Virus record (IMG/VR): IMGVR_UViG_3300032245_001714
From: a virus
Taxonomy: Duplodnaviria > Heunggongvirae > Uroviricota > Caudoviricetes
Length of the DNA: 64,000 nucleotides
Direction: 5' to 3' (one strand)
Shown: positions 1-64,000 of the stretch, piece by piece
How positions within the stretch are numbered: position 1 is the first letter of the stretch
Layout of the letters: the number at the start of each line of letters is the position of its first letter
Notes under the pieces: generated by a model
Databases searched by the model: none
What the model was told of the DNA's origin: nothing
The model's input: the letters and a program-made list of their open reading frames with translations, nothing else
Program-made: the position numbers and the translations under genes

Positions 1-239
1 GCGTGAAGTGATGGTGAAAGAATCGGATGTCTCTATAGAGCTCCTCCGTTCTCGGGGGTTTGATCTCCTTTAGGTTCCAGCTGAGCATCAGACCTCTGGC
101 TATGGCTTCCTTCTGATCCCTAATGGCTTTCATCCGGGCTTTGCGCTCGAGACCCCTTTGCTCTCTTCCACCTCTGGCCTTGATGGCTTTCTCCAGCCAT
201 CTACTTCTGAGCCATCTGCGCAATGTCATCTTTAGGGCT

Positions 240-458
240 TTAAACATTCTGCTGCGGATTCTGCTGCGGAGAATCGGGAACCGCTGGTCTGGTAAGCAAG
301 CCGATAACATTTAGCAGGATGTTGGCCTTGTCCTCGGGATTAATTCTTGACGAGTCCACCTCTCTGCGGATGGCTAACGTCTGGATATACATTGCTCGGG
401 CTAGTTTTTCCACTTCCTTCTTGTAGCTCTGAAGGAGTGCTTCTGATCTTGGATCCAT
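240..458 (-). CDS. hypothetical protein (72 aa)
   Basis: ORF track entry with protein-like composition. Its ATG follows TAATATATGG and sits 3 nt after the stop of the upstream gene, consistent with a minus-strand operon. Confidence 0.45.
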   Translation of the reverse strand: MDPRSEALLQSYKKEVEKLARAMYIQTLAIRREVDSSRINPEDKANILLNVIGLLTRPAVPDSPQQNPQQNV

Positions 459-461
459 ATA

Positions 462-641
462 TTACTCTTTTTTCTTGTTATTGTCCCTCTTGTCGAAATT
501 GCCGACTCTCTTGTTGACGCACCTCCAGCAAACAACGGACACCGTGTTGATGTCAACGCTGACCTTCTCGGGACAGTGGGTGCAAGCAAGCATCTTATTG
601 CTTCGTGCAAATTTGGGATCTCTTGATTTAACTAATTTCAT
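462..641 (-). CDS. small Cys4 zinc-ribbon protein (59 aa, read by hand)
   Basis: Manual translation: MKLVKSRDPKFARSNKMLACTHCPEKVSVDINTVSVVCWRCVNKRVGNFDKRDNNKKKE. It has a CxxC...CxxC pattern. Its ATG overlaps the stop of 641..961 as TAATG. Confidence 0.4.
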   Translation of the reverse strand: MKLVKSRDPKFARSNKMLACTHCPEKVSVDINTVSVVCWRCVNKRVGNFDKRDNNKKKE

Positions 642-961
642 TACTCTGTGGCTTTAAGTTCTTTTTCCACTTCCCAGTCGGGATTAATCACGAATCCGGG
701 CATGTGTTTCTCTGTGTATCTCTTTAGGAAATCGCAGCGTTCGTACTCCTCCTTCGTGATGAAGAAAGCGGTCATCCGGTTGATGGCTCTTTGAACCGCG
801 GGAATCTCCGCACCCTCTAGGGCTTGCTCACCCCTGGTGGCCAGTAGATCGTAGGCCTCATAACAACCCTCAATGAACTCCTTGCGGGCTCTGAGCCTAA
901 TCATGTGCTGCAACTCATCAGGATCTGGGAAATTGTCGTCGTAGTCTTCTTCGTCGTACAT
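641..961 (-). CDS. hypothetical acidic protein (106 aa)
   Basis: ORF track entry; tightly packed in a minus-strand operon with its neighbours. Confidence 0.5.
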   Translation of the reverse strand: MYDEEDYDDNFPDPDELQHMIRLRARKEFIEGCYEAYDLLATRGEQALEGAEIPAVQRAINRMTAFFITKEEYERCDFLKRYTEKHMPGFVINPDWEVEKELKATE

Positions 962-965
962 AAGA

Positions 966-1190
966 TTATTGGGTTATGATGTTAATAGATGTACAGAGGC
1001 CAAGCTCCTTGACCTCCCTATAAAGGGTGCCTCCCTCCGAGACGATCTCGTACTCGGCTTCGAAAACCGTTGACGTGTCCCTTTTCACCATCTCCCTCAC
1101 TATGGCTCCTCCAGCCATGTAGGTGCGGCGTCTGATCTCCTCGTGTGAGGCCTTGCTGTCAGTTGTGCATGTGAATCTTAGTGCTGCCAT
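966..1190 (-). CDS. hypothetical protein (74 aa)
   Basis: ORF track entry; its start abuts the stop of the upstream small ORF. Confidence 0.45.
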   Translation of the reverse strand: MAALRFTCTTDSKASHEEIRRRTYMAGGAIVREMVKRDTSTVFEAEYEIVSEGGTLYREVKELGLCTSINIITQ

Positions 1191-1192
1191 CT

Positions 1193-1348
1193 CTAAGGGG
1201 TTTTTGGTTTTGGTGCTCTCATGTCTTGAAGCCAGCCTTTAAAGGCTTTCTTCTCTTTGGTGGTCATTTCTCTGTGGAATGATCCGAAGTTCCCGGCCTT
1301 AGCCTCGAACTCCTCGATTAATTGTCTAAGTGATCTTTCTTTGCTCAT
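1193..1348 (-). CDS. small basic protein (51 aa, read by hand)
   Basis: Manual translation: MSKERSLRQLIEEFEAKAGNFGSFHREMTTKEKKAFKGWLQDMRAPKPKTP. Confidence 0.3.
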   Translation of the reverse strand: MSKERSLRQLIEEFEAKAGNFGSFHREMTTKEKKAFKGWLQDMRAPKPKTP

Positions 1349-1413
1349 TGTTCTCTAGTTTACGGAGTTACACCACAAAGGTAATGAATCCCCGTCAGAT
1401 AAAAAAATATTTC

Positions 1414-1635
1414 TCACTTTTTTTTCCCAAACTCTTTTAACTTTTCAGAGATCCACTGGCCTCGTGAACCGTGGATGAAGCTGAAGAGCAGCAGAGCTAT
1501 GATGAAAAACAGTGGGCGACAGAAGTGGGGCCATCCGAAGGGACTAGCAATCTGAGTGAACAGGGCTAAGATCCCGCCGCTAATCCCTAGAGATAGGCCT
1601 AGATTCTTTAGCACTTGGAATGTTGTCTTTTTCAT
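1414..1635 (-). CDS. small membrane protein (73 aa)
   Basis: Two hydrophobic segments; preceded by TATAATAGAT immediately before the ATG. Confidence 0.45.
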   Translation of the reverse strand: MKKTTFQVLKNLGLSLGISGGILALFTQIASPFGWPHFCRPLFFIIALLLFSFIHGSRGQWISEKLKEFGKKK

Positions 1636-1698
1636 ATCTATTATAGATCAAGTCCGCACGTTTGTATCGGGGGCACGGGTGAGTATCTTAATAACATA

Positions 1699-2238
1699 CT
1701 ATACATCTATCCCGGGGAAGGCCCTGAGGATAGCATCCACCATGACCTTCTTCTCCATCCTGTTGGCCTTAGCCGCAGATGCGCTGATCTTGGGGTTAGC
1801 CCTATAGGCAGGGCTGATTAGGTCCTCTAGGATAAACTCCCCTAAGGCCTGATCAAGCTTAATGAGGCTACATCCGGCGTCCCAGTCCTCCATGCCTACT
1901 CCCATCTCCGGTTTAGCCATCTTGTCGTGACGACCCGTAAAGATTTCAGTGGCCAGGTCCTCGCAGGCATCAGGGTCTATGTCTTCATATTCACCGTCGT
2001 AACCGTAGAGGTAGTCCGTGATGAGATCTTCCACCGCTCCGTCCTCTAGATTCAGCATCCAGAGCTCCCTGGCGTTGGGATTCTTAAAGAGCAGTGCCAT
2101 CCACCCGTTCATCCCGAGGGTGGTGAAGAGCTTGTCATTCTCCTCGAGCCCTCGGGCCTTCGTTGGCTCATAGTCCTCTGGGTACTTTGGACCACGGTGA
2201 TACTCGTTGATCTCTCTAAAGGTTTTAATGCGTCTCAT
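1699..2238 (-). CDS. hypothetical acidic protein (179 aa)
   Basis: Long ORF with a D/E-rich, coherent protein-like sequence. Confidence 0.55.
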   Translation of the reverse strand: MRRIKTFREINEYHRGPKYPEDYEPTKARGLEENDKLFTTLGMNGWMALLFKNPNARELWMLNLEDGAVEDLITDYLYGYDGEYEDIDPDACEDLATEIFTGRHDKMAKPEMGVGMEDWDAGCSLIKLDQALGEFILEDLISPAYRANPKISASAAKANRMEKKVMVDAILRAFPGIDV

Positions 2239-2248
2239 AGGCTATCGA

Positions 2249-2368
2249 TTAAAAAAACACCCAGACCAAAAAGCAAATGAGCTTGAGCGTCACATAGAGG
2301 ACTACTCCCATGACACCTCCAATGGCACCGCGGGTCAAAAGCATCAACAACTTGGGTAAGGGCTTCAT
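2249..2368 (-). CDS. small hydrophobic membrane protein (39 aa, read by hand)
   Basis: Manual translation: MKPLPKLLMLLTRGAIGGVMGVVLYVTLKLICFLVWVFF. The ATG is preceded by GATATATAGAGC. Confidence 0.4.
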   Translation of the reverse strand: MKPLPKLLMLLTRGAIGGVMGVVLYVTLKLICFLVWVFF

Positions 2369-2469
2369 GCTCTATATATCGAATCCCAGAGGGGGAGGTT
2401 TCGGGGTGGATCTCCCAGGAGGACCCGCCCACCAAATAGATGATACCCATACTGTTCTGTCTCTTATAG

Positions 2470-2537
2470 CTAGAGAGGAAGAGAAGCATAGGCATAGAGA
2501 TCATAGAGAAGAGAGTAGAGCGAGGCGAGGCGGGACT
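2470..2537 (+). repeat. GA polypurine tract
   Basis: About 65 nt of almost pure purines (tagagaggaagagaagcataggcatagagatcatagagaagagagtagagcgaggcgaggcggga) in a gene-free region. Confidence 0.6.
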
Positions 2538-2607
2538 GCTGGCGGATCTAAGAGGCTCTGAACGGGGCGAAAGCCACCCACGGTTCCGAGACCAGATCGG
2601 GGCGAAT

Positions 2608-2690
2608 CGGGAATCCCGGGGTATCTGGGGGAATTTCTGGAAATTTGTGGGAATTTGTGGGATTTCATGGGAACCGTGGGATCTGGTACC
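2608..2690. repeat. ~10-bp periodic array of degenerate TGGGAATTTG repeats (iteron-like)
   Basis: cgggaatcccgggg / ggggaatttctgg / aaatttgtggg / aatttgtggg / atttcatggg / aaccgtggg / atctgg, with a period of about one helical turn. Confidence 0.5.
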
Positions 2691-2940
2691 CCAGAGGGAT
2701 CTTGGGGGAGAAGCCCGGACCGAGGCGGTGGCCCGAATCGGGGAATCCGAGAAATCAGGGATTTTCACCCTGGGTGGAAGCTCATGCCCACAGAGGGGCT
2801 TCCATAAGGGCCTCTAAAACGCGAACCTGTGGAGGCTATCCCCCGGGACCTCTAAGTCTTGGCCGGGGGAACCTGTGGCATACTACCTTAGTAACATACT
2901 ATGTTTGGGGGACGGGGGTAAGGGTGGACCCTGGGTGGGC

Positions 2941-3351
2941 CTAGACCTTGCTCCAGGTGTAGTCCGCATTCAGGATCACGGAGTACAGGTGTGGCTTGCT
3001 CCACTGGGAGGGTGAGATGAGACTCATAAACCTTGAGCCATCCTCGCTCTGGTACAGATGGTAGCACTCTCCCACTATGGGCTCAAAGGAGCACTTGGCC
3101 GAGTAGACCTCCTGGTTGAGCTCGTACTCCTGCTGCAGCTCCTCTATCTGAAGGATGATCTCCTGGGCTCTTCTCTGTAGGGCTTTGTTCACCTTGTGTG
3201 AGGCTGCTCTGATAAATGGTGTGAGATCTGTGGGTTTGATCTGTGGTGCTCCTATGTGATGTGCGTGTGGCAGTAGGTTTGCCTTTAATGCCACTTTGTC
3301 TTTATGTGATGGTGTGCTCATGTGCTTTATGTATGCCTTATCTATCTTCAT
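2941..3351 (-). CDS. hypothetical protein (136 aa)
   Basis: ORF track entry; an ATACATACTAG-type upstream motif. Confidence 0.5.
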   Translation of the reverse strand: MKIDKAYIKHMSTPSHKDKVALKANLLPHAHHIGAPQIKPTDLTPFIRAASHKVNKALQRRAQEIILQIEELQQEYELNQEVYSAKCSFEPIVGECYHLYQSEDGSRFMSLISPSQWSKPHLYSVILNADYTWSKV

Positions 3352-3391
3352 GCCTATGAGGATGGGTATGGCTAGGGTTATAGCTAGTATG

Positions 3392-3432
3392 TATATTGGG
3401 ATAAGCTATTTGGTGGGCGGGCCCTCGTGGGG
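3392..3432. repeat. partial copy of the GC-rich dispersed repeat
   Basis: tatattgggataagctatttggtgggcgggccctcgtgggga shares the TGGTGGGCGGG..TGGGGA core with the copies at 3954, 4909 and 6083. Confidence 0.4.
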
Positions 3433-3556
3433 AGTAAGGCCCGAAAAGGCCCCAGAGGGATGCAGGTGCCATTTTGGAAACCTGGTCCAGGCGCGTAGGT
3501 GACTAGGACCACAAAAAAGCCTGGAGGTCTCCAGGCTGTATGTGATGTCGGTTCTC

Positions 3557-3949
3557 TTAGTGGTGTTTGGAGGCTATCCGATCCATGGCTTGGGCGAGCT
3601 TATAGTCTCTCTCTGTGATCACATCCCCTGCGTCATGGGTTCTGAGCCAGCACTGGACGGTCTTGAAGATGTTGGTCCACTTGGGGTGGTGATTCATTCG
3701 GTTGCACACCTCTGCGACTTCGTTCATAAATGACATAGCAACGTTGAAGTCTTTGAAATCGTATCTCTTATAGAGCGAGTTGTCTCTCTCTGTCCATCCT
3801 GCAGGAGCTTGGACTGGCATCTCCGTTTCTTTAACAGGCACACATCTAGGCACTCTCCTGCCTCCCTTCATCTTGGTGCCAATCTGTTTGTATCCAGACC
3901 AGCATGGGCCTTTGGCCTCGTCTATGTGGTAGGGTTGTATGTGTTTCAT
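3557..3949 (-). CDS. pterin-4a-carbinolamine dehydratase (PCD/DCoH) domain protein with N-terminal extension
   Basis: The C-terminal half, ...FMNEVAEVCNRMNHHPKWTNIFKTVQCWLRTHDAGDVITERDYKLAQAMD, matches the PCD signature (HHPEW..., TH, G-[IL]-[ST]-x-[RK]-D, LA). Starts MKHIQPY with the upstream motif GATATATAGAGC. Confidence 0.65.
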   Translation of the reverse strand: MKHIQPYHIDEAKGPCWSGYKQIGTKMKGGRRVPRCVPVKETEMPVQAPAGWTERDNSLYKRYDFKDFNVAMSFMNEVAEVCNRMNHHPKWTNIFKTVQCWLRTHDAGDVITERDYKLAQAMDRIASKHH

Positions 3950-3961
3950 GCTCTATATATC
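3950..3961 (-). promoter_or_regulatory. GATATATAGAGC start-proximal motif, minus strand, inside the GC-rich block
   Basis: Reverse complement: gatatatagagc followed by ATG (MKHIQPY). Confidence 0.4.
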
Positions 3962-3998
3962 ATTGGTTCTGGTGGGCGGGTCTCCCTGGGGATTCGAT
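3954..3998. repeat. GC-rich dispersed intergenic repeat, copy 1
   Basis: tatatatcattggttctggtgggcgggtctccctggggattcga. Confidence 0.55.
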
Positions 3999-4036
3999 CC
4001 CAAATGACTCCACATATGCTCTGTGATATATAGCTT

Positions 4037-4258
4037 ATGAACATAGATTTTCCAAAGGCCAAATTCTTGTCTAGGTTTGGCAACATCAAGGCCAGCAAGG
4101 AGGAATCCGACCGCATGTTTAGGCAGTTTCTCTGGGAGGAGGAGGAGAGGGAGCGAATGATGTTCACGAGGGAGGCGGAGCAAGCCGGTGGCGCTGGCTT
4201 AACTCAAGACTACATGGAATATGATTATATGATAGATGCAGCAAATTACGTAGACTAA
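4037..4258 (+). CDS. hypothetical protein (73 aa)
   Basis: The ATG is preceded by TGATATATAGCTT. Confidence 0.5.
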   Translation: MNIDFPKAKFLSRFGNIKASKEESDRMFRQFLWEEEERERMMFTREAEQAGGAGLTQDYMEYDYMIDAANYVD

Positions 4259-4274
4259 AAACAAAAAACATAAA

Positions 4275-4832
4275 ATGGGAATAACAACAAGAGAATTTGG
4301 TCCTTATGCTAAAGGCAGCAGGCTAACCACAGCCGAGATGGATGAGAACTTCAACTACCTATTAGAGTTGAATACAACCCTCTATGCTGGAACTTTTTTC
4401 GATACCACCACACAGCCTACCGGTGGCACGGGATCAGCAAACCAAGTGGCAATCAATTCAACACAGGCCAATAATGGTTTCTCACTAGCGAACAATACAA
4501 TAACGGTTACTAATGCTGGAACCTATTGTTTCATTGCCAACATGCAACTTTCATTTACTGGTGGATCCTCAAATCTTAATGTAACTGTATGGTATACTGT
4601 AGACGATGTAATTGTTCCTAACTCAGCATTTACATTCACCACATCATCAGCCCAAAATGACCAGACGCTAGCATCCATAACAGATACAATATCGTTAACA
4701 GCTGGCCAAACCCTAAAATTTTACTGGTGGTCTGGATCTGCAGGAATGAAACTTTTAGCAACCCCTGCAGCCTCCAATCCAACAAGACCCCTATCACCAT
4801 CTGTAAATTTGACTATATTTAACGTGGGGTAA
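4275..4832 (+). CDS. hypothetical Thr/Ser/Asn-rich, beta-rich protein (185 aa), possibly structural or fibre-like
   Basis: Composition resembles phage fibre or adhesin domains; no motif recognised. Confidence 0.5.
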   Translation: MGITTREFGPYAKGSRLTTAEMDENFNYLLELNTTLYAGTFFDTTTQPTGGTGSANQVAINSTQANNGFSLANNTITVTNAGTYCFIANMQLSFTGGSSNLNVTVWYTVDDVIVPNSAFTFTTSSAQNDQTLASITDTISLTAGQTLKFYWWSGSAGMKLLATPAASNPTRPLSPSVNLTIFNVG

Positions 4833-4908
4833 TAAATTAAATCAGGAGGAATAAAAATGTGATACCCACAAAAAAACCTGGGGGTAAGTCCAGGCCTCTC
4901 TATATTCT

Positions 4909-4953
4909 TTTCATGCTCTATATATCATTGGATGTGGTGGGCGGGTCTCCTGG
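4909..4953. repeat. GC-rich dispersed intergenic repeat, copy 2
   Basis: tatatatcattggatgtggtgggcgggtctcctggggaattga. Confidence 0.55.
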
Positions 4954-5045
4954 GGAATTGAGTCCGGGAAGTCACCAGGTGGATGGGCTGGCCTCTCTAG
5001 AGAATCCCACAAAAAATCCCGGTTAGTTGAAGAATATATAAGGGC

Positions 5046-6041
5046 ATGAAACATCTCCTTAATTTTTCGGGTTTCCTCTTTGAGGACAACGGCTCTTCGG
5101 CCGATCAGACACCTTGCACCTACTATCAGGACAAGCAGGGTGACAGTGGTTATAAAAACTTCTGGGCGGAATACAGTAACATGTCACCCGAGGAACAAAA
5201 GACCAAAATGAAGGGGATCACAGCTGGAGTCTTGGATTTGCTTGAGGTCATCAAGGACGAGTACACCAAGTGGTACAGCAATCCTGCCACCATAAAGAAG
5301 TTCACGCAGGAGGAGGATAAGGTTAGAATGAAACTGCTCTCTGAGTACCTGCCTAAAATAACCTGCAAGCTTCACACCAAGCCAGATCCTAATGCCTCTA
5401 AGATGAAGCAGGCATCATGGGGTTGGTTTTCCGCAAAAGCTCCATATATTATAAATGTGGCTCTTTACAACTTCTTCAACGGCAAGTCCACAGGAAACAA
5501 GAGCATAAAGGACACTATCAAACACGAAATGGCCCACGCTATTGACGCCTACTTCTCCGAGAACGGGGTGAGAGCCTATGACGCCACCCACCCTCCAATC
5601 ACAACGCCGGGCGAGTATGAAAGAATCTACCTGATGAATGACAAGGATCAATTTGCAAGACTTAATATTCTCAGAGGCATCATCAAAGCCGGTCCGACTG
5701 ACTCTGGCAAACAGCTGCTGGTTAAGTTTTTAGATGAAGCGAAAAAGGGCAAGATCTCCTCAGAGAGCTTTGATTTTAAAGGCGGTGTTAGTCCCAAAGG
5801 TGACCTTTATCTTTTAAGAATGATCCCCAAGAGGATGGAGGGAGTGAAAGGCAAGGTGCCTTTAGATGTGGCCAAGAAGGTCTACTCCAGCATGATGAAT
5901 AAAGGAGCCATTATGGTGGGAGGCAAAGAAAACTTCAATCTAGAGCAGCTCTTCTCAAATTTTGGTAGGATCATCAACAACGAGATTGTGATCAATATGA
6001 GCGATATAGCCCAATTGAACTACTCATCCAAAAACATGTAA
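5046..6041 (+). CDS. putative zinc metallopeptidase (HExxH) carrying the N-terminal tag (331 aa)
   Basis: HEMAH in IKHEMAHAIDAYF; N-terminus MKHLLNFSGFLFE; ATATATAAGGGC lies immediately upstream of the ATG. Confidence 0.55.
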   Translation: MKHLLNFSGFLFEDNGSSADQTPCTYYQDKQGDSGYKNFWAEYSNMSPEEQKTKMKGITAGVLDLLEVIKDEYTKWYSNPATIKKFTQEEDKVRMKLLSEYLPKITCKLHTKPDPNASKMKQASWGWFSAKAPYIINVALYNFFNGKSTGNKSIKDTIKHEMAHAIDAYFSENGVRAYDATHPPITTPGEYERIYLMNDKDQFARLNILRGIIKAGPTDSGKQLLVKFLDEAKKGKISSESFDFKGGVSPKGDLYLLRMIPKRMEGVKGKVPLDVAKKVYSSMMNKGAIMVGGKENFNLEQLFSNFGRIINNEIVINMSDIAQLNYSSKNM

Positions 6042-6082
6042 AGACTGTCTCAGAACCCCAGATTTATCGTTTCTCGTGTTCT

Positions 6083-6123
6083 GTGTATCATTGGCCGTGG
6101 GTGGGCTGGGCTCCTGAGAATTT
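6083..6123. repeat. GC-rich dispersed intergenic repeat, copy 3 (degenerate)
   Basis: gtgtatcattggccgtgggtgggctgggctcctgagaattt. Confidence 0.45.
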
Positions 6124-6128
6124 AGCGG

Positions 6129-6141
6129 GATATATAGGTCA
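6129..6141 (+). promoter_or_regulatory. GATATATAGG start-proximal motif (representative copy)
   Basis: gatatataggtca followed by ATG. Confidence 0.4.
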
Positions 6142-7392
6142 ATGAAACGTTTACTCACATATCAACTATTTAAAAATCGGTTCGGTCTAAGTCGAGAGCA
6201 GACCAAATGGCTAAACTCTGTTGCTCCTAACCGGTGGAGTTTAAATCCTCAAACCGGTCTCATTGACGTGGACGGAAGTTTTGATTGCAGGAGACAGCTA
6301 CTAACGGATTTCAAGGGATTGCGTTTCGGAGATGTGAGTGGTGATTTCAATTTTCAAGGCAACCAGATCACAAGTCTGGACGGAGCACCTGAGACTGTTG
6401 GTGGGGATTTCCGCTGTCAAGATAATCAGATCACAAGTCTGAAAGGAGCACCGGTGACCGTTAAAGGTAATTTCCTCTGTAGCCATAATCAGATCGCAAG
6501 TCTGGACGGAGCACCGGAGAGTGTTGGTAAGAGTTTCATCTGTAACACTAATAAACTCACAAGTCTGAAAGGAGCACCGCAGACTGTTGGTGGAGAGTTC
6601 GCTTGTTGCTTTAATGAGATCACAAGTCTGGAGGGAGCACCACAGAGTGTTACTTATTTCAATTGTGGCTACAATAAAAAACTCACAAGTCTGAAAGGAG
6701 CACCGGAGAGTGTTGATGGGGATTTCAATTGTGAGCGCTGTGGACTCACAAATCTGGACGGAGCACCCGAGACTGTTGGTGGGGATTTCAAATGTAACCA
6801 TAATCAGCTCACAAGTCTGAAAGGAGCACCAGGGACTGTTAAAGGTGATTTCAAATGTAACCATAATCAGCTCACAAGTCTGGAGGGAGCACCACAGACT
6901 GTTGGTGGGGATAATCCCGACCAGAGTGGGGATTTCGAATGTAACCATAATCAGCTCACAAGTCTAAAGGGAGCACCAGGGACTGTTAAAGGTGATTTCT
7001 TATGTAACGATAATCCACTCACAAGTCTGGAGGGCTCACCAGAAAAAGTTGGAAGATTTTATGCCGGTGAACTGGGAGATTATAATGATCCATTAAATTG
7101 GCCTGAAGGCTGGAACAAAGAGGATAAAGGGTTTACCAAAACTCTCGCATCCAAACTAAAAGAAATTGATGCTCTTGGATCTGATGCAGATAAGAGTAAA
7201 TTAATCTCTATGTTACTGTCACTGACAGAGCCTAATTTACTAGACTATCTGATATCTAATAACCTTTCCCCATCAGATAAGTTCACGATCTATGGAGCAA
7301 TTAAAGCCAATATTCCTGATGTTTGGAATAAGATTAAAGACAAAGTGGATCCTGACGGTGCCACTTCCGATTTGATGGACCTTGGGTTTTAA
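6142..7392 (+). CDS. LRR-like 21-aa repeat protein, family member 1 (about 11 repeats, conserved C-terminal domain ending DLMDLGF)
   Basis: Repeats follow GDFxCxxNxLTSLxGAPxTVx; N-terminus MKRLLTYQLF; GATATATAGG sits 3 nt before the ATG. Confidence 0.8.
   Translation: MKRLLTYQLFKNRFGLSREQTKWLNSVAPNRWSLNPQTGLIDVDGSFDCRRQLLTDFKGLRFGDVSGDFNFQGNQITSLDGAPETVGGDFRCQDNQITSLKGAPVTVKGNFLCSHNQIASLDGAPESVGKSFICNTNKLTSLKGAPQTVGGEFACCFNEITSLEGAPQSVTYFNCGYNKKLTSLKGAPESVDGDFNCERCGLTNLDGAPETVGGDFKCNHNQLTSLKGAPGTVKGDFKCNHNQLTSLEGAPQTVGGDNPDQSGDFECNHNQLTSLKGAPGTVKGDFLCNDNPLTSLEGSPEKVGRFYAGELGDYNDPLNWPEGWNKEDKGFTKTLASKLKEIDALGSDADKSKLISMLLSLTEPNLLDYLISNNLSPSDKFTIYGAIKANIPDVWNKIKDKVDPDGATSDLMDLGF
6340..7040 (+). 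repeat. tandem 63-bp DNA repeats inside the LRR-like gene
   Basis: Near-identical units such as aatcagatcacaagtctgaaaggagcacc...gttggtggggatttc recur about 11 times. Confidence 0.7.
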
Positions 7393-7395
7393 TGC

Positions 7396-7408
7396 GATAT
7401 ATAGCAAT
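7396..7408 (+). promoter_or_regulatory. GATATATAG start-proximal motif
   Basis: taatgcgatatatagcaat followed by ATG; the upstream gene's stop TAA lies inside it. Confidence 0.4.
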
Positions 7409-8695
7409 ATGAAAAATCTTCTACCTTTCTCCCTATTCGAATCCAAGTCCATCACACCCGAGGATTGGGCTGGCAACTGGCAGGATCTGCCTGAGTGGAA
7501 ACTCCTACAACTAATGGGATTTGAAATCCTTGACACCAACCGCAATGGCACGGTCACTATCGGTAGTTCATACTCTGGGGTCAGACCTAGACTCACCTCT
7601 GCTGGCTATGTGAGAACCGCGGATCAGGGTTATGTGTATGATGATAAGGGGAAAGATCCAATGCCTAGAATGTTAGGCTATGTCATTATGAGATTTGCCA
7701 AGAATGGTATTCCTGGAATTCCCACCAAAGAACTAGATGCCATTATGAAGGCCAATCCTGGACTGGTGAAATACCTGCTGGATTTACCTAAGATTAGGGA
7801 GGAGGTTTTAAGCAGGACTGGGATCACTGACACCACTGGGGATATTTATAAAAAATATGGACTGAGTCCATCCGTAGTTAAATGGTTGGATAAATCCACA
7901 AAAAAAACCTGGAAGATCAATGAAACTACCGGAGAGATCGACGTTGAGGGTAGTTTTATCAATAATACTGATAACAAGCTCGGATTTAGAGGGGTTAAGT
8001 TTGGAGTGGTTGATAGGAATTTTGACATTGGAAATTTAGGACTCACCTCCCTAGAGGGAGCTCCTCGTGAGGTTGGAGGGAATTTCTATTGCGTGGGAAA
8101 TAAAGGGCTCACATCACTCGAATGGGCACCGCAGAAAGTGGGAGGAAATTTCGGTGTCAATAGCAACGGTCTCACCTCGCTCAAGTGGTCACCCCTGGTG
8201 GTTAAAGGTGATTTTTCCTGCCCTAGAAATGAGCTTAAAACATTAGAGGGAGCCCCAAAGAAAGTGATAGGCCGTTTTAATTGCTCTGATAATCCTCTGG
8301 TCTCTCTTTTAGGAGCGCCCGAAAGCCTCGGAGAATTTTCGTTATCAACCTGGAGCACTCCCCCTGATATGAGACTATTGGATTTTCGTAATGGCTGGGA
8401 CAAAAAAGGTGATGTTGAATTTTTAAAAACCATTCTTGCAAAGTTAAAAGAGATTGACGATCTCCCTAATGACAGAACAAAGCCTGTTGATAAATCAAAA
8501 TTAAAATTAATGCTTCTCTCGCTGACTGGTGCAGATAGTGTTGCCGATTTTCTTTTATCTGGCAAGATTCCAGTAGGAGACAAATTCGAAATCTACGGAA
8601 TGGTTAAAGACTCGCTCCCAGAGGTATGGGATAAAGTTAAGGACAAAGTAGATCCAGACGGAGCCACTTCGGATTTGCTTGACCTTGGGTTTTAA
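7409..8695 (+). CDS. LRR-like repeat protein, family member 2
   Basis: Start revised to MKNLLPFSLFES; the track ORF ran in-frame through the upstream gene. LRR-like repeats (GAPREVGGNFYCVGNKGLTSLEWAP...) and a C-terminus ...DPDGATSDLLDLGF. Confidence 0.75.
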   Translation: MKNLLPFSLFESKSITPEDWAGNWQDLPEWKLLQLMGFEILDTNRNGTVTIGSSYSGVRPRLTSAGYVRTADQGYVYDDKGKDPMPRMLGYVIMRFAKNGIPGIPTKELDAIMKANPGLVKYLLDLPKIREEVLSRTGITDTTGDIYKKYGLSPSVVKWLDKSTKKTWKINETTGEIDVEGSFINNTDNKLGFRGVKFGVVDRNFDIGNLGLTSLEGAPREVGGNFYCVGNKGLTSLEWAPQKVGGNFGVNSNGLTSLKWSPLVVKGDFSCPRNELKTLEGAPKKVIGRFNCSDNPLVSLLGAPESLGEFSLSTWSTPPDMRLLDFRNGWDKKGDVEFLKTILAKLKEIDDLPNDRTKPVDKSKLKLMLLSLTGADSVADFLLSGKIPVGDKFEIYGMVKDSLPEVWDKVKDKVDPDGATSDLLDLGF

Positions 8696-8698
8696 TGC

Positions 8699-8711
8699 GA
8701 TATATAGGACA
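8699..8711 (+). promoter_or_regulatory. GATATATAGG start-proximal motif
   Basis: gcgatatataggaca followed by ATG. Confidence 0.4.
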
Positions 8712-9620
8712 ATGAAGCATGTAAAATTATTCGAGGATTTTAATATTCCTACATCTCTTACTAAACAACAGATCGATTGGCTGGATAGGTGTACAAAAAA
8801 CTCTAAAGGTTGGAGTCTCAATCCATCAACGGGTCTTGTTGATGTTATGGGGAATTTCAATTGCATTCTTCAAAATCTGGAGGATTTTAAGGGGGTAAAA
8901 TTTGGACGGGTTGAAGGGAATTTCATGTGTCAAAAAAATGAGCTCAAAATTCTGACTGGAGCGCCTCTGAGTGTTGGTGGGAATTTCGATTGTAGCTCTA
9001 ATCCTCTAGAAAGTCTAGATGGATCACCAGAGACTGTTGTGGGAGATTTCAATTGCGATTGGTGTAAACCGCTTAAAAATCTGAAAGGAGCACCTCTGAG
9101 TGTTGGTGGAGATTTCTCCTGTAGCTCTAATAATCTAGAAAGTCTAGATGGAGCACCAGAGACTGTTGGTGGGAATTTCGATTGTCGCTTTAATGATCTT
9201 AAAAATCTGGAAGGAGCACCTCTGACTGTTGGCAAACTATTCAATTGTTCTCATAATATAAAACTTACCTCCTTTGCAGGAGCACCTGAAAGTGTAGGCA
9301 ACTTCGTGGGGGATGAAGGTTTATCCGGGTTATTAAATTGGTCTAAAGGCTGGGACAAAAAAGGTGATGCTGAATTTGCCAAAACCCTCCTTGCAAAGTT
9401 AAAAGAAGTGGACGATTGGAGGAATTTTCAACCTAAATTAAAAGGAATGCTTCTGTCACTGTTAGACGTTGACTGTATACTATCGAATAACTTTTCCCCT
9501 TCGGACAAGTTTGAGATCTATGGAATTATTAAAGAGACCCTGCCGGATGTTTGGTCTAAGGTTAAGGATAAATTAGATCCAGATGGAGCCACTTCCGATT
9601 TGATGGACCTTGGGTTTTAA
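8712..9620 (+). CDS. LRR-like repeat protein, family member 3
   Basis: Start revised to MKHVKLFEDF; repeats GAPLSVGGNFDCSSNPLESLDGSP...; C-terminus ...DPDGATSDLMDLGF. GATATATAGG lies upstream. Confidence 0.75.
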   Translation: MKHVKLFEDFNIPTSLTKQQIDWLDRCTKNSKGWSLNPSTGLVDVMGNFNCILQNLEDFKGVKFGRVEGNFMCQKNELKILTGAPLSVGGNFDCSSNPLESLDGSPETVVGDFNCDWCKPLKNLKGAPLSVGGDFSCSSNNLESLDGAPETVGGNFDCRFNDLKNLEGAPLTVGKLFNCSHNIKLTSFAGAPESVGNFVGDEGLSGLLNWSKGWDKKGDAEFAKTLLAKLKEVDDWRNFQPKLKGMLLSLLDVDCILSNNFSPSDKFEIYGIIKETLPDVWSKVKDKLDPDGATSDLMDLGF

Positions 9621-9660
9621 TGCGATATATAGAAAAATAATATAAAAAAAAACAATAAAA

Positions 9661-9969
9661 ATGGAGAATCTTAAAAAATATGAGAATTTCAACTCAAATC
9701 AACCTCAATCTGAGGTAAATGAGGGACTTTGGGATAGACTTTTCGGTAAACCATCAATACACCAAGCTGCACACGACTCCTATAGAGGCCAAGGTTGGAG
9801 CGCTACGGGTAGAGATAACGTCTCAAGAGACGAACACAACTACGTTATGTTTGACGGAAAAAAATTCTACTCAGAAGACATAGTTTATGATGACTATAAC
9901 TCAACAGAGCCTATTCCAAGAATAGAAGGAGGAAAGCTGATTATTGCTAATCCAGCTTGGTCGGAATAA
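9661..9969 (+). CDS. hypothetical protein (102 aa)
   Basis: ORF track entry; A-rich sequence upstream. Confidence 0.5.
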   Translation: MENLKKYENFNSNQPQSEVNEGLWDRLFGKPSIHQAAHDSYRGQGWSATGRDNVSRDEHNYVMFDGKKFYSEDIVYDDYNSTEPIPRIEGGKLIIANPAWSE

Positions 9970-10005
9970 GCCGAAAAAAATCCTCATATAAAGATAAACA
10001 CGATT

Positions 10006-10698
10006 ATGAAAAAATTTATTTTAAGTGTTGTTGCTGCTACTATGTTATTTGGCTGTGAAACAAGCACAAAAACAGAAACGGTTGAAGATATCAAGGCTGA
10101 GAAAATTGTAAAAGTACATCAAGGTGCTTTTGCTTTTTGTGGAGCATCCGCAGCGGTTCCTACTGGAAGAAAGATTATTGTACAAGGTGTTGAGTATGAT
10201 GAAGGCTGTGCAATATGTCCAGTATTAGACGGACCATCTCTTTCTAATTTAGCAATGGAAGGTGTCAGTGGAACATATGGAAAGTTCAATGTAAACGATA
10301 ACTTCCAAACTCCTGATGGAACGGGTAATACTGTATGGTCTTTGTTTTGGTACTACGATTCCACAACAACAATACCTCAATTTAATCCTGAAACTAAGAA
10401 GTGGGAAATGTTACCCCCTGTAAATAGAGCTTTTGTGATCAATTTGGATTCTCCAAGTACAAGTGAGAGTAACATGTTTGCAATGCCAGGCGTTATCTTC
10501 GACACAACATCTACAGGTATCGTATTGGCAAAAGTGTATGGACCACTTAATGAAGCGGCAGTTCCATTACGTAAAGCAATACCTGTTCAAAATGGTATGA
10601 CTTCAATAACAGCAGCTAAATTGGGATTTCCTTATCCTGTTGGCACACCAGTTCCTGTTGCTGAGTATAGTAAAGAACTTCAGAAGAAAGAAAAGTAA
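10006..10698 (+). CDS. secreted lipoprotein (230 aa)
   Basis: Signal peptide plus lipobox MLFGC in MKKFILSVVAATMLFGCETS. Confidence 0.6.
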   Translation: MKKFILSVVAATMLFGCETSTKTETVEDIKAEKIVKVHQGAFAFCGASAAVPTGRKIIVQGVEYDEGCAICPVLDGPSLSNLAMEGVSGTYGKFNVNDNFQTPDGTGNTVWSLFWYYDSTTTIPQFNPETKKWEMLPPVNRAFVINLDSPSTSESNMFAMPGVIFDTTSTGIVLAKVYGPLNEAAVPLRKAIPVQNGMTSITAAKLGFPYPVGTPVPVAEYSKELQKKEK

Positions 10699-10720
10699 AT
10701 ATAACTAATCATATAGTTTA

Positions 10721-10746
10721 AGCAGGCTTCGGCCTGCTTTTTTATG
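10721..10746 (+). terminator. rho-independent terminator
   Basis: agcaggc ttcg gcctgct hairpin followed by a T run. Confidence 0.55.
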
Positions 10747-10757
10747 ATATATAAGAG

Positions 10758-11510
10758 ATGAAGCACATTAATAGCTATAAGGTTTTCGAGAGCGTAGGTA
10801 TTCTCACTTCAGAGCAGGAGGCTTGGTTAAACAAATTAACATTGAAAAATCGCTGGAACGTTAATGAGGACGGACTCGTAGATGTATATGGTGGGTTTTG
10901 GTGCAATGGTCAGGGTCTAACCGATTTCAAAGGTGTAAAATTCGGCCACATCAAGGGTAATTTCATCTGTAATAACAATCTTCTTGAATCCCTTGAAGGA
11001 GCGCCAATAAATGTTGAGGGAAGTTTTGTTTGTGATGGTAATAGACTCACGTCTTTAATCGGAGCACCTATTAGAGTGGGAGAAAGCTTTTGGTGTGACA
11101 AAAATAGAATAGTTTCTTTAGAAGGGCTTCCTGTACATATTGGTGGTAATTTTTGGGCGGCTGGTAATCCTGTCTCAGAAAAAGTTCTTGAAGCAGTGTG
11201 CCGCGAGATGCTAAAGGTAAGAATAAATTCTGATAAAAAAAGTTCTTATACAGAAGCTTTTCTAGAATGTCTTTCCAGCATTCGCATTCCTGATTCAGAT
11301 TTTGCTCTAATGTTATTCACTCTGCCTAGTGATATTTCTGACCCTATATTAGTAAAAAGAGTTAAATCTTACATCGAGAATAATCCGATTAAAAAGATAG
11401 GCTTGGTTTCGGATATAAAGAAAAAAATGCCAAATCTTTATTCTAAAATTTCTGATGAGTTTTCCTCTGATGCTGAACTAATGTCTGACTTAGGAGAATT
11501 GGGATTCTAG
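10758..11510 (+). CDS. LRR-like repeat protein, family member 4 (C-terminus ...SDLGELGF)
   Basis: MKHINSYKVFES; repeats GAPINVEGSFVCDGNRLTSLIGAP...; GATATATAAG lies upstream. Confidence 0.7.
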   Translation: MKHINSYKVFESVGILTSEQEAWLNKLTLKNRWNVNEDGLVDVYGGFWCNGQGLTDFKGVKFGHIKGNFICNNNLLESLEGAPINVEGSFVCDGNRLTSLIGAPIRVGESFWCDKNRIVSLEGLPVHIGGNFWAAGNPVSEKVLEAVCREMLKVRINSDKKSSYTEAFLECLSSIRIPDSDFALMLFTLPSDISDPILVKRVKSYIENNPIKKIGLVSDIKKKMPNLYSKISDEFSSDAELMSDLGELGF

Positions 11511-11554
11511 GGATCTTTTTTTACGATATATAAGTAGACATAACCTGTAAAAAC

Positions 11555-11704
11555 ATGATAAAAACCGCAATATTTGCTCTTTTAATTTCATTTTCATTTG
11601 GCATTCAATCTTGTTTAATCGTTAAACAGAATAGACATAAGACCTGTTTTAAATGTGTACCCGCAAAAAAGTTAAATCACCACAGACATCATAGATTTCA
11701 CTAA
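11555..11704 (+). CDS. small Cys/His-rich lipoprotein (49 aa, read by hand)
   Basis: Manual translation: MIKTAIFALLISFSFGIQSCLIVKQNRHKTCFKCVPAKKLNHHRHHRFH. Confidence 0.3.
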   Translation: MIKTAIFALLISFSFGIQSCLIVKQNRHKTCFKCVPAKKLNHHRHHRFH

Positions 11705-11713
11705 TTCTTTATA

Positions 11714-12466
11714 ATGAAACACATTAAGACATATAGATTGTTTGAGTCAAATGTAACCTCAGAACTCACCGAGGAACAGATAGATTTTTTGAATATGGGA
11801 TTCAGCGGGAATCCTTGGTCGATGGAGGATGGATTTATAAATTCGGGATATAGCTTTGATGTTAGTGGGAATAACTTAAAGGACTTTATGGGATTAAAAT
11901 TTGGGAAAGTTTCATATTTTAATTGCTCTAAAAATCTTCTAGAATCACTAGAGGGTAGTCCTAGAAAAGTTTCCCATAGTTTTGATTGTAGTTACAATAA
12001 ACTTGAAACACTCGAAGGATCTCCTGATTTTATTGGAGGAAACTTTGATTGTTCAAACAACAATCTTTTAACACTTCAGGGTGGTCCTAGTCAGGTTTTT
12101 GAAAATTATGATTGTTCTCATAATCTTCTTGAAAATTTAGAAGGACTTCCCCAATCAGGAGAAATCGGATCTTTATATTTTAATAATAACAATGTGGTTT
12201 CTCTCAGAGGTCTTAAAGTAAATGTTGTAACCAGTGGGTTTAACGGTCAGAAAAATCCAATATCAGAATCAGCGATTCATTATATTTTACCCGAGATGCG
12301 CAAGGGTAAATCATATAAGGAGGCGTTATTAGACATATGGACTTTTAGACTAGGAGAGGAGGACAAGTCACTACTCTATCCCGATATAAAAGAGGATTTA
12401 TCTTCTGAAGAGGTTAAAAGACTGGAAATGATGGCTAGATATAACAAATCTAGACACATGTTTTAA
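11714..12466 (+). CDS. LRR-like repeat protein, family member 5 (divergent C-terminus)
   Basis: MKHIKTYRLFES; repeats LESLEGSPRKVSHSFDCSYNKLETLEGSP... Confidence 0.7.
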   Translation: MKHIKTYRLFESNVTSELTEEQIDFLNMGFSGNPWSMEDGFINSGYSFDVSGNNLKDFMGLKFGKVSYFNCSKNLLESLEGSPRKVSHSFDCSYNKLETLEGSPDFIGGNFDCSNNNLLTLQGGPSQVFENYDCSHNLLENLEGLPQSGEIGSLYFNNNNVVSLRGLKVNVVTSGFNGQKNPISESAIHYILPEMRKGKSYKEALLDIWTFRLGEEDKSLLYPDIKEDLSSEEVKRLEMMARYNKSRHMF

Positions 12467-12497
12467 ATTAAAGAATATATACAAAAAAGTAATACTA

Positions 12498-13331
12498 ATG
12501 AGCAATATAAAATCATTTTCTGAATTTCTAAACGAAGGAGGGGGAGACTCTCTACTCGCTGCTGCGGGAGCAATGTTTAAAGACCTTATGAGCGATGATG
12601 ACAAAAAATCAGATAGCGAAACCCCAACAACAATAGGTACACATAAACCGGGGGAACAAACATCTATAGATTCAGGCAACGGAACTTCTGGAATAGACGT
12701 TAAGATTGTTCCCGGAAATGATGATTTCACTTTGTATATGCAACATCAACAGGGTATTGCTGGAGCTAAAGGTCTAATTCAGGCTTCTCAAGGAACGGGT
12801 AAGATGGCACCAGATACAATCAAAACAAAAAAAGGAACCAAGTACGCAAATCTGGTAATGAACATCCCTAAGGATAGACCTCAAATCAAAGCTAATCTAA
12901 TAAAAGCTTTAGATGCAGGCGATCAGAAAACTGCTGCTTTGTTATTTTTAAATATGTGGAAAGAGAAATGGGCTTCTAAAGGTAAAGAGGCACTTACCCT
13001 TATCAGTCAGCCAAAGAATGCAGCAGTAAAACAAACTATCCAAAAGTACTGCACAAAATACGGAGTTCCGTTTGAATTTGCAGCAACAGTAGCAAATATA
13101 GAATCTGGATTTAATCCCAATTCGGGCAACAGTAAATACAAAGGGCTATTTGCTCTTAGTCAGAGTGAATTCAGTAAATACGTTCCTGGTGGAAATATTT
13201 ATAATCTGGATAACAATGTAAACGCTGGAATACAATGTCTTAGAAACAACATCAGAGACTTTAAAAAATATTTGGGCCCAGCAACTTTAGCAACATTAAG
13301 ATTAGGATCTTGGGCTAGCTCAATAGCTTAA
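12498..13331 (+). CDS. lytic transglycosylase (SLT-like) domain protein carrying the N-terminal tag
   Basis: ESGFNPNSGNSKYKGLFALSQ fits the E-S...G-L-[MF]-Q SLT motif; N-terminus MSNIKSFSEFLNEG. Confidence 0.6.
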   Translation: MSNIKSFSEFLNEGGGDSLLAAAGAMFKDLMSDDDKKSDSETPTTIGTHKPGEQTSIDSGNGTSGIDVKIVPGNDDFTLYMQHQQGIAGAKGLIQASQGTGKMAPDTIKTKKGTKYANLVMNIPKDRPQIKANLIKALDAGDQKTAALLFLNMWKEKWASKGKEALTLISQPKNAAVKQTIQKYCTKYGVPFEFAATVANIESGFNPNSGNSKYKGLFALSQSEFSKYVPGGNIYNLDNNVNAGIQCLRNNIRDFKKYLGPATLATLRLGSWASSIA

Positions 13332-13340
13332 ATTATCTAT

Positions 13341-13730
13341 ATGGATTTTTCAGATTACAAAAAGAGCAAGTGGAATAACTTAGAGTTTTATCTTCCAACA
13401 GCAGGAGCTAATAATACTTTAACAACCTGGGATGAGATTGAATTAAATCTTAAAAAACTTGGACCTGGTTGGAGACTACCTAGTTTTAAAGAAATTGATT
13501 TTATAATTACAAAAAGTATAGAATATGAACTTGATGTTTTATTGGACGAGTATTGGACTAACGAAAATCCCGATAGGGAAGACGACGCTTTAAGTCATAG
13601 AGTGGTTCACACACTTTCGAATAAGGAAAGAATGGAAACCAGACCTATGTACTACTATTATGAAAACGGACCGGATGATTACGATACCGAGCCAAGCACA
13701 GCAAACGCTGCTTTTGTGAGAGATTTATAA
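13341..13730 (+). CDS. hypothetical protein (129 aa)
   Basis: ORF track entry. Confidence 0.5.
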   Translation: MDFSDYKKSKWNNLEFYLPTAGANNTLTTWDEIELNLKKLGPGWRLPSFKEIDFIITKSIEYELDVLLDEYWTNENPDREDDALSHRVVHTLSNKERMETRPMYYYYENGPDDYDTEPSTANAAFVRDL

Positions 13731-13793
13731 AAATCTCCAATTAATTTTTTATTTTCGAAATCTTTCCCTACATTTGTGATCTAAATTACAATT

Positions 13794-13946
13794 ATGGATA
13801 AGATAGAAGTTCAAAAACAAATCTTCCAAAAACAAAAAGATGGGTCGTTTACCGATGATGCGATTCGTATAGAAGCCTACATCGTCATCTCAGTACTCGT
13901 ACTGTGTTTTATAGGAATTGGTTATATTGCTATCAAGTTCGGATAG
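13794..13946 (+). CDS. small membrane protein (50 aa, read by hand)
   Basis: Manual translation: MDKIEVQKQIFQKQKDGSFTDDAIRIEAYIVISVLVLCFIGIGYIAIKFG. Its first 17 nt duplicate the start of the gene at 14070. Confidence 0.35.
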   Translation: MDKIEVQKQIFQKQKDGSFTDDAIRIEAYIVISVLVLCFIGIGYIAIKFG

Positions 13947-13953
13947 CATTTTT

Positions 13954-14055
13954 GGTCAGGTGGTGTAATGGCAACATGGGGTTCGACCCCCCAATCAACC
14001 CAGTAGTGGGACGATACAGAAAGGCAAGATACAGGTTCGAATCCTGTCCTGACCG
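13954..14055 (+). tRNA. tRNA-like gene, atypical (~102 nt)
   Basis: Acceptor GGTCAGG/CCTGACC, D arm GTGT-AATGGCA-ACAT and T arm ACAGG-TTCGAAT-CCTGT, but about 51 nt lie between the D and T arms. One hairpin there, GGGG-TTCGACC-CCCC, could carry a CGA anticodon, which would make it Ser-like. Confidence 0.5.
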
Positions 14056-14069
14056 CTAAAATAAAAATT

Positions 14070-14378
14070 ATGGATAAGATAGATGCAATTATCGAATACT
14101 GCAATAACATTGTTAAGAGGGATGATGTTATGCTTAAAACCCGATTCGGTGTAACCTCAGAAGAGCTTTCCCACATTGCTCACATTGGATCTTCTATAGT
14201 ACTTAATAGAATAGGTGCTAGACCCGGAGGAGGTTTTGTTGAAGCTGTTTGTGAGAATAACCTTATAGCAGCATCGGGAAGAGCGGATAGCACAATGCAG
14301 AAAGTCCTAGCTTATATGGCGATGACCTTTGCATCAGACTACGATAGAATTTCATACGAAGCAACTAAAAATATTTAA
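14070..14378 (+). CDS. hypothetical protein (102 aa)
   Basis: ORF track entry. Confidence 0.5.
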   Translation: MDKIDAIIEYCNNIVKRDDVMLKTRFGVTSEELSHIAHIGSSIVLNRIGARPGGGFVEAVCENNLIAASGRADSTMQKVLAYMAMTFASDYDRISYEATKNI

Positions 14379-14383
14379 ACGTT

Positions 14384-15196
14384 ATGCCAGAAGGACCAGA
14401 AGTTAGAAGAATGTCTGAGGGTTTAGCCCAGAGAATTGTCGGAAAAGATTTAGCTAAAGCTGAAGTGATCGGAGGTAAATGGTTAAAGAAGCCACCCACG
14501 GGGATTTCGATTATTCAAGAATCTCTGTTAGATTCCCCACAGAGAGTTCATTGGGTAAAGGTGAAAGGAAAATTCATCTATGCAAAAATAGGAGAGATCT
14601 TCATGTGGAACACGTTGGGAATGAGCGGAGGATGGAGAGATCTAAAAGGAAAGCACGCACATTTTGTTCTTGAATTCACCGATGGATCCTCAGTGTACTT
14701 TGATGATGTTAGAAGGTTTGGTAACATTTCATTCTATGATAATTCCAATCAGATTGAAGAGAAACTAAAGGGAGCTGGACCTGATCTACTTAACGAAGAT
14801 GTTGGGTTTGATTTATTTAAAGAAAGACTGGTAAAGAGAGGGAATAAAAACATTTGTCAACTTTTAATGGATCAGAAGGTTGTAAGTGGTATAGGAAATT
14901 ACATTAAAAGCGAATCTTTATATAGGGCAGGGATAAATCCCCATCTCAAGGCTAACGAGATTCCGGATGATGGATTAAAAAAGCTATGGGAGTGGAGCAG
15001 AAAAATTATAAAAAAGAGCTACGATCAGGGAGGTGCAACTCTGGCTACCTACACGGACATGGACGGAAACCACGGGAGTTTTGTTTTCTCTTTCGAAGTT
15101 TATCGGAGGGAAAAAGATCCTCTGGGTAATGAGATTAAACATGAAATAACACCAGACGGGAGAATGACCCACTGGGTACCTCAAATACAAAAATAA
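14384..15196 (+). CDS. Fpg/Nei-family DNA glycosylase (formamidopyrimidine / endonuclease VIII-like), zincless-finger type
   Basis: N-terminal MPEGPEV (catalytic Pro2, Glu3); H2TH motif VVSGIGNYIKSESLYRAGINP; the C-terminus lacks the Cys4 zinc finger. Confidence 0.75.
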   Translation: MPEGPEVRRMSEGLAQRIVGKDLAKAEVIGGKWLKKPPTGISIIQESLLDSPQRVHWVKVKGKFIYAKIGEIFMWNTLGMSGGWRDLKGKHAHFVLEFTDGSSVYFDDVRRFGNISFYDNSNQIEEKLKGAGPDLLNEDVGFDLFKERLVKRGNKNICQLLMDQKVVSGIGNYIKSESLYRAGINPHLKANEIPDDGLKKLWEWSRKIIKKSYDQGGATLATYTDMDGNHGSFVFSFEVYRREKDPLGNEIKHEITPDGRMTHWVPQIQK

Positions 15197-15200
15197 AAAC

Positions 15201-15428
15201 ATGGAATCTTTAACTATTAACTACTCGGAGGGAAGAGTAACCTCCATCAACAAAACATTTAATGGGGAATTTAAAGGCCGTTCTTTTGAAATATACGCTA
15301 ACTGGAATGAATGGGACGAGTGGACAGTTGAAAATATAATGTATTTAGATACTTCTCTTAGTGAGGAGATGAATTCCGAGACCTACGGAGAGATAGAATC
15401 TGCTTTTTTGGACGAAATGTATCAGTAA
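15201..15428 (+). CDS. hypothetical protein (75 aa)
   Basis: ORF track entry. Confidence 0.45.
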   Translation: MESLTINYSEGRVTSINKTFNGEFKGRSFEIYANWNEWDEWTVENIMYLDTSLSEEMNSETYGEIESAFLDEMYQ

Positions 15429-15465
15429 AGACTTTGGATATATACTTTAAATAAAAGAGTATAAA

Positions 15466-15966
15466 ATGCCAATATTTCAACTTACAGCGTCAAGAAGTTA
15501 TAATCCGGTAGATAATCCGGTTAACAGAACAGTCGGAACCGTGGGGGCTACATCAGGAAGCACAACGGTTAGCATCACTTCAGCTGATAGAGGAGCAGTT
15601 AGTGCTATTTCTTCCTCTATTGCAACAAGGACAGTAACTGTTATAGGTTCAACTCTTCCTCTAGGAGGCTCAGTTACCAGTGCTTCTGGCACAACTATCA
15701 CTTTAACTTATCCGTATTCAGTCTCAGTTTCAGCAGGTCCATCAGGAGATTGGATTAACTGGTATTTTAAAGACGCACCAAACGAAAAACAACTCCCTAT
15801 AACTAGTGTTTTAGCTGCATCAGGGTCAACATTAGCTTATCTCGACCTAGATGGAACAAATGCAACATTAACCGGAGTAACCGGACAATTGGGAATATCG
15901 GTTCTAAGAACAGTAGCTGGAACTACAGGATCTGTTTGGGGATACAGCAGAGGTTATTCAAACTAA
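15466..15966 (+). CDS. hypothetical Thr/Ser/Gly-rich protein (166 aa), possibly structural
   Basis: Composition only. Confidence 0.5.
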   Translation: MPIFQLTASRSYNPVDNPVNRTVGTVGATSGSTTVSITSADRGAVSAISSSIATRTVTVIGSTLPLGGSVTSASGTTITLTYPYSVSVSAGPSGDWINWYFKDAPNEKQLPITSVLAASGSTLAYLDLDGTNATLTGVTGQLGISVLRTVAGTTGSVWGYSRGYSN

Positions 15967-16028
15967 TAATAGTCCAAAACCAACACCTATAAGGGGGATT
16001 CAGATAATATTTGAGTCCCTCTTTATTT

Positions 16029-16040
16029 GATATATAGGGT
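16029..16040 (+). promoter_or_regulatory. GATATATAGGG start-proximal motif
   Basis: tgatatatagggt followed by ATG. Confidence 0.4.
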
Positions 16041-17129
16041 ATGCCTAACATTTTAAACTACACTTCTTTTAGCAATCACATAAAAGAATCCAAAATTAAC
16101 GAGGGATTTATCCCCTCTGGAGATCCAAACTGGCCCACAAATTGGAAGGACATGCCAGAATGGAAGACCCTCCAACAACTTGGTTTTAGCGATGTGACAA
16201 CTTCACGTATGGCTTTAAATCAAACTATATTGCTAAAAAACTTTACCCGAGATCTAGGATACAAGGATGGCATAGTTCTACAAAAAAGTGGCTACATTAG
16301 GGATAAATCGGTTTCTAGTGGTTTCATTAAAAGATATAAAGATTTCCCTGTCGATCTAAAGGATATTTTAGACTACCTAATACAAAGATGGGAGAAAGAT
16401 GTCCAGAGAGACATCAGAACTAAAAACCATGGGCCTTTAACTGATGATCAAATTAAAGCAGTTAATAGAGTTACCAAAGGAAAATGGAAGTATAACGATC
16501 AAACTAAAAAAGTTGACTTTTCATCCTCAGTTGAGGTAAATTCAGATAAAGACATCAGTGATCTCTCTGGTGTTCAGTTCGGAAAGGTCGATGGCTCCTT
16601 TGTTATCAGGGTAAAAGTCAAAGATCTAAATATAGCACCAAGATATGTTGGTGGTAATTTTAGGATTGACAGTAGTGATTTCTTAAAAAATCTAATTGGA
16701 TCCCCTGATGAAATCAGAGGGTCTTTCTCTATATACGGATCAAGAGTTCCTAGGGATCTATCTGGACTGACTCTTCCTGGGAATATTAAAGGTGGATTGT
16801 ATGTGAATTCATCAGATGACTTTGGATTTCATTTTTTCCCGAGCAAATATGACTGGACAATCGAAGGTATAATGAAGGCAATTTTAGAATTCAACGGAGG
16901 TTACAACACAGGTCATCTTCCAATAAAGAATAAGGAAAGTTTGGATTCCTTACTTTCTTATCTTGAGGGTGTAGGTTCAGGACATTATCTATATAAATAT
17001 TTTGAAGATAATCCGTTGGACATCTATCTCCTAGATTCTTTACCTGAGTTAAAGGAAAAAGTTTTAAAGAAATTAGGGATCAAAGACATTGGCAGAATAG
17101 GCAAGATGATAAGATCTGGATTATACTAA
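16041..17129 (+). CDS. LRR-like family member 6 (degenerate repeats, divergent C-terminus)
   Basis: MPNILNYTSFS...KINEG; shares the N-terminal region (...DLSGVQFGKVDGSF...APRYVGGNF); GATATATAGGGT lies upstream. Confidence 0.6.
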   Translation: MPNILNYTSFSNHIKESKINEGFIPSGDPNWPTNWKDMPEWKTLQQLGFSDVTTSRMALNQTILLKNFTRDLGYKDGIVLQKSGYIRDKSVSSGFIKRYKDFPVDLKDILDYLIQRWEKDVQRDIRTKNHGPLTDDQIKAVNRVTKGKWKYNDQTKKVDFSSSVEVNSDKDISDLSGVQFGKVDGSFVIRVKVKDLNIAPRYVGGNFRIDSSDFLKNLIGSPDEIRGSFSIYGSRVPRDLSGLTLPGNIKGGLYVNSSDDFGFHFFPSKYDWTIEGIMKAILEFNGGYNTGHLPIKNKESLDSLLSYLEGVGSGHYLYKYFEDNPLDIYLLDSLPELKEKVLKKLGIKDIGRIGKMIRSGLY

Positions 17130-17144
17130 ATCGAATTATATTAG

Positions 17145-17831
17145 ATGAAAAAAATATTAAATTTTAAAGAGCTTTTTGAAGCTGCTACCAATTTTCCTAG
17201 TAACATTTCTGAAATTCCTTCCCACGAGGAGTTAAGTAAACTTCCAAGTTTTTTGATGTTTAAAAATTTTATGCCCGCATCTTGGGTCACAGGTAGTGTT
17301 GCATACAAGAATGGGACAAGAACTTTAGGAATGGGGCCTGTGGTTTCTATTGACGGAAAACCATTTCATGTTTTTAATTTTTATCCTTTAAAAGGTCAGA
17401 TAATAAGAGATGGTTATACAGTTAGAAGGTGCAATCTTGTTACTATGGATGACTGGAATAAAGCCGTTGAGAATATGAGCAACTACTTCATTTCCACTCT
17501 TCTACCAAGAATCGGATTCAGAAATAATTACAACAGCAACATTGCTAAATTAAAAGCTGGAAAAAACCCAGAACTCATGAAAGAGATTCTCACAAATTCA
17601 GCAAAATTAGATCCATTTCCCGGATTGATTGAATATATTCTGGTATCCGCTCTATTAAATTCTGAAGATTCTAGTGAAATTGTAGATTTAATTTATGCGA
17701 GTCCCTATAAATTTAAAATCATGAGCTCTCTTAAAAAGAATAGTCCAGAGGTTTGGAAAATACTTAAAAATAAATTAGGTGATCTTGATTCGGTAGAAGC
17801 CTCTGCTGATTTGGGAGATCTAGGGTTTTAA
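17145..17831 (+). CDS. paralog of the LRR-family C-terminal domain (no repeats), ending ADLGDLGF
   Basis: MKKILNFKELFEA...; C-terminus PEVWKILKNKLGDLDSVEASADLGDLGF. Confidence 0.6.
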   Translation: MKKILNFKELFEAATNFPSNISEIPSHEELSKLPSFLMFKNFMPASWVTGSVAYKNGTRTLGMGPVVSIDGKPFHVFNFYPLKGQIIRDGYTVRRCNLVTMDDWNKAVENMSNYFISTLLPRIGFRNNYNSNIAKLKAGKNPELMKEILTNSAKLDPFPGLIEYILVSALLNSEDSSEIVDLIYASPYKFKIMSSLKKNSPEVWKILKNKLGDLDSVEASADLGDLGF

Positions 17832-17836
17832 TTAAC

Positions 17837-18316
17837 ATGTTTAAATACATTTCAGAAATACTAAAACAGTTTACCCGGGCTCAGAAGACCCTGGCTTTAC
17901 TGATGCTTCTTTTTTCAATTACGATTATAACAATAGCTCCCTCCCTTATATCTGCTTTAACTGTAGACTGCAAGGATCTTAAGGAGGAAAACGCAAGAAA
18001 CAGCTCTAGAATACAAATACTTGAGAATCAGGTTGACACTCTTAATGCTAAAATAAGAAGGGAGAGGAATGATTGCGGAGATAATGCTTACCAGAGGGAG
18101 AAGGAGTTTTATGCTATGCTGGAGGATTTAAGAAAGGATGCAAAGAAATACGAGGAGTCATCCTCTAATAAAATGTTGAGAATGGTTGTAAGAAGGCCAG
18201 CTTCAGACACAACAGAATCCCCTGTTACTGAGATTAGAAATGAAACGAGCATTAAATACCCAAAGATGTCTGATAAGATAAAAGATATCCAGAATAAGCT
18301 CAACCTTAAACACTAA
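17837..18316 (+). CDS. membrane-anchored coiled-coil protein (159 aa)
   Basis: An N-terminal transmembrane segment followed by heptad-like repeats. Confidence 0.5.
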   Translation: MFKYISEILKQFTRAQKTLALLMLLFSITIITIAPSLISALTVDCKDLKEENARNSSRIQILENQVDTLNAKIRRERNDCGDNAYQREKEFYAMLEDLRKDAKKYEESSSNKMLRMVVRRPASDTTESPVTEIRNETSIKYPKMSDKIKDIQNKLNLKH

Positions 18317-18318
18317 AA

Positions 18319-18966
18319 ATGACAGATTTACTAATACTCGTAAATATATTCGTTCTAGAAGTCATTTTAAGCATCGATAACGCAGCTGTTTTAGCTACGA
18401 TGGTAAAACCATTACCAACAGAAAAACGCAAAAAAGCGCTAACCTATGGACTTCTAGGAGCATATCTTTTTAGGTGGTTAGCATTAGTTCTTGCCAGCTG
18501 GCTTATTAAACTCACTTGGCTTAAAGTTCTTGGAGGAGCATACCTCTTTTATATAGCTTGGAAATCCTTATCTAAAAATGAAGGTAGCAAGGAACCCGGA
18601 GCTGTTAAGATTCCATTTTTGAATGCTTTCTGGTCCACTATTTTTATGATCGAGGTTATGGACTTGGTTTTTTCTATAGATAATGTTTTTGCAGCTGTAG
18701 CATTTACACCGAACCTGTGGCTTATCTGTGGAGGGGTTTTCATTGGAATTCTGGCTATGAGATTTGCAACAAACAGCTTTATAGACCTTCTTGAAAAAAC
18801 CCCAATTTTAGAAAAAGTGGCCTATTATGTTATAGGAGCTTTAGGGCTTAAATTGATAGCATCTTATTGGCTAAAAGATTTAACCACTGAACACGTGGAT
18901 CTTCTCTTCTCCGGAGGAGTTTTACTCTCTTTTATAATTCCAATTCTTTTGGGAAAAAAGAAGTGA
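18319..18966 (+). CDS. TerC-family integral membrane protein
   Basis: The duplicated signature ...LSIDNAAV... and ...FSIDNVFAAVA... within multiple transmembrane segments. Confidence 0.7.
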   Translation: MTDLLILVNIFVLEVILSIDNAAVLATMVKPLPTEKRKKALTYGLLGAYLFRWLALVLASWLIKLTWLKVLGGAYLFYIAWKSLSKNEGSKEPGAVKIPFLNAFWSTIFMIEVMDLVFSIDNVFAAVAFTPNLWLICGGVFIGILAMRFATNSFIDLLEKTPILEKVAYYVIGALGLKLIASYWLKDLTTEHVDLLFSGGVLLSFIIPILLGKKK

Positions 18967-19440
18967 TTACTTCTTCTTTAAAGGGTGAATGGTTTGAATC
19001 CAATTAGGAAATTCATCCAGAATATCCGCCTGACTAGGATCATATCCATACTTAGAATACTGCTTAGGCTCTGAAACTTTGAATCTCTCCTTTGGATTTT
19101 GTGAAAACTGCTTATGAGCAAAATCTATAACAAACCCCTGTAGATAAGGAGCCACGTGAGCATCTTTAGCTTTTGATGTCTCCGGGAAATAGATAACTTT
19201 TACAGGAAGCCTTTGATTTTCACACCATCTGAAAAACTCCAGAGTAAACCATGCGCAATTCCCTATTTCTTTATCGAATTTCTTACCCTTCCTTAGGTCG
19301 TATTCTTTGCCTAATTCGTCTAAAAAAACTTCGGCGAGTCTTTCACAACCTGCTTTTATGTGAGGTACTGACGTAACCACTGGCAGGTAATCGCTGTTTA
19401 ATGTTGCCGTATAGGTCTCAAATAGGGATAAGTATTTCAT
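18967..19440 (-). CDS. hypothetical protein; start revised to MKYLSLFETY
   Basis: The internal ATG is preceded by GGATATATACAGGA and yields a tag-like N-terminus. The longer track ORF would begin in a divergent promoter region. Confidence 0.5.
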   Translation of the reverse strand: MKYLSLFETYTATLNSDYLPVVTSVPHIKAGCERLAEVFLDELGKEYDLRKGKKFDKEIGNCAWFTLEFFRWCENQRLPVKVIYFPETSKAKDAHVAPYLQGFVIDFAHKQFSQNPKERFKVSEPKQYSKYGYDPSQADILDEFPNWIQTIHPLKKK

Positions 19441-19491
19441 TCCTGTATATATCCAATATACAATGATACTGAGGAGGATATATAGTCTGTA

Positions 19492-19992
19492 ATGGAGCAT
19501 ATTTTACTTTTTGAGAGCTTTTTAAAAAGGGACGATTTAGGATCTAGATCCAGATTTATAGGAAATTTAGTGTTTGACTTTTGGCATTTCGACACCAATA
19601 TTCAAAAATCTAATCTACCTCCTTCCTTAAACTCAGAAGAGCTTATCGAATTAGCCCCAAGCATTGCTCAGGGATATTTCACTAAAGGTAAAGGACCTGG
19701 AACATACCTAGGATGCGAGGAATCACCGACGGGAGAATTTGTTTCTATCGTTTTAACTGAACCCTCTCCCTTGAAATTTGACTTTGAAGTTTTTGACAGC
19801 GAATACGAAAGAGTGTGCGAGATTAAAAATACAAGCTTTGACACTCTTCTTAGTGATATTTCTAAGCTTGAAAATAGATTTAAAGTTGCTTCAATACTAA
19901 AAAAGACCCCGGATCTCTGGGATATATTAAAAAGAAATAACGATGCTGACTCGGCTTCGGCTTCTGCAGATCTGGGAGAACTTGGATTTTAA
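19492..19992 (+). CDS. paralog of the LRR-family C-terminal domain, ending ADLGELGF
   Basis: MEHILLFESF...; C-terminus DLWDILKRNNDADSASASADLGELGF; GGATATATAGTCTGTA lies upstream. Confidence 0.6.
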   Translation: MEHILLFESFLKRDDLGSRSRFIGNLVFDFWHFDTNIQKSNLPPSLNSEELIELAPSIAQGYFTKGKGPGTYLGCEESPTGEFVSIVLTEPSPLKFDFEVFDSEYERVCEIKNTSFDTLLSDISKLENRFKVASILKKTPDLWDILKRNNDADSASASADLGELGF

Positions 19993-20009
19993 TTTTACAA
20001 CATAAAGAT

Positions 20010-21050
20010 ATGAAAAGAATACTAGATTTTAAAATTTTCGAATCCTCATCAAATTTAACTGAGGAGCAAGAACAATTCCTCGAAGAGGTGGTTGACGGTG
20101 AATGGGAGTACAACTCCTTAACCAGAAGAATAGACATCCAAGGAGACTTGGATTGCTCCGATCACGATCTATCGGATTTTAAAGGAATTCTATTTGGAAC
20201 AGTCTCAGGAAACTTTGATTGTAGCCACAACGACTTAGATGGTCTAAAGGGTGCACCAGAAGAAGTTGGGGGTAGCTTTGATTGCGACTACAATAAATTA
20301 ACAAGTTTAAAGAATGGACCTTTAACAGTTGGAGTTGATTTCAATTGCTCTTATAACAAGAAGCTAAAAAGTTTAGAATTTGCCCCTAGTGAAATCGGAG
20401 GTAAAGTTGATTGCTCACATTGCGGATTAACTTCATTAGAAGGATTACCTAAAAAGATAAACGGCAGTTTAATCTGTAGCTATAATAATTTAGAGGATCT
20501 TTCAGGAGCTCCTAAATCAGTTAGATCTCTTATGGCTCAAAATAATGATCTTGAAACATTGGAAGGATGTCCGGAAGATATTTCTAAGAACATTAATGTC
20601 AGTAACAATAAACTTAAGAATCTAAAAGGACTTAAACCTGGCACGACATCTATTAAAGGAAACATGGATTTTTCTAAAAATCAGATCACAGATATAAGCG
20701 ATATTCCAATCCCTCAAGGAACCGTAAATTTTGAGGAGAATGGAATTGCTCCAAAAATTTATGATTCTCTTGTAAACACGTTTAAGGTAATGAAGCAATA
20801 TAATTTAAGTTTTAAAAATGCTTTACTTAGAAGTTGGGAAGATAGATGGTCCGATAAGTCTAATGTAATCAGAAATCTATTCTCATTAGCCGACGTTTCA
20901 ACTGCTTATGGTGCTATAACCGATCACCCTAAGAAGTTTGAAATAATAGATCATATTAAGAAGGAGCTTCCTGATATCTGGAAAACAATTGAAGATTACG
21001 ATAAAGAAGGTTCGGACGCATCTGCAGATCTTGCAGACTTAGGATTCTAA
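20010..21050 (+). CDS. LRR-like repeat protein, family member (C-terminus ...ADLADLGF)
   Basis: MKRILDFKIFES; repeats GAPEEVGGSFDCDYNKLTSLKNGP... Confidence 0.7.
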   Translation: MKRILDFKIFESSSNLTEEQEQFLEEVVDGEWEYNSLTRRIDIQGDLDCSDHDLSDFKGILFGTVSGNFDCSHNDLDGLKGAPEEVGGSFDCDYNKLTSLKNGPLTVGVDFNCSYNKKLKSLEFAPSEIGGKVDCSHCGLTSLEGLPKKINGSLICSYNNLEDLSGAPKSVRSLMAQNNDLETLEGCPEDISKNINVSNNKLKNLKGLKPGTTSIKGNMDFSKNQITDISDIPIPQGTVNFEENGIAPKIYDSLVNTFKVMKQYNLSFKNALLRSWEDRWSDKSNVIRNLFSLADVSTAYGAITDHPKKFEIIDHIKKELPDIWKTIEDYDKEGSDASADLADLGF

Positions 21051-21070
21051 ATAAACAAAAATATAAAAAA

Positions 21071-21499
21071 ATGAAACATATTCAAATTTTTGAAGCTTAC
21101 ACAGCAAAGGGTGATAAGATTGATAAAGCAAGAGATCTCTTCGCTATGTTAAAAGAGAAGGATTTTAGATCCGTTGAAGTTGAAGACTTTATATTTAGTC
21201 TAAATCAAAAGGAGATTAATGAGTTTAAGAAAAAATTTGCTCAAGGTGGGATAGTAAACAGAAAGAGTTTTAATCTTCTAACAAAATACTTTAAGAATTT
21301 CCTTGATCTTGAATTCCTAGATGAAGTTATAGAATCAACAAAAGATGCTTTTGAAACGCTTGAGTATGCTGCCAACTACGAGAGAAATCCCGAAGATCAG
21401 AAAAAAATGGCAAGAGATCTTCTCCAGAACAAAGACGAGATTATGAGAAGACTAAATAATTTAAAATCTAGAATAGAGAAATATCAGAGCGAAATTTAA
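21071..21499 (+). CDS. hypothetical protein (142 aa), tag-like N-terminus MKHIQIFEAY
   Basis: ORF track entry. Confidence 0.5.
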   Translation: MKHIQIFEAYTAKGDKIDKARDLFAMLKEKDFRSVEVEDFIFSLNQKEINEFKKKFAQGGIVNRKSFNLLTKYFKNFLDLEFLDEVIESTKDAFETLEYAANYERNPEDQKKMARDLLQNKDEIMRRLNNLKSRIEKYQSEI

Positions 21500-21500
21500 C

Positions 21501-22325
21501 ATGCAGAATATACATTCATATAAGGACTTTATAAACGAGGCAATTAAATATCTAAGTACGGATGAACTTTTCAGTTGGCTAGAAAAGAGAAAAAATTGCA
21601 CATTCATAGCTCTAGACACAGAAACAACAGGACTAAGAGGTCCTTGGAAAGAGCAACTAACTCAAATAGCTGCAGTAGCATTCTCTTTCGATTTTGAATC
21701 ATTAAAATTCTCAGAGGTTGATAGCTATAATGAAAAAATTAAGCTAACTCCGGAAACATTAGCTCAGAAAGACACGGAGGGATCCAGAATAAAAGACGTT
21801 TTTAAATACACAAGATATGGAGTAAGTAAAGGTAAATTCAAAGAAGAACAAGAGGTAATTGATAACCTAATAAAATTTGTTAATCAATTTGACAGTACTG
21901 TTCTTTTAATACAGAATGCACCTTTCGATATGCCGATGATTAATATCAGATCAGAGTTCAAAGGGTTAGATACAGAGATTTTTGACACAAAGGATTTCTT
22001 TGCATACTTCATGCTTCCAACTCTTCAGAAACTAGCTGAGACTGATCCAGAGGTTCAAAAAATATTAACCGCAATAGGAACAACATCAGGAGGTAAACTC
22101 CCAACATCTTCTCTACCTAAAGTTGCTGCTGGTCTCGGAATAGATCCTAACGAAGCACATGATGCGCTATTCGATTGCAGATATATGGTTTATGTTTTAG
22201 AGAGAGGTCTTGAAATAGTAAGCCAAAATAGAGAGATAGACAGAAAAGAATTTATTAGACCTAGAATTTCCACAGATCGTTATATTAAGATGAAAAACAA
22301 AATGAATTTAGGTAAATTGAGATAA
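21501..22325 (+). CDS. DnaQ-like (DEDDh) 3'-5' exonuclease
   Basis: Exo I motif FIALDTETTGL; Exo III motif HDALFDCRYMVY. Confidence 0.65.
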   Translation: MQNIHSYKDFINEAIKYLSTDELFSWLEKRKNCTFIALDTETTGLRGPWKEQLTQIAAVAFSFDFESLKFSEVDSYNEKIKLTPETLAQKDTEGSRIKDVFKYTRYGVSKGKFKEEQEVIDNLIKFVNQFDSTVLLIQNAPFDMPMINIRSEFKGLDTEIFDTKDFFAYFMLPTLQKLAETDPEVQKILTAIGTTSGGKLPTSSLPKVAAGLGIDPNEAHDALFDCRYMVYVLERGLEIVSQNREIDRKEFIRPRISTDRYIKMKNKMNLGKLR

Positions 22326-22810
22326 TGAAAAAGGTAAAAACATTTTCTGATTATATTGAAGGCATAAAAAAGCTAGATCCTATTAACTCCGGGAGATCTT
22401 TTCGAATGGAGAATCAGGATGTAACAAAATTGGCTTCAGACATTATCAAATTCATGGATGAGGAAGAAGGCATAAAGTTCAAAGAAATGCCTAAGATTTT
22501 TTTCAGCAGAGCTAAGCAAGAAGAATTCCCTGTTTTCAAAGAGACTGGGAATTATTCACCTGATTTTAATCAAATTATCATCTACACAAAAGGAAGATCA
22601 CTTAAAGACTGTCTAAGATCACTAACCCACGAATTAATTCATGCAGATCAGAAGCTCAATAAAGGCATGGATATAGAAAAGGCCGCAGAGGGTATTTACA
22701 AAAAATCAAAAGGCTCAGAGAAAATAGAGGCTGATGCCTACAAGAGAGGAAATCTCATTTTTAGAAAATGGGAGGAATCTTTAAGAAATAAATCTGAAAG
22801 TTTTTCTTAG
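22325..22810 (+). CDS. small putative HExxH metallopeptidase (161 aa)
   Basis: LTHELIHADQ; N-terminus MKKVKTFSDYIEG. Confidence 0.45.
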   Translation: MKKVKTFSDYIEGIKKLDPINSGRSFRMENQDVTKLASDIIKFMDEEEGIKFKEMPKIFFSRAKQEEFPVFKETGNYSPDFNQIIIYTKGRSLKDCLRSLTHELIHADQKLNKGMDIEKAAEGIYKKSKGSEKIEADAYKRGNLIFRKWEESLRNKSESFS

Positions 22811-22986
22811 TGACTTGATCTGATGATCAGGTACACCATTGAAGCTATAAAGGTAATTAAAAGACCAAGAATAGCTATACCCTGGATTTTATAATTTCCC
22901 TCTACCTGTTTTTTACTTCTCCCCTGATGTTCTTCAGGCTTGTACCAGTCGTCTAATTTTACTGATTTGCTCATTTCTATAAATTT

Positions 22987-23652
22987 TTATATGAGGTTCC
23001 CCTCTTTATCGAATTTATAGTCATTAGCTGTGATAAAGTTCTCGATGTAATCGTCGGAAGTGAAACTTTCGTATTCATCCTCCAGTTTTCTGTAGAATTC
23101 TCTGCATTTAGATCTGAGCCAATCGTTACCCTTCTCCTCGATCTTTCCTGCCTCTTTCTCCATGTCTATTATAATTGAGAAATCGACAGAAACCGGAAAT
23201 TCCAATTCTGTCTCCTCCAAATCAACTTCAACATCAACTGTGTTCTCGTGAACGTATCTAGATTGAGATCTTTTTATCTCTATTGTTAAATTATCATAGA
23301 CCTCTGGTCTTAAATCTCTAATACCCAGAACATCCTCTATGAATTTTTTATTATCCGTGATACTTCCTGTAAAAGAAGCCCCGTCGCCTTGACTGTAGAA
23401 TCCACTAAATTGAAAGTCTACATCTTCTATCCCTATCTCCGCTAGTTCATCCTCAAATTCTTTCACCATTTCCTTGTACCAATCATGGGGGATCAGATCT
23501 TCGTCAGATCTAAAATTATCTATTGCCTTAGCTTGTGCATAGGTATCCAGCTCCTCATAGGAGTATTCAGTTTCGTCCTCTGGTTCTGCCATTTTAAAAG
23601 TTTCTTGAACCTTAGTGCTTCCCAGAAACCCCATATATTTTAGTATCGCCAT
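22987..23652 (-). CDS. hypothetical acidic protein (221 aa)
   Basis: GATATATAGGAC lies immediately 5' of the ATG on the minus strand. Confidence 0.55.
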   Translation of the reverse strand: MAILKYMGFLGSTKVQETFKMAEPEDETEYSYEELDTYAQAKAIDNFRSDEDLIPHDWYKEMVKEFEDELAEIGIEDVDFQFSGFYSQGDGASFTGSITDNKKFIEDVLGIRDLRPEVYDNLTIEIKRSQSRYVHENTVDVEVDLEETELEFPVSVDFSIIIDMEKEAGKIEEKGNDWLRSKCREFYRKLEDEYESFTSDDYIENFITANDYKFDKEGNLI

Positions 23653-23666
23653 GTCCTATATATCTT
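23653..23666 (-). promoter_or_regulatory. GATATATAGG start-proximal motif, minus strand
   Basis: Reverse complement: agatatataggac followed by ATG. Confidence 0.4.
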
Positions 23667-24010
23667 TATTTTCTATAACAGACGGGGTTTCAATATATAC
23701 AAGTGGATAACAAAGAATCCCTGAATTTTTCCATTAAAAGATGTTTTCTTGGAAATATCTCAAGTATTTTCCACGATACGAGTAAATTCAGAAAAAAATT
23801 TCCATTATGGACGACCCTGGTGATACAAAAAACAAAAATAAAAGAAAAATTACCAATATGGTTCTTGATGGCTTCCATGTTTTTTTTTCCGTTAGGATAC
23901 GATGGGCTATTTGCTTACATAATGCGATTAACGGGTAGCTATTGGATCGCAGACATAATATTCTATGTAATATCAGGAATTTTTTTTGTCGCTTACCTTT
24001 TTTCTAAAAA

Positions 24011-24688
24011 ATGGATTACCAAAGACACTACGATAGATTAATAGAAACTAGGTCTAATCTCAATAGAAAGAAAGGATCTGGTGTCTATTACGAGCTTCAT
24101 CATATAAATCCTCTTTGCATGGGAGGGGATAATTCAGAAGGCAATTTAATATTACTAACAGCCAGAGAACATTTTATAGCGCATTTACTTTTATTTAGGG
24201 TTTATCCTAATAGCATAGGTCTTTCTTTCGCTTTCTGGTTAATGTGCAATTCGGACAGTAAATATAAATGCGGATCTAGATTATATTCAGAAATGAGAAG
24301 TGATATATCCGAAAAATTTAAGGGGGTTAGTAAAAGTGAATCAACTAAAAAGAAAATGAGGAAACCAAAAAGCGAATCCCATAAAGTAAATATTTCTTTA
24401 GGACTCCTAGGAATTAAATTTACGGAATCCCATAGAATGAACATTTCTAAATCTGCTAAGGGATTAGTACTTTCGGATACTGTAAAATTAAAGATGTCAG
24501 AATCTAGGAAGGGCGATAAAAATTCTTTTTATGGGAAATCCCACAGTCCTGAGACCAGGGAAAGATTAAAGGAATCTTGGAAAAACAGAGAAGAATCTAG
24601 CTGTCCTCACTGTAATAAGTCCAGTAAAAATATGGGGAATCTTAAAAGATTCCATTTTGACAATTGCAACAAAAAACCCGGAATCTAG
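24011..24688 (+). CDS. freestanding HNH homing endonuclease with NUMOD3-like repeats
   Basis: HNH core YYELHHINPLCMGGDNSEGNLILLTAREHFIAHLL, followed by three SES[RTK]K.... repeats (SESTKKKMRK, TESHRMNISKSAKG, SESRKGDKNSFYGKSHSPETRERLKES). Confidence 0.7.
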   Translation: MDYQRHYDRLIETRSNLNRKKGSGVYYELHHINPLCMGGDNSEGNLILLTAREHFIAHLLLFRVYPNSIGLSFAFWLMCNSDSKYKCGSRLYSEMRSDISEKFKGVSKSESTKKKMRKPKSESHKVNISLGLLGIKFTESHRMNISKSAKGLVLSDTVKLKMSESRKGDKNSFYGKSHSPETRERLKESWKNREESSCPHCNKSSKNMGNLKRFHFDNCNKKPGI

Positions 24689-24815
24689 AAAGATCCCGGG
24701 TTGAACCAAAACAAACACCTATGAAAGCTGCTATTGTGTAACAAATCCTTCGTAGGGTTACTGATATTATAGACTTACTATACTTTTTGTTTCGAATAGA
24801 TTCGTCTATATTGAA

Positions 24816-25130
24816 TTAAAAATTATCGTCTTCTATCAGATCGTTGAAAAGATCGCGGAAGCATCCTCTTAGCTCCTTTTCATTTTCCGGTAGATTATCA
24901 TACACAATACCTGGATGTTCTTTTGAGGCAAGCTCAAAACACTTACCCACTATAGAACTACCGTATTTACCGGTTAATTCCTGCATCTTCTCTTTTTTTA
25001 TAACAAGGTAGTTCATGCTTAGATTTTTGTAAATTACTTCTCTTGCTTTTACGTATATAACCAAACTCACTCCAAAAATAAGAATAACGATAGCTATAGC
25101 TCTCATTACGGCATCTAAATACCAAATCAT
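24816..25130 (-). CDS. hypothetical protein with an N-terminal TM segment (104 aa)
   Basis: ORF track entry. Confidence 0.45.
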   Translation of the reverse strand: MIWYLDAVMRAIAIVILIFGVSLVIYVKAREVIYKNLSMNYLVIKKEKMQELTGKYGSSIVGKCFELASKEHPGIVYDNLPENEKELRGCFRDLFNDLIEDDNF

Positions 25131-25882
25131 GACCTAACTATGGGTATTAAAATTTTAGTGACAAAAGCTTCCATATCGTCTAAAGAGATGAGATCAACAG
25201 AGTCCTCGTCGGTGTGGCACCTTGACCAAGATCTATTATCTAAGAACCCTCTCTGATTAGATATAAAAGAAACACCCTCAGTTAAAAGAGGTAACGGGTT
25301 TAGTACCGTGCTATCTATTCCTGCCATTCTAAAAGCAGTCGTGTCGCTAACAGGTGTCTTGACCACCGTGGGGTTAAACATCTCCAATATTTTATCATTC
25401 AGATTTCCAGGGTTGTCTCCTATTATAAAATTTTCACCGCCCATCCCAGATAGCTCCAAATTTATAACCCCTTCTATTTTTCCATAAACCCCTTGGTTGA
25501 TCTGCTCTGCTAACCTAGTTGCCCCTATGAGCCCAACCTCCTCTCCGTCAGTTAAAACAACGGTTGCCTCTGGCACCAGTGACTTAAGATAAATTGCATT
25601 TATAACAGAAGCTGAATTGTCATTTGCATTGTCAGAATCCGGATTCACTATATCATGGTGAGCTGTGATGATATACTTGGAAGTCCCAGGTAGAATTACA
25701 TTATAGAAGTTGTTTTTTCCTGAAAAACTAAAAGCGTCAATGATCTTTTTTATTCCAAATTTTTCTAGCATTGATAGAATAAAAATAACCCTAGGGGTTG
25801 GCACCCTACCGTTTTCCGTAGCGTTTCCTTTATTCCTAGCTTCTTGGCAGAATGGGTATATTGCCTCTAATATATTATCCAT
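25127..25882 (-). CDS. M28-family zinc peptidase-like protein
   Basis: Metal-binding spacing HHD...D...EE...D...H as in TAHHDIV, LTDGEEVGLIG and CHTDED. Confidence 0.6.
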   Translation of the reverse strand: MDNILEAIYPFCQEARNKGNATENGRVPTPRVIFILSMLEKFGIKKIIDAFSFSGKNNFYNVILPGTSKYIITAHHDIVNPDSDNANDNSASVINAIYLKSLVPEATVVLTDGEEVGLIGATRLAEQINQGVYGKIEGVINLELSGMGGENFIIGDNPGNLNDKILEMFNPTVVKTPVSDTTAFRMAGIDSTVLNPLPLLTEGVSFISNQRGFLDNRSWSRCHTDEDSVDLISLDDMEAFVTKILIPIVRS

Positions 25883-25884
25883 AA

Positions 25885-26307
25885 CTAAATGTTTTTAATT
25901 TCTCTTTCGATCTCTCTTGATCTAATCCTTTCTCTTTTGTCATATTCCTTTCTTCCTTTAGCTAGAGAAATCTTTACCTTTATTAAATTCCTATCTGATA
26001 AAAAAATTAGGGTTGGAACTATAGTGACCCCTTTATCTAAACCCTTTTGAAGTTTTGAAATCTCTTTCTTTTTTAGTAAGAGTTTTTTATTTCGAAGTGG
26101 ATCGTGGTTCCAGTCCTTAGAATCTGCTGAGATGTGCATGCCTTTTAGCCACACCTCGCCATCTTGTATAAAGCAAAAAGCATCCACCAGAGAAACCCTT
26201 GATTCTCTGATGGCCTTAACTTCAGATCCATAGAGGCATATACCTGCGTTAAATTCCTCTATAAAGCTGTAATCAAAATTAGCTTTTCTGTTTTTTATCG
26301 GATTCAT
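25885..26307 (-). CDS. smpB: SsrA-binding protein SmpB homolog
   Basis: Colinear with E. coli SmpB: EEFNAGICLYGSEVKAIR, HDPLRNKKLLLKKKEI, KVKISLAKGRKEYDKRE. Confidence 0.75.
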   Translation of the reverse strand: MNPIKNRKANFDYSFIEEFNAGICLYGSEVKAIRESRVSLVDAFCFIQDGEVWLKGMHISADSKDWNHDPLRNKKLLLKKKEISKLQKGLDKGVTIVPTLIFLSDRNLIKVKISLAKGRKEYDKRERIRSREIEREIKNI

Positions 26308-26313
26308 TCTGAA

Positions 26314-26991
26314 TTATTTTTTCTTCTTCTTAAGAACCACCTCATCGATGATTCCGTATTTAACCGCTTCATCAGCACTCAGCCAAAAATCTCTTGTTGC
26401 GTCCTTCATGACCTGCTCTGGCTTCTTTCCACAGTAACCTCCTAGAAGATCGAAAAGAATTTTGTTAACCTCTTCCCATTCTTTCATGTCAATTTTAGCG
26501 TCTTGAATGTTCCCCCTGAATCCTCCACTTGATTGGTGTAACATCACCTTGCTGAATCTAAGTGAGCTACGCTTTCCTTTAGTACCTGCTCCAAGTAAAA
26601 CTGATCCCATTGAAGCTGCCATTCCGGTGTTAACTGTTCTGATGTCTGCAGAAATGTATTCCATTACATCAACCATAGATAAACCTGATTTTACTGAACC
26701 CCCTGGAGAGTCTATGTGCATGGTGATATCTCTATCATCAACAGAGTCTAAAAACATTAACTGTGCTTGGACAACTGTTGACATGCTATCATCAACCTCA
26801 CCCGCTACCCATAGAATGCGGTCACGCATTAATCGAGAAAAGATGTCCATTTGGGTTACTCTCATTTCTCTTTCTTCTAGGATGTAAGGAGTCATTGAAG
26901 ACTCTATCTTTTTTTCGAAATAGTTGATTCGGGAAGAAGAAATCCCGTATTCACTTCTGGCGTACTTTTCAAATTCTGATCGATAATTCAT
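26314..26991 (-). CDS. clpP: ClpP-family serine protease (S14) with an N-terminal extension
   Basis: IDSPGGSV, catalytic Ser in GMAASMGS, His in MLHQSSGG. Confidence 0.8.
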   Translation of the reverse strand: MNYRSEFEKYARSEYGISSSRINYFEKKIESSMTPYILEEREMRVTQMDIFSRLMRDRILWVAGEVDDSMSTVVQAQLMFLDSVDDRDITMHIDSPGGSVKSGLSMVDVMEYISADIRTVNTGMAASMGSVLLGAGTKGKRSSLRFSKVMLHQSSGGFRGNIQDAKIDMKEWEEVNKILFDLLGGYCGKKPEQVMKDATRDFWLSADEAVKYGIIDEVVLKKKKK

Positions 26992-26995
26992 ATTG

Positions 26996-27379
26996 CTATT
27001 TTATTTTTTCCCATTTCATTTCTTCGAATGCCCAGACAGGTAAACATTTAATTTTAACCTCTGTTGTCCATTCAAGCTCTACTATTATAAGGTCTTTCCA
27101 TTTGGGTGAAAATTCACCCATATTATTAGACATGTTTTTCGTATAAATTTCGCCCTCCCCCTTCCAAATCATAGCGGGTGTTGCCATTATCATTGGACCT
27201 CCTGGAGGGTCTATGAGGAGCAAATTTCCGGCAGGATCCCTTGAAACCTTCACAAATTGGCTGAGCTGACCTCCACTCATAATGAACTCCAGTTCGGAAA
27301 TCCTTGTGAATTTAAGACAATCACCATATCGGTTTACGTATATTTCCTCCTCTTTGATCCATTTGCCATTTAATCTCAT
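26996..27379 (-). CDS. hypothetical protein (127 aa)
   Basis: ORF track entry; a TATATAT-containing motif upstream. Confidence 0.5.
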   Translation of the reverse strand: MRLNGKWIKEEEIYVNRYGDCLKFTRISELEFIMSGGQLSQFVKVSRDPAGNLLLIDPPGGPMIMATPAMIWKGEGEIYTKNMSNNMGEFSPKWKDLIIVELEWTTEVKIKCLPVWAFEEMKWEKIK

Positions 27380-27452
27380 ACGGATGCAAATATATAGAAA
27401 GATTCCGAAATAAAAAAATATTTAGGGATAAATATATCATAAAACACATAAG

Positions 27453-28253
27453 ATGACAAAAATTAAGAGTTTTTTAGATTTTAGATTGGACGAGGTTTCA
27501 ATGGCAATAGCTGATCCATCCACGGCAGGCGATCGTTTTGCTGAGATTCTTGCAAACACCAAGAACGTTAAAGAATCTCCAGTTGGATCTAATTCAGGAC
27601 CAGAAGTTAATAGCTATCTAAAAAGTGTAGGACTAGGTCCCGGCGAACAATGGTGTGCAGCCTACGTTTATGCTATGTTCGATGAACTTTCTAAAAGACT
27701 TGGAGTTCCAAACACCCTTATTAAAACCGGACATTGTCTAACCCACTGGAAATCTGCAGATCCTAGTTTAAAGATCAACATAGCAGATGCAAGGAAGGAC
27801 ATGAACCAAGTTAAACCCGGAATGGTATTTATGATGAAAAGAGGCGGAGGAGATAAAGGACACACCGGAATAGTTGTTTCTGTAGATCCATCTTCAAAAA
27901 CATTTACTTCAATTGAGGGAAATACCAACGATCAGAAATCAGGAGAAGGAGATAGAGTTGGTGTCAATAAAAGAAGTTTTTCTCAGACAAACCTATTAGG
28001 ATTTATAGATTATTTTAAAGGAAGAAGAACACCGGAATTTGATTCCGATATCTCTAAAGCTCTAGGAACTGTTGCTCCTTATATGGAAACGGAACCTGTT
28101 ATTAAACCACAATATGAAACTCCTGGTGAAGCTGTTGCAGGTAAAGAACCTCCGGCAACAATAGCAGGAAAGATATTAGGTGGACTGGCAAAATCTCTTG
28201 GTTACAGCACAGTAACTTCTGATAGCGCTTCTAAATTTTTGGGAGGTAATTAA
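27453..28253 (+). CDS. CHAP-domain peptidoglycan hydrolase carrying the N-terminal tag
   Basis: Catalytic Cys in GEQWCAAYVYAMF and His in DKGHTGIVVSVD; N-terminus MTKIKSFLDFRLDE. Confidence 0.65.
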   Translation: MTKIKSFLDFRLDEVSMAIADPSTAGDRFAEILANTKNVKESPVGSNSGPEVNSYLKSVGLGPGEQWCAAYVYAMFDELSKRLGVPNTLIKTGHCLTHWKSADPSLKINIADARKDMNQVKPGMVFMMKRGGGDKGHTGIVVSVDPSSKTFTSIEGNTNDQKSGEGDRVGVNKRSFSQTNLLGFIDYFKGRRTPEFDSDISKALGTVAPYMETEPVIKPQYETPGEAVAGKEPPATIAGKILGGLAKSLGYSTVTSDSASKFLGGN

Positions 28254-28958
28254 ATGAAACACATAAAAGAATATCAAGAATTTACTCAAGAATATGTTCT
28301 CAATGAGGGCCTTGGTGATATATGGGGTAGATTCGTATCCTTCATAAAAAGAGTTTTTTCTAGTGATAAACCAAAGGTTACAAAAGCACCAACCCCTCCA
28401 CCCCCACAATTAGTTGGACCTCATATGCTTTATCTTCCACATCAGCAGGGACCTAGCGGGGCAGCTAAAATTGTTAAGATTGCTAAGGGTAAAGAAAAAT
28501 TAGATCCAGGATTGAGAGCAAGAATGATTGCAAATCTACCTTCGTCCGATCTTTCTTATAATAAGGTTAAAACCGGAAAGGATAAAGAAGCTGTTTTAGC
28601 TTTTTTGGATTACCAACAAAGAACTTGGAATTCTTATAAAAAAGAAGCACTGAGTAAAATAAATCTACCGGACAACTCTAAAGCTAGAAAGGCTATCGAA
28701 AAAATACCAAACCCTAAGCTGAGTAAAGATTTTCTAACAACGGTTGCTTTCAAAGAGTCTAGGTTTGATCCTAATCCTAAATCCAATAAATCTTATACTG
28801 GTCTTTTTCAGATAGGTAAAGAGGCTTGGTCGCAACTTAAGAAAATAAACCCTTCTGTTTACAAAGGACCAAACCCTCCGTTAAATCCTTTTTTAAATGC
28901 TAGAGCTGGACACGACTACTTAGTTTGGTCGTACAATCAGTTTGAGAAGTCTATTTAA
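28254..28958 (+). CDS. lytic transglycosylase (SLT-like) protein carrying the N-terminal tag
   Basis: AFKESRFDPNPKSNKSYTGLFQIG; N-terminus MKHIKEYQEF. Confidence 0.6.
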   Translation: MKHIKEYQEFTQEYVLNEGLGDIWGRFVSFIKRVFSSDKPKVTKAPTPPPPQLVGPHMLYLPHQQGPSGAAKIVKIAKGKEKLDPGLRARMIANLPSSDLSYNKVKTGKDKEAVLAFLDYQQRTWNSYKKEALSKINLPDNSKARKAIEKIPNPKLSKDFLTTVAFKESRFDPNPKSNKSYTGLFQIGKEAWSQLKKINPSVYKGPNPPLNPFLNARAGHDYLVWSYNQFEKSI

Positions 28959-29047
28959 TCTATCAGAATCCCATTTTTCCACTGTATCCAGTTTAAAAAG
29001 TTTTTAGACATAAAAGATGGATACTTTTCCTATATGTTTGGTATAAA

Positions 29048-29659
29048 GTGTATCAAATAAAAATAATGTCAGAAGGAAAAAAATCCCAGTTAGTTTCAAT
29101 CATAGGTGCTCCGTCTTCAGGGAAGAGCACACTAGCAGCATCAGTTCATCATGGATTAAAAATCAGAAAGAAGAACTCGATATTCGTGGGAGAAGCAGCC
29201 ACCGACTACATAGCAGAATGGGGAGTTCCTGATAGTCCTACTGATCAGTTGGTGATCTTTTATAAACAACTCGGAAGGGAAAGAATGTATGTTGGATCAA
29301 AAGAATGGATTATCTGCGATTCGAGTTCTATCCTTAATTATTTTTACTTTAGATCTCTCTTTAGAGATAATTTATCGCTAAAGGACATAGCAACAATAAA
29401 CCATGTTCAGAAGGAGATATTGAAATCAATAAACCAATGGCATAAGATATATTACGTTCCTCCTGTTTTAGAAGATGAAGAGAACGATGGAATAAGATTT
29501 CATAATAAGAAGGAGATAATTAAACTAGATAACATTATTAAAAACTATCTTGATCTTGAATGTATTCCATATACAGATCTTTCAGATATTCCACTAGACG
29601 AAAGAAGTGATTTTGTATTAAGTGATCTAATTAAATCTAAGAAGGTCGAGAGTAATTAA
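29048..29659 (+). CDS. P-loop NTPase/kinase, AAA_28 (NadR C-terminal domain-like)
   Basis: Walker A motif IIGAPSSGKSTLA. Confidence 0.5.
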   Translation: MYQIKIMSEGKKSQLVSIIGAPSSGKSTLAASVHHGLKIRKKNSIFVGEAATDYIAEWGVPDSPTDQLVIFYKQLGRERMYVGSKEWIICDSSSILNYFYFRSLFRDNLSLKDIATINHVQKEILKSINQWHKIYYVPPVLEDEENDGIRFHNKKEIIKLDNIIKNYLDLECIPYTDLSDIPLDERSDFVLSDLIKSKKVESN

Positions 29660-30068
29660 CATCAGGAATTGCGTCTAAGAAAGGAGCCATTCTTTTCAGA
29701 AGTACCCTTGTATCAGTTTCCTTAACAGTTATAAACCATTTAGGAGTTTTTCCAGTTTTATCATTTAACGCCAGAGAATAATTTTTCATACCCAACACTC
29801 TGGATAGAATTTCCTGATTCATGTCTATTCTATGGGCAGTATAATCAGATCCATCTTTTAAAACTATATAGAAATCCTGGTATAGAGAAGCCATGTTAGC
29901 ACCGTAGGTTGTCTTTGTCATCCATTTAATACGGGATAAGTACATAAAGGGTGGTCTGCCATTTAGCGGCTTACCCTTGATAAAAACCAAGCCCCCATCT
30001 ACCCAGTCCGGTCCGGAATAGCCCTCGTTAATCTCAGTCCATTTTTCAAAATTTAGAAGGTTGATCAT
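29637..30068 (-). CDS. hypothetical protein (143 aa), tag-like N-terminus MINLLNFEKWTEINEG
   Basis: GGGATATATAAGAC lies 5' of the ATG. Confidence 0.5.
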   Translation of the reverse strand: MINLLNFEKWTEINEGYSGPDWVDGGLVFIKGKPLNGRPPFMYLSRIKWMTKTTYGANMASLYQDFYIVLKDGSDYTAHRIDMNQEILSRVLGMKNYSLALNDKTGKTPKWFITVKETDTRVLLKRMAPFLDAIPDVNYSRPS

Positions 30069-30128
30069 GTCTTATATATCCCTTTTTTGTTAAATCCGGG
30101 ATATATATGGTAAAATAACCAAACAAAC

Positions 30129-30386
30129 ATGAAAAAGTTCTTTTCTGACTTAATGTCCGGATCTAGCGATACTTCTAGCAAGAGATTTGCTGCTTTATTC
30201 GCTCTTTTTAACATTATAGCCATAACTTGGGTTGCTACTATTAAAGATGAAAACCACATAACCCCTGAATTTATGTTCGATTCTCTAGCCCTTATAGCTG
30301 GTGGAGGACTAGGGTTAACTGTTATAGAAAAAATATTTACCGCTAAACAGGCGGCTAAAAAGGAAGAAGATCCTACAAATTTATAA
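30129..30386 (+). CDS. small membrane protein (85 aa)
   Basis: Two transmembrane segments. Confidence 0.45.
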   Translation: MKKFFSDLMSGSSDTSSKRFAALFALFNIIAITWVATIKDENHITPEFMFDSLALIAGGGLGLTVIEKIFTAKQAAKKEEDPTNL

Positions 30387-30406
30387 TTTAAAAAGATAAA
30401 TAGCAT

Positions 30407-30646
30407 ATGAAAAACCTAACACCGTTCGAATCTTTTGATTCAGATTTACAAGAAAACTCCAATATGATGGAGAAAGAATACTCTGCTATGAGTGAAGGAG
30501 CAAAAAGTGCCATGAAGCAAATTTGCGAAGACGTTCTTTGCAGAGAAGCTGATGAGTATCACAATGATGCTAATGAGGCTCACACCTACGAAGGATATGT
30601 TAATGAATGCATGGGATACCTTAAAGAAATGATGGGTCAACCATGA
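30407..30646 (+). CDS. hypothetical protein (79 aa)
   Basis: ORF track entry. Confidence 0.4.
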   Translation: MKNLTPFESFDSDLQENSNMMEKEYSAMSEGAKSAMKQICEDVLCREADEYHNDANEAHTYEGYVNECMGYLKEMMGQP

Positions 30647-30695
30647 TACGCTTCATTAATAAAAATTCACGCAGATTAAAAATAAATTATAAAAA

Positions 30696-31166
30696 ATGGA
30701 TAACATTTTAGAATTCCAGTCGTTCCTTCCCGGGACTACTCCAACTCAACCAGATGCTCAACCAGCAGGAATAGAGGTTGCGCCCCCAGTGTTCGGTGAA
30801 ATAGATTTCAGCATGTCTGGAGTTTCAGATGACGCTATGAAATTAATCGCTGGTCTTATGGCTCAATCAGTTATAAACTCTGGCGAGGCTGAGAGAATAG
30901 CTAAAATGGCAGAGACCAACCCAAATTCGGCGGCTTCTTATCTTCAGCAAAAAATAGAGGGTATACTTTCAGCAGTACCTGGTACTAAAATTGAATTTAT
31001 TCAGCAAATGAAATCGCAGGGCTCAAATATAGCTAAAGCTATGGTTCAAGCTATACCTGGGACTCTTGGAACTCTTACTGATAAGCACATCGATGCAAAC
31101 GAATTAAAACAAGATCCTTCTAAAGTTTCTTTTCTTGACAGATTGGAAGGATTCTTCGCTAAATAA
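30696..31166 (+). CDS. hypothetical protein (156 aa), N-terminus MDNILEFQSF
   Basis: ORF track entry. Confidence 0.5.
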   Translation: MDNILEFQSFLPGTTPTQPDAQPAGIEVAPPVFGEIDFSMSGVSDDAMKLIAGLMAQSVINSGEAERIAKMAETNPNSAASYLQQKIEGILSAVPGTKIEFIQQMKSQGSNIAKAMVQAIPGTLGTLTDKHIDANELKQDPSKVSFLDRLEGFFAK

Positions 31167-31182
31167 TTTTTCTAAACCCCAC

Positions 31183-31217
31183 AAAAAAGCTCAGAATTAA
31201 TTCTGAGCTTTTTTTGT
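31183..31217. terminator. bidirectional terminator hairpin between convergent genes
   Basis: aaaaaagctcagaattaattctgagcttttttt. Confidence 0.55.
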
Positions 31218-31218
31218 T

Positions 31219-31632
31219 TTAGTAGTTTATTACGTGTACTGTTAATTTCCTTTCGTTAGCTAAATCAATCATATGCTTAGTCCCTCTGCTTTCTCCATCC
31301 CAGAAAGCTATTAACATATCAGCATACTCTGCCATGTCTTTATTCCTGAGATATCCAGCAGCTTTACCGTGTTTGTTCCAGTCAGCAGGAAATTGCTTAA
31401 CTGAAAATCCTCTGAGACTTGCATAGTGCTCTCCCATTTTATCGGCTCCTTTAGCAGTTCCGCTTACGATCTCAGCTTCTTTTACGTTTGCGAGTATTTC
31501 TTCGCACTTTGCATAAAGAAGTTGAAGATCTGAAAAACCTCTACTGCCTGCTATGATTACTTTCATCTTTATTAATTTACTGGCTTGTATAAAACTGGAG
31601 ATGTTCCATAAACTGGTAATTTCCCGTCCCAT
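31219..31632 (-). CDS. SLOG/DprA-like Rossmann-fold protein (DUF2493-like)
   Basis: VIIAGSRGFSD...IVSGTAKGADK...AFWDGESRGT pattern. Confidence 0.45.
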   Translation of the reverse strand: MGREITSLWNISSFIQASKLIKMKVIIAGSRGFSDLQLLYAKCEEILANVKEAEIVSGTAKGADKMGEHYASLRGFSVKQFPADWNKHGKAAGYLRNKDMAEYADMLIAFWDGESRGTKHMIDLANERKLTVHVINY

Positions 31633-32414
31633 TTATTGATCCACTCAAGTTGCAATAGCATTGGTGTAATGGTTTGTTGTTTTAGTCTATTCGCTTCAGC
31701 TTCAGCTTTTGCAGCGGTTAACATTGCTTCAGCTTTACCTTGAGCCTGTGCAACCTGTATCTTAGCCTGAGCTTCTGCTGTTTTAACTTGATTCTCTGCA
31801 GTAAGTGCAGTCTGAACTGCATTGTTCTTAGCCTCAATAGCTTTCTTAAAAGTTTCAGGATACCCTAAATTGGAGGTCAGCTGGCTAATTATAAATCCCT
31901 CTTTAAGAAGATTTGCATCTAATGTTGATCTAACTTTTGTTTCAAATTCTTGACGGTTAGAAATCAATTCTTCGGCAGTGTAAGCATTTGCTGTCATACG
32001 GAATGCGTCATAGATAGTTGTCTTTAAGAATCCCTCTTCTATTGACTCTAAAGTTCTACGATACTTCCCAAAGATGAAAGGTACCTTATCCCTTTGTACT
32101 GAATAGTTAATAATCGGGGATACGTGAAATTCGCTACCGTCTTTCGAGTTAACCACAAAAGAATTATCGATATCTTCTGTTTTTGTGTATTCCTTGTGTT
32201 GAATAAAGGTTGGGAATTCGTAGATTTTTGTTGAGATTGGGTTATAAAATACCCATCCTGTACACTCGGTGACGTCACCTACTCCTTTACCTGTTCCATA
32301 AAGATTAACTCTTACTCCGACATGTCCAGCGTCAATTCGCTCACATGAGTTGAATAAAAAAGTCATTAAAAAGATTCCGAGGATTACTCCTAATACTAAT
32401 TTTACTTTGTTCAT
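31572..32414 (-). CDS. SPFH/band-7 (prohibitin/HflC-like) lipoprotein
   Basis: A signal peptide with a Cys in FNSC, the SPFH core, and an Ala/Gln-rich coiled coil AEAQAKIQVAQAQGKAEA. Confidence 0.65.
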   Translation of the reverse strand: MNKVKLVLGVILGIFLMTFLFNSCERIDAGHVGVRVNLYGTGKGVGDVTECTGWVFYNPISTKIYEFPTFIQHKEYTKTEDIDNSFVVNSKDGSEFHVSPIINYSVQRDKVPFIFGKYRRTLESIEEGFLKTTIYDAFRMTANAYTAEELISNRQEFETKVRSTLDANLLKEGFIISQLTSNLGYPETFKKAIEAKNNAVQTALTAENQVKTAEAQAKIQVAQAQGKAEAMLTAAKAEAEANRLKQQTITPMLLQLEWINKWDGKLPVYGTSPVLYKPVN

Positions 32415-32433
32415 ATTTACTTGTTTTTAATTT

Positions 32434-32658
32434 TTACTTGTTTTTAATTTTTTCTTCTTTTATTGTTTTTACTATTTTGTGTAATTCTTTACCTATTTGG
32501 TATCCCCCAGCAAACCCCAAAACACCGATTATAAAAAGTCCGATAAAGAAAGTGTAATCGTCGCTGGTATTCATTAGCTTGAATCCTAATTCAATTAGCT
32601 CTATTATAGCTACTGTAACTATGAATATGATTAAGAAAGATTTTAATTTTGGCCCCAT
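32434..32658 (-). CDS. small two-TM membrane protein (74 aa)
   Basis: Hydrophobicity only. Confidence 0.4.
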   Translation of the reverse strand: MGPKLKSFLIIFIVTVAIIELIELGFKLMNTSDDYTFFIGLFIIGVLGFAGGYQIGKELHKIVKTIKEEKIKNK

Positions 32659-32667
32659 ATTGATTTT

Positions 32668-33174
32668 TTAATTGTTTGAAATGTTATTATTTTTAATTCC
32701 TAAGTATTCTAAAATTGATTCCCATCCGGGGAATTTCTCTGTTGCAAAATGCAGATGTTCTCCTTCGAAGTCTGCTACTCCGTTAGCAATCCGATCGTCT
32801 ATAAGATAATCACCTTTAACTAGACCTTTATTGTGACACAGTATTAATTTCTTTTTTGCAGAATCCCCAAGATACTTCTGAACCCATATTCTCTTTTCTG
32901 ACCATCCTTCAGGATTGCTCCAGGGTGGTGTACTTAAAATATAAGTCTCATACTTATCCTGTAGAGCAGCCCATGCATCAATAGCTCCTTCTATAGGTTC
33001 AAGATCCTTATAAGCATCGGGGTGTTTAAACAGACTGCTACCTTTTATCCCCTGAGCTTCTAATTCTTTAGCCCTCTTATCAAAGTCGCAGATAACCCCA
33101 TCCATGTCTATTAGAACAATAGGTTTTGTGATTTTGATGCTTCCTCTTAACCAGGGTTTTGATTCGCTGCTCAT
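32668..33174 (-). CDS. HAD-family 5'(3')-deoxyribonucleotidase-like protein
   Basis: Motif I DMDGVICDF. Confidence 0.6.
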   Translation of the reverse strand: MSSESKPWLRGSIKITKPIVLIDMDGVICDFDKRAKELEAQGIKGSSLFKHPDAYKDLEPIEGAIDAWAALQDKYETYILSTPPWSNPEGWSEKRIWVQKYLGDSAKKKLILCHNKGLVKGDYLIDDRIANGVADFEGEHLHFATEKFPGWESILEYLGIKNNNISNN

Positions 33175-33196
33175 AATTTTCTTTATCTTTGATTTG

Positions 33197-33721
33197 CTAT
33201 TTTTTCCAATCTATTTTAGGACAGTATTTATTATATTTTGATTTAATAAATTCTTTTATTATACTTGGAGATTTTTCTTCCACCGGCCTCCATATTCTGC
33301 GGCCATTCTCGTCATATTTTATTTTAGACTCTTTGTATTTTTCTTTTATCCATAATATTCCCTGATATGCAACAAGAACGACTGCAACTAACCAAAGAAC
33401 AACCCCTAAAATTTGCATTTGTTGTAAAAATGAATCTTTAGGAAAAACAGTCCAAAAAAGGGAGAATGAAAAAAGCATTGCTGCAACCATACCTAGTGCT
33501 ACCCAAATCATCAATCCGGATCCTGGTTTTTCCGCAACTGAATTCCCCTTATCTTTTTTATAAGCAATTAAATACGGAAGGGACAATATCACATAGGGAA
33601 CTATTAAGATCCACATTAAAACAAGTTTCCAGAAATATGGACACAGATTTTGTGGCATCTGGTCTGTTGCATAAAACCATCTATATGTCTTGGAGATCGG
33701 TGAGTTGAAATTTAGCTTCAT
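33197..33721 (-). CDS. multi-TM membrane protein (174 aa)
   Basis: ORF track entry. Confidence 0.5.
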   Translation of the reverse strand: MKLNFNSPISKTYRWFYATDQMPQNLCPYFWKLVLMWILIVPYVILSLPYLIAYKKDKGNSVAEKPGSGLMIWVALGMVAAMLFSFSLFWTVFPKDSFLQQMQILGVVLWLVAVVLVAYQGILWIKEKYKESKIKYDENGRRIWRPVEEKSPSIIKEFIKSKYNKYCPKIDWKK

Positions 33722-33773
33722 CTTTTAATTTATTGTTTTATTGTTTTTTTATCTTGTGTTTCGATCTAATATT

Positions 33774-34349
33774 TTATACCTCAGGTTTTTGGTTTTCAAG
33801 TCTATCCAATTCCTCCCTAAGTGTTTCTGATAAGTATCCTTTGTGGTATTTTGTATTGGGATCCAGAGCTTTAATCTTACTTGCTAAATCCTCTCTTATT
33901 CCGTTGTTATAGAACTTCTCTTCAATCGAATCAGCTAAATCTTGCATCTGTTCTGTTCCCGCAATTGATATTCTTAAGTCATACCACTCCCATTTTGTTT
34001 TATAATCCCAAAGCATCACACCTTTAGTTATTTTACGCTTTAAATTGCTCAAGCTTCTATTTCTAACTCGAACGATTGAATTATCATCACCAAATAAATG
34101 CAGGAATCTTAGAAACCATCTTGGACACCACCAGGGCTTGGCCTTGTTGTCCATAAATATTACCAAGGGTTCCATAGCTTTAAATATTTTTCCACTTTCC
34201 CGATAAGGAACACTTCCAAGATATCTGTACTTCTCACAAAAATTCTTGGGAAAAAACACGGCTCGAACATCATCCAATATGATATCCCTGGTGTGAATAT
34301 ACTTGTACTTCTTACCCTTAAATAATATCATAAACCTTATTTTTAACAA
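33774..34349 (-). CDS. hypothetical protein (191 aa)
   Basis: ORF track entry. Confidence 0.5.
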   Translation of the reverse strand: MLKIRFMILFKGKKYKYIHTRDIILDDVRAVFFPKNFCEKYRYLGSVPYRESGKIFKAMEPLVIFMDNKAKPWWCPRWFLRFLHLFGDDNSIVRVRNRSLSNLKRKITKGVMLWDYKTKWEWYDLRISIAGTEQMQDLADSIEEKFYNNGIREDLASKIKALDPNTKYHKGYLSETLREELDRLENQKPEV

Positions 34350-34395
34350 AGGTAATGATTATTTACGAAATAAAAAAAATTTTAAGTGGATTTTT

Positions 34396-34998
34396 TTACA
34401 CTCTCCAGGCTTTGTAGTGTAACTCTATCTTATCTGTTGGGTAAACTATAATCTCCTCTGATTCGTCCCCTATCTCATAGAGATTTGCAAAACATTTAAC
34501 TTTTTTAACGTTTGTTGAGAATACAACTTTAATATCACCTTCTCTTTCCTCCGCATAGCTTTGAGCTATGAACGGGTCTAGACTCCAAGAGGTGTAGTCG
34601 TTAAATTGGTAGTTTATTTTTTCCCTAGCAATGGAAGCTGGGAAGTGTGTAGTTTCTTTTCTTTCGCCTAATACCCCGTCCCAGAATTTGTATTTTGGAT
34701 CTTTCTTTGATATTGATATCCCTCTGTAGATCGGAAAGTCCGAATCCTGTACGGTTTCCACGTTCGGCCATTTTTTCTTTATGACGGATTTCATTTTTTC
34801 AACTCTTGAATCCTGCATGTATTTGAAAATATCAAGAATTAGAGGGTCTTTAAATCTATTACGCTTAAATCTGTCTAGAAGATCTCCCGGTCTAAGAATT
34901 ATTCTTTCATTTCCTTCTGTTATGAACATGGAAAAATGAATCGTCGAGGAATCATTTTCTTCAACAATCCATTCGTCATATTTTTTAAGAAATTTCAT
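34396..34998 (-). CDS. hypothetical protein (200 aa), N-terminus MKFLKKYDEWIVEE
   Basis: AATATATAAGAT lies 5' of the ATG. Confidence 0.5.
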   Translation of the reverse strand: MKFLKKYDEWIVEENDSSTIHFSMFITEGNERIILRPGDLLDRFKRNRFKDPLILDIFKYMQDSRVEKMKSVIKKKWPNVETVQDSDFPIYRGISISKKDPKYKFWDGVLGERKETTHFPASIAREKINYQFNDYTSWSLDPFIAQSYAEEREGDIKVVFSTNVKKVKCFANLYEIGDESEEIIVYPTDKIELHYKAWRV

Positions 34999-35008
34999 AT
35001 CTTATATA

Positions 35009-35395
35009 TTAGGAATACTTCATTATTTTCTTAGCCTTTATAAATTTAGGATCTATTTCTCCGTCTAATGTGAATGTTAGTGTTCCCACTCCCTGAAATC
35101 CTGCTCCGAAACTCCATTCCACATCAGTTCCTATCATTTCGCTTAAAAGCTCTTTTAGATCGTCAATGTAATATGAGATTCTTTGGGGTATAAATTCTCC
35201 CATCGGACTATATCTTATGAAGAATTGGTCGAAATCGACACATTCCATTTCATCTAGATTCATACCTCTACCTCTTAGGAATCTATACACAAAATCATTA
35301 GTTTCTCTGTCTGCTATAAATTCCTCTAACATCTCTTTTTGAATTTCCTCCGGAGACGCATCTTCAAAATCCTCGTATATCTTTATTGCTTTCAA
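35009..35395 (-). CDS. hypothetical protein (128 aa), N-terminus MKAIKIYEDFED
   Basis: ORF track entry. Confidence 0.5.
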   Translation of the reverse strand: MKAIKIYEDFEDASPEEIQKEMLEEFIADRETNDFVYRFLRGRGMNLDEMECVDFDQFFIRYSPMGEFIPQRISYYIDDLKELLSEMIGTDVEWSFGAGFQGVGTLTFTLDGEIDPKFIKAKKIMKYS

Positions 35396-35403
35396 TCTAA
35401 AAA

Positions 35404-36279
35404 TTAGTTATATTTTAATATCTTATTGAGCTTCTGCATTTTCTTTAGCCCGATAATGAAATCTGAAGGATATGACTCCGACTCTGCTTTTTCTATAACA
35501 TCATCTGCTAAATCCTCAGGAACACTTTTAAATGTTGAGAATAGACTTGGCGTCTCCTCGTAGATGTCAAGAATAATTTGGCTTATTGAGATGTCTTTGC
35601 TCTCAACCTCACCTGTTTCAAAAAAACTAACCACTGATTTTTGATATAGATCCTTTATGCTCTCTTTTATTTTAGAATTAAGCTCAAGCGGAATGTTTTT
35701 TTCCTCTTCTTTCTCTTTTAGGTATATGATCTTAACGTCGCACAATTCTTTTACTATATCAGAAATCCCGTTTTCAAAAATATCAATAAACTGATCTTCA
35801 GACTCACAATTGTATTCTATTACCATTTCTTTGGGTCTTTCCGATCTTTTTCCGCCGTATCCAGGCCAAAGAGTGGATTTAGAATCTAGATAAGTTCTGT
35901 ATTTTGTGCTCCACGTGGAGTCCAATTCATAAGAACCTATTTTTAAATCGGTGTTTTGATTAAATATGAAATATATTAAATTACCATAATCCTTAGAATC
36001 AGAGTTAAACCAATCGGGTGAAATATTATATCTCTCTTCACTCAATGATTCTACCAATGATGCTAACCCTTTTGCTTTCACCTTAATCTTTACACCATTC
36101 AGTAAACCTTTTGCTTTAGAGTGCGTCTTGATAGCAAACATTTCATAAGCAATACCCTTTCTTAGTAAGCCAAATGTCTGTTCTAGTACGGATACGAATT
36201 CATCAGTAACTATAAACCCTCCCTCGTTAGGGACTTCGTTTTCGTTGATAAAGTTTTTGAATTTTAATAGCTGGGACAT
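35404..36279 (-). CDS. hypothetical protein (291 aa), N-terminus MSQLLKFKNFINENE
   Basis: GGATATATAGATAAA lies upstream. Confidence 0.5.
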   Translation of the reverse strand: MSQLLKFKNFINENEVPNEGGFIVTDEFVSVLEQTFGLLRKGIAYEMFAIKTHSKAKGLLNGVKIKVKAKGLASLVESLSEERYNISPDWFNSDSKDYGNLIYFIFNQNTDLKIGSYELDSTWSTKYRTYLDSKSTLWPGYGGKRSERPKEMVIEYNCESEDQFIDIFENGISDIVKELCDVKIIYLKEKEEEKNIPLELNSKIKESIKDLYQKSVVSFFETGEVESKDISISQIILDIYEETPSLFSTFKSVPEDLADDVIEKAESESYPSDFIIGLKKMQKLNKILKYN

Positions 36280-36314
36280 TGATAAAAACCTAAGATTTTA
36301 TCTATATATCCTTT

Positions 36315-36773
36315 CTAATCTTCCTGCGGACCAGTAACGCCCGGTTCTGCGAGTTTTGATGTTTTTTCGTCAGGAACGGTGGTTTCCACACGATTTTTAG
36401 TAGAAACGAGCTTTTTATATAGGCATTCTATCTCCTCAATTGAAAGATTGCTTTTCTTACCATTTATATCAACAGTGCAAGCTACGACGTTTCCGTCAAT
36501 ATACCCTTTAGAAGAATCTATGCGGTCAAAGCTTCTAGCGTAGTTTCCTTCCTCCTCAAATTTTCGGTTTGTGTAATAGCAAGTTGGGTAGGATAGAAGT
36601 TTTCTAACAGTTTCTAACGTGAGGTTAAATTCGAGTTTTCTGTCTACTGCACTCTGATATATTTTTAGCATTTTTTTAGCTATCTCCAGATCGCTAACCT
36701 CTACGAGTGATTTTTCCTTTTGTGTTTCTTTCGGAGTCTTAATTCCTTTCCTCTTAACGTTTTTTCTTTCCAT
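36315..36773 (-). CDS. hypothetical protein; weak HNH_3/AP2-like motif
   Basis: SFDRIDSSKGYIDGNVVACTVDIN resembles the HNH_3 core, but the histidines are absent. Confidence 0.4.
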   Translation of the reverse strand: MERKNVKRKGIKTPKETQKEKSLVEVSDLEIAKKMLKIYQSAVDRKLEFNLTLETVRKLLSYPTCYYTNRKFEEEGNYARSFDRIDSSKGYIDGNVVACTVDINGKKSNLSIEEIECLYKKLVSTKNRVETTVPDEKTSKLAEPGVTGPQED

Positions 36774-36783
36774 ATATACTTTT

Positions 36784-37245
36784 ATGATTAGATTTATAGT
36801 TTTATTTTTTGTTTTTATTCCGTCTATAGCTTATTCCCAGATAAAAATAGACAAGGGAGGCAATTTTTGGGATCTTAGAGTTTCTGAGGCACTCCAGAAA
36901 ATCAAATCCATAGACAGCAACTACTATAAAACTGTAAATGATTACTGTCAGGAGATCTCATTTTGGAACGGACCATACTCAACAAACTCTGGTGATTCTC
37001 TAATAAGAGGAACCATCATAATTTCGGCCAAAGACATGAACATTGAAGACTTGGATAACATCTGTGCTGTGATAGTTCACGAGTCTCTCCATCTTAAACT
37101 TAGATCTTTAAGGATGTCATGTAGTGAGAATGAAGAGGAAGTCTTTTGTTATCAGTACGAAAGAGATTTTCTTCTTAAAGTTCCAGGGGTTAAAAGCTAT
37201 CTAATCAGACACGCTGAACTCCAGATTAAATACAGGTCTAATTAA
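36784..37245 (+). CDS. secreted small protein with an HExxH motif (153 aa)
   Basis: Signal peptide MIRFIVLFFVFIPSIAYS; VIVHESLHLK. Confidence 0.45.
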   Translation: MIRFIVLFFVFIPSIAYSQIKIDKGGNFWDLRVSEALQKIKSIDSNYYKTVNDYCQEISFWNGPYSTNSGDSLIRGTIIISAKDMNIEDLDNICAVIVHESLHLKLRSLRMSCSENEEEVFCYQYERDFLLKVPGVKSYLIRHAELQIKYRSN

Positions 37246-38272
37246 AACCAATACCTCTAATCCTCTGTTCCCATTCCCATGCACTCTTTAATATATCTAA
37301 AGTTGTTAGCTTAGCCTCCCAACCTAGAGTAGATTTAGCCTTCGATGGATCACACCAAACTTCTGCAGTATCTCCTGGTCTTCTGTCTGCTTGTTCACAG
37401 ACGATTAGATCAGGTTCAACATCTAAAACAAAGGTATCGATCATTTCATAAACAGATGTTCCCTTTCCTGTCCCGATATTAAAAACATCATAGGTGTGAA
37501 GTTCCTGTTTGTTCAGCCATTCCAATGAAGCTAAATGCGCTTGAGCCAGATCAGTTACATGAATATAATCGCGGATAGCCGATCCGTCTGGAGTTGGATA
37601 GTCAACCCCTGTAACTTTTATTGGCTGCTCATAGATACCTGCAGCTGCCTGAGTTATGATAGGAACGAGATTTCCTGGTTTACCTATTGGCATTTCACCA
37701 ATCCATCCAGAAGCATCCGCTCCAGCGGGATTGAAGTATCTGAGGGCTACTGATTTTAATTTTTTGATAGCTGTGCAATCTTCCAATATCCATTCACCAA
37801 CAACTTTTGAAGATCCGTAAGGAGTTGTACCCTTTGATATCGGATGTGATTCATTTATAGGCAGATACTGGGGTTGCCCATAAACGGTGCATGAACTTGA
37901 GAATATAAAATTCTTGATACATAGGATCTCGCACAGTCTGATGGAAGTGAGCAAGGAATCTATATTGTTTCGATAATAAGTCAAAGGATTTCCCACTGAC
38001 TCTGGAGAAGATTTGAGTGCAGCAAAATGAATAAGAGCGTCAGCCCTTATTGAATCTTCTCCTATGGTATCGTAGATATCTAGTGGAGAATCCAGTAGAG
38101 ATACCTTGTGAAATATAGGAGCTTTTCCTGCTGCTTTTTCTATCCTCTCAATCGATTCGTATGACGAATTAATTAAAGAATCCAATATGATTACTTCATG
38201 CCCTGCACGGAGAGCTTCTACTGCTGTATGAGAACCAATATACCCTGCTCCTCCTGTTATAATTATTTTCAT
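37238..38272 (-). CDS. galE: UDP-glucose 4-epimerase
   Basis: TGGAGYIGSH, catalytic YGSSK, FNPAGA; about 344 aa, colinear with GalE. Confidence 0.8.
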   Translation of the reverse strand: MKIIITGGAGYIGSHTAVEALRAGHEVIILDSLINSSYESIERIEKAAGKAPIFHKVSLLDSPLDIYDTIGEDSIRADALIHFAALKSSPESVGNPLTYYRNNIDSLLTSIRLCEILCIKNFIFSSSCTVYGQPQYLPINESHPISKGTTPYGSSKVVGEWILEDCTAIKKLKSVALRYFNPAGADASGWIGEMPIGKPGNLVPIITQAAAGIYEQPIKVTGVDYPTPDGSAIRDYIHVTDLAQAHLASLEWLNKQELHTYDVFNIGTGKGTSVYEMIDTFVLDVEPDLIVCEQADRRPGDTAEVWCDPSKAKSTLGWEAKLTTLDILKSAWEWEQRIRGIGFN

Positions 38273-38302
38273 TCTGCTTGTGTTTTAACAAATTAAAGCT
38301 CC

Positions 38303-38632
38303 TTAATACTGATCGCCGTCATTATTCGTCCGTGATTTTTTTTGTTTCTCTGTGCTGTCATTTCTTTGCTCCATCTTGTGAATTGGATTTTTACAATTTC
38401 CTTTATGTGATCCCCAGGTAAAATGACTATTCCCGGGAGATACTACAATATACTCACATCCCTCTAAGGTGTAAATTTGGTAGTACCTATCATAGCTTTC
38501 ATCAAAGGTATCGAGTTCTTCAATCCCGATTGATCGTAACTCATTATAGGGCTCCTGTTTTTCGTTCATCTCCTCCCTGCAGCTTGCCAATCCAAGAATT
38601 GATATCAGAAGTATAATAATTTTATTTTTCAT
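38303..38632 (-). CDS. small lipoprotein (109 aa)
   Basis: LISILGLASC lipobox. Confidence 0.5.
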   Translation of the reverse strand: MKNKIIILLISILGLASCREEMNEKQEPYNELRSIGIEELDTFDESYDRYYQIYTLEGCEYIVVSPGNSHFTWGSHKGNCKNPIHKMEQRNDSTEKQKKSRTNNDGDQY

Positions 38633-38683
38633 AATTAATCGTTTTTAGTTTTTAATTGTTCTCTATTATTCTATATGGTTTTT

Positions 38684-40747
38684 TTATTTTATAAAAGTTA
38701 TAGATCTTCCATACGTTGATGCAAAATAGGTCCCAGAAGGTAACGTGCTAACGTTTATAAAATATCCGTTTGCATTATAGCTTACTGTTCTGGTGATATT
38801 TCCGGAAACATTTGTGATGACCATCACGCCAGGAACATTACATTTAATATAAATACGCTTATTGGTTGAACTGTAGTAAAAAGATGAAATAACCACGTTG
38901 TTATTGCACGTTCTTTGAATGCTGTCTAAAGGAGGCGTTCCGTTACATCCTGAGGGAGATGATGTGTAAGATCTGGATTGGAAACTTCCATTACATGTTG
39001 ACCACTGACCATAGGTGAATGTACAATTTGGAGTGCTCACTATATTGTATTTTTCATACAGTCCGATGCTAGGTGTAGAAGAGATAGGCATTCCTCCGAA
39101 ATCCTTAGTTAATCCCGGTATGATAAGTCCATGAGATACCCCATAACTGGTGTCTACCAAATGTAAATCCCAATCTTCTGGAAAGGCTGCAGTTGTATCT
39201 GAAAATAATTTGGTGCTAATAATCCTCTCTCCTGATTCTAAAGTTCCTCCAAGAGATGTTGGATTTATCAATCCACCGTTTATGTAATAGATGTTGTTAG
39301 AGTGCTTGTATTTTATTCTAGAATGACCATAGATCATTTGATCACCCACAGTTGAATAGAATATGTTATTTCTGCTATCAACAAGCGTATCAGCATTTCC
39401 TCTAATATTGTCAGATGAGTATTGGACGGTAGCCCTATGTCCTCCGTAATTACAAACGGATGGATGAATCGGGTTACTCCATGTATTGTCTGTTACAGGT
39501 AAAGTATTGTTAGGACACTTATATCTATTCCTAAAGAACCACCATTGCATAAAAGACTGTCCATCACCGTAAATGTCGCTTCCGAAATTAGGACCATTCA
39601 TTCTTGAACTGTTGTTATTGATGGAAACGTTGTTGTATATTCCTATGTTTCTACTGTTACCAACAAAAGATCCTGTTGAAGCATGGATATACCCCATCTG
39701 TCCACAATTAATTACTTTATTATATGCGAATGTAACATACTTGCAACCAGCTGTCGTGTCTAAATTATCAATATTACCCATTTCGAATACACCACTGCAA
39801 TCTATAAAAGTGTTATAAACTACTCGTGTGTTATTGCAGTTAAACATGTCAAGACCAACCCCGCCTAATCCAAATGTTGAACTAACTCTACCTGATTTTG
39901 CCCAAGCACCTTTTATGTAATTATAGCTGATCTCGCAGTTGTCACAATTCATTCCTTCAAATGCTCCTGCCATGACATCGTAAGTTCCAGACGTATCCGT
40001 TGTGGATTTTAGATTTGTAATTCTGTTATTCGTTAAAGTGGCTCTTTCAGCAGCTATTCCTTGAAAAGCATAACTTATATTACTAAATGCACAATTCCTA
40101 ATTACAAAATCCTTAACATAGTATTTTCTATTTGCTGTGTCACTTGCTGAGCCTGGGATGATAACACCATTAACTAATTTAGATTTAGTGTATTCCCCTA
40201 ATATGATTGCTCCGGTTGTGTAGGCCGGGTTTGTTTTGTCTGCTACTGGGAATCTGGTGTCATTGAATTGAATACCGTCTATTATTATCCATCTTACTCC
40301 AGCAAACCCAATTACATTCTTATCCGATGTACTTGGGACTGTGTTATTGGGATGTATCCAATTGGGAAGTGGTAGAGCAGGATCACCGTAGTTTGTTATT
40401 ACTATCGGAGATGTCGATGTTCCGCTAGGAGCTGTAAAATACTGTGGGAGACTAGACTGTGATGGATTGTTTGGAACGTTCCACCAGAACACGCTAACGT
40501 AAGCATTATTACCGTTTGAAAAAACATCTCCCCTTTTAAATAACAGGGTGTCTCCGGGTTGAAATAAAACTCTTCCGGATGTGGTGTAATACTGGATTTT
40601 TTTAAGACTCTGCCATGGAGTCGATTGATTTTGAGCCTGATCGCTGGTGTAGTTATCGTTTCCCGTTGAACTACTGAAATAGAATTTTCTTGCATTTGCA
40701 AAAATAGATAGAATCATAAAGATCCCCAATAAAGATAGTCGTTTCAT
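38684..40747 (-). CDS. secreted right-handed beta-helix (pectate-lyase-fold) protein with a T9SS-type C-terminal sorting domain
   Basis: Signal peptide MKRLSLLGIFMILSIFANA; NxxxN beta-helix rungs; C-terminus ...ITNVSGNITRTVSYNANGYFINVSTLPSGTYFASTYGRSITFIK fits the Por/T9SS CTD. Confidence 0.65.
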   Translation of the reverse strand: MKRLSLLGIFMILSIFANARKFYFSSSTGNDNYTSDQAQNQSTPWQSLKKIQYYTTSGRVLFQPGDTLLFKRGDVFSNGNNAYVSVFWWNVPNNPSQSSLPQYFTAPSGTSTSPIVITNYGDPALPLPNWIHPNNTVPSTSDKNVIGFAGVRWIIIDGIQFNDTRFPVADKTNPAYTTGAIILGEYTKSKLVNGVIIPGSASDTANRKYYVKDFVIRNCAFSNISYAFQGIAAERATLTNNRITNLKSTTDTSGTYDVMAGAFEGMNCDNCEISYNYIKGAWAKSGRVSSTFGLGGVGLDMFNCNNTRVVYNTFIDCSGVFEMGNIDNLDTTAGCKYVTFAYNKVINCGQMGYIHASTGSFVGNSRNIGIYNNVSINNNSSRMNGPNFGSDIYGDGQSFMQWWFFRNRYKCPNNTLPVTDNTWSNPIHPSVCNYGGHRATVQYSSDNIRGNADTLVDSRNNIFYSTVGDQMIYGHSRIKYKHSNNIYYINGGLINPTSLGGTLESGERIISTKLFSDTTAAFPEDWDLHLVDTSYGVSHGLIIPGLTKDFGGMPISSTPSIGLYEKYNIVSTPNCTFTYGQWSTCNGSFQSRSYTSSPSGCNGTPPLDSIQRTCNNNVVISSFYYSSTNKRIYIKCNVPGVMVITNVSGNITRTVSYNANGYFINVSTLPSGTYFASTYGRSITFIK

Positions 40748-40812
40748 GTTTTTATTCTTTAGTTTAAAATTAATTCGTCTGTAGTTCTTTGTCCTGTCTT
40801 TGCCTTTTATCT

Positions 40813-41907
40813 TTATCCTGCTTTAAGTAAAAAGTTATTAGAAATGGCTTTAAAAGATATTGATTTATCTTTATTCCTAATAACCAATCCTTCTCTTTCT
40901 GTCTGTTCGTTCAACCTAGATTTACCCTCTGCTTGAATTAAAACCTCCTCTATGGTCGAAGGAAGTTTATAATCGTAATAAATCACCGGAACGAGCTCTA
41001 ATGGCTTATCGTCAACATTTATCTTTTCTAGTATTCTAATCATATCATCAAGTCCCAAATACTCCCGGGTGTCTATGTTGAACATGTTGAATATTTTAAC
41101 CGTTTGACCTTTAATCTTATATGGATTTCCCTGTATCCCTTCGCCGATGAGTTCTCCCTGAATCGCGTAGTTACCTTCAAGAGTTCCCAATTTCTCTTCG
41201 ATGAAAAGTTCTCTGGCAACTTTCCAAAACGTATTTTCCTCTGTTTCTAATAGCTCTAAATTTCTTGAACAAACTCCAAACACACCATTATTAAAATAAT
41301 ATGTTGCAGAGCTTCCGTCAAGTTTTTCTGTTACGTAATAGTGCTTATCACGCATGCTATCGAATTCTTTAGTCATGTTCTGGATTCTCTCCTCGTCGGT
41401 CTTTCTGATAAATCCTGGGAAATAGCCTTTTACCTTTCCTGCTAATGAAGCTGGGATCGGAGGTTCATATTTTAATATCCCAAGATAGTCAGTAAGATCC
41501 ATCCCCTCCTCTATAATCATTGCATCATCATAAGGACCTAATTGTAACTGATTTCCCCAAGGCTGCTCTGAAATCCCTACTACCATTTCTTCAAACTCTT
41601 TACTGTTTAAAACTGAAAGAGGAAGACAAAGTCCCTGAGAGATTTGTCCTCGGAGTTTTATTGTCTTTAATCTAAATCCCTCTTTATCTCCCATTTTTTT
41701 AAACGAAGATTTTCTTAGAAATTCAAACTCTTCCCTCACAGGTAAGAAAGAATCTATCTCGAAATAGACACAAAGGTCTCCTTCGTTAAACTCCCCTTTC
41801 TTTGAGACAACCTTCCATGAATTCACGGTTACTATTTCTATTGCGTCCGCTCCCCCGATAGGAAGAATTTTTCCAATTCTCTGTATCGAAGCTAATTTTC
41901 TTTCCAT
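40813..41907 (-). CDS. ATP-dependent RNA ligase, DRB0094/Rnl5-like
   Basis: KxDG adenylation motif TEKLDGSS; N-terminus RKLASIQRIGKILPIGGADAIEIVTVNSWKVVSKKGEFNEGDLCVYFEIDSFLP, typical of this ligase family. Confidence 0.55.
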   Translation of the reverse strand: MERKLASIQRIGKILPIGGADAIEIVTVNSWKVVSKKGEFNEGDLCVYFEIDSFLPVREEFEFLRKSSFKKMGDKEGFRLKTIKLRGQISQGLCLPLSVLNSKEFEEMVVGISEQPWGNQLQLGPYDDAMIIEEGMDLTDYLGILKYEPPIPASLAGKVKGYFPGFIRKTDEERIQNMTKEFDSMRDKHYYVTEKLDGSSATYYFNNGVFGVCSRNLELLETEENTFWKVARELFIEEKLGTLEGNYAIQGELIGEGIQGNPYKIKGQTVKIFNMFNIDTREYLGLDDMIRILEKINVDDKPLELVPVIYYDYKLPSTIEEVLIQAEGKSRLNEQTEREGLVIRNKDKSISFKAISNNFLLKAG

Positions 41908-41937
41908 TATATTTTAATTTTTTAATTTATTAGATAC

Positions 41938-42543
41938 TTATTCTCCGTATATTTTATCGATAGTTTTTACTATTATTTCATTATAGGGAATCCATGATTT
42001 AATCATGGATTCTTTGTCGTACTTTTTATCCGGGAAATAGCACTTTAGATCCTCGGACGGTTTAAGAGCTTTACACTGAGCAGGTCTCTGATCAAATTCT
42101 TTTGAGCATCCCGATTCGGTCAAAAAAACGCATTCACCTCCCCAAGAGGCATCTACTATTCTGCCAACAGATTTCTTAGTCTGCGGTCTTAGATAATAGA
42201 AAGTAAGATCATCGTGTTCTGGGTTACCTGTTAGATTACCTTCCCAGTAATCAAACTGGTATCCGTTCTTGAACATCTCAGATAAAGATTCAACCGTTAT
42301 TTCTTTTAGATCCTCAGGAGAGACTATTCCTGGGAATGCCTTACAGCATTTTCCTTGACAGGATGAACAAACGCTCTTGTTTTCGTTATTTTTCATAGCC
42401 CAAAGGTATGGAATTCTTTCGGAAATAAAAAAAATATTTTTATCCAGTTCCTCGTGAATATATAGATAATCATGAAATACCCTAAAAAATACCTGACAAC
42501 CAATCCCAATATAATGAAGAGGGAGATCAAAAAACATGGGCAC
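41938..42543 (-). CDS. YkgJ-like cysteine-cluster protein
   Basis: CSSCQGKCCKAFPG, a CxxCxxCC motif. Confidence 0.45.
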   Translation of the reverse strand: MPMFFDLPLHYIGIGCQVFFRVFHDYLYIHEELDKNIFFISERIPYLWAMKNNENKSVCSSCQGKCCKAFPGIVSPEDLKEITVESLSEMFKNGYQFDYWEGNLTGNPEHDDLTFYYLRPQTKKSVGRIVDASWGGECVFLTESGCSKEFDQRPAQCKALKPSEDLKCYFPDKKYDKESMIKSWIPYNEIIVKTIDKIYGE

Positions 42544-43053
42544 AAGGCTGATGATGATTCTTCAGCATATGGACCATGGGATGCCGACTATAAAAGCGGC
42601 AAAGCAGGCAAGGGCAAACCAGTCCCAACTAAGACCAGCAAATACACTAAAAAATACAAGGAGATGTTTGGTGAGTCAGAGGACTTCGAGATCGACAATA
42701 TAGTGAGTTTTAATGACTATAGCGAGCCTCAAAACGTTTTTGAAGAGATTGTCTTGGAAGACGAGAGTATCACAGCAGACGTGCTAGAAGAAGCGTCTAA
42801 GATGGGTAAGAACAGTCCCGTTTATAAAGCTCTTAAAAAGAAATCGGATAAAACAGGATTTCCTCTAGGGATTCTAAGACAAGTTTGGGGTAGGGGGTAC
42901 GCAGCTTGGAAAGTTGGTCATATTCCCGGAACTACCCCTCAGCAGTGGGCTATGGCTAGGGTTAACTCTTTTTTAACGGGAGGTAAAACAACAAAGATGG
43001 GAGATAAAGCTCTTTATAAGAGAGCTAAGGCTAACAGAAAAGATAAGAATTAG
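42472..43053 (+). CDS. hypothetical Lys-rich protein (193 aa)
   Basis: Overlaps the convergent upstream gene by 72 nt on the opposite strand; protein-like sequence. Confidence 0.4.
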   Translation: MKYPKKYLTTNPNIMKREIKKHGHKADDDSSAYGPWDADYKSGKAGKGKPVPTKTSKYTKKYKEMFGESEDFEIDNIVSFNDYSEPQNVFEEIVLEDESITADVLEEASKMGKNSPVYKALKKKSDKTGFPLGILRQVWGRGYAAWKVGHIPGTTPQQWAMARVNSFLTGGKTTKMGDKALYKRAKANRKDKN

Positions 43054-44474
43054 GTAATTTTTTTCTGGTAATCTATAACGGAATATCCATCCGGCTCATG
43101 TACAAGAGGTGCTGTTGTAGCAAATATAGGAACTCTCATATCGTAATTCCAATAAAGCCAAATATCCCATGCATGCCATCCGGTATTAGCTAATTTATTC
43201 TGAATGTTTTCTTTTTCTGATTTAAAGACCATATAACAGTGAGCACAGAGAAAATGGTCTATCTGTTTGTAATCACCCATATAGATTGCAGTGTCACTAA
43301 CCGAAGCTCTCGATGCCATGCCGTAGCTAACAGCTCCGAATGTAAACATAGCTCCAGATCTAGCTAACCCGAATTCATAAGCATCGTATATCTTCTTGGT
43401 AAATTCTTCTGGCCTTAGATCATATACAACGTCGCTTTCAACAATAATCAGTGCATCATAATTTCCAAAATCCTCTACAGCTGATCTGTGAGCAACGTAA
43501 GCACCATAATGCCCATATGAAAGCACAGGAGGATTGTTAATAAAATCTTTGGATCGATCTATTATTTCTGGCTGTGCACAATTCTCTGATGGTAATTCCG
43601 TTCTATTAACAACGGAATACCTCTGGGAGTAGCAAGCAAAGTTACTTGCTATTTTTTCGAATGCAGAAACCGAAGCTTTCTGTTTAGCCATAACAGAATC
43701 CCATTTATCAGAAGGGATATCCTGTGGCTGACTTGGATCCAGTAACAGATGACAAATCTTTATCCTAGGTTTCTTTTTATTCATCCATTTATCATCGAAA
43801 ACTTTTTTCATACCTAGAGTCATCCCTAATTCATCATCCAAAAGATCTTTACTGCTTTCAGTTAGGTGGTGAACGATTGAAGATTTTATGAGAGCATGTT
43901 TAATCCCGTGATGTTTAAGATTCTCTGCATAATCATTATCCTGATACCAGTGTAAAAATCTTTCGTCCCATTTACCTATTCTATCAATAACAGATTTTTT
44001 CATCAGAATACACCATCCACAAACACCAAATCCAACTTCATAACTTTCATTAATCTCTGAACTAGCCCATCCTGTATAATATTTATTATGGAAATCTGGT
44101 TCAAATGGACTGAAAGAATCTATATCGGGTCTAGATCTAGAAGCCTCCAATATTCTATCAAACCACCCTGTTTCGAATATAAGATCGTTATTTATGATTA
44201 ATAACCAGTCTGAATTTTCGGTGTGTGTCATTCCTATATTAAGAAATCTATTATACGCAAACTTCTCATTAGGGGTTATGTATTTTATCGAATTATTAAC
44301 ATTTCCCGCTTTAATCTCTGAGTATTCCCACCTTGGTGAATTTGACGATTCAACTAAAACTAAATTGAATTCAGTTTGAGGCTGAGATTCAAATAGAGTC
44401 GATATTGTTTTTGAACACATGTCAAAATAACGGACATCATCAGTTTTGGTTAAACATATAACATCAATCTTCAT
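43050..44474 (-). CDS. glycosyltransferase-like protein (474 aa)
   Basis: GT-A-like N-terminal region LVLVESSNSP...LIINNDLIFE. Confidence 0.45.
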   Translation of the reverse strand: MKIDVICLTKTDDVRYFDMCSKTISTLFESQPQTEFNLVLVESSNSPRWEYSEIKAGNVNNSIKYITPNEKFAYNRFLNIGMTHTENSDWLLIINNDLIFETGWFDRILEASRSRPDIDSFSPFEPDFHNKYYTGWASSEINESYEVGFGVCGWCILMKKSVIDRIGKWDERFLHWYQDNDYAENLKHHGIKHALIKSSIVHHLTESSKDLLDDELGMTLGMKKVFDDKWMNKKKPRIKICHLLLDPSQPQDIPSDKWDSVMAKQKASVSAFEKIASNFACYSQRYSVVNRTELPSENCAQPEIIDRSKDFINNPPVLSYGHYGAYVAHRSAVEDFGNYDALIIVESDVVYDLRPEEFTKKIYDAYEFGLARSGAMFTFGAVSYGMASRASVSDTAIYMGDYKQIDHFLCAHCYMVFKSEKENIQNKLANTGWHAWDIWLYWNYDMRVPIFATTAPLVHEPDGYSVIDYQKKIT

Positions 44475-44479
44475 TGTAA

Positions 44480-45025
44480 CTATTTTTTTATGCCCCAGAA
44501 ATATAGATCTCTAGTTTCTTCGCCTATCTCGAATCCGAATTCTGAAAATGTATTATTAATATCAATTGCTGATCTAATGTCATCCTCAGTTAAATTCTTA
44601 TAGTAATTAGCCCACTTCTCATCTATGCTTAATAAAAATGGAGCATCCTCTGGACTAGTTCTTAAAGTTCCGTGCTCGTGTCTACCCTCTGTTGCGCAGG
44701 TAAAAGCCATAAGACCCCCAGATCTTAGTAGTCTTACCATATTGTTTATAGTCCTTACGTAATACATGTCATGTTCAAAACATTCTGAAGATGTCACCAC
44801 GTCAAAGAGAAATCCTGAATCGTACAGGTGTCCTGGACAAATAACGTCTACGTTTTTCCCCGCAGCAAGATCTATTCCGATGTAATAGAAAGGATGCTCA
44901 AAGAGATCTTTGGTTGATCCGTTGATATCTAGTGATCCGACATCAAGGACTTTAACATCGCTAAAAAATCTAGGATGTTTATCTTTAATCCCTTTATAAA
45001 AATTTTTCTGTTGCTGGTGTGCCAT
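44480..45025 (-). CDS. class I SAM-dependent methyltransferase
   Basis: Motif I VLDVGSLDINGS. Confidence 0.55.
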   Translation of the reverse strand: MAHQQQKNFYKGIKDKHPRFFSDVKVLDVGSLDINGSTKDLFEHPFYYIGIDLAAGKNVDVICPGHLYDSGFLFDVVTSSECFEHDMYYVRTINNMVRLLRSGGLMAFTCATEGRHEHGTLRTSPEDAPFLLSIDEKWANYYKNLTEDDIRSAIDINNTFSEFGFEIGEETRDLYFWGIKK

Positions 45026-45030
45026 ATTAT

Positions 45031-46080
45031 TTACTTTTTAAATCTATTTAACGAATTGGTTGTTATCATATTCCATTTTGCATATCCGATAAATTCGTTT
45101 AGATTCATTGCGTCACTGTAGCTCATAGCAGAGCTAAGATAACTTTTGAAGTTATCGACCCATCCATTCAAAGTATACTCAACAGGCTGCATTCTAGTTA
45201 CCCCCTCACTTGTTTTTAGAATCTCTTTTCCCATAGCTCTCTGAGCTTCCTTGGTGCTCATTCCTCTAAATTTCTTAAACATACGGGTTCCGTATGAGAA
45301 GAGTTTTTCAGTTTCTTGCGAGTATTGATTAATCCTATCCCCAGGTTCTGTCCAGCCTTCTTTTTTATTATTAGCTAGATATGTTTCCCCTGCGCTCTCT
45401 AGAGCTTTGTTTAGAATGGAACCAAGCATAACATAGTCAGCTCCAAGAGCAAGAGCTTTAATGATATCAGAGTAGCTTTTGAATCCCCCATCTGCCACGA
45501 TCTTAGCAGGGGTTTCTAAAGCCAGACTCACATCATAGCACTCATTAATCAATGAAGCCATCGGATAACCAACACCTGTTTGTACTGTTGTTAAACACCC
45601 TCCGCCGTTTCCTATACCAACCCTGATGTAATCTGCACCAGCCACAGAAAATGCTCTGTATGTTTCAGGATGTGCAACGTTGCCCACCATAAGAACTAGA
45701 TGACTTCCGTACATCTCCTTAGCTCTTCTAGTTATATCTAGAAGTCTTTGCATATGTCCATTAGCGATGTCTATCAGAATATGATGATATCCATCTCTTT
45801 TGTTGTTAATAAAAAGATCTTCAAATTGATCCATGCCTAAAGATCTAAAAAAATCTGGAAATGTGTTGTCTATACTTTCTAAAGATTCCGTTCTTGGCAT
45901 TATAACATTGATACCAGCTTTGAGAAATAGATCTTTATTCTCTCCGCTAACAACGGTGTCCATTGGAGCGGTAAAAAGAGGCAATCTACCATATTCATAA
46001 AAAACATCCACTTGTTTTCTTGAATGAATTCTAGAAATTGGAGCAGGCTGAATTAGGATATCGTCGAAGTCGAATTTCAT
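45031..46080 (-). CDS. GMP reductase / IMP dehydrogenase-family protein
   Basis: FDDILIQP...APMDTV...GIGNGGGCLTTVQTGVGYP, catalytic Cys loop; 349 aa, matching GuaC in length. Confidence 0.7.
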   Translation of the reverse strand: MKFDFDDILIQPAPISRIHSRKQVDVFYEYGRLPLFTAPMDTVVSGENKDLFLKAGINVIMPRTESLESIDNTFPDFFRSLGMDQFEDLFINNKRDGYHHILIDIANGHMQRLLDITRRAKEMYGSHLVLMVGNVAHPETYRAFSVAGADYIRVGIGNGGGCLTTVQTGVGYPMASLINECYDVSLALETPAKIVADGGFKSYSDIIKALALGADYVMLGSILNKALESAGETYLANNKKEGWTEPGDRINQYSQETEKLFSYGTRMFKKFRGMSTKEAQRAMGKEILKTSEGVTRMQPVEYTLNGWVDNFKSYLSSAMSYSDAMNLNEFIGYAKWNMITTNSLNRFKK

Positions 46081-46117
46081 TTTTGATCGGTTTAAGTAGT
46101 ATAAGTGAGTTTGATTT

Positions 46118-46387
46118 TTATTCTTCGTAATGGTTCAAAGATTTTACGAAATCTCTTCCGATAAAACATTTATAGGAATACCAAGATCCCTCTAGTAAAT
46201 ATGTGTAGTAGCCGTCAGGATCATCGAATTCATTAACGATGTTTATATGGAATTTTTCATCCACATCATCCTCCATAAAATTTCCAATAAAGTCTTTTAG
46301 CTTTATTTGGTCTTCCGGGTTTATCCCGACATAAAATAGGATCTTTTTATTTTGCATTTTTTTTCTCTCTTCTTTTTTTATACTCAA
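46118..46387 (-). CDS. hypothetical protein (89 aa)
   Basis: ORF track entry. Confidence 0.4.
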   Translation of the reverse strand: MSIKKEERKKMQNKKILFYVGINPEDQIKLKDFIGNFMEDDVDEKFHINIVNEFDDPDGYYTYLLEGSWYSYKCFIGRDFVKSLNHYEE

Positions 46388-46613
46388 CGGTTGCAGAAGT
46401 TCCTATAAATGATCCTATAATTGCAGCTGCTATTAGTCTTTTATCCTCGACGTAAGAGGTAACGGTGAAAGCTCCAAAGATATAAATCAGAGAAGCCCAG
46501 ATTCCTGAAGCTATTGATTTTCTCTCTTCGATTTTAATGAAATAGTAGGCCCAGCAGATATCAGCAAGAATCATACATCCCATTACTAAGAAAAACTTTT
46601 CGGTAAAACTCAT
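46347..46613 (-). CDS. small membrane protein (88 aa)
   Basis: Two transmembrane segments. Confidence 0.4.
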   Translation of the reverse strand: MSFTEKFFLVMGCMILADICWAYYFIKIEERKSIASGIWASLIYIFGAFTVTSYVEDKRLIAAAIIGSFIGTSATVEYKKRREKKNAK

Positions 46614-46625
46614 TTTAATTTGGAT

Positions 46626-47030
46626 TTAATAGTGAAGGTCTAAATATAAATTTTCAGTGTCATCTTTGTACTTTACTGCGCACCATGCAGGATGATATTG
46701 GTCTTTAGCTTGATTAAGTTCATCCTCCGTAAAAAGCTTTAAGTTGTCTTTTTTCATATTGGGATATTCTTCTAAATTATCATACTTTCCTGATTTTATA
46801 TCCTCATTAAACTGCAATCCCCAGTGATAATGTTCTCCCTCTTTCAGTACGACTCCCCATCCATTATTTTCAAAATAAGTGTCCTCGATTCTCTGGATAA
46901 GAACTAGGCCTTCATCCGGCATATCTAGGATAGATTTCTTTAACTCGCCTACTGTTAGATAACCGTTTTTCTTATACGAGGGAAGATCTTCTTTTTTAAT
47001 CTCTCTTGGAATTTTTCTAACCTTATCCAT
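46626..47030 (-). CDS. hypothetical protein (134 aa)
   Basis: ORF track entry. Confidence 0.5.
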   Translation of the reverse strand: MDKVRKIPREIKKEDLPSYKKNGYLTVGELKKSILDMPDEGLVLIQRIEDTYFENNGWGVVLKEGEHYHWGLQFNEDIKSGKYDNLEEYPNMKKDNLKLFTEDELNQAKDQYHPAWCAVKYKDDTENLYLDLHY

Positions 47031-47031
47031 T

Positions 47032-47436
47032 TTAACTTGAGAATTTTTCGTATGATTGTAGATATTCTGAAATGTTTCTTCCTCCTGCTGGATTCATCGA
47101 ATGAACTCTATATTTAGGAAGTTTTATCCCTTTATCCGTACAATAATCAACTAACCATTTTGCACAATCTAAACCTGTCTTCTCTTTAAAAGACTCGTAG
47201 TTTTTATTATACTCCTCCATCCCCTTGTACATGTCCTGTGAGTAGTGTTCGTCTGCAAGATCATGATCGAAAGAAATAAACTCAGGAAGTCCTTGAGCAT
47301 TAATAATTTCTACGAATTCGTCATAGCTTCTTGCAATCGTCCATTCCCAGTTTGTATACATTGCTCCGTCTAACATGTACCTCTGGCAATCCGCCGGGTA
47401 TCTAAAATCGTCTAAAAAAAGATTATATTGTGTCAT
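47032..47436 (-). CDS. hypothetical protein (134 aa)
   Basis: ORF track entry. Confidence 0.5.
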   Translation of the reverse strand: MTQYNLFLDDFRYPADCQRYMLDGAMYTNWEWTIARSYDEFVEIINAQGLPEFISFDHDLADEHYSQDMYKGMEEYNKNYESFKEKTGLDCAKWLVDYCTDKGIKLPKYRVHSMNPAGGRNISEYLQSYEKFSS

Positions 47437-47813
47437 TTTATTATTATGAATGCTTTTTGTGATTTGATCACGGTTAGGTGAAAGAGATAGTCCACGAGTC
47501 GGTATTTTTCTTTCTGGTGTTTTATATCCATCGAACCCAGTATAGTTCCCACCTGAAGTAGGTTGCTTTTGATCTTTTTATTAAAAACCACCTCGGCTTT
47601 ATTAACCCCTGTGAGAAGAGTTTCGTTAACATAATCAAGCATGAGTTTTAGATTTTTTTCTGTTCTGTGCTCGAAAGCGTATTTGCAATAAAGATGCACA
47701 GTCAACCTTTCAACCTCTTTTGATAGCAGCTCGAGAATATGCGAAACCTCACTCTCGGTTAGTCCGTAGTGTTTATACAGATCCTTTTCTATCTCAATGT
47801 TGATTCTCACCAA
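47433..47813 (-). CDS. hypothetical protein (126 aa)
   Basis: ORF track entry. Confidence 0.45.
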   Translation of the reverse strand: MVRINIEIEKDLYKHYGLTESEVSHILELLSKEVERLTVHLYCKYAFEHRTEKNLKLMLDYVNETLLTGVNKAEVVFNKKIKSNLLQVGTILGSMDIKHQKEKYRLVDYLFHLTVIKSQKAFIIIK

Positions 47814-47814
47814 T

Positions 47815-48264
47815 TTAAAGTTTAACCTCGAACCTCTGTCTCATTTTTTCTAGAGTCTCTGCTGGAACGTTGTGTACATTGTTGTTTCCATGACGGTTTT
47901 CAACGATCAGAGAAACCACCTGATATTGATATTTCTTAGCAAGGTCTAAATAAGCCTGCATCTCCCATTCCTGAGTGAACGTGTTTGACACTACGATCTC
48001 CGGGTAATACTGGGGATTAACTTGGTGATCTTTCATTCTGGTCTCAACTTCGTTTCTGCACCATTCGTGAGCTTCTTTCAACCTTGATGCTTCAAAGTTG
48101 TATTCACCAGTTTCCTTGTTGTGAAAAAACTTATCAGCCTCGCAGATTGCATAGTCATTCCAGATGTGCTTTGCAAAAGTTGATTTACCAGATCCAGGTA
48201 TTCCTCTCACAAGAAATAGTGTTGGATTTAATGTGCTGTATCCTTCGTTTCTTACGTTTTCCAT
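47815..48264 (-). CDS. polynucleotide 5'-kinase-like P-loop kinase (AAA_33 / T4 Pnk kinase-domain-like)
   Basis: GIPGSGKSTFAK Walker A; CEADKFF; VVSNTF, compared with T4 Pnk GCPGSGKST...RDDYR...SDTNL. Confidence 0.6.
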   Translation of the reverse strand: MENVRNEGYSTLNPTLFLVRGIPGSGKSTFAKHIWNDYAICEADKFFHNKETGEYNFEASRLKEAHEWCRNEVETRMKDHQVNPQYYPEIVVSNTFTQEWEMQAYLDLAKKYQYQVVSLIVENRHGNNNVHNVPAETLEKMRQRFEVKL

Positions 48265-48422
48265 ATTATTCTTTTATTCTTTTGGTTCTCCAGAACCAAT
48301 TACCTCTTAAATGTTTTCTGCCCTCTGGATAAAATTGGGGTTGATCAAAAGCGATCCACCACAATTCCAATTTCCAAATAAAAAATCTTCTTTCTGAAAC
48401 ATTGTATTCTAGCATCTTATTT

Positions 48423-49115
48423 CTATTTAGGCGTTGTAAAATAATAAAAATCAGTCACGTTACCACAAAAATCTATGACACTGAAAGTGCTCCTTATCTT
48501 CCCGTGAAGCTGTAGATTTTTTTTTCGATCATCGGGGTCATGTGTTTCACACGCGATCTTATCAATCCTAGAAAGGATGGATGGACTTAATGAATCAAAG
48601 ACATCATACTCAAATCCCTCGATGTCTATTTTTAAAAAATCTATTTTTTCTAGCTGATAAATCTCCATTATTTTTTTAATAGTAAACTCGATTGGATTTT
48701 TTCTGTCTGTCCATACTCTTCCCGATGGAATATAGGTATCCGCTGGGATTTCACCGGTGACTATGGAGTTACAAAAATAAACGTTATCTCTGTCCGAGTT
48801 ATTTTCAACCAGACAAGAATAATGTTCAGGACTACCTTCGATAGAGATAACTTTCTTAGCAATTCTAGAAGCTCCATGTGTAAATAATCCTATGTTTGCA
48901 CCCAAATCAACAACCACCGATCCCGGTTCGATCACGCAGTCCCACATTTGGTAACAGCAATTTTTTGGTGAATAACTAAAATAATAATTCTCCTTGTAGA
49001 AAAAATCATATTCCCAGCAGGAATCCAATTCTTTAACATGATCAAAAGTTTTATATCCATAGGTATTTGTAGCACGATCCCAATATTTCCACTTTTTACC
49101 TTCTATGTGTTCCAT
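48423..49115 (-). CDS. FkbM-family methyltransferase
   Basis: VVDLGANIGLFT, SIEGSPEHYSCLVEN, IDFLKIDIEGFEYDVF, IACETH. Confidence 0.7.
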   Translation of the reverse strand: MEHIEGKKWKYWDRATNTYGYKTFDHVKELDSCWEYDFFYKENYYFSYSPKNCCYQMWDCVIEPGSVVVDLGANIGLFTHGASRIAKKVISIEGSPEHYSCLVENNSDRDNVYFCNSIVTGEIPADTYIPSGRVWTDRKNPIEFTIKKIMEIYQLEKIDFLKIDIEGFEYDVFDSLSPSILSRIDKIACETHDPDDRKKNLQLHGKIRSTFSVIDFCGNVTDFYYFTTPK

Positions 49116-49137
49116 TTTCTATTTTTTTATTTTTTTT

Positions 49138-49779
49138 TTATTCTTCCGTGTGATGATCTTTAGGTAGAACCAGGTGCCTAACAGGTCTACCCTTCATTAT
49201 TTTCAATATCTCATTTAAGCTATAAGGCTCCAGATTGTTTCCGTCTACTCCAACGTCCATTGCTTGTCCTTCGTGGATCTTTAATCTGGGCGGTAGATGA
49301 ACATGTCCATGTAAATGAGGAACCCCTTTATTCATTCCATCCCAACTTGCTATTGGGAAGTGACAGCATACGAATTGGTACTTACCCGTCTCTTTACCCT
49401 CTGGCCTACGGATATCTATAATATCATAGCTACTAACGTGCTTGAAGTACCCCTGTACCCCCTCCTTATTATTTCTAATGTGATGATCGTGATTTCCTAA
49501 AAATAGAATAATGTTTTTGCATACTATTTTATTTCTGAACTCGATAATAGATTCGAATCCACCAAAGCTCCAGTCTCCCATATGAACCAAATAATCGTCC
49601 GGTCCAACGACCGAGTTTATTCCTGCTACTATAGCATCATTCATTTCACCTAGAGAGTGAAAATCCCGTGTACCTCTTCCTTTAGGCCAGTTTGAAACTC
49701 CACGACAAATATTTTGGTGCGAAAAATGCGAATCGGAGGTGAAAAATATGTTCTGATTTTTTTCTAATATAATTTTCAT
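49138..49779 (-). CDS. calcineurin-like metallophosphoesterase
   Basis: TSDSHF (DxH), GDWSFGG, GNHDHH, GHVH. Confidence 0.75.
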   Translation of the reverse strand: MKIILEKNQNIFFTSDSHFSHQNICRGVSNWPKGRGTRDFHSLGEMNDAIVAGINSVVGPDDYLVHMGDWSFGGFESIIEFRNKIVCKNIILFLGNHDHHIRNNKEGVQGYFKHVSSYDIIDIRRPEGKETGKYQFVCCHFPIASWDGMNKGVPHLHGHVHLPPRLKIHEGQAMDVGVDGNNLEPYSLNEILKIMKGRPVRHLVLPKDHHTEE

Positions 49780-49782
49780 TTT

Positions 49783-50922
49783 TTAATCTTTTTTAATCCA
49801 TTTTGAATCCACTGGTATTTCTTCCTCTCTATTCCAAAATGGCTTTTGATACTTTGGTTTTACTATCTTCCAGATTATATGATCGTATTTCTTTCCGTCC
49901 CACATAGCAAAACATATGGATCTTATGCTGGGCTCAACATTACAAAATTCTAGATGTTCAGCAAATTCTTTCTTAGTAGGCTCATTCTCTCGATCCCAAT
50001 ATCTTCCATATCTAAAATACTCATAGATCTTTTCCGCTCTTTCCTCGACTTTACATCGGTGATATTCTAGACTGTGTATTGTTTTCTTAACCCACTTGTC
50101 AAATTCGTCAGGAACTCTTTCTAGAAATTCTTCAATGTTTCTTCCTTCTTTTAAAAGCTCCCAGATGTCGACATTCGAGAAATTGGTCAATAGTCGATGC
50201 AATCTAACATAATCTTCGCCTTTGATCTTCATTCTAAGTCCGGATTTGAATTTAACAACAAATCCCTCAGATTCTCCGTCTATCATTTTCTTAAGCTTCT
50301 TATAATCGTCTATCCCATCGTACTTCTTAACCATCTTAAATCCCAAGTTGTTATATAAATTTACGAATCTAATACCCTCTAAATGTATGCTATTATGGTG
50401 GATTCTAAGTTCATAACCATCTTTGTTATCAATTACCCCAAGAAGTATTAAGTCCTCATAGTCATAGTTGCACACGATCCTGTTTTCGGGATAGATGATC
50501 TCGAACAGATAGGTAAATCCTGGGATCAGTCTCTCATATCTGTATTTTTTTAGGATTTCTCTACCCCTAATTGCCTGCTCAGATGCAAAAGATCCTCTGG
50601 TCGCTAAGTGCCACTCATCGGCATAATGGAAAAGTATGCCTAGAGACCCGTCCAATTTTTCGAAAACCTCGAATTCCTCATTAGGTATTTCCTCTGGCTT
50701 ATGCTCCTCCATGTTAAAAAACTTGGGGAATGGTTTAGCAATAACATTTCCCTCCCGGTCTAAAACAGTGCCTCTCATATTTAAAGTGATCTCGTCCCAA
50801 GACTCCGTGAACTGACATTCCCTTGAATAATTATAGATATCAAGCGGTAATGTCGGGTGTGGATTCCTTTCTAAAAGACCCCTCTGGATATAGGCGTTAA
50901 GAGTGTTTAAATCGTATTTCAT
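49783..50922 (-). CDS. RNA ligase, T4 Rnl1-like
   Basis: Motif I EKLDGSL, compared with T4 RnlA KEDGSL; 379 aa against T4 Rnl1 at 374 aa. Confidence 0.6.
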   Translation of the reverse strand: MKYDLNTLNAYIQRGLLERNPHPTLPLDIYNYSRECQFTESWDEITLNMRGTVLDREGNVIAKPFPKFFNMEEHKPEEIPNEEFEVFEKLDGSLGILFHYADEWHLATRGSFASEQAIRGREILKKYRYERLIPGFTYLFEIIYPENRIVCNYDYEDLILLGVIDNKDGYELRIHHNSIHLEGIRFVNLYNNLGFKMVKKYDGIDDYKKLKKMIDGESEGFVVKFKSGLRMKIKGEDYVRLHRLLTNFSNVDIWELLKEGRNIEEFLERVPDEFDKWVKKTIHSLEYHRCKVEERAEKIYEYFRYGRYWDRENEPTKKEFAEHLEFCNVEPSIRSICFAMWDGKKYDHIIWKIVKPKYQKPFWNREEEIPVDSKWIKKD

Positions 50923-51088
50923 CTCGCATTTTTCATTGTATCCTAAAATTAATCAATATTCCCGTGTTAAAAAAACAAATTGGCCATTTTTTTTGATATA
51001 TAGGGCATAAAATTAAGACTTTCCTCAGAAACATCTTAATTTTTAATTCTAAAAACAACGATATATAAAACAAACAAAAAATAAAAAA

Positions 51089-52639
51089 ATGGGTAAGAAA
51101 ATTTACAACTTTGATGACTTCGTTAACGAGTCATATGTTAGCGAGGGATTATTTTCCTGGTTCAAGAAAAACGTAATGGACCGACTAACTGGATGGACAA
51201 AAAGCTTTTATCAGGCTTTAGAAAATGGCCTAATCAAAACAATTCCAAGTGGACCTAAAAAAGGTAAGCCTGTAGCTATGCTATTTGTTCCTGAAAATGG
51301 ACCTATAGATAAGCAAATAGCAGAATTCTACGGAACAAAAGCTAATGAATCCCAGGAGATTGAAGAAGCTGTGGTTCCCTTAGAATACACTGAAGAAGAT
51401 CAAAGCGTTAGAAATATCAATGCTGAAGATCTTATGGAAGAGATAATGGAGCTTTACGAAGCTAAAGTTTCCGGTGGAAGAGCAAAACCCATATTTATAT
51501 ACGGAGCACCTGGTATCGGTAAAACCCAGATAGTTGGACAAGCCGCTACATCTTTAGGCGTTCCTCTTTTAAATCTTGACCTACAATTTATGGGACCTGA
51601 AGATTTCATCGGGGTTCCTGTTCAAGTGGACATAAAAAAACCGGAATTCTCTGAAGTAGAGGATGAAACAACTGGTGAGAAAACGATGGTGGTAAAAGAT
51701 TACGGTGCTGGTTTTACAAGATCAAATCCTCCTTCTATTTTGCCTAGGGATAATGGAGCTAATGGTAAAGGTGGTATTATATTCATGGACGAAGCAAATA
51801 GAGCAAACCCTATTGTTTTAAGATCTCTAATGCAATTCGTTCAAATGGGTAGAATTGGAGATTATCAGCTTCCTACAAAATGGATTATAGTAGCTGCTGG
51901 TAATAGACCTGCAGAAGCAGAAGTTGCAGAATTTGACTTTGCGTTTGCTGATCGTTTCACAATTGTGAATTACGTTCCTGAATTGGGAATAGATCCAAGC
52001 GGAGCAATCACGGGGGGTTGGGCTAAATGGGCTTCTTCATCAGGAAAGATCCTTCCTGAATTAATTTACTTCCTTGCTGATAACAGAGAGTTATTCCACA
52101 GATTGGACACAGAAAAGAAAGTGCTAAACTACCCAACTCCTAGATCTTGGGCAGATGGAGCATTAGTTCTGAATGACTATATGAGAAACAAGGGACTTAG
52201 CTCTTGGAGAGACGTTCCGGCTCAAAAGATTAAGAACATCTTCTTCGATCAGGTTGGACCTCAAGCAGCTGGAAAATTTGCTGACTTCCTAGACATTCTA
52301 AGAAAAGCATCTGATTCTGATATCGAAGAAATGCTTACTGATCCAGATGGTGCTAGAATTATTCCTGAATTCAAGAAGGAGAAAAGATTCTTATTTGGTC
52401 TTATCCAAACACTTATAAATAAAGTACCAGACGGTGATGCACAGAAGCTATTGAGCATAGTTAAGTACATTAGCAGATATGGTCAATATGAAGTTCTTAC
52501 GTGGCTTCTAAAGAGAATTTACGACAAATTCCCAGAATTCGGAAAATTTGAGGCTTCTTACAAGGATGAGCCAGGATGGGAATACAGAAAAGAGGCAGTT
52601 GAGATAGTTAGACAAGGAAAGAAAGAACAAGGACTATAA
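51089..52639 (+). CDS. MoxR/CbbQ-like AAA+ ATPase
   Basis: GAPGIGKTQ Walker A, IIFMDEANRA Walker B, AAGNRP sensor; N-terminus MGKKIYNFDDFVNES. Confidence 0.75.
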   Translation: MGKKIYNFDDFVNESYVSEGLFSWFKKNVMDRLTGWTKSFYQALENGLIKTIPSGPKKGKPVAMLFVPENGPIDKQIAEFYGTKANESQEIEEAVVPLEYTEEDQSVRNINAEDLMEEIMELYEAKVSGGRAKPIFIYGAPGIGKTQIVGQAATSLGVPLLNLDLQFMGPEDFIGVPVQVDIKKPEFSEVEDETTGEKTMVVKDYGAGFTRSNPPSILPRDNGANGKGGIIFMDEANRANPIVLRSLMQFVQMGRIGDYQLPTKWIIVAAGNRPAEAEVAEFDFAFADRFTIVNYVPELGIDPSGAITGGWAKWASSSGKILPELIYFLADNRELFHRLDTEKKVLNYPTPRSWADGALVLNDYMRNKGLSSWRDVPAQKIKNIFFDQVGPQAAGKFADFLDILRKASDSDIEEMLTDPDGARIIPEFKKEKRFLFGLIQTLINKVPDGDAQKLLSIVKYISRYGQYEVLTWLLKRIYDKFPEFGKFEASYKDEPGWEYRKEAVEIVRQGKKEQGL

Positions 52640-52660
52640 AACACTAAAATCACTAAACTG

Positions 52661-53611
52661 ATGGAAAGATCATTTAAAAATAAATCCCTCATCGAGAGAG
52701 CAATAACGAACTTTGACGAGTTCGTAAGAATTAAGGTGGTAGAATCAGTGGATAACCCCGAAGATTACGCTCAGGAAGATTACACCGAGGTGAACAGAAA
52801 AATCAGAAAGATTATAATCTGGCTTAGTATCAATAAAGGATTTTATGCTGAACTAATGGCAAACCTAGATATTTATGGATCTGATGAAATTAATCCTAAA
52901 ACAATGTGCACAAACGGGATAGAAATTATATTCCATCCTGAATTTGTGACTAAGCAGAAAGAGGAGGCTTTAAGACTTGTTCTTGCACACGAGCTTCTAC
53001 ACTGTATAGGTAAGCACCAAGAAAGAAGAGGGACTAGAGACCCTAAAGGTTGGAATATAGCATGTGATTATGCTATCAATCCTATACTTGAGGGAGAGCC
53101 GGGGTTCGAATGGCCAGTTGACGAGACGGGTCAGAAAATGGGACTTTACGAGGAAAAATACGAAGGCATGTCAGCAGAAGATATTTACGATCTTCTAATA
53201 GAGGAAGGAGTTTTAAACCCTGACGGAAAGCCTAAATCTTCAAAAATGGCAAAAAGTGCAGAACTTGGTGAAGTTGTTGACGAGGATTCTGAAGTACCTG
53301 GACCTGGTCAGGGTATGGATATTCAGGTTTCAGACGACGATGAACCAAACGGCGGACAAAACGGTAGCGGAGACGATGGCGATGAAGGTGATGAAGAAGG
53401 AGATAAACCAGGAAACGGTAGCGGTGATGAGGGAGACGAAGAAGGAGAGGGAGATGGACCGGGAAATAGTCCAGGAAATAAACCTTCGGATAAGCCTGGC
53501 AATAACCAACAACAATCCCAACTCCCTAGGGTGGGACAAAAGGTTAGGTTAAGTGACGGAAGAGAAGCTGTTATCAAAAAGGTTTATCCTAACGGAGATA
53601 TAGACGTTTAA
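52661..53611 (+). CDS. DUF2201_N-like putative metallopeptidase (HExxH) with an acidic Gly/Asp/Glu-rich repetitive tail
   Basis: LAHELLHCIGKH; tail NGSGDDGDEGDEEGDKPGNGSGDEGDEEGEGDGPGN. Confidence 0.55.
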   Translation: MERSFKNKSLIERAITNFDEFVRIKVVESVDNPEDYAQEDYTEVNRKIRKIIIWLSINKGFYAELMANLDIYGSDEINPKTMCTNGIEIIFHPEFVTKQKEEALRLVLAHELLHCIGKHQERRGTRDPKGWNIACDYAINPILEGEPGFEWPVDETGQKMGLYEEKYEGMSAEDIYDLLIEEGVLNPDGKPKSSKMAKSAELGEVVDEDSEVPGPGQGMDIQVSDDDEPNGGQNGSGDDGDEGDEEGDKPGNGSGDEGDEEGEGDGPGNSPGNKPSDKPGNNQQQSQLPRVGQKVRLSDGREAVIKKVYPNGDIDV

Positions 53612-53628
53612 AATTTAAAACTCAAAAC

Positions 53629-54567
53629 ATGTTTGTAAAAAAAGGAGAATATGCTGTAATAGCTCAAGCCCAAGATTTATCTGGAGGCCAGAAATCACCA
53701 GATGACGGTAAAAAAGGTGGAAATGTTGCTATATCTAAAAAAACAATACAGATGGAGGATATTCCTCTAGTTGGACAGGAAACACCCGGAGCTAAAACAA
53801 CTTCTGATTTAGGTGGTAAACAAATAAAAACTAAGGTTTCTGAGTATACCGGTAAAAAGAAAAGCAGAATACATAAAGGTAAAATAGATTGGGATTCTGC
53901 AGCAATGAGAGCTTTAGGTAGAGCCACATCTTCTGTTTCTTCAAAGATTAAAAGATTGATCGATACTCTATCGTCTACGAAACCTTTGGTTAACTGGAAA
54001 ATGGAGCTTAAGAAATTTTTCGATAGCACATTTAATAAACAAGATTGGGTTCTTCCGAATAAAAGATTTGTTGCTAGAGGAGAATATCTATACGGAAGAA
54101 AGAATATAGGATCTGACACATTAAAAACGATAGTGGCAGCAGTGGATACGTCTGGCTCAATATCTCAGGAACAATCAAGAACATTCGTAACTGAAGTTAT
54201 GCACTTGGTTAAAATGTTTGATGCTGATAAAACCTACATCATTTACTGTAGTGATGATATAGATAATGTTGATATCATTAAGAAAGGAGGTCAGCCGGAT
54301 TTCTCTTTATGGGCAACAACAGGTGGTAATGCTAAAGGGTTTATCCCTCCTTTTCAATACGTTGAAAAGAACAATATCAAACCATCAGTTTTCATATATC
54401 TAACAGATACTGGCGGTGAAATGCCAGATCCTAAAAAATATGGAATTCCTAAGTACATTAAAAAAGTGATTTGGTTTATATGTTCTCCAACTATGTATAA
54501 TCCTCCATCATTCGGTAAAATACTATTCGCTCCGGCGTCAGCAATTGCACCATGGAAAAAGAAATAA
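53629..54567 (+). CDS. VWA-domain protein
   Basis: MIDAS motif VAAVDTSGSIS. Confidence 0.6.
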   Translation: MFVKKGEYAVIAQAQDLSGGQKSPDDGKKGGNVAISKKTIQMEDIPLVGQETPGAKTTSDLGGKQIKTKVSEYTGKKKSRIHKGKIDWDSAAMRALGRATSSVSSKIKRLIDTLSSTKPLVNWKMELKKFFDSTFNKQDWVLPNKRFVARGEYLYGRKNIGSDTLKTIVAAVDTSGSISQEQSRTFVTEVMHLVKMFDADKTYIIYCSDDIDNVDIIKKGGQPDFSLWATTGGNAKGFIPPFQYVEKNNIKPSVFIYLTDTGGEMPDPKKYGIPKYIKKVIWFICSPTMYNPPSFGKILFAPASAIAPWKKK

Positions 54568-54573
54568 AAAAAA

Positions 54574-54597
54574 CCCCAGATAATATCTGGGGTTTTT
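54574..54597. terminator. bidirectional terminator hairpin
   Basis: ccccagataatatctgggg, flanked by an A run and a T run. Confidence 0.55.
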
Positions 54598-54613
54598 AGT
54601 TTTATTTGTAAGA

Positions 54614-54940
54614 TTAAGAAACGGTCACTTGGACCAAACATCTTATACCATCCTCACTCTCGAATAACCAATCCACACACTTAAAAGAATAATCCGCATC
54701 GTTCTCTAGAGAATCTACTTCTTGTATATCATAGAGATATTCTATTTCCTTTACAAAAGTAAACCTTCTAAATCCCTTAGTTTTTTTGTTAACAATATAA
54801 AATTGCTTCTTGTCACTAGGAAATGGATATGGATATTTACTATCTATGTCATAAAGACTCCATGCATCCGCACTGAATGTTCTTGTCAATTCGTTCCAAA
54901 CAAAAGAAGAAATACTATACTGAAAATCGTTTTTACTCAT
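54614..54940 (-). CDS. hypothetical protein (108 aa)
   Basis: ORF track entry. Confidence 0.45.
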   Translation of the reverse strand: MSKNDFQYSISSFVWNELTRTFSADAWSLYDIDSKYPYPFPSDKKQFYIVNKKTKGFRRFTFVKEIEYLYDIQEVDSLENDADYSFKCVDWLFESEDGIRCLVQVTVS

Positions 54941-55047
54941 GATATTTTATTTAAGGTGGGTTTAAAGAATTTTAATTATATTATACCATAAAATAATGGT
55001 GATAAAAATTATTGCTAAATACGTTATGATTCTTATATACTTCCAAC

Positions 55048-55239
55048 TCATATGTTTTCTTCTAGATAGTTAACAATTTCTGTTTCTAAGTCTCCGTCAA
55101 CTTCTTCACCCTCCATGTCATACACGTCGTAGTTTGTATAGCCTAGACTTACGCTATCCTCCAAGACTGTAACCTGGTATGATTCTTCCTTATAGACAAC
55201 CTCGAAGGTTGTTTCTTTCTGTAGTATCTTTACACTCAT
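55048..55239 (-). CDS. hypothetical protein (63 aa)
   Basis: ORF track entry. Confidence 0.35.
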   Translation of the reverse strand: MSVKILQKETTFEVVYKEESYQVTVLEDSVSLGYTNYDVYDMEGEEVDGDLETEIVNYLEENI

Positions 55240-55442
55240 ACTTCTTGATTGTATGTTTTATCGTAATACTCTTTTGTATTCATCATCTCTTCCTGATAAT
55301 AGCCATCGTAGCAAGCTTTGTTTATTTGTTCTTTTTCCATCTCTTTGGCTTTTTCAAATATATTATTTACTGAAGATGAAAACTTAAATTTCTCCCATAA
55401 TTCTTGTCTTAACCATTCTACTGCTGTCTGTTTGTTTTTCAT
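55236..55442 (-). CDS. hypothetical protein (68 aa)
   Basis: Overlapping start and stop codons with its neighbours. Confidence 0.4.
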   Translation of the reverse strand: MKNKQTAVEWLRQELWEKFKFSSSVNNIFEKAKEMEKEQINKACYDGYYQEEMMNTKEYYDKTYNQEV

Positions 55443-56200
55443 TTTAAAAATATTTTAAGTGTTTTATTGTCATCTTGTAATTGTATTTCAACATCTTTAG
55501 CATTATAATTTGTGTATGCCCTACCATTATAAGGTTCGGAATGTTGTATTACTTCTACTCTTGTAACTTTTGATGTGTCAAGAATTTTTTGTTTATTAGT
55601 ATTATCTAAAAACTCATTAACAGTTGGACCAACATTATCATATTCCACACTCTTAGCCCAATCTTCCAATACTTTTTCCATAGGTGTTTCCTCAAAATAT
55701 TGTTTTAATTTTTCTGAAAAGTCAAAACTTAGAGCAGCATAAAAGTTACTTTCTTGTTTAGGTTTACCAACGTGAGTAATAGTAATACCTCTTTTAGGAA
55801 TAATGATTTTATAAATTGAAGTTAGTTTTTCTTCATCCCATATTAATCTTTGGTCTACGTATCCACAATTTGGATTCTTTACAAACCATTCAAGAAAGTC
55901 ATCATCAATAGCTTGTACACCATCTTCGATTAAGTCTTCGTCTGTGGTTAGTATGATTTTCCTCCAATCATCAGGTAACATTTCAGTTCCATTATGTTTA
56001 GATATTATACCACTTGGACTGCAATACCAATCTCCTTCTTTAACTTCTTCATCGGAAGTGATGTAGATGTTTTGACATTTCTCTTTAGGAAACACTTCTT
56101 GAAGTGTGTATTGATTATTTAATAAAAGAGTAGTTTCTTTTAAAAATAACCTACTTGGTTTATCTGTTGGTATTAAGTGTATGTTTTTCATATCTATCAA
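55439..56200 (-). CDS. hypothetical protein (253 aa)
   Basis: ORF track entry. Confidence 0.5.
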   Translation of the reverse strand: MIDMKNIHLIPTDKPSRLFLKETTLLLNNQYTLQEVFPKEKCQNIYITSDEEVKEGDWYCSPSGIISKHNGTEMLPDDWRKIILTTDEDLIEDGVQAIDDDFLEWFVKNPNCGYVDQRLIWDEEKLTSIYKIIIPKRGITITHVGKPKQESNFYAALSFDFSEKLKQYFEETPMEKVLEDWAKSVEYDNVGPTVNEFLDNTNKQKILDTSKVTRVEVIQHSEPYNGRAYTNYNAKDVEIQLQDDNKTLKIFLK

Positions 56201-56354
56201 GTTTTATTGTGAGTTCTGCAAGTTTCATGTACAAAAAGGTATTTGTAGCATCTTGATAGCTAACACTGGAGGTAGCTAATATAGATTCAGTAAACTTATG
56301 ACATTCATCTTGAATTTTCTCAGTAACATCTTTAAGTTTTTCTTTATTTTCCAT
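56160..56354 (-). CDS. hypothetical protein (64 aa)
   Basis: ORF track entry. Confidence 0.35.
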   Translation of the reverse strand: MENKEKLKDVTEKIQDECHKFTESILATSSVSYQDATNTFLYMKLAELTIKLDRYEKHTLNTNR

Positions 56355-56366
56355 ATCTATTTAGTT

Positions 56367-56651
56367 TTAAAATCTTTTAGAGAGTTCTATAATATATTCC
56401 TCCTGTTCTTTAGTTAGCTTCCATCCGTTTCCGAATAATTTTTGGAGAGCTTTATTGAAATCGTCATTGCTTTCATCCAATGTTCTTCTCTCTTCTAATT
56501 TAGATGCTTTAACCTCTCCATCGTCCGTGATGAAGCAGCTCTTGGAAATATACCCGGACTCTTGCATAGATTTAAAAAATTCTTTCCTGTCGTATCTTCC
56601 CATGTCGGAAATAATATCGTCTATATCGATATCAACGCTAATGTAACTCAT
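56367..56651 (-). CDS. hypothetical acidic protein (94 aa)
   Basis: ORF track entry. Confidence 0.45.
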   Translation of the reverse strand: MSYISVDIDIDDIISDMGRYDRKEFFKSMQESGYISKSCFITDDGEVKASKLEERRTLDESNDDFNKALQKLFGNGWKLTKEQEEYIIELSKRF

Positions 56652-56683
56652 AGTTTATTTTTTTTATCGTTCTTTAGTAAGTG

Positions 56684-56893
56684 TTAAATCAGTATTATGA
56701 ACAAACCCACGCTAATAGCAATTGCGATTGAAGCTGCTTTAATGTTTAATATTGCATTTTCATAGCGTCGAATCTCGCTGGCCTCGATAAGCTTGTCTTG
56801 TAAACCTAATAAAATGATAGACAATATGCTCTTTGATTTATTCATAATATTTAGTTTTAGCAGCTGAGATGGGAATTGAACCCACATTTTCAC
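56684..56893 (-). CDS. small protein with a C-terminal TM segment (69 aa)
   Basis: ORF track entry. Confidence 0.35.
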   Translation of the reverse strand: MKMWVQFPSQLLKLNIMNKSKSILSIILLGLQDKLIEASEIRRYENAILNIKAASIAIAISVGLFIILI

Positions 56894-57016
56894 AATATCA
56901 CATAAGTAAGTATGTTACCCAGCTTTATAAAGAATCTAATTACTTTTATACTTTTGAGTTGCAAATATATGAACATACTTCGAATAAAAAAAAATAATAT
57001 CGGATAATATTTTTAG

Positions 57017-57113
57017 TAGTCAGGGTCGGATTCGAACCGAGTACCGTTCAAGACGGATTAAGCAACCATTTAACTGGATTCGGGAACCATCCCCTCATTA
57101 CGCCCACCTGACT
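57017..57113 (-). tRNA. tRNA-like gene E1, atypical (97 nt)
   Basis: Reverse complement: AGTCAGG-TG-GGCG... with T arm TCGG-TTCGAAT-CCGA, acceptor CCCTGACT and discriminator A. A second degenerate T-arm-like motif lies inside. Adjacent upstream is a further fragment with CGG-TTCGAGT-CCG. Confidence 0.4.
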
Positions 57114-57183
57114 CGGACTCGAACCGTTGAAAACACCACCTTTCGGTGCAACAAAACCCTGACCCCAGAGTTGTTATTGTCAG

Positions 57184-57290
57184 TAGCCAGGACAGGATTC
57201 GAACCTGTGAGCCCTCGTGTATGGGTATCATACATACCACACCCAAGGACTTTATGTATGCTCAGCGTTAAGCCACTCCGCCACCTGACT
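57184..57290 (-). tRNA. tRNA-like gene E2, atypical (107 nt)
   Basis: Reverse complement: AGTCAGG-TG-GCGGAGTGGCTTAACGC (Leu/Ser-type D arm), a 47-nt internally paired insert, T arm ACAGG-TTCGAAT-CCTGT, acceptor CCTGGCT, discriminator A. Confidence 0.5.
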
Positions 57291-57506
57291 ATGTTACCCC
57301 ACCTTGAGATTACTGGTGAGTAGATATATCGGTTTTCTTTCTTTCAATAAACCTGTGGGTCTTATCCTCTTAAAATTAGTCAAACTACTTGGAGCCTCTG
57401 TTACCTAGCTTTAACCCAAAGAGACTGGCGTTTAAGGATGTCCAGTCCAATACCCTACCCATTGTTTAAGTCTTGGATTAAAGACTCTGAGTACCTCTTA
57501 CTCATT

Positions 57507-57621
57507 GTAGTCAGGACCCGATTCGAACGGGTACGATGTACTTCTCTTACATCTCGGAATTAATGGCCTCACGAATTACTTCGTTAGCTTACTTGTTGCG
57601 TCTACCCTTCCGCCACCTGAC
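57507..57621 (-). tRNA. tRNA-like gene E3, atypical (115 nt)
   Basis: Reverse complement: AGTCAGG-TG-GCGGAAGGGTAGACGC (tRNA-Leu-like D arm), about 60 nt with two hairpins, T arm ACCCG-TTCGAAT-CGGGT, acceptor CCTGACT, discriminator A. Confidence 0.5.
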
Positions 57622-57627
57622 TATTTT

Positions 57628-57697
57628 TAAAAACAGACCTTAAAAGACGTATTATTCTTCTCATTATCCTTCTAGATGGGAAGCGTGGGTCTGTTTT
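57628..57697. terminator. long inverted repeat (11-bp stem AAAAACAGACC/GGGTCTGTTTTT) between tRNA-like genes; bidirectional terminator or processing hairpin
   Basis: Seen directly in the sequence. Confidence 0.4.
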
Positions 57698-57721
57698 TAG
57701 TATTATTCAAAGAACTTTTTG

Positions 57722-57814
57722 TAGTCAGGACAGGATTCGAACCTGTGACCTTTGTCTTTTGGTTCCGCCGTAAGCGGATTACTCACCAACACGCTACCAT
57801 TGCGCCACCTGACT
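57722..57814 (-). tRNA. tRNA-like gene E4, atypical (93 nt)
   Basis: Reverse complement: AGTCAGG-TG-GCGC-AATGGTA-GCGT; stem TTGGT/ACCAA encloses 21 nt containing a TCCGC-TTACG-GCGGA hairpin; T arm ACAGG-TTCGAAT-CCTGT; acceptor CCTGACT; discriminator A. Confidence 0.5.
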
Positions 57815-58055
57815 ATTTTATAATCTTATATTCTTCGGTTTTACCTACCCATCCACACCAACAGCTATTCTCATATCTATAAGAAAAAACGTGGCCATTA
57901 CTACACTCTCCTATCGTTGTTCTTGAATTATCATCGTGGTGATGTTGTCTACCTTCTTCATCGTAGTACGTTGCATACCCCATAAGTGTTGTCATAACAC
58001 CTTCAGTTTGTACTTGAGATTTTGATCCTTGTTCTTTACATGCTGGGCATATCAT
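57813..58055 (-). CDS. Cys-rich zinc-ribbon protein (80 aa)
   Basis: CPAC...C..C...C.C pattern. Confidence 0.45.
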   Translation of the reverse strand: MICPACKEQGSKSQVQTEGVMTTLMGYATYYDEEGRQHHHDDNSRTTIGECSNGHVFSYRYENSCWCGWVGKTEEYKIIK

Positions 58056-58110
58056 AATAAAAAATATTTTATCCGATTTTTATACTTATTTGGAGTTGAA
58101 TGTTTCAAAA

Positions 58111-59568
58111 TTAAAACCTTTTTAGAACATATACTTTTCTACTTGCTCTAGTGTATGCAGTGTACTTAATTCGATTTCTCTCAACGATATCCCAATTCAT
58201 GTCGATATCATCTTCAAGTACAAATGTTGTGTTATATGTACTTCCTTGCGATTTGTGGGCGGTTATGCAATAACCATAATTCACATCAGCATATTTTCTA
58301 AGGAAATTGTAGTATATGATCCAACTTTTATTCTTGCCTTTCTTCTCGATAGCTCTTAGTTTAAAAATGTTTGCTAACTTCTTAAATTCTCCCTCGCTAT
58401 CTTCATGAAGGATCTCTATGTTAATCTTTATCTTATCGTCTTCGTCATCTATATACGAAACTACTGCGTCGTAGTATTTGAGAGTTACTGCTAAAGGATC
58501 TGCGTCGGGGTGATCTGACACCTGATAGCGTAGATCGTCGCTCTTGATTGTAAAGCTTTCCACTGTAAACTCCTCGTTGGTGTTCAGAACTACGGTCTCG
58601 CCTTGAATAATCGGACTGTTAGCAATTAGCTTCTCGCCAACCAATATCTTAGAGCCCAAAGCCTCGTCTCCGTAGATAACTCTACGGATAACGTCATTCA
58701 TTGTTGCAACAGTTTTATTTCTCCATGCAATGATCTTGGCGTACTCTGAATCTTTTTTGAAATCCTCGGTCACGAAATACTCCTTCAGTCTTTCTGAAAA
58801 TCCTCTTCTTATCTCCGGATCATTAAGATTCAAAAATTCTATGCCTTCGCCATTAGGATTTAGTTTAGTAACAGGTTCAACCGGATTTTTAGATCCTCCC
58901 AAATCAGATCGGATAGCAACAGAGGATTCTATGATAGCATTACCCTCCTTCTGTCTCATGATCCGTTTAAGATCGAGTGTCTTGATTCTGTATGCTGAGG
59001 CTAATTCCTCCCTAAATGGAATGCAATCAGGTCTTCCGACAGGAGGTATTTGTGCTGGATCACCCATGCAGATGATCTTGATCTTTCCCCTATATTTTAG
59101 GATCTCGTGAAAAAGGTCATCATTTAACATTGACACCTCATCTATAATGAGAAGCTTGATTGAATTGATCTGAGGTTTGAAGTCCCCTTGATTCACAAAT
59201 TCCTGCTTTCCATCGCTGGTGATCTTCTCTGTTAACCCTAGCAATTTGTGTATTGTTTGGAATGTAACCCTGCCGTTCTTAAGACCACTAGTTTTCTTAA
59301 TCACTCTTACTGATTTATTAGTCGGTCCAGTAACTGCTATTTTGTACCAATTATGTGTGGGATGGATAGAATCTAGAACATATCTAACTAAAACGCTTAC
59401 ACAGTAGGTTTTACCTGTTCCTGCCCAACCTTTGAGAACGTAAACGCTATCATCTAATGGATCACAAACAAATCCCACTAACTCATCAAAGGCTTTCCTC
59501 TGATCAGAGTTAAGTGACTCTAAGTCTATTATGGGTTTCTTCTTTTTAGCTTTACTCATTAAGGGCAA
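58111..59568 (-). CDS. SF1B helicase (T4 Dda / RecD / Pif1-like)
   Basis: Walker A GWAGTGKTY; motif II LIIDEVSM; a C-terminal RecD-like domain. Confidence 0.7.
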   Translation of the reverse strand: MPLMSKAKKKKPIIDLESLNSDQRKAFDELVGFVCDPLDDSVYVLKGWAGTGKTYCVSVLVRYVLDSIHPTHNWYKIAVTGPTNKSVRVIKKTSGLKNGRVTFQTIHKLLGLTEKITSDGKQEFVNQGDFKPQINSIKLLIIDEVSMLNDDLFHEILKYRGKIKIICMGDPAQIPPVGRPDCIPFREELASAYRIKTLDLKRIMRQKEGNAIIESSVAIRSDLGGSKNPVEPVTKLNPNGEGIEFLNLNDPEIRRGFSERLKEYFVTEDFKKDSEYAKIIAWRNKTVATMNDVIRRVIYGDEALGSKILVGEKLIANSPIIQGETVVLNTNEEFTVESFTIKSDDLRYQVSDHPDADPLAVTLKYYDAVVSYIDDEDDKIKINIEILHEDSEGEFKKLANIFKLRAIEKKGKNKSWIIYYNFLRKYADVNYGYCITAHKSQGSTYNTTFVLEDDIDMNWDIVERNRIKYTAYTRASRKVYVLKRF

Positions 59569-60188
59569 TATAAAATTGTTGGGTTATCTTTATGTACGTC
59601 AATCTGAGGATAAACCTCTCTGAATTTTTTAAGATTAAAAGGCCTGCTTATTACATGAATTCCGTTTTTTGTTACTAACGTGTAAATGGTATCGTCCTTT
59701 CCGGTTTCAAAAACAAGCTCTTGTATTTTAGCTATGATCTTGTTGAGGTATAAATCGGGGTCCTTTCCTTGTGGGACATCTTTCCAATCCACATCAACTA
59801 TCCAGGTCTTATCTGGATCTGAGTGATATTCACCAGTACAAGACGCAAATGCGTTCTTTACAGCTCGATAATTCTCTGAAGTGATATAGTCCACAGTTCT
59901 CTTCAAAACCTGCATAGCTACCTTCCTAGCATCCCTAACGTTCAATCTAAAGTAAGCTCTTGCGTTCTCAGAGTTACATTGATCTATAATCCTTTGCTTT
60001 AGCCCATCAAATTGTTCAAGACTATAAATGTAGTAATCCGCAATATGAACCATGTCCTTACCCAGATCTGGATTATCCTTTCTCCTTTTTAAAATCTGGA
60101 GAAAGTAGAACGAGTTCTCATTGGGAAATTTAAGAAGAGACCTTATGTTATCGAAATTATTCACCATAGCCCCAAATGTAGAAAACAC
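59559..60188 (-). CDS. hypothetical protein (209 aa)
   Basis: ORF track entry. Confidence 0.5.
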   Translation of the reverse strand: MFSTFGAMVNNFDNIRSLLKFPNENSFYFLQILKRRKDNPDLGKDMVHIADYYIYSLEQFDGLKQRIIDQCNSENARAYFRLNVRDARKVAMQVLKRTVDYITSENYRAVKNAFASCTGEYHSDPDKTWIVDVDWKDVPQGKDPDLYLNKIIAKIQELVFETGKDDTIYTLVTKNGIHVISRPFNLKKFREVYPQIDVHKDNPTILYCP

Positions 60189-60209
60189 ATTCGGAATAAA
60201 AAAATAAAA

Positions 60210-61001
60210 CTAGAGGTATTTTGAAGCGTATTTATGGATGCACTCTAACGGGAATTGCTGAGCGTTATCTCTAATGTAGTTGTAGTAAGGTTTGTAGACA
60301 TTGTCTAGGTTAAACCCTAACTCCAGTGGTCTTTTAGCGTAATCAGTGGATGCTCTTTTATGGTTTTCAAAATTGCTTGGATTGTTGATGTCTCCTGATT
60401 GTTTATGCCCAGCAACCTCGTGGGGATCGCTCCAATTGAAACAGTATGATGGAACGTAGTCCCTATTATGTTCATCTAGATTTCTCTCGTCTCTAAGTTT
60501 TGTGTACCAGCTCAGACCTTCGTACCCTGTTAAATCAGATCTAAATCCTATCTCTCTGATTCTTTCCATCTTAACTATAACCGAAGCCTCTAAAGTATTC
60601 TGACACATCTCAATCTTTCCAGGAGCTGCAAAAAAGCTAGCTGCAGGTTTCCAAGCATCTTTGCCATTTGAGAGTATACCATCGACAGCTTGCTGAATAT
60701 GCCAAGGAAGATATATGTCATCATCATCTGCTAGCATAAAGTAATCGCCAGTCGCATGGGTAACAGCATCTCTGCATATCTGCCCTCTGTTCTCGTACGG
60801 TTTACCCGTTTGATAATCTGTACCATTATTAACCACTATAATTGAGGAGTCCTCAAATCCTAATGAATATGGAAAATCAACATCAGTGTTGAATATAATT
60901 AACTCCTTATTCGCATAAGTTTGTGCGTGATACTGAGTAACTATTCTCTCTACGCATGTGAATCTTCTGTATGTTGTGCAAACAAAGCTTACTTTTTTCA
61001 T
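60210..61001 (-). CDS. GT2-like glycosyltransferase
   Basis: N-terminus VSFVCTTYRR, compared with the GT2 pattern IPTYNR; DDDD region. Confidence 0.45.
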   Translation of the reverse strand: MKKVSFVCTTYRRFTCVERIVTQYHAQTYANKELIIFNTDVDFPYSLGFEDSSIIVVNNGTDYQTGKPYENRGQICRDAVTHATGDYFMLADDDDIYLPWHIQQAVDGILSNGKDAWKPAASFFAAPGKIEMCQNTLEASVIVKMERIREIGFRSDLTGYEGLSWYTKLRDERNLDEHNRDYVPSYCFNWSDPHEVAGHKQSGDINNPSNFENHKRASTDYAKRPLELGFNLDNVYKPYYNYIRDNAQQFPLECIHKYASKYL

Positions 61002-61011
61002 AATTTTTAAA

Positions 61012-62031
61012 TTACCAAATTCCTCCCTCCATAAATTCCCTTATTATTGGATTCTCTAGCGGAATGTTATTGTTATCTATTTGATTTTTAATTTTTTCTC
61101 TTGTGTCTATTTTACTACTTCCCCCATTATCAAGCAAACACGATTCGTCCTTTCCGGTATAAAGAATTCTATCCTGCGGAATACCCTCGTTGATTATATC
61201 AGCAAATCTGAACTCTGTGTCTCCAGCTTGAGGGTTTACCCATTTTCTCCATCCTGCTTTTTGGAGCACTTGACCTAATGTATTTGGTCTGCATCCAAAA
61301 ACTCTGGTTGAATATTCTCCATGCCCGAAGTGGCTTCTATGAAAGGTTAAAACGTCTTTATCCTTCAGGGTTTTATCCAGATCTGAAAGTATATCTTCAC
61401 TCAGTATAGAAACCCCTGTCAATTTTATACAATAATTTTCTTGAGCTTCATTGCTTCCTATCAATGATGCCTGAGCAAGCCCTATAGTGATTAAAGATGC
61501 GTCTCCTTGTGCTTTCTCCAGTCTTGGGGATACTTGTATTACCTTGTAGCTTATTATATTAGGTAGAAGCCTAAGATATTCGTCGAATAAATTCAAGTCC
61601 GAGCAATAGCTTTCCTCTGTGATGTGATTGTATGGTTCTTTATTGTGCATAACAAGTGCATCACCAACAGATAATCCTGGAGTTGAAGAGTCTGCTATTA
61701 TCAGATGGAATTTATCCTTTATGATATATGAGTTTATCGTTATTGCTAGTATAGTCTGTTTTATTCTATTACAACTAGTAACCAGAAGGATTTTATTATT
61801 TTCTAAAGCCTCTTGTTCTGGTATCTCTAATCTAGATCCTTCATAAGCAAAAGATTCATGCAGTTTTCCGTTTAGCTCATACCTTACAACTAGTTTCTTT
61901 ACCTTGAATTGAGCAGGATCACCAAATACATCATTAGAAGCTAAGACTTCTAAGGTGTTCTGCTGAATCAGTGATTTAACTTTATCAGTAACGTCTAATT
62001 TATCATAAAAAGCTGATAAAATTTTTAACAT
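61012..62031 (-). CDS. hypothetical protein (339 aa)
   Basis: ORF track entry. Confidence 0.5.
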   Translation of the reverse strand: MLKILSAFYDKLDVTDKVKSLIQQNTLEVLASNDVFGDPAQFKVKKLVVRYELNGKLHESFAYEGSRLEIPEQEALENNKILLVTSCNRIKQTILAITINSYIIKDKFHLIIADSSTPGLSVGDALVMHNKEPYNHITEESYCSDLNLFDEYLRLLPNIISYKVIQVSPRLEKAQGDASLITIGLAQASLIGSNEAQENYCIKLTGVSILSEDILSDLDKTLKDKDVLTFHRSHFGHGEYSTRVFGCRPNTLGQVLQKAGWRKWVNPQAGDTEFRFADIINEGIPQDRILYTGKDESCLLDNGGSSKIDTREKIKNQIDNNNIPLENPIIREFMEGGIW

Positions 62032-62741
62032 TATTTGTAATTTAATTTATATAGTGTGTCACAGTAGTTTATGTCCCCGTCCTCAAAATACTTTTTGTGT
62101 TTAGAATCCCAAGAGTGTAGGGCAAAGTGTTCGAAATATTTACTAAACTCTCTGTTTATATGTAGATATTTTATATTGTCATCACCCCACTTATTTAATA
62201 ACTGCGAACCGATAGTTATACACTTTTCAGTAAGTACTGGCCAGTATTCGCTCTCCGGTAAATCTTCAACGTTGTAGTATTCCCTAATCCCTTTATTAAA
62301 CCAGTAAGGAAAAAAATGATCTCCCAATTTAGAATCCAACATTAATCTATACAGATGAGCTATATAAGAATTTCTTCTAGAACATCCAAAAAATCCATTT
62401 GGTACGTTGAATTCATCATGGTGGGCTAAGAATCCGTTATATCTTTCCAGCTCCAATTCGTTTAATGAATAGTTCGGACGACAATCTAAGTCTATATAAA
62501 GACCTCCGTATTCATAAACCAAAAATATTCTTAGGACATCTGCAACAAAAGCGTAATCTTTTTTATCTCTGAAATAGTTACACAGCTCTTGTATTTTTTC
62601 CGGTAATTCGGGGAGATTAGAATCTGTCCAAAGAATATGTTTAAAATCTGGATTTAATTCTTTATTCCTCTCTAAGAAATACTTTTCCTTATCGGGTATT
62701 TCATAAGGACCAACCCATATTTGATGCAAGATTTTTTCCAT
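62031..62741 (-). CDS. DXD-motif glycosyltransferase (Gly_transf_sug-like)
   Basis: ILHQIWVGPYEIP N-terminal signature and YIDLDCRP DXD motif. Confidence 0.6.
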   Translation of the reverse strand: MEKILHQIWVGPYEIPDKEKYFLERNKELNPDFKHILWTDSNLPELPEKIQELCNYFRDKKDYAFVADVLRIFLVYEYGGLYIDLDCRPNYSLNELELERYNGFLAHHDEFNVPNGFFGCSRRNSYIAHLYRLMLDSKLGDHFFPYWFNKGIREYYNVEDLPESEYWPVLTEKCITIGSQLLNKWGDDNIKYLHINREFSKYFEHFALHSWDSKHKKYFEDGDINYCDTLYKLNYK

Positions 62742-62845
62742 TCAACAAATTGACATCTATTTTATTATATACCCACTAAAAAATTCCCAGATTTTCGAGA
62801 ATATCCCGGGATTCTCCTTTATATTTGTTTCTTTTTTAGATTTAT

Positions 62846-63379
62846 ATGGAAGAAATATCACAGGAGCTAATATTGGGGTGCATGATTAAAGATCCTAAAT
62901 CCCAGAGGAAGATTTACGAAACTCTCAAGCCCAAGATCATGGCCTACTTGAGAAAATATATTGAATCAAAAGAGGACAGGGAAGAGATAGTAAACATAGC
63001 ATTTACTAAAGCCTTTATAAAAATAGATCTCTACAGCGGTAAAGGCCGATTTGATGGATGGATATCAGTTATAGCAAAAAGAACTGCTTATGATCATCTA
63101 AGAAGCAAAATAAAAAGAAGAGAAAAAATCAACATTGTTTCTATCCCTGAGACGTATGATGCACCTGATGAATCACAAGTTCCTGAATCTAAAGATGTTT
63201 TGAACATGCTCCATAAATCCCTTGAAAAAGTGAGTGAGGTCCAAAGAAAAGCTTTTAACCTTTTCCTCGACGGATATACACATAAAGAGATTGGTGACTC
63301 CTTGGGGATTTCAGAGGGCACCTCAAAATGGCACATATATGATGTTAAGAAAAAAATCTCAGGGAAGCTAAGGACATAA
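62846..63379 (+). CDS. sigma-70-family RNA polymerase sigma factor (ECF-like, regions 2 and 4)
   Basis: Region 2 ...GWISVIAKRTAYDHLR; region 4 SEVQRKAFNLFLDGYTHKEIGDSLGISEGTSKWHIYDVKKKI. Confidence 0.7.
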   Translation: MEEISQELILGCMIKDPKSQRKIYETLKPKIMAYLRKYIESKEDREEIVNIAFTKAFIKIDLYSGKGRFDGWISVIAKRTAYDHLRSKIKRREKINIVSIPETYDAPDESQVPESKDVLNMLHKSLEKVSEVQRKAFNLFLDGYTHKEIGDSLGISEGTSKWHIYDVKKKISGKLRT

Positions 63380-63429
63380 AAAAATTCCAGCAATTAGCTG
63401 GAATTTTAAATTATGGATATTTCTGTAGA

Positions 63430-63987
63430 TTAAGCTTTTGAAGTAGACTTAGCTTCTTTAGAAACTGATTTAATTGTTTGGTTTGCTGCGGTAGCAATTG
63501 CAGCCAAATTCTTAATGGAAGTTGAAGCGTCTCCCGTCATGAAAGTTGCAGGATTCTTCTTAGAATCGTCTAGAAGTTTTTGTAACGTCTTAGTCCAAAC
63601 GTTTCCTACTTTTTGAAGATCTGGGTTTTCTGAAACCGCAGAAGAAAGCTGAGTCTTATCAATTCCCTCTCCTGGTTTAAGTTTAATTTTACTTAGAATT
63701 CCACCTATACCTTGAGTTAGCAATCCTGCTATAGGTCCAAGAGGACCAGCTAGACTTAGACCTAATGTTTTAACTATGGTTCCGAAATTGTTTTTAGCAA
63801 ACCCTAAAGCTTTGTTACCAACTTTTTTAAGAAATTCTTTAAATTTACCCTCGTCCAAACGATCTATTTCATCTAAAGATCCTTCAAAGTATTCCTCGTT
63901 TAGATTTTGATCTTCCTGAAATTCTATACCTTCTTCTAAGCAGATTTGTTCGAATGAACTTAGACCTTTACCTTCAGACTCGTCCAA
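63430..63987 (-). CDS. hypothetical protein (185 aa)
   Basis: ORF track entry. Confidence 0.45.
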   Translation of the reverse strand: MDESEGKGLSSFEQICLEEGIEFQEDQNLNEEYFEGSLDEIDRLDEGKFKEFLKKVGNKALGFAKNNFGTIVKTLGLSLAGPLGPIAGLLTQGIGGILSKIKLKPGEGIDKTQLSSAVSENPDLQKVGNVWTKTLQKLLDDSKKNPATFMTGDASTSIKNLAAIATAANQTIKSVSKEAKSTSKA

Positions 63988-64000
63988 AGTGTAATCGATC

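What the first reader, a model, noticed from the sequence alone, without database searches (positions are those of the whole stretch)
2380..2940. 560-nt gene-free GC-rich region with a GA polypurine tract and a helical-period repeat array
No convincing ORF covers 2380-2940; the overlapping track ORFs have Arg/Pro/Gly-rich junk composition. The region contains a ~65-nt GA-only tract that could form a triplex or H-DNA. It also contains about six copies of TGGGAATTTG-like words spaced ~10 bp apart, so successive copies fall on one face of the helix. The motifs TAACATACTAT at 1690 and 2890 flank the neighbouring genes. The candidates are a replication origin with iterons, a packaging site, or a structured ncRNA.
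Basis: seen in the sequence. Interest (0 to 1): 0.55.

Follow-up and report, generated by a model that had tools for sequence, protein, structure and literature searches.

The report
Conserved non-coding control locus in megaphage
This 570-base gene-free stretch of an uncultivated freshwater giant phage is a real non-coding DNA element kept in at least three phage lineages, built around a strongly bent array of 10-base repeats, and it is a plausible but unproven replication origin or control region.

Summary
Window 2369-2940 has no conserved ORF. It contains a 10-bp tandem array that gives the strongest helical A/T phasing in the 64 kb. TAACATACTAT occurs exactly at 1692 and 2892. The 'GA-only' tract is wrong: it is 81% purine and the longest pure run is 15 nt, so H-DNA is not supported.

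The window comes from a 105,858-bp metagenomic scaffold whose relatives sit on 348-435-kb IMG/VR contigs, so the source is a megaphage. The same gene-free region (572-773 nt) lies between a DUF2452 gene and an acidic 179-203-aa gene in three lineages. It is as conserved at the DNA level as the flanking coding DNA.

Shared parts:
- an inverted copy of the DUF2452 upstream module pointing into the region
- a purine/G-rich stretch
- the phased array (TGGNNWWWWS, five or six units)
- enriched GGTGG(A) words
- an invariant 19-mer holding a unique palindrome
- a recurring hairpin motif

The array is inverted in the window lineage, and this segment is swapped between otherwise identical strains. That argues for a DNA-level role rather than an RNA one. 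There is no Rfam match and no covariation.

My best reading is a cis-acting protein-binding locus, most likely a T4-type origin (confidence about 0.35). The main rival is a convergent-promoter regulatory region. Function is untested.

The parts
2249..2368 (-). 39-aa hydrophobic small ORF (MKPLPKLL...VWVFF). This is the first gene to the left of the non-coding region. It is absent in the L017-type and L026 lineages, where the 179-aa-family gene starts directly at the motif.
   Evidence: Translation. A 39-codon in-frame match at 56% identity in the 75%-identity relative L005.
2372..2380 (-). GATATATAG start-proximal, promoter-like motif, 3 nt before the ATG of the small ORF. It marks the left edge of the element.
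   Evidence: 13 exact copies in the window against 0.90 expected. 15 sites lie 2-6 nt before an ATG. It is 100% conserved in all relatives.
2381..2473 (+). Module A. GC-rich box, CCCGCCCACCA (2424-2434), AAATAGATG, TGTTCTGTCTC, TTATAGCTAG (2464-2473). It is an inverted copy of the module upstream of DUF2452 and points into the non-coding region.
   Evidence: 60-nt inverted repeat 2392-2451 / 3394-3453 at 73%. CCCGCCCACCA occurs 4 times against 0.28 expected. The same arrangement is found in L017 (21-nt arms, 100% identical) and in L026. It is 86% conserved in L005, where the neighbouring genes are 66%.
2468..2535 (+). Purine-rich tract (81% purine) made of decayed ~30-nt units (TATAGNTAGAG plus a purine run). 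It includes a pseudo-start CATAGGCATaGAGAT (2487-2501) and the invariant GAGGCGAGGCG (2522-2532).
   Evidence: Purine fraction 0.65-0.73 and GC skew +0.29 to +0.46 at the same place in all three lineages.
2622..2686 (.). Array of 5-6 helically phased 10-bp direct repeats (consensus TGGNNWWWWS). It is an intrinsic-bend signal and a local low-GC patch. Its core, ~2624-2669, is inverted relative to the other lineages.
   Evidence: TRF. Periodicity rank 1 in the window and in L026. GC minima. Orientation flip. Allelic replacement between L007 and L008.
2736..2797 (.). Most conserved block. The 19-mer CACCCTGGGTGGAAGCTCA (2766-2784) is identical in all lineages and contains the palindrome CACCC-T-GGGTG.
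   Evidence: Alignment. The palindrome occurs once per locus and nowhere else in the 64 kb, apart from a one-mismatch copy at 2927-2937. It retrieved the 348,582-bp IMG/VR contig.
2836..2877 (.). Hypervariable segment. In the window it is a GC hairpin; it is 52% identical in L006.
   Evidence: Three independent contigs end at 2878-2883.
2879..2903 (-). A second copy lies at 1679-1703, just after the 179-aa gene.
   Evidence: The same motif follows genes in L017-L021 (three copies each) and in three IMG/VR contigs of 348-435 kb.
2941..3351 (-). DUF2452 (C1orf50-family) gene. It is the conserved right-hand neighbour of the element.
   Evidence: Pfam PF10504, E=1.2e-13. Homologues at 58-96% identity. 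Synteny.
3394..3465 (-). Module B, the DUF2452 upstream module. It is the partner of module A, with CCCGCCCACCA at 3411-3421.

Best explanation
Window 2369-2940 is a conserved, non-coding, cis-acting DNA locus of an uncultivated freshwater megaphage. I think it works at the level of DNA and bound proteins, most likely as a replication origin of the kind described for phage T4 (a promoter plus evenly spaced direct repeats or an unwinding element).

Proposed working:
1. A promoter-like module (2381-2473), which is an inverted copy of the DUF2452 gene's own upstream module, fires rightward into the region.
2. The first ~100-150 nt transcribed are purine- and G-rich on the RNA-like strand. That composition favours a persistent RNA-DNA hybrid.
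3. Downstream lies an array of five or six 10-bp repeats, each putting TGG and an A/T tract on the same face of the helix. The array is a static bend and a local low-GC patch between GC-rich flanks. There the duplex would open, or a small protein would stack along one face.
4. GGTGG(A) words and one invariant palindrome provide further protein sites.

Shown: the region is non-coding, it is conserved in three lineages, the phasing and bend signal are real, the array tolerates inversion, and the palindrome is unique.

Inferred: transcription from the module, any protein binding, and the replication function itself.
For: - Non-coding.
- Syntenic in three lineages, between DUF2452 and the 179-203-aa gene.
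- DNA identity between lineages is 51-59% of alignment columns (z 11-19). That compares with 59-68% for the DUF2452 gene and 51-54% for the 179-aa gene.
- The array gives the top ~10-bp A/T periodicity of the whole window and of L026, and falls in the top 0.02-0.24% in L019 and L017. Unit sequences drift but TGG plus the A/T phasing is kept.
- The array is inverted in the window, L006 and L007 compared with L008, L017 and L026, with colinear flanks. Flipping it raises the alignment score from 56 to 76. This fits a DNA-level, orientation-independent role.
- The array is the lowest-GC 40-nt patch of the region in L026, ties for lowest in L019, is second lowest in the window (0.38 against a region mean of 0.56), and lies within 0.02 of the minimum in L017.
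- GGTGG/GTGGA words are enriched: 7 against 2.0 expected in the window (p=0.004), and 13-15 against 1.4-1.9 in L017 (0 of 500 shuffles reached it).
- The 19-mer is invariant and the palindrome is unique.
- A promoter-like module faces inward in all lineages, followed by a stretch that is 65-73% purine with GC skew +0.29 to +0.46.
- Repeat copy number varies between strains: 46-nt units x2-4 and (GGTGGA)n.
- The local minimum of cumulative GC skew lies at window ~2.2-2.4 kb, about 1.6 kb from the point where transcription diverges.
- The phage has T4-like Dda helicase and RNA ligases.
Against: - The region is GC-rich (57%), whereas origins are usually AT-rich. The array's GC (0.25-0.38) is not below the genome average.
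- There is no DnaA-box enrichment.
- No initiator has been identified. The DUF2452 model (pLDDT 73.7) has no significant structural match and no recognisable DNA-binding fold.
- The neighbours have no informative families.
- The skew minimum follows gene orientation, and the next maximum is only ~21 kb away. It is therefore not replication evidence.
- Copies of the GC-rich module also sit in ordinary divergent promoter regions at 3970, 4935 and 6099. The left third of the element may simply be promoter DNA.
- No read-depth, transcript or binding data exist.
Confidence: 0.35

Rival explanations
1. A transcriptional control region. Two copies of one regulated promoter/operator module face each other across the DUF2452 gene and its long 3' region. 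The bent array, the palindrome and the GGTGG words are operator or architectural sites for a phage regulator. Convergent transcription (antisense or interference) would set expression of DUF2452 and read-through into the leftward small genes.
For: - Modules A and B are inverted copies in all three lineages.
- The TATAGATAG-type motif occurs only at this cassette, once upstream of DUF2452 and 2-7 times in the non-coding DNA.
- Related modules sit between divergent GATATATAG promoters at 3950-4036 and 4912-5045.
- The hairpin motif lies at gene 3' ends, sometimes just before an intrinsic terminator.
- The central segment is swapped as alleles between otherwise identical strains, as happens with immunity or specificity regions.
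Against: - 570-770 nt with a unique palindrome and the genome's strongest phased bend is far more than a promoter/operator needs.
- No regulator gene (HTH or RHH) was recognised nearby.
- Promoter activity of module A is inferred only from its similarity to module B.
- The start-proximal promoter PWM does not score the TATAGATAG units.
Confidence: 0.3
2. A ~400-nt non-coding RNA transcribed rightward from module A (purine-rich), or the pyrimidine-rich leftward read-through RNA, acts as a regulatory or structural RNA.
For: - A promoter-like module points into the region.
- Strand asymmetry is conserved just downstream of it.
- The minus-strand fold z-score is -2.31.
- GTTCCGTCTC and GAGGCGAGGC are invariant and are complementary with G-U pairs only on the plus strand.
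- The hairpin at 2879-2903 uses G-U pairs on the minus strand.
Against: - No Rfam family matches in any lineage, even at permissive E-values.
- RNAalifold covariation terms are -0.16, +0.96 and -1.44 kcal/mol, and the consensus folds are weak.
- The plus-strand z-score is only -1.06.
- The array is inverted between lineages, which would replace ~47 nt of any RNA with its complement.
- The best-conserved block is a DNA palindrome.
Confidence: 0.12
3. A packaging or termini site (pac, cos or a terminal-repeat boundary), or another unique DNA-handling site such as a partition centromere. The bent DNA and repeats would be recognised by terminase or a ParR-like protein.
For: - All seven short contigs of the window lineage that enter the region stop inside it. 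Three of them, from both sides and from different samples, stop at 2878-2883.
- The site is unique, and bent DNA and repeats are typical of pac sites and of parC-type centromeres (my own knowledge).
Against: - Contig ends are scattered (2474, 2607, 2727, 2797, 2878-2883) and coincide with strain-variable segments. Population heterogeneity therefore explains them.
- Three long contigs and all the L017-type and L026 contigs run straight through.
- No terminase or partition gene was recognised next to the locus.
Confidence: 0.08
4. Evolutionary debris. On this reading the region is a decayed, rightward-transcribed gene, an inverted partial duplicate of DUF2452 with its promoter, or a cassette bounded by ~110-nt inverted repeats (2381-2501 / 3344-3465) that once moved. 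It would have no present function beyond the promoter at its left edge.
For: - Module A continues into CATAGGCATaGAGAT, which matches the DUF2452 start CATAGGCATGAAGAT at the same 52-nt spacing from CCCGCCCACCA.
- A related 195-bp GC-rich intergenic element (4838-5032) is present in the source contig but absent from 99.96%-identical strains.
Against: - Beyond the module there is no DNA or protein similarity to DUF2452 or to any window ORF.
- The region keeps its position, its architecture and an invariant 19-mer across lineages whose flanking proteins are only 51-58% identical. Overall it is as conserved as the coding DNA.
- The phased array is maintained although its unit sequences drift.
Confidence: 0.08

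Closest known systems
Phage T4 oriE
   Same: A cluster of evenly spaced short direct repeats (12 nt in T4, 10 nt here) lies in non-coding DNA next to small early genes. The cluster is conserved in syntenic regions of related phages. It is associated with a promoter and sits near a switch of transcription direction and nucleotide skew (PMC3016281). The phage carries T4-like Dda helicase and RNA ligases.
   Different: Even in T4 the role of the repeats in origin firing is unproven. There is no sequence similarity to T4, and no repEA/repEB-like genes were recognised. The DNA here is GC-rich, and it carries an inverted copy of a neighbouring gene's promoter module. No replication data exist for this phage.
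Phage T4 oriF/oriG (R-loop origins)
   Same: The architecture is a promoter followed by a downstream region where the transcript could stay hybridised and the duplex could open. Here a purine- and G-rich stretch with GC skew +0.29 to +0.46 follows a promoter-like module in all three lineages. After it comes a local low-GC patch.
   Different: T4's minimal origins are ~100 bp with an A+T-rich unwinding element and a MotA-dependent promoter. Here the element is 570-770 bp, the 'unwinding' patch is only 25-38% GC against a 36% genome, and promoter activity is inferred.
Iteron origins of plasmids and lambdoid phages (R6K gamma, P1, F, lambda ori)
   Same: They share tandem direct repeats, intrinsic bending, repeat-related sequences in the promoter of the adjacent gene, and strain-specific repeat variants (from my own knowledge of these systems).
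   Different: Classical iterons are 17-22 bp spaced about two helical turns apart, and they are bound by a known Rep or O protein. Many of these origins also carry DnaA boxes. Here the units are 10 bp, there is no DnaA-box enrichment, and the neighbouring DUF2452 protein shows no DNA-binding fold.
Helically phased arrays bound on one face (plasmid R1 parC/ParR 11-bp repeats; OmpR/PhoB tandem 10-11-bp sites)
   Same: Five or six head-to-tail units occur at one helical turn, which is the geometry used for cooperative binding along one face and for DNA wrapping (my own knowledge; the geometry is shown).
   Different: No ParR/ParM, winged-helix or RHH protein was recognised nearby. Only TGG and the A/T phasing are conserved within the units, which fits a structural bend at least as well as a sequence-specific site.

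Membership tests
Iteron-type replication origin | Tandem, evenly spaced direct repeats in non-coding DNA | tested here: met
   Period 10, 4.5-6 copies. The same array is present in L008, the L017-type loci and L026.
Iteron-type replication origin | A cognate initiator protein that binds the repeats | not testable with these tools
   No candidate was recognised. DUF2452 has no significant fold match, and the neighbours have no informative families.
Iteron-type replication origin | An adjacent A+T-rich unwinding element | tested here: inconclusive
   The array is a local GC minimum (0.25-0.38) inside a region of 49-56% GC, but it is not below the genome average of ~36%.
Iteron-type replication origin | DnaA boxes (present in many, not all) | tested here: not met
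   Matches to TTATCCACA at <=2 mismatches number 0, 1 and 3 in the three lineages, against 1.1-1.6 expected.
Iteron-type replication origin | Initiation of replication maps here, or the fragment replicates autonomously | not testable with these tools
   This needs read-depth profiles or experiments. The local cumulative GC-skew minimum at ~2.2-2.4 kb is confounded by gene orientation.
T4 oriF/oriG-type R-loop origin | A promoter directing transcription into the element | tested here: inconclusive
   Module A is a paralogue of the DUF2452 upstream module and points inward in all three lineages. No transcript data exist, and the sigma-70-type scan found no promoter-like site in or near the region.
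T4 oriF/oriG-type R-loop origin | A downstream region prone to a persistent RNA-DNA hybrid | tested here: inconclusive
   A conserved stretch of 65-73% purine with GC skew +0.29 to +0.46 lies just downstream of the module. R-loop formation itself cannot be tested.
Structured non-coding RNA | A match to a described RNA family | tested here: not met
   No Rfam hit at gathering scores. The only hits are E>1 chance hits in the window, and there are none in L017, L019 or L026.
Structured non-coding RNA | Base pairs supported by compensatory changes; a fold more stable than shuffles | tested here: not met
   Covariation terms are -0.16, +0.96 and -1.44 kcal/mol. Fold z-scores are -1.06 (+) and -2.31 (-). 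Only three effective lineages were available, so power is low.
H-DNA / triplex-forming tract | A long uninterrupted homopurine-homopyrimidine run | tested here: not met
   81% purine over 68 nt, with a longest pure run of 15 nt. Mirror symmetry was not examined.
Protein-coding gene or recent pseudogene | A conserved reading frame or detectable homology to a protein | tested here: not met
   Stops occur in all frames in L017, L019 and L026, and tblastx hits cross stops. The 177-aa ORF has no database homologue. There is no similarity to any window ORF beyond the module.
Site-specific invertible switch (Hin/Gin/fim type) | Inverted repeats at the inversion boundaries, and both orientations present in one population | tested here: inconclusive
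   The array core ~2624-2669 is flipped between lineages. The exact 11-nt inverted repeat (2577-2587 / 2670-2680) does not coincide with the boundaries. L007 and L008 also differ in sequence around the array, which points to allelic replacement. No recombinase search was made.
pac/cos packaging site | Physical DNA ends at the site; adjacency to terminase genes | tested here: inconclusive
   Seven contig ends fall inside the region, three of them at 2878-2883. They are scattered and coincide with variable segments, and long contigs pass through. Terminase genes were not searched for systematically.

The most novel reading that the evidence does not exclude
The DUF2452 gene and its 0.6-0.8-kb non-coding tail form one self-contained cassette, bounded by inverted copies of a single promoter/operator module. 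The central bent array is exchanged or flipped between co-occurring strains as a specificity determinant. This would be a previously undescribed kind of megaphage control or replication module, in which a C1orf50-family protein (function unknown even in humans) works with an adjacent repeat-laden DNA site.
Probability: 0.12. Interest if true: 0.7.

Novelty: new member of a known kind. Interest (0 to 1): 0.45.

Why it matters
Megaphages are known almost only from metagenomes. One recent paper states that all but phage G have evaded cultivation (PMC12484599, abstract seen). To my knowledge their origins, control regions and other cis-acting DNA are essentially unmapped.

This locus is a concrete, alignable candidate. 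It is unique, conserved across at least three lineages, and structurally distinctive. It could be tested directly with existing metagenomic reads, using coverage maxima, read-start pile-ups and inversion-spanning read pairs.

It also links a C1orf50/DUF2452-family gene of unknown function to a fixed DNA partner. If the locus turns out to be only a promoter/terminator region, the result is still useful. It defines this phage group's start-proximal GATATATAG motif and its recurring 3' hairpin motif.

Tried and rejected
1. DNA search of window 1-6200 against GenBank phages found no match. A tblastn search with DUF2452 against the same set also found no match.
2. The search for related loci in IMG/VR with the 179-aa and DUF2452 proteins found no confirmed relatives. 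An exact 26-mer from module A gave nothing in IMG/VR and only the already-known JGI contig in the metagenomes.
3. The spurious 177-aa ORF was used as a protein query to fish for related contigs. It gave no hits, and one capped search was wasted.
4. I tested whether the region is a decayed inverted paralogue of DUF2452. Similarity stops after the module and pseudo-start, and there is no protein-level signal. Rejected as a full explanation.
5. I considered whether CCCGCCCACCA is a tRNA 3' end or an attP remnant. There are four copies in 2.5 kb (2424-4945), the sequence is not kept in L017 or L026 (CCGGCCTCCA), and there is no tRNA call here. Rejected.
6. The TATAGATAG units do not reach the PWM threshold built from 15 start-proximal GATATATAG sites. 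They cannot be called the same promoter.
7. There is no DnaA-box enrichment.
8. A genome-contig scan with the 18-mer gave 16 hits in unrelated, mostly high-GC genomes. About 17 are expected by chance, and none resembles the locus.
9. The DUF2452 structure model (pLDDT 73.7) searched against the PDB gave no match at E<=0.001. A PDB sequence search gave none. The literature covers only human C1orf50, of unknown function.
10. Pfam, PHROG and NCBIfam-type annotation of the neighbours was uninformative.
11. The L023 tail and the L011 and L024 loci carry DUF2452 in other contexts without the element.
Full report
**What is at the coordinates.** I read window 1500-3600 on both strands.

- The flanking genes are all on the minus strand.
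  - To the left is a 179-aa acidic protein (1699-2238).
  - Next comes a 39-aa hydrophobic ORF (2249-2368), which the ORF list missed at its 40-aa cut-off.
  - To the right is a DUF2452-family gene (2941-3351; Pfam E=1.2e-13).
- Directly before the small ORF's ATG lies GATATATAG (2372-2380).
  - This 9-mer occurs 13 times in the window against 0.9 expected.
  - In 15 cases it, or its A/G variants, sits 2-6 nt before an ATG.
  - I treat it as this phage's start-proximal, promoter-like motif. That is an inference.
- The gene-free stretch is therefore 2369-2940.
  - It is 57% GC with G>C on the plus strand.
  - Most of the window is 33-38% GC, but the first 6 kb as a whole is 43-55%.

**Check of each observed feature.**

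- The tandem array is real.
  - TRF gives 2629-2673, period 10, 4.5 copies, 80% matches.
  - A parameter-free test measured Fourier power of AA/TT/AT at 10-10.5 bp in 60-nt windows.
  - That test puts the array first of 63,940 positions in the window (14.87 against a 99th percentile of 9.21).
- The 'GA-only' tract is not GA-only.
  - Window 2468-2535 is 81% purine, and the longest pure run is 15 nt.
  - The triplex idea therefore loses its basis.
- TAACATACTAT is exact at 1692 and 2892.
- The overlapping ORFs are not genes.
  - Gene callers picked different frames and strands in near-identical relatives.
  - The 177-aa ORF has no homologue among 5.8 billion proteins.
  - In more distant lineages every frame has stops.

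**Source and relatives.**

- The 179-aa protein is encoded on ENA scaffold KRAE22-1_SAMEA4981813_METAG-scaffold_43 (105,858 bp).
  - The window is positions 21,141-85,140 of that scaffold.
- Close relatives at 93-95% DNA identity were found on short Logan and JGI contigs (L004, L006-L008). One relative at 76% identity is L005.
- DUF2452 homologues led to a second lineage at 58% protein identity (L017-L022).
- The invariant 19-mer then retrieved a third lineage, L026. It lies at 96.9-107.8 kb of a 348,582-bp IMG/VR contig.
- The hairpin motif also occurs in IMG/VR contigs of 434,509 and 430,120 bp.
- The phage has a Dda-like helicase, two T4-type RNA ligases and tRNA genes.
- I conclude that the window is part of a megaphage genome from freshwater metagenomes.

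**Conservation.**

- In all three lineages a gene-free region lies between the DUF2452 stop and the start of the 179-203-aa gene.
  - It is 572 nt in the window, 592 nt in L026 and 683-773 nt in the L017-type loci.
- Global alignments give the following.
  - The non-coding region shows 51-59% identical columns (z=11-19 over shuffles).
  - The DUF2452 coding DNA shows 59-68%.
  - The 179-aa gene shows 51-54%.
- Among close relatives the region is 94-98% identical, while the 179-aa gene is 86-87%.
- The shared blocks are these.
  - The module core, CCAAATAGAT...GTTC(C/T)GTCTC(C/T)TATAG(A/C)TAG.
  - GAGGCGAGG.
  - ATCGGGG...GAAATC.
  - An invariant 19-mer, CACCCTGGGTGGAAGCTCA, whose palindrome occurs once per locus and nowhere else in the window apart from a one-mismatch copy at 2927.
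  - A hairpin, CATAGTAT-N9-ATACTATG.
- tblastx matches between lineages cross stop codons in several frames. The conservation is therefore at the nucleotide level.

**The array.**

- Its units drift, but TGG plus an A/T run recurs every 10 bp.
  - Window: TGGGGGAATTTC, TGGAAATTTG, TGGGAATTTG, TGGGATTTCA and further units.
  - L017: TGGGGTTTTC, TGGTGTATAG, TGGTAAAAAG, TGGATTTTTG, TGGGACTAGG.
  - L026 (reverse complement): TGGAAATTTC, TGGTGTAAAG, TGGTAAATTG, TGGGGATTTG.
- The periodicity signal ranks first in L026 and falls in the top 0.02-0.24% in L019 and L017.
- Phased A-tracts of this kind give intrinsically curved DNA. That is established knowledge, not measured here.
- The array is also a low-GC 40-nt patch of each region.
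  - It is the lowest in L026 and ties for lowest in L019.
  - It is second lowest in the window and within 0.02 of the minimum in L017.
- The TGG words lie on the window's plus strand in the window, L006 and L007. They lie on the opposite strand in L008, the L017-type loci and L026, while both flanks stay colinear.
  - Flipping 2624-2669 raises the window-L026 alignment score from 56 to 76.
- L007 and L008 come from one sequencing project.
  - They are 100% identical over about 900 nt of flank but only 58-84% identical over window ~2555-2705.
  - The central segment therefore exists as exchangeable alleles.
- A function that survives inversion and sequence drift, yet keeps phase and position, points to DNA geometry or protein binding rather than to an RNA.

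**The left third.**

- Window 2381-2501 is an inverted copy of the region upstream of DUF2452 (3465-3344).
  - The inverted repeat is 60 nt at 73%.
  - Both copies contain CCCGCCCACCAAATAG.
  - Both have the same 52-nt spacing to CATAGGCATaGAGAT (copy A) or CATAGGCATGAAGAT (the DUF2452 start).
- The same relationship holds in L017, with 21-nt arms at 100% identity (TGTTCCGTCTCCTATAGATAG), and in L026.
- In L017-type loci the CTCCTATAGATAGAG unit occurs in several places.
  - It occurs once before DUF2452.
  - It occurs 2-4 times just after DUF2452, inside 46-nt tandem repeats whose number differs between strains.
  - It occurs three times on the other strand at the far end. All non-coding copies point inward.
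  - It occurs nowhere else in 16 kb.
- The window's purine tract is the decayed counterpart of those far-end units.
- Just downstream of module A, all lineages are 65-73% purine with GC skew +0.29 to +0.46.
- Shorter relatives of the GC-rich box sit between divergent GATATATAG motifs at 3950-4036, 4912-5045 and 6072-6141.
- One such 195-bp element (4838-5032) is missing from strains that are otherwise 99.96% identical.

**Other enriched words.**

- GGTGG and GTGGA are over-represented.
  - The window has 7 against 2.0 expected (p=0.004).
  - L017 has 13-15 against 1.4-1.9, and none of 500 shuffles reached it.
- They are not DnaA boxes.

**RNA tests.**

- No Rfam family matches in any lineage.
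- Single-sequence folds give z=-1.06 (plus strand) and -2.31 (minus strand).
- RNAalifold on the conserved blocks gives weak consensus folds, with covariation terms of -0.16, +0.96 and -1.44 kcal/mol.
- The one neat helix, GUUCCGUCUC with GAGGCGAGGC, joins two invariant blocks, so it cannot be tested.
- With only three effective lineages the power is low. Even so, nothing favours a structured RNA.

**The TAACATACTAT motif.**

- It is the 3' arm and loop of a small hairpin. On the gene strand it reads AACATAGTATG-kT-nyTAAs-ATACT.
- The hairpin follows DUF2452 and the 179-aa gene in the window.
- It follows three genes in each L017-type locus, and it follows genes in three IMG/VR megaphage contigs. 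There it sometimes lies just before a canonical hairpin-plus-T-run terminator.
- It is a genome-wide punctuation element of this phage group, perhaps a processing, pause or antitermination site. It is not specific to the finding.

**Assembly behaviour.**

- All seven short contigs of the window lineage that reach the region end inside it, at 2474, 2607, 2727, 2797, 2878, 2881 and 2883.
- These ends coincide with the variable segments, 2555-2705 and 2836-2877 (the latter 52% identical in L006).
- Longer contigs pass through.
- Strain heterogeneity is therefore the simplest cause. Physical ends cannot be excluded without the reads.

**Neighbouring proteins.**

- DUF2452 is the C1orf50 family, whose function is unknown.
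- An AlphaFold model built from 12 sequences has pLDDT 73.7 and shows a long helix plus a small sheet. It has no significant PDB match.
- The 179-aa protein and the small neighbours have no informative family.
- A DnaB/RecA-like ATPase lies about 16 kb further along the leftward gene block.

**Interpretation.** The data establish a conserved, unique, non-coding cis element that acts at the DNA level. Its function is not established.

- I rank a T4-type origin first, at about 0.35.
  - The combination of features matches what is described for T4 oriE and oriF/G (PMC3016281).
  - Those features are a promoter-like module firing into a G/purine-rich stretch and an evenly spaced direct-repeat cluster that is bent and locally easy to melt.
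  - They also include extra repeated words, strain-variable repeat numbers, and a position near a transcription and skew switch.
  - The cumulative GC-skew minimum within the 72 kb available lies at window ~2.2-2.4 kb.
- Several points count against an origin.
  - The DNA is GC-rich.
  - There are no DnaA boxes and no recognisable initiator.
  - The skew pattern simply tracks gene orientation.
- A convergent-promoter regulatory region is nearly as likely, at about 0.30.
- An ncRNA (0.12), a packaging or partition site (0.08) and debris (0.08) trail behind.

**Novelty and interest.**

- The element is absent from Rfam and from GenBank phages, and it is not annotated anywhere I could search.
- It belongs to a familiar kind, the repeat-laden cis-acting intergenic region.
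- It is a good, directly testable origin or control candidate for a group of phages in which, to my knowledge, no cis-acting sites have been mapped.
- Without read-level or experimental data its interest is moderate.

Noticed in passing
window 57722-57814(-), 57184-57290(-), 13954-14055(+); tRNA-like copies near 57016 and 57507: These tRNA genes are 93-107 nt long and carry insertions in the anticodon arm. One has 32 nt where the Rfam model has 11, and another has 43 against 18. ARAGORN calls only one of them, with an odd anticodon. The phage also encodes RnlA- and RnlB-type RNA ligases at 40813-41907(-) and 49783-50922(-), which may be relevant to tRNA cutting and rejoining.
   Followed up: partly
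window 4838-5032: A 195-bp GC-rich intergenic element is present in the source contig but absent from two strains that are 99.96% identical over window 1-4837 (L002, L003). It carries an intrinsic terminator, a 4-codon mini-ORF (MKRI*), a GATATATAG motif and a copy of the GGTGGGCGGG module. It looks like a duplicated promoter region or a small mobile insert.
   Followed up: partly
window-wide, e.g. 4025, 6129, 7396, 8699, 16029, 23664(-), 50995: GATATATA(G/A) lies 2-6 nt before the ATG of many genes (13 exact 9-mers against 0.9 expected), often right after a T-run. No conserved -35-like element lies upstream. This implies leaderless or near-leaderless mRNAs, or an unusual promoter type.
   Followed up: partly
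window 6142-9620(+); also L010 1708-2889 and L026 ~7446-8018: This is a family of paralogous genes built from 63-nt (21-aa) tandem repeats (GAPETVGGDFNC-type). Copy numbers vary, and in L010 one copy is inserted between the pterin dehydratase and DUF2452 genes.
   Followed up: no
window 1-6000, and L001 8000-12000: A GC-rich island (43-55% GC, including coding genes) sits in a genome that is otherwise 33-38% GC. It fades gradually to the right. The cause is unknown.
   Followed up: no
window 1679-1703 and 2879-2903; L017 8492, 9690, 10067; L028-L032: The hairpin motif AACATAGTATG-N-TAAs-ATACT recurs just after genes in several megaphage contigs (348-435 kb), sometimes immediately before a canonical terminator. 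It may be an RNA processing, pausing or antitermination signal.
   Followed up: partly
window 3557-3949(-) and 2941-3351(-): The phage carries a pterin-4a-carbinolamine dehydratase gene next to a C1orf50/DUF2452-family gene. No DUF2452 homologue was found in 50,697 GenBank phage records.
   Followed up: partly
L017 8985-9010, L018, L019, L020 (same place): A (GGTGGA)n microsatellite varies between strains, with about 2 to 5 units. It lies between module A and the start of the 203-aa gene.
   Followed up: no

What the first reader, a model, noticed from the sequence alone, without database searches (positions are those of the whole stretch)
3557..52639. At least 20 unrelated proteins share an N-terminal ~12-residue tag resembling the T4 capsid-targeting sequence
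Unrelated ORFs begin with a common leader. Examples are MKHIKTYRLFES, MKHINSYKVFES, MKHVKLFEDFN, MKRILDFKIFES, MKKILNFKELFEA, MEHILLFESF, MKHIKEYQEFTQE, MKHIQIFEAY, MKKVKTFSDYIEG, MQNIHSYKDFINEA, MTKIKSFLDFRLDE, MSNIKSFSEFLNEG, MGKKIYNFDDFVNES, MSQLLKFKNFINENE, MKAIKIYEDFEDA, MKFLKKYDEWIVEE, MINLLNFEKWTEINEG, MPNILNYTSFS..KINEG, MKHLLNFSGFLFED, MDNILEFQSF, MKYLSLFETY and MKHIQPYHIDE. The consensus is M-K-x-[IL]-[KL]-x-[FY]-x-x-[FW]-x-[ED]. Host-like enzymes in the window (ClpP, SmpB, GalE, Fpg, TerC, the ligases) lack it. The tag is conserved at the amino-acid level with variable codons, and the aromatic i / i+3 spacing suggests an amphipathic helix. It resembles the T4 capsid-targeting sequence MKTYQEFIAE, which directs internal proteins such as IPI-III and Alt into the prohead and is removed by the prohead protease after Glu. 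Tagged proteins here include a CHAP peptidase, two lytic transglycosylases, HExxH peptidases and the LRR-like family. The inference is an unusually large arsenal of packaged, host-injected proteins.
Basis: partly seen in the sequence, partly recalled or inferred. Interest (0 to 1): 0.85.

Follow-up and report, generated by a model that had tools for sequence, protein, structure and literature searches.

The report
T4-like capsid-address tag on many phage proteins
About a quarter of the genes in this uncultured freshwater phage fragment begin with the same short peptide, which matches in its key residues the tag that phage T4 uses to load proteins into its head and then cut off, so this phage probably packages and injects an unusually large and varied set of proteins.

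Summary
So 27 of about 100 ORFs begin M-K-x-[ILV]-x-x-[FY]-x-x-[FYW], against about 0.3 expected (P about 1e-36). Conservation is at the protein level, because synonymous and I/L/V codons vary. 25 of 27 tags end in [LIV]-x-E.

These are the determinants mapped experimentally in the T4 IPIII capsid-targeting sequence: aromatics at i and i+3 for targeting, and I-x-E for gp21 cleavage. Here they are preceded by three extra residues.

The window has no head genes. However:
- Relatives carrying the tag have a T4-type portal, a Peptidase_S77 protease-scaffold fusion and a Gp23 capsid protein. These include the 462-kb phage LR756500.1 and IMG/VR contigs picked by the tag pattern alone.
- In several of those contigs, tagged genes lie directly beside the head genes.
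- AlphaFold leaves the tag disordered, outside the fold.
- Some family members lack the tag altogether.
- Tagged genes share a non-host promoter-like motif.

Best reading (about 0.65): a prohead-targeting propeptide that is cleaved off. This is a new variant of a known mechanism, used on an unprecedented scale. Packaging itself is untested. The ClpP gene is an ordinary ClpP and is unlikely to be the prohead protease.

The parts
1699..2238 (-). Tagged ORF, 179 aa, MRRIKTFREINE|Y. It lies in the 50% GC segment.
   Evidence: no Pfam hit
3557..3949 (-). Tagged ORF, 130 aa, MKHIQPYHIDE|A, followed by a pterin-4a-carbinolamine dehydratase domain (residues 47-124).
   Evidence: PF01329 5e-25; GATATATAG at 3953-3961, 3 nt before the ATG
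5046..6041 (+). Tagged ORF, 331 aa, MKHLLNFSGFLFE|D. Contains HEMAH.
   Evidence: AATATATAA at 5033-5041
6142..7392 (+). Tagged ORF, 416 aa, MKRLLTYQLFKN (no [LIV]xE). LRR-like family. C-terminus ends ...SDLMDLGF.
   Evidence: GATATATAG at 6129-6137
7409..8695 (+). Tagged ORF, 428 aa, MKNLLPFSLFE|S. LRR-like family. C-terminus ends ...SDLLDLGF.
   Evidence: GATATATAG at 7396-7404
8712..9620 (+). Tagged ORF, 302 aa, MKHVKLFE|D. LRR-like family. C-terminus ends ...SDLMDLGF.
   Evidence: GATATATAG at 8699-8707
9661..9969 (+). Tagged ORF, 102 aa, MENLKKYENFNSNQPQSEVNE|GLW.
   Evidence: GATATATAG at 9624-9632
10758..11510 (+). Tagged ORF, 250 aa, MKHINSYKVFE|S. LRR family. C-terminus ends ...SDLGELGF.
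   Evidence: GATATATAA at 10746-10754
11714..12466 (+). Tagged ORF, 250 aa, MKHIKTYRLFE|S. BspA-type LRR protein.
   Evidence: 120 best homologues listed, 63 of them tagged. AF2 mean pLDDT is 91.8, but residues 1-13 are below 50 and unstructured.
12498..13331 (+). Tagged ORF, 277 aa, MSNIKSFSEFLNE|G, with a C-terminal SLT lytic transglycosylase domain.
   Evidence: PF01464 6e-7
16041..17129 (+). Tagged ORF, 362 aa, MPNILNYTSFSNHIKE|SKINE|G.
   Evidence: GATATATAG at 16029-16037
17145..17831 (+). Tagged ORF, 228 aa, MKKILNFKELFE|A (aromatics at i/i+4). C-terminus ends ...ADLGDLGF.
18967..19440 (-). Tagged ORF, 157 aa, MKYLSLFE|T.
   Evidence: GATATATAC 4 nt upstream
19492..19992 (+). Tagged ORF, 166 aa, MEHILLFE|S. 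C-terminus ends ...ADLGELGF.
   Evidence: GATATATAG at 19477-19485
20010..21050 (+). Tagged ORF, 346 aa, MKRILDFKIFE|S. LRR family. C-terminus ends ...ADLADLGF.
21071..21499 (+). Tagged ORF, 142 aa, MKHIQIFE|A. It sits inside an operon and has no promoter motif of its own.
21501..22325 (+). Tagged ORF, 274 aa, MQNIHSYKDFINE|A, followed by an RNase_T/DnaQ-type exonuclease domain from residue 36.
   Evidence: PF00929 3e-8
22325..22810 (+). Tagged ORF, 161 aa, MKKVKTFSDYIEG (P3 is not L/I/V). Contains HELIH.
27453..28253 (+). Tagged ORF, 266 aa, MTKIKSFLDFRLDE|V, with a CHAP peptidase domain.
   Evidence: PF05257 6e-9
28254..28958 (+). Tagged ORF, 234 aa, MKHIKEYQEFTQEYVLNE|GLG, with a C-terminal SLT domain.
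   Evidence: PF01464 6e-10
29637..30068 (-). Tagged ORF, 143 aa, MINLLNFEKWTEINE|G.
   Evidence: GATATATAA at 30072-30080
30407..30646 (+). Tagged ORF, 79 aa, MKNLTPFESFDSDLQE|N.
30696..31166 (+). Tagged ORF, 156 aa, MDNILE|FQSF.
34396..34998 (-). Tagged ORF, 200 aa, MKFLKKYDEWIVE|E.
   Evidence: AATATATAA at 35002-35010
35009..35395 (-). Tagged ORF, 128 aa, TTG start, (M)KAIKIYE|DFED.
35404..36279 (-). Tagged ORF, 291 aa, MSQLLKFKNFINE|NEVPNE|G.
   Evidence: GATATATAG at 36302-36310
51089..52639 (+). Tagged ORF, 516 aa, MGKKIYNFDDFVNE|SYVSE|GLF. MoxR-type AAA ATPase, followed by untagged DUF2201 peptidase/VWA genes.
   Evidence: PF07728. The LR756500.1 homologue aligns ...ELNEGLF, and its DUF2201 partner is tagged MKYIKSYENFIFEN. 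GATATATAA at 51060-51068.
63430..64000 (-). 3' part of a 210-aa tagged gene. Its start (MKRISKFTDFSLNN) lies 62 nt beyond the window end.
   Evidence: L013 8680-9312 on the same ENA scaffold

Best explanation
The shared leader is a T4-type capsid (prohead) targeting propeptide.

Proposed mechanism:
- The aromatic pair ([FY] at position 7 and [FYW] at position 10) binds the protein to the scaffolding core while the prohead assembles.
- The [LIV]-x-E that ends the tag is the site at which a gp21-family (Peptidase_S77) prohead protease cuts it off. The mature protein is then left free inside the head and leaves with the DNA at the next infection.
- The tag exists in two registers. Variant A is [FY]-x-[LIV]-F-E|[SA], as in MKHIKTYRLFE|S. 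Variant B is [FY]-x-x-F-[LIV]-N-E|[GAS], as in MSNIKSFSEFLNE|G.
- The genes are transcribed from a phage-specific promoter rather than a host-type one. This is probably a middle or late promoter, so the proteins would be made when heads are built.

The cargo in this window would be at least 27 different proteins: three peptidoglycan hydrolases, a family of LRR proteins, an exonuclease, a MoxR ATPase, a pterin dehydratase, two HExxH proteins and many proteins of unknown function.

Shown: the motif, its protein-level conservation, its modularity, and its co-occurrence with T4-type head genes in relatives. Inferred: binding to the core, cleavage, packaging, injection and the timing of expression.
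For: 1. The motif matches the functional determinants of the T4 CTS. T4 ipII/ipIII read MKTYQEFIAE|A and ipI reads MKTFKEF..ITE|A, taken from the T4 genome. Targeting maps to residues 4 and 7, processing to residues 8 and 10, and the gp21 site is L/I-x-E (PMC9026906). The window has the aromatic pair at i/i+3 in 23 of 27 tags, and by my reading of the 27 N-termini [LIV]-x-E ends 25 of 27 tags. The automated scan of residues 8-25 gave 20/27 tagged against 16/70 untagged, P = 5e-6.

2. Tag-bearing relatives are T4-type.
- LR756500.1 (462 kb) has about 35-45 tagged genes (MKYIKEYEEFILE..). It also has gp17, gp18 and gp20 homologues, a Peptidase_S77 protease fused to a scaffold-like coiled-coil region (42.6 bits, cutoff 27), and a Gp23 capsid protein (118 bits).
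- IMG/VR loci were selected only by the DNA pattern of the tag. In them, 260 of 996 ORFs are tagged.
- Gp23 and S77-like genes occur in four of these loci (L136, L144, L178, L192), and portals in two (L144, L192).
- In L178 and L144, arrays of tagged genes follow the capsid gene on the same strand. In L192, tagged genes sit next to the portal.

3. The cultured Chryseobacterium phage MA9V-2 shows the T4 register. MKTFTYFINE|A lies between the portal and the S77 protease, MKNFFSFINE|A lies in the head module, and its capsid propeptide contains WSEFINE|A. The LR756500.1 capsid protein starts MIKLINE|A. So [LI]-N-E occurs in proteins expected to be substrates of the protease.

4. The tag is a separate module. 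Some LRR homologues start directly at the next conserved block. AF2 leaves residues 1-13 disordered beside a fold with pLDDT above 90. After masking the tag, 376 tagged proteins fall into 185 BLAST-unrelated clusters.

5. The tag is specific to phages. The pattern hits 83 stretches in IMG/VR, many on contigs of 100-476 kb. A reversed-codon control gave no hits. Only 14 single hits were found in 596 Gb of bacterial genomes.

6. The contig has an ordinary untagged endolysin (GH19 plus a PG-binding domain), while SLT x2 and CHAP carry the tag. This fits hydrolases used for entry.

7. ATATATA[AGC] lies upstream of 16/27 tagged genes but only 5/75 untagged genes (P = 7e-8), and also upstream of the endolysin. 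The host-type TAnnTTTG box lies upstream of 0/27 tagged genes but does precede the phage sigma-factor gene.
Against: - There are no proteomic or N-terminal data for any tagged protein.
- No portal, protease or capsid gene was found in the window or in the roughly 8-10 kb recovered on each side. The link to a gp21-type protease therefore rests on relatives. The closest is a relative whose endolysin is 73% identical and which has a Gp23 gene 1.1 kb away (L057).
- Twenty-seven different cargo proteins in 64 kb far exceeds anything documented for T4.
- Tagged proteins are not basic (median pI 5.9, half of them below 6), unlike the DNA-associated T4 internal proteins.
- Some cargo looks like ordinary cytoplasmic enzymes: a pterin dehydratase and a MoxR ATPase, and NUDIX and PNK phosphatase in relatives.
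- The tag carries three residues (x-[ILV]-x) that T4 lacks, and these are themselves conserved. Recognition may therefore differ.
- Tenacibaculum phage PTm1 has the same head module but showed no tags in the 50 kb inspected.
- Two tags lack an [LIV]-x-E.
Confidence: 0.65

Rival explanations
1. The tag is an address or docking peptide for a destination other than the inside of the capsid. Possible destinations are another virion structure (tail, baseplate or head fibres), the membrane-bound assembly site, a phage-made compartment, or a shared chaperone such as the tagged MoxR ATPase. The Glu-terminated motif would then be a binding feature rather than a cleavage site.
For: - The three extra conserved residues (K-H-I-K) are absent from the T4 CTS.
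- In six IMG/VR loci, tagged LRR arrays lie directly downstream of the tail-sheath gene rather than the head genes.
- Many tagged proteins carry a second conserved motif at the C-terminus (...SADLGELGF here...NADDFGFFDN in LR756500.1). This suggests a second interaction.
- The cargo is acidic.
Against: - The conserved positions coincide with the residues shown to matter for capsid targeting and for gp21 processing in T4.
- The same [LI]-N-E motif occurs in capsid-protein propeptides of related phages.
- Tagged genes sit inside head modules.
- No tubulin, chimallin or other compartment genes were seen.
Confidence: 0.15
2. The tag is a degradation or timing signal (an N-terminal degron). It would be read by the phage-encoded ClpP (26314-26991) together with a host unfoldase, so that a whole class of phage proteins is removed at a set time.
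For: - A genuine ClpP and SmpB are encoded in the middle of the tagged region.
- The tag is disordered and exposed.
Against: - ClpP/SmpB have a host-type promoter and belong to a different class from the tagged genes.
- Tags occur in many loci and phages where no ClpP was seen.
- The motif does not resemble known ClpX/ClpA N-degrons (from my own knowledge, not tested).
- This reading does not explain the [LIV]-x-E, the linkage to head genes, or the T4 match.
Confidence: 0.05
3. The conservation reflects translation initiation on leaderless or near-leaderless mRNAs rather than a property of the protein. It would be a nucleotide-level start-region feature.
For: - For about 12 tagged genes the promoter-like motif ends only 3-6 nt before the ATG, so the transcripts may be leaderless.
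- Codons 2-5 are A-rich.
Against: - Third codon positions are the least conserved.
- I/L/V and F/Y/W substitutions use unrelated codons.
- The tag is equally present on genes inside operons without the motif (21071, 21501, 22325, 28254), and on LR756500.1 genes with leaders of 10-25 nt.
- The pattern is frame-specific: 23 of the 29 strict six-frame hits are at gene starts.
Confidence: 0.04
4. The tag is a passively inherited or recombination-spread 5' cassette (promoter plus first codons). It would move between genes in hyperplastic regions and have no function of its own in the protein.
For: - Tagged genes occur in tandem arrays.
- Promoter plus ATG AAA contexts are repeated nearly identically (for example 3960(-) and 4925(-)).
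- A decayed copy, 'ATG AAA AGA ATA TAG', lies at 4914(-).
Against: - There is strong purifying selection on specific residues, with free synonymous change, across phages ranging from 24% to 50% GC.
- 185 unrelated families keep the tag.
- Tags exist without the promoter.
Confidence: 0.05

Closest known systems
Capsid targeting sequence (CTS) of phage T4 internal proteins IPI, IPII and IPIII, removed by the gp21 prohead protease
   Same: - An N-terminal peptide of about 10-20 residues shared by otherwise unrelated proteins.
- An aromatic pair at i/i+3 followed by L/I-x-E and then a small residue.
- Gp20, gp21-family (S77) and Gp23 head genes in phages that carry the tag.
- Cargo genes clustered in variable regions.

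   Different: - Three extra conserved residues follow Met-Lys (M-K-H-I-K...).
- There are two registers of the cleavage motif, and P2 is often Asn or Phe.
- The tag is on 27 genes in 64 kb and on at least 185 unrelated families in relatives. T4 has three such internal proteins.
- The cargo is not basic and includes enzymes.
- A protease-scaffold fusion replaces separate gp21 and gp22.
- Packaging has not been demonstrated.
N-terminal propeptides of head and ejection proteins in phiKZ-like giant phages (phiKZ gp175, SPN3US gp245, 201phi2-1)
   Same: Many different head-internal proteins (19 processed in 201phi2-1, about 50 head proteins in SPN3US) carry propeptides. These are removed after Glu by a diverged gp21 homologue (PMC9026906; PMC7411985 abstract).
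   Different: - The cleavage motif there is S/A-x-E with no shared N-terminal leader. Here P3 is L/I/V and there is a strict common leader.
- The phage lineage is different. The portal's nearest cultured relatives are jumbo phages of Bacteroidetes.
P1 DarB capsid targeting signal
   Same: An N-terminal signal of fewer than 30 residues is sufficient to load a reporter into the capsid. The cargo is anti-restriction protein delivered with the DNA (PMC9024508).
   Different: The Dar proteins share no consensus with one another, no cleavage motif is involved, and the head-assembly system is unrelated.
T7 gp16 and other ejected virion proteins with a lytic transglycosylase domain (from my own knowledge)
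   Same: An SLT-domain protein is stored in the head and ejected to cut peptidoglycan during entry. This matches the tagged SLT x2 and CHAP proteins here, which sit alongside an untagged endolysin.
   Different: T7 core proteins have no detachable N-terminal address tag and are structural parts of the internal core.

Membership tests
T4-type capsid targeting sequence (CTS) | Located at the extreme N-terminus of proteins that are otherwise unrelated | tested here: met
   27 ORFs in the window. After masking the tag, 376 tagged proteins from the window and relatives form 185 BLAST-unrelated clusters.
T4-type capsid targeting sequence (CTS) | Two aromatic residues spaced i/i+3, which are the targeting determinants (T4 IPIII Y4 and F7) | tested here: met
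   [FY] at position 7 and [FYW] at position 10 in 23/27 tags; the other four are shifted by one residue or lack the second aromatic. The register is displaced by three residues relative to T4.
T4-type capsid targeting sequence (CTS) | An L/I-x-E processing site directly after the targeting residues (T4 I8 and E10) | tested here: met
   By my reading of the 27 N-termini, 25/27 tags end in [LIV]-x-E. The automated scan of residues 8-25 gave 20/27 tagged against 16/70 untagged, P = 5e-6.
T4-type capsid targeting sequence (CTS) | A gp21-family (Peptidase_S77) prohead protease and a scaffolding core encoded by the same phage | tested here: inconclusive
   Not present in the window or in the roughly 8-10 kb flanks. 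Present in the tag-bearing LR756500.1, in IMG/VR loci L136, L144, L178 and L192, and in MA9V-2. A Gp23 gene lies next to the endolysin in a 73%-identical relative.
T4-type capsid targeting sequence (CTS) | The protein is found in the mature virion with the tag removed | not testable with these tools
   Needs virion mass spectrometry or N-terminal sequencing.
T4-type capsid targeting sequence (CTS) | The tag alone suffices to package a foreign protein | not testable with these tools
   Needs a reporter fusion in a cultured tag-bearing phage.
phiKZ-like head propeptides | Cleavage motif S/A/G-x-E with no common leader | tested here: not met
   P3 is L/I/V in 25/27 tags and a strict common leader exists.
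Sec, lipoprotein or Tat signal peptide | A hydrophobic h-region of 10 or more residues after a short charged N-region (twin Arg for Tat) | tested here: not met
   The tags are followed by polar or acidic sequence. Genuine signal peptides in the window (for example 10006, 36784, 38684) look quite different.
   The gene is a canonical ClpP (PF00574, 3e-57). It is flanked by SmpB and an M28 peptidase, and a host-type TAnnTTTG box precedes the upstream ORF on the same strand (26996-27379).

The most novel reading that the evidence does not exclude
This clade of uncultured Bacteroidetes-type T4-like phages uses a proteome-scale capsid address code. Dozens of unrelated proteins per genome are loaded into the head and injected, which would make the virion a multi-enzyme delivery vehicle far more diverse than T4's. 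In this region about a quarter of the genes would be cargo, and relatives add at least 185 families.

The cargo would include repair, nucleotide and metabolic enzymes never reported as virion cargo: an exonuclease, a MoxR ATPase and a pterin dehydratase here, and NUDIX and PNK phosphatase in relatives.

A second, C-terminal acidic-hydrophobic tail (...ADLGELGF or ...ADDFGFFDN) would direct a subset of these proteins to a host target after injection.
Probability: 0.4. Interest if true: 0.85.

Novelty: new variant of a known kind. Interest (0 to 1): 0.7.

Why it matters
If the tag works as in T4, it is a sequence label that identifies the injected proteome of uncultured large phages directly from metagenomes. 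Such proteins are the first phage molecules to meet host defences (T4 IPI* is an anti-restriction protein), and they are otherwise impossible to recognise because most have no known domain. In this dataset the label marks hundreds of candidates.

It would also show that the T4 CTS is an ancient and expandable system. It is shared with jumbo and huge phages of Bacteroidetes, and it offers a natural set of tags for loading foreign proteins into non-coliphage capsids.

The finding is directly testable by virion N-terminomics in any cultured relative.

Tried and rejected
- **Near-identical phage records:** megablast of 20 kb against GenBank phages found nothing. Exact 38-mer and 29-mer searches in IMG/VR and JGI metagenomes also found nothing.
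- **Reaching the head module of this phage:**
  - Look-ups are limited to window proteins, so only about 8-10 kb could be added on each side. Neither flank has head genes.
  - A portal search returned 3209 hits, but none of the 120 listed sat on a contig of this phage's known contig lengths.
  - A search with the capsid C-terminal fragment returned only short fragments.
- **PHROGs on ten large proteins of unknown function** (seven of them tagged): no informative family.
- **Cultured relatives:** Tenacibaculum phage PTm1 showed no tags in the 50 kb inspected. The Vibrio phage LRR homologue starts MCTFEEWFGE and was not followed up.
- **Literature searches:** searches for the motif strings and for CTS-like tags in huge or jumbo phages gave nothing relevant.
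- **Basic charge test:** the idea that the cargo would be basic, like the T4 internal proteins, was not borne out.
- **Rejected:** a nucleotide-level signal, a secretion signal (no hydrophobic core), and ClpP as the prohead protease.
- **Regex false positives:** some regex hits in relatives are natural N-termini of thioredoxin or GT17 proteins, so counts outside the window are approximate.

Full report
**What the window is.** It is part of an uncultured phage genome with about 36% GC.
- The same sequence occurs on ENA lake-metagenome scaffolds of 105,858 and 131,960 bp.
- There is no near-identical record in GenBank phages or IMG/VR.
- Eighty loci with 70-80% identical endolysins came almost entirely from freshwater metagenomes.
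- Nine window proteins have homologues in the 462-kb uncultured phage LR756500.1.
- That phage's portal is closest to the 630-735-kb uncultured phages LR756501-4, the Lak phages of Prevotella, Tenacibaculum phages PTm1/PTm5/pT24, Chryseobacterium phages MA9V-1/2 and Sphingomonas phage PAU. This is the T4-related clade of jumbo and huge phages that mostly infect Bacteroidetes.

**Check of the observation.** A simple non-overlapping ORF set gives 108 ORFs.
I found five more in the window, and a sixth whose start lies 62 nt past the window end.
- The pattern M..[ILVM]..[FYW]..[FYW] occurs at 23 of 108 N-termini and at 2 of 389 internal Met positions. From amino-acid composition the expectation is 0.3, giving a binomial P of 2e-36.
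- The logo is M1, K2 (14/23), [NH]3, [ILV]4 (23/23), [KL]5, x6, [FY]7 (23/23), x8, x9, [FYW]10 (23/23).
- Conservation is at the protein level. Information content at codon position 3 is 0.34 bits, against 0.59 and 0.56 at positions 1 and 2. Position 4 uses seven different codons.

**Anatomy of the tag.** By reading all 27 N-termini I find that 25 end in [LIV]-x-E. The automated scan of residues 8-25 found 20/27, against 16/70 for untagged proteins (P = 5e-6). There are two registers:
- Variant A is [FY]-x-[LIV]-F-E|[SA], as in MKHIKTYRLFE|S.
- Variant B is [FY]-x-x-F-[LIV]-N-E|[GAS], as in MSNIKSFSEFLNE|G and MQNIHSYKDFINE|A.
- Sometimes a spacer separates the tag from the site, as in MPNILNYTSFSNHIKESKINE|G. 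This resembles T4 IPI, MKTFKEFTSTTTPVSTITE|A.

**Comparison with T4.** I read the T4 sequences from the T4 genome. ipII and ipIII begin MKTYQEFIAE|A.
- According to PMC9026906, the first 10 residues of IPIII suffice for packaging.
- Targeting depends mainly on residues 4 and 7 (Y and F).
- Processing depends on residues 8 and 10 (I and E).
- gp21 cuts after L/I-x-E.
- The window tag conserves exactly these four positions in the same spacing, and adds three conserved residues after Met-Lys.

**The tag is a detachable module.**
- In the BspA-type LRR family of ORF 11714-12466, 63 of the 120 best metagenomic homologues carry the tag. Others begin directly at the next conserved block, (L)TxEQxxWL.
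- AlphaFold2 on this protein gives a mean pLDDT of 91.8. Residues 1-13 are below 50 and unstructured.
- In enzymes the tag precedes the domain: RNase_T starts at residue 36, the pterin dehydratase at 47 and CHAP at 64.

**Evidence from relatives.**
- LR756500.1 (24% GC) has about 35-45 genes starting MK[YF]I[KLQ]x[YF]xxF[ILV]xE, clustered in islands.
- It encodes T4-like TerL, tail sheath and portal (phmmer 3e-33 to T4 gp20). It also encodes a 632-aa protein whose N-terminal domain is Peptidase_S77, the gp21 family (42.6 bits, cutoff 27), followed by a long region I read as scaffold-like coiled coil. Next to it is a Gp23 capsid protein (118 bits).
- I scanned IMG/VR with a degenerate DNA pattern for MKHIKx[FY]xxFE. 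It hit 83 stretches, many on contigs of 100-476 kb and often in tandem arrays.
- A control pattern with the same codons in reverse order hit nothing. The real pattern hit only 14 single sites in 596 Gb of bacterial genomes.
- In the IMG/VR loci, chosen only for the tag, 260 of 996 ORFs are tagged.
- Gp23 and S77-like protease-scaffold genes occur in L136, L144, L178 and L192. Portals occur in L144 and L192, a T4-like TerL in one further locus and tail sheaths in eight.
- In L178 the order protease, scaffold, capsid is followed on the same strand by seven tagged ORFs. In L144 four tagged ORFs follow the capsid gene. In L192 two precede the portal.
- The cultured Chryseobacterium phage MA9V-2 has the T4 register itself. 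MKTFTYFINE|A (82 aa) lies between the portal and the S77 protease, where T4 has its core proteins gp67 and gp68. MKNFFSFINE|A lies in the head module. The capsid propeptide contains WSEFINE|A.
- The LR756500.1 capsid protein starts MIKLINE|A. So [LI]-N-E, the commonest end of the window's variant B tags, also occurs in proteins expected to be cut by the prohead protease.
- For the window's own lineage the link is indirect. A relative with a 73%-identical endolysin has the C-terminus of a Gp23 capsid gene 1.1 kb upstream (L057).

**Expression class.**
- RATATATAR occurs 21 times in the window, against 5.2 expected. Nearly all of these sites lie just upstream of an ORF start on the coding strand.
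- ATATATA[AGC] lies within 70 nt upstream of 16/27 tagged genes but only 5/75 untagged genes (P = 7e-8).
- In about 12 cases the motif ends 3-6 nt before the ATG, which suggests leaderless transcripts.
- The motif also precedes the untagged endolysin on the same contig. It resembles the T4 late promoter TATAAATA, although that resemblance is from my own knowledge and was not tested.
- The Bacteroidetes-type -7 box TAnnTTTG precedes none of the tagged genes. It does precede six untagged ones, including the phage sigma-70-family gene (62846-63379) and the ORF at 26996-27379, which lies upstream of ClpP/SmpB on the same strand.
- I infer that tagged genes are not host-polymerase early genes and are probably switched on by a phage factor. 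Tagged genes inside operons lack the motif, so tag and promoter are independent features.

**What the cargo would be.**
- In the window: SLT x2, CHAP, an RNase_T exonuclease, a pterin-4a dehydratase, a MoxR-type AAA ATPase, two HExxH proteins, about six LRR-family proteins and about a dozen with no known domain.
- Across 140 representatives of tagged clusters from all datasets, only a minority hit Pfam. Hits include NUDIX, PNK 3'-phosphatase, GH108, PAP2, LRR, DUF2201 and a DCC1-like oxidoreductase.
- A few of those hits are false positives of my regex, such as thioredoxin and GT17.
- An untagged GH19 endolysin alongside three tagged peptidoglycan hydrolases fits enzymes carried in the virion for entry.

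**Points against, or still open.**
- There is no direct evidence of packaging or cleavage.
- The head module of this phage was not recovered.
- Tagged proteins are not basic.
- The number of cargo species is unprecedented.
- PTm1 has the same head module but no tags in the 50 kb inspected.
- ClpP (26314-26991) is a canonical ClpP beside SmpB and is not a good candidate for the prohead protease.

**Verdict.**
It is now supported by determinant-level identity with the T4 CTS and by genomic linkage to T4-type head genes in relatives. It remains an inference.
- The finding is a new variant of a known mechanism, notable for its scale and for its value as a label of injected proteins in uncultured large phages.

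Noticed in passing
window 6142-7392, 7409-8695, 8712-9620, 10758-11510, 17145-17831, 19492-19992, 20010-21050 (C-termini); LR756500.1 (L016-L025): Seven tagged proteins share a second motif at the extreme C-terminus...[ST][AS]DL[GML][DE]LGF-COOH. In LR756500.1, 14 proteins end in ...NADDFGFFDN or ...ADDFGLI, and 12 of them carry the N-terminal tag. Metagenomic LRR homologues have the motif too. The acidic-then-FG-hydrophobic tail recalls the C-terminal tails of SSB and of ribosomal-stalk P proteins, but that is from memory and was not tested.
   Followed up: partly
window, 21 sites, e.g. 3953-3961(-), 6129-6137(+), 7396-7404(+), 8699-8707(+), 16029-16037(+), 30072-30080(-), 51060-51068(+): The promoter-like motif RATATATAR occurs 21 times against 5.2 expected. 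Nearly all of these sites lie just upstream of an ORF start on the coding strand, often only 3-6 nt before the ATG, so the mRNAs may be leaderless. It is strongly associated with tagged genes (16/27 versus 5/75). The host-type TAnnTTTG box is found instead before the phage sigma-factor gene (62846-63379) and before the ORF at 26996-27379 upstream of ClpP/SmpB.
   Followed up: partly
window 1-4300: This segment has 50% GC against about 36% for the rest. It is nevertheless contiguous with the rest on the ENA scaffold and carries the same promoter motif and two tagged genes. It may have been acquired from a related phage of higher GC.
   Followed up: partly
window 4900-4926 (-): GATATATAGAGC is followed by ATG AAA AGA ATA TAG. 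This is a promoter plus 'MKRI-stop', which looks like the decayed start of a former tagged gene.
   Followed up: yes
window 13954-14055(+), 57184-57290(-), 57722-57814(-): Three Rfam tRNA matches are unusually long (93-107 nt). ARAGORN calls only the last one, as tRNA-Asp with the odd anticodon 'atc'. They could be intron-containing or long-arm tRNAs, or tRNA-like elements.
   Followed up: no
L112 1656-3299 (ENA ERZ28593348, same project as the window's contigs); P0252-P0371: In related freshwater T4-like contigs the Gp23 capsid gene carries an in-frame TAA (...NEIHR*TMRGGANF...). The 3' part is therefore called as a separate ORF of about 127 aa, and many of the 120 listed fragments have that length. 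This could be read-through, recoding or a genuinely split capsid gene.
   Followed up: partly
window 25885-26991 (-): The phage encodes a full-length ClpP (PF00574, 3e-57) and SmpB (PF01668, 1e-48) side by side, next to an M28 peptidase. No tmRNA was detected in the window.
   Followed up: partly
L196 (Chryseobacterium phage MA9V-2, OR513085.1) 12897, 16687, 20818: This cultured jumbo phage has T4-register CTS-like N-termini, MKNFFSFINEA and MKTFTYFINEA, inside its head module. Its capsid propeptide contains WSEFINEA. It would be a practical system for testing the cleavage prediction.
   Followed up: partly
L006 25524-30016 (LR756500.1): The T4-like large terminase of LR756500.1 is split into three ORFs (phmmer hits to gp17 at 193332-197824). 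The intervening coding sequence suggests inteins or homing-endonuclease insertions.
   Followed up: no

Follow-up and report, generated by a model that had tools for sequence, protein, structure and literature searches.

An 8-bp element, [G/A]ATATATA, lies upstream of start codons in the 64-kb stretch of phage DNA analyzed here (the window) and probably serves as a phage-specific promoter, a variant of the '-7 box', that gives rise to leaderless or short-leader mRNAs. The element is enriched, strand-oriented and set at characteristic distances from the start codon; it marks the heads of transcription units and is conserved in relatives. From this arrangement we infer promoter activity, the exact transcription start site (TSS) and the sigma factor responsible. 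The DNA probably derives from an uncultured, large phage of marine Flavobacteria; for one phage gene, the closest bacterial relatives detected belong to the Flavobacteriaceae. The sequence inspected comprises ~100 kb, the window and its flanks, of a genome that is probably ~330 kb, and the flanking loci L011 and L013 were included in the protein scans.

An 8-bp box oriented toward start codons

A motif directly upstream of start codons had been reported in the initial annotation, and this pattern is real. GATATATA (the box) is present in 20 exact copies (13 on the plus strand, 7 on the minus strand), as compared to 3.64 ± 1.87 in dinucleotide shuffles; the shuffle maximum was 9. All 20 copies are intergenic and face a downstream ATG, despite the ~90% coding density of the window. 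At up to one mismatch, GATATATAGG has 22 copies where 5.6 are expected, and the most enriched 7-mer within 60 nt 5' of the 97 genes is ATATATA, which precedes 23 genes and has 28 copies in total. Among the 22 one-mismatch variants screened only AATATATA is tied to gene starts (5 of 6 copies); no copy of either GATTTATA (10 in all) or GATATAAA (9 in all) lies upstream of a gene in the window. Pooling GATATATA and AATATATA yields 26 sites, 25 of which are gene-upstream and co-oriented and none intragenic.

Alignment of the 20 sites gives the consensus [G/A]ATATATA followed by two purines (R R). The nucleotide directly 3' of the box is a purine, and the fourth position after it an A, in 17/20 sites each. 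Upstream of the box no column is conserved (maximum information content 0.6 bit) and no -35/-33 partner is apparent. The core of the consensus given originally is thus borne out, whereas its flanking C varies across the aligned sites. 'Genome-wide' was an overstatement: the 26 sites define one regulon that comprises ~40% of the window's genes when operon members are counted, and the box is absent from 36.3–50.9 kb, from 51.1–64 kb and from 9.4 kb of flanking sequence beyond the window start.

The sites fall into two spacing classes. In the tight class, the box ends 4 nt (nine sites), 5 nt (five sites) or 7 nt (one site) before the start codon; these sites serve 14 live starts, all of which are ATG. 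Plus-strand boxes at 4 nt are located at 4025–4032 (ATG 4037, a very short ORF of 73 aa), 10746–10753 (ATG 10758) and 16029–16036 (ATG 16041). Their minus-strand counterparts are 2373–2380 (ATG 2368, likewise a very short ORF, 39 aa, in a copy of a GC-rich cassette), 3954–3961 (ATG 3949, pterin-4a-carbinolamine dehydratase), 4919–4926 (ATG 4914, a decayed 4-codon ORF in a relic cassette copy), 23657–23664 (ATG 23652), 30073–30080 (ATG 30068) and, as the AATATATA variant, 35003–35010 (ATG 34998). A spacing of 5 nt is found for the AATATATA variant at 5033–5040 (+, ATG 5046), for three boxes preceding LRR proteins on the plus strand, 6129–6136 (ATG 6142), 7396–7403 (ATG 7409; 3 nt past the stop of the upstream paralog) and 8699–8706 (ATG 8712), and for 19446–19453 (-, ATG 19440). 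The single 7-nt site, 19477–19484 (+, ATG 19492), heads a five-gene unit (19492–22810).

About a third of the sites belong to the long-leader class, with 16–29 nt between box and ATG at seven starts. On the plus strand these are 9624–9631 (29-nt A-rich leader, ATG 9661), 11525–11532 (22 nt, ATG 11555 of a 49-aa lipoprotein-like ORF followed by an LRR gene at 11714), the AATATATA variant 12474–12481 (16 nt, ATG 12498, SLT transglycosylase), 15437–15444 (21 nt, ATG 15466), 30100–30107 (21 nt, ATG 30129) and 51060–51067 (21-nt A-rich leader, ATG 51089, MoxR-like AAA ATPase). The last is the downstream member of a tandem pair; its partner, 50995–51002 (+), directly follows a T-run 86 nt before ATG 51089. 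The only minus-strand member, 36303–36310, lies 23 nt from ATG 36279. Every start listed initially does carry a box, but 36279 falls outside the 1–8 nt claimed, and the sites at 30100 (+, for 30129), 50995 (+, the tandem copy before 51089) and 4919–4926 (-) had been missed.

The box tracks operon structure rather than gene identity. It begins 5–6 nt after each of the two best terminators in 1–20 kb, at the end of the T-tail: 6 nt after the hairpin at 10720–10739 (box 10746–10753) and 5 nt after the best-scoring terminator, 15991–16023 (box 16029–16036). Three divergent intergenic regions of just 51–87 nt contain one box per direction (3954–3961 with 4025–4032, 19446–19453 with 19477–19484 in 51 nt, and 30073–30080 with 30100–30107). 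Internal operon genes that share the protein N-termini of box genes lack a box; gene 20010 is internal and boxless here, yet its ortholog in the relative L006 heads a unit and has a box after a T-run. The box is found at the same spacing in L006, L009, L013 and L047 and recurs in further IMG/VR contigs of 170–219 kb. L009 retains the tandem pair upstream of the AAA ATPase gene though the flanks have diverged. Across paralogs and relatives protein conservation begins at residue 2, which argues that the box-adjacent ATG is the true start.

Relation to host promoters and to the encoded sigma factor

SD-like 4-mers precede 4 of 97 genes, as compared to 12 ± 3 at random. This depletion, the presence of TAnnTTTG boxes and the Flavobacteriaceae relatives support the earlier suggestion of a host that lacks SD-directed initiation. 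The accompanying argument that the box leaves no room for an SD is moot, however: SD sequences are missing across the whole window, and because no window gene has one, this feature is not specific to box genes. A second, host-type promoter class consists of a T-run, TTTCG, ~13 nt and TAnnTTTG, as at 27387–27394 (-); further examples are 1376–1383 (-), 13769–13776 (+), 34347–34354 (-) and 56962–56969 (-).

In Flavobacterium johnsoniae, 4 or 5 nt separate the TSS from the sigma-A 8-mer, which comprises T-12, A-11, T-8, T-7, T-6 and G-5 (PMC6847099), and in F. psychrophilum the element likewise occupies -12 to -5 (PMC9723704). The phage box resembles this '-7 box' (TAnnTTTG; sigma-ABfr/sigma-A) in its length of 8 bp, in A-11, T-8 and T-6, in its predicted position at -12 to -5 with 4–5 nt to the start, and in the lack of a -33 element, which is weak or absent in flavobacteria; neither TTTG near -33 nor AT-rich tracts at -18/-28 are conserved among the 20 aligned sites. 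It differs by G/A for T at -12, A for T at -7 and A for G at -5, that is, it mismatches the Bacteroidota sigma-A consensus TAHHTTTG at three of six near-invariant positions. The box-to-ATG distances of 4 nt (nine sites) and 5 nt (five sites) equal the published spacing between host 8-mer and TSS, provided that transcription starts on the A of the ATG; because of the three deviating positions, applying the host geometry to the box is an assumption.

We propose that the box occupies -12 to -5 and is most likely read by the host RNA polymerase core together with a phage-specified or phage-modified sigma factor. Transcription would begin 4–5 nt 3' of the box, at 14 genes on the A of the ATG or 1–3 nt before it; judged by this geometry, their mRNAs are most likely leaderless. 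At seven genes the identical box would produce A-rich leaders of 16–29 nt, and the A at the presumed +1 is weak evidence in this class because these leaders are A-rich throughout. The initial reading of leaderless or few-nucleotide leaders is therefore to be narrowed: the box behaves as a promoter-type signal at start codons, but about a third of the messages would carry the longer leaders. Box-adjacent start codons set the phage genes apart from host promoters, which give longer leaders. Host leaders average 24–33 nt, and leaderless messages make up ~4–5% of host mRNAs. In surveys of Bacteroidota the leaderless fraction was 5.5% (PMC9723704) and 3.7%; given this rarity, it cannot be taken for granted that the host translates messages with a 5'-AUG efficiently.

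A candidate partner for the host core is encoded at 62846–63379 (+), an ECF-type sigma factor with regions 2 and 4, which might plausibly read the box, as had been suggested. ECF sigma factors usually depend on a -35 element of AAC type together with a -10 of CGT type, and hence this protein is not an obvious match. The flavobacterial ECF motif also carries a CGT box (PMC9723704). The 20 aligned sites have neither a -35 element nor a CGT core, and their -10 region is pure A/T. The sigma gene itself is preceded at 18 nt by a host-type -7 box, TATATTTG (62820–62827, +), which reads TACATTTG in L047. Such a conserved host-type promoter fits a cascade from an early sigma to later promoters. The box regulon would be separate from the TAnnTTTG-driven set that includes the sigma gene; that it is expressed late is a guess.

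Other readings of the box

The box might instead be the promoter of a phage RNA polymerase, either single-subunit and T7-like or multisubunit as in jumbo phages, which would start at the purine right after TATA and generate 4–5-nt leaders. The purine next to the box (17/20), the lack of a -35 element and a 332.7-kb contig in this lineage are compatible with such an enzyme, and two likenesses point the same way: '...TATA|G' of the box, which we take to resemble positions -4 to +1 of T7/SP6 promoters, and the yeast mitochondrial promoter, ATATAAGTA. Yet neither the catalytic motif DxDGD nor any polymerase match was found in the ~100 kb inspected, the conserved stretch measures just 8–10 bp, and use of the host core enzyme is implied because the phage encodes a sigma factor. 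Moreover, large Flavobacteriia phages of a comparable, possibly separate lineage reportedly have no RNA polymerase genes (PMC12619734). We regard a phage polymerase as unlikely. An operator for a phage activator or repressor that overlaps weak, unrecognised promoters would account for the strict 8-mer with its palindromic ATATAT core, for two opposed boxes in L009 that have merged into the perfect palindrome GATATATATC, and for the GC-rich repeats found alongside the box within the window's first 6 kb. A binding site of this kind is hard to reconcile with an orientation toward the gene that is strand-strict in 25/26 sites or with a fixed 4–5 nt to the ATG; its surroundings hold no further conserved sequence resembling a promoter and sigma-70-type promoters are not enriched in the window, making this reading quite improbable.

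Very unlikely, too, is a role in RNA, either as a translation enhancer in place of the SD or as a nuclease site at which polycistronic RNA is trimmed to leaderless messages. The box does lie immediately 5' of start codons, and read-through RNA of the tandem LRR arrays would contain it because no terminator separates these genes. However, two classes of spacing are not what a translation signal at a fixed distance would show, a spread of 4 to 29 nt being unlike ribosome positioning; boxes start 5–6 nt after the strongest terminator hairpins and are paired in divergent regions of 51–87 nt, where a promoter must sit, and internal operon genes with matching N-termini lack them. Finally, the box could be a passive passenger of a 5' gene cassette that duplicates or recombines. 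Three sites in the GC-rich cassette (2380, 3961 and 4926) share an identical 17-mer, three lie at the 3' ends of LRR paralogs (7396, 8699 and 9624) whose junctions share a 168-nt repeat, and decayed cassette copies are found at 4909–4959 and 6072–6122. With ~6 sites related by duplication, ~16 are independent, and these have mutually unrelated flanks and downstream proteins. In addition, the box is 100% conserved inside repeats that are otherwise 72–80% identical, it is kept across diverged relatives, and box and ATG have mutated together in the copy at 6072–6122. Passive enrichment without a regulatory role is therefore the most improbable of these readings.

Parallels in other phages and a shared N-terminal peptide

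In the Thermus phages YS40 and Lalka27a, most transcripts lack a leader and originate from class-specific -10 elements (bioRxiv 10.64898/2026.04.20.719267). The present phage shares with them phage-wide, class-specific -10-type elements without a -35, oppositely oriented promoters within short divergent intergenic regions and, as we infer here, a transcription start at the A or G of the initiation codon. The Thermus element differs (TAGGGT/TANNNT, 6 nt to the TSS), its 5' ends are mapped whereas ours are deduced from sequence, and the host belongs to another phylum, leaderless mRNAs being uncommon in Bacteroidota. These phages are a precedent for a leaderless phage programme, of which the box would be a variant.

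The T4 late promoter, TATAAATA near -10, uses gp55, gp33 and gp45, and its mRNAs carry SD-containing leaders. Like the box it is a single AT-rich 8-bp element near -10 that lacks a -35, and the proposed combination of host core and phage sigma-family protein would be alike; its targets include genes for internal proteins packaged into the capsid. The box was rightly called distinct from it: the consensus is [G/A]ATATATA, and the GATAAATA variant occurs just twice in the window. The encoded sigma is of ECF type, unlike gp55, and Pfam, PHROG and NCBIfam scans of 24 of the ~97 window proteins and 11 from L011/L013 gave no match to gp55, gp33 or gp45.

Our literature searches turned up no class of phage-specific promoters in this lineage of Bacteroidota phages and no large-scale leaderless expression in Bacteroidota. 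If 5' ends confirm the promoter, the box would provide an 8-bp marker for annotating transcription units and true starts in a widespread group of large marine phages that are uncultured. It would then also offer a natural setting in which to learn how SD-ignoring Bacteroidota ribosomes handle a 5'-terminal AUG, and could serve Flavobacteria as a small orthogonal promoter, perhaps together with its own sigma. It would also define a regulon of N-terminally tagged proteins, a lead to virion cargo and anti-host effectors.

At least 25 otherwise unrelated proteins of the box regulon in the 64 kb share an N-terminal peptide, M-K-x-[IL]-x-x-[FY]-x-x-F...E. Tentatively, start-fused 8-bp promoter, leaderless mRNA and a capsid-targeting peptide for ejected cargo might form a gene-entry cassette in large/jumbo marine Flavobacteriia phages. 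Such a cassette could bring any captured gene under late expression and into the virion for delivery, among them GC-rich foreign DNA, LRR arrays, lytic transglycosylases, an exonuclease and an AAA ATPase.

The peptide resembles the T4 capsid targeting sequence (CTS). The CTS of T4 internal proteins, MKTYQEFIAE, is an N-terminal peptide of 10–20 aa with a prohead-protease site after Glu. Both are short N-terminal peptides on otherwise unrelated, fast-evolving proteins, with hydrophobic residues spaced 3 residues apart ahead of [LIV]-x-E. The phage peptide is ~3 residues longer, is found on at least 25 proteins and, unlike the CTS, is known from sequence alone. [LIVFAM]-x-E occurs within residues 8–25 of 22 of the 25 peptide proteins, as compared to 27 of 72 other proteins.

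An ATATATA box in front of start codons

The sequence GATATATA occurs 20 times in the window versus 3.64 ± 1.87 times in dinucleotide shuffles, and the decamer that the initial annotation had placed immediately upstream of start codons is enriched as proposed (22 copies with at most one mismatch; 5.6 expected). All 20 exact copies are intergenic and oriented toward an ATG, and no other 7-mer comes close to ATATATA in enrichment within the 60 nt that precede genes. The only single-mismatch variant with a similar placement is AATATATA, five of whose six copies lie upstream of genes; GATTTATA and GATATAAA are much commoner but never found there. The placement of the exact copies and of AATATATA thus defines the element as [G/A]ATATATA, usually followed by two purines. 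Twenty-five of the 26 copies of this box are located upstream of genes and none inside a gene. We found no description of it in the literature searched, including work on Cellulophaga/Bacteroidetes phage promoters.

Every start codon assigned a box in the initial annotation has one; at 36279, thought to be tightly spaced, it is actually 23 nt away. Three copies had been overlooked, at 30100 (+), at 50995 (+; a tandem copy) and at 4919-4926 (-; a relic). About six copies are related by duplication, leaving ~16 independent sites. The distribution is not genome-wide, as had been claimed: the box is absent from 36.3-50.9 kb and 51.1-64 kb, and it is also missing from 9.4 kb of small genes that lie ahead of the window. 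Three to four further copies lie beyond the window end, one of them a variant before an endolysin gene.

The spacing between the box end and the ATG is bimodal. The tight class comprises nine sites with 4 nt (one decayed), five with 5 nt and a single site with 7 nt; in the leadered class, 16-29 nt of A-rich leader intervene at seven sites. One extra tandem copy is located 86 nt upstream of its ATG. Seventeen of 20 sites have an A 4 nt past the box; at long-leader sites, an A at +1 is weak evidence because these leaders are A-rich throughout. An alignment of 20 sites revealed no conserved partner element at -35/-33.

The boxes sit at the heads of transcription units. In the first 20 kb, each of the two best-scoring terminators is followed by a box within 5-6 nt, and three divergent intergenic regions of 51-87 nt (3949/4037, 19440/19492 and 30068/30129) contain one box per direction. 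Most genes without a box lie inside co-directional clusters; with such internal members counted, box-headed units comprise ~40% of the window genes.

Two other assignments were rejected. The 'AGG' after the box is not Shine-Dalgarno (SD)-like, as this part varies (GAGC, AAGA, GCTT) and SD-like sequences are depleted window-wide. An archaeal TATA box would place transcription start sites ~25 nt inside genes, and the gene content is that of a bacterial phage (sigma factor, SmpB, lipoprotein signals).

The GC content is 49-53% in the first ~5 kb versus ~36% elsewhere in the window. Five copies of a GC-rich repeat, TGGTGGGCGGGTCTCCCTGGGGA, adjoin the box within positions 1-6200 (2400-2434, 3411-3433, 3970-3992, 4935-4957 and 6095-6117), and decayed 'repeat + box + ATG' cassettes are found at 4909-4959 (with a 4-codon ORF) and 6072-6122 (with a mutated box). 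The window start looks like a set of duplicating 5' cassettes within compositionally foreign DNA.

The phage, its host and its relatives

The 64-kb window comes from a large, uncultured phage. A megablast search with 15 kb against INPHARED gave no nucleotide match among deposited phages, the MoxR-like AAA ATPase and the Dda-type helicase reach no more than 29% protein identity with deposited phages in tblastn, and no relatives of the AAA ATPase were found in an IMG/VR scan. ENA metagenome scaffolds of 105-154 kb carry identical proteins, and a JGI contig of 332,679 bp (Ga0492746_0000002; L047) is a syntenic relative whose sigma factor is 67% identical. Besides the Dda helicase, the window encodes RNA ligases of the T4 Rnl1 and PHA02142 types, glycosyltransferases, an IMPDH/GMP-reductase-like enzyme, SmpB, Fpg, a pterin dehydratase, an ECF-type sigma factor and three unusually long tRNAs.

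Three features point to a host in the Bacteroidota, probably among the Flavobacteriaceae. SD-like 4-mers precede only 4 of 97 genes, versus 12 ± 3 at random positions; several genes have a Bacteroidota -7 box, TAnnTTTG, downstream of a T-run and TTTCG; and the closest relatives that we found among bacteria for a GalE-like phage gene are from marine Flavobacteriaceae (~48% identity), the nearest cellular relatives of the sigma factor being from Bacteroidota. No 20-kb block of the window shows an enrichment of E. coli-type promoters. The phage may be related to the 'moraphages', large phages of Flavobacteriia reported in 2025 to have a core sigma factor and a T4-type prohead protease but no RNA polymerase (PMC12619734).

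The box recurs in relatives. Eleven boxes occur in 15 kb of L006, a locus with a leucine-rich repeat (LRR) ortholog of 72% identity, and 7 in 21 kb of L009, which is syntenic but more distant and has the same spacings of 4-7 or 15-36 nt. Despite its diverged flanks, L009 also has both tandem boxes ahead of the AAA ATPase, 64-65 nt apart. In L047, boxes are retained before orthologs of genes just past the window end. Further contigs, of 170-219 kb, came from a pattern scan of IMG/VR; extra boxes on them, outside the requirements of the search pattern, show the same 4-nt spacing. Gene 20010 is internal and lacks a box in the window, whereas its L006 ortholog heads a unit and is preceded by a box that immediately follows a T-run; the presence of a box thus depends on how transcription units are built and not on which gene is concerned.

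The SmpB gene (25885-26307, -) encodes the SsrA-binding protein of trans-translation, with a score exceeding the NCBIfam equivalog cut-off. No tmRNA was detected in the window. The tRNA genes, all three identified through Rfam, measure 93-107 nt (13954-14055, +; 57184-57290, -; 57722-57814, -), and this extra length suggests introns or long variable arms. ARAGORN recovered one of the three, called as Asp with anticodon 'atc'.

A candidate promoter and its reader

The primary-sigma element of F. johnsoniae is an 8-mer (T-12, A-11, T-8, T-7, T-6, G-5) located 4 or 5 nt upstream of the start site (PMC6847099), and that of F. psychrophilum is placed at -12 to -5 (PMC9723704). If [G/A]ATATATA occupied the same position as the host 8-mer, transcription would start on the A of the ATG at both tight spacings. 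These ATGs are real start codons, because protein conservation begins at residue 2. From this arrangement we infer that the box is a promoter, a phage-specific variant of the -7 element, which would yield leaderless mRNAs at two-thirds of the sites and short A-rich leaders at the remainder.

At -12, -7 and -5 the box departs from the host consensus, so that host sigma-A probably does not read it; the likely reader would be a phage-specified sigma or a modified holoenzyme. The encoded ECF-type factor (62846..63379, +; 177 aa, or 165 aa from the later start taken in public gene calls) is at best a doubtful candidate for this role. ECF factors normally require a -35 element and a CGT-type -10 element, and both are absent at the boxes. 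The sigma gene itself has a conserved host-type promoter, with a TAnnTTTG box retained 18 nt before it in L047, and is presumably expressed early.

Transcription by a phage RNA polymerase starting at the purine after the TATA is a possible alternative, in keeping with the jumbo size of the lineage. However, no such enzyme is seen in ~100 kb, and possession of a sigma gene favours transcription by the host core polymerase. When the window and five loci were scanned for DxDGD, only LRR proteins matched, and PHROG, Pfam and PDB searches with the 410-526 aa proteins past the window end were uninformative. The strict strandedness of the box fits poorly with an operator overlapping an unseen promoter, and its unrelated flanks fit poorly with an origin by passive duplication. 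An RNA-level enhancer or processing site would be hard to reconcile with spacing that varies and with boxes positioned next to terminators.

T4 late promoters are the classic example of a single 8-bp AT-rich element. Phage-wide leaderless transcription from class-specific, -10-only promoters occurs in Thermus phages YS40 and Lalka27a (bioRxiv 10.64898/2026.04.20.719267). The present case differs from these systems in host phylum, element sequence and near-obligatory fusion to the start codon. Leaderless mRNAs represent only ~4-5% of transcripts in this host phylum.

A second, host-type promoter class comprises a T-run, TTTCG, ~13 nt and TAnnTTTG, the last at 1376-1383 (-), 13769-13776 (+), 27387-27394 (-), 34347-34354 (-) and 56962-56969 (-), with further sites at 29033-29040 (+) and 62820-62827 (+). 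These promoters precede, among others, the sigma gene, the SmpB operon and a tRNA region. The TAnnTTTG box at 27387 ends 7 nt before an ATG, implying an mRNA leader of only ~2-3 nt. GGTATATAATAAAATA, conserved 24 nt before a glycosyltransferase operon in the window (62741-62790, -) and in L047 (9897-9950), could represent either a third type of promoter or a weak variant of the box. At three loci, two opposed boxes overlap as a 10-bp palindrome, GATATATATC or GATATATATT (L009 1998-2007; L013 5510-5521; L047 14364-14373), between divergent genes of ~90-135 aa and 525 aa, an arrangement suggestive of a minimal bidirectional promoter.

Products of the box-headed units

The N-terminus reads M-K-[N/H]-[I/L]-[K/L]-x-[F/Y]-x-x-F in about 25 of the 97 proteins; [LIV]-x-E usually follows, and often (I/L/V)NE-G as well. 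Examples are encoded by genes 5046, 6142, 7409, 8712, 9661, 10758, 11714, 12498, 16041, 19492, 20010, 21071, 21501, 22325, 27453, 28254, 30407, 30696 and 51089 and, on the minus strand, by 19440, 30068, 34998, 35395 and 36279. [LIVFAM]-x-E is present within residues 8-25 in 22 of 25 peptide-bearing proteins versus 27 of 72 others. The carriers are otherwise unrelated and include LRR paralogs, two SLT lytic transglycosylases, a DnaQ-like exonuclease, the AAA ATPase and the pterin dehydratase. The peptide is strongly associated with the box, being found in 11 of 14 putatively leaderless genes versus 16 of 83 others (Fisher p = 3e-5), and those 16 are mostly in box-headed operons. It is present too in relatives and in other large-phage contigs from IMG/VR.

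The peptide resembles the T4 capsid targeting sequence MKTYQEFIAE, a propeptide of 10-20 residues cleaved after Glu and the sole feature common to the diverse internal proteins of T-even phages. This likeness suggests that the box-headed units may encode virion cargo. Late timing of these units is a guess, made from the cargo-like proteins and the variant box before the endolysin gene.

The LRR paralogs (6142-9620, 10758-12466, 16041-17831 and 19492-21050; PF12799) contain 63-nt DNA repeats and share a conserved C-terminus, ...DLxDLGF-stop. The family has >2,000 metagenomic homologs, many with both the N- and C-terminal motifs, and its copy number varies between otherwise near-identical contigs (L011 versus the window).
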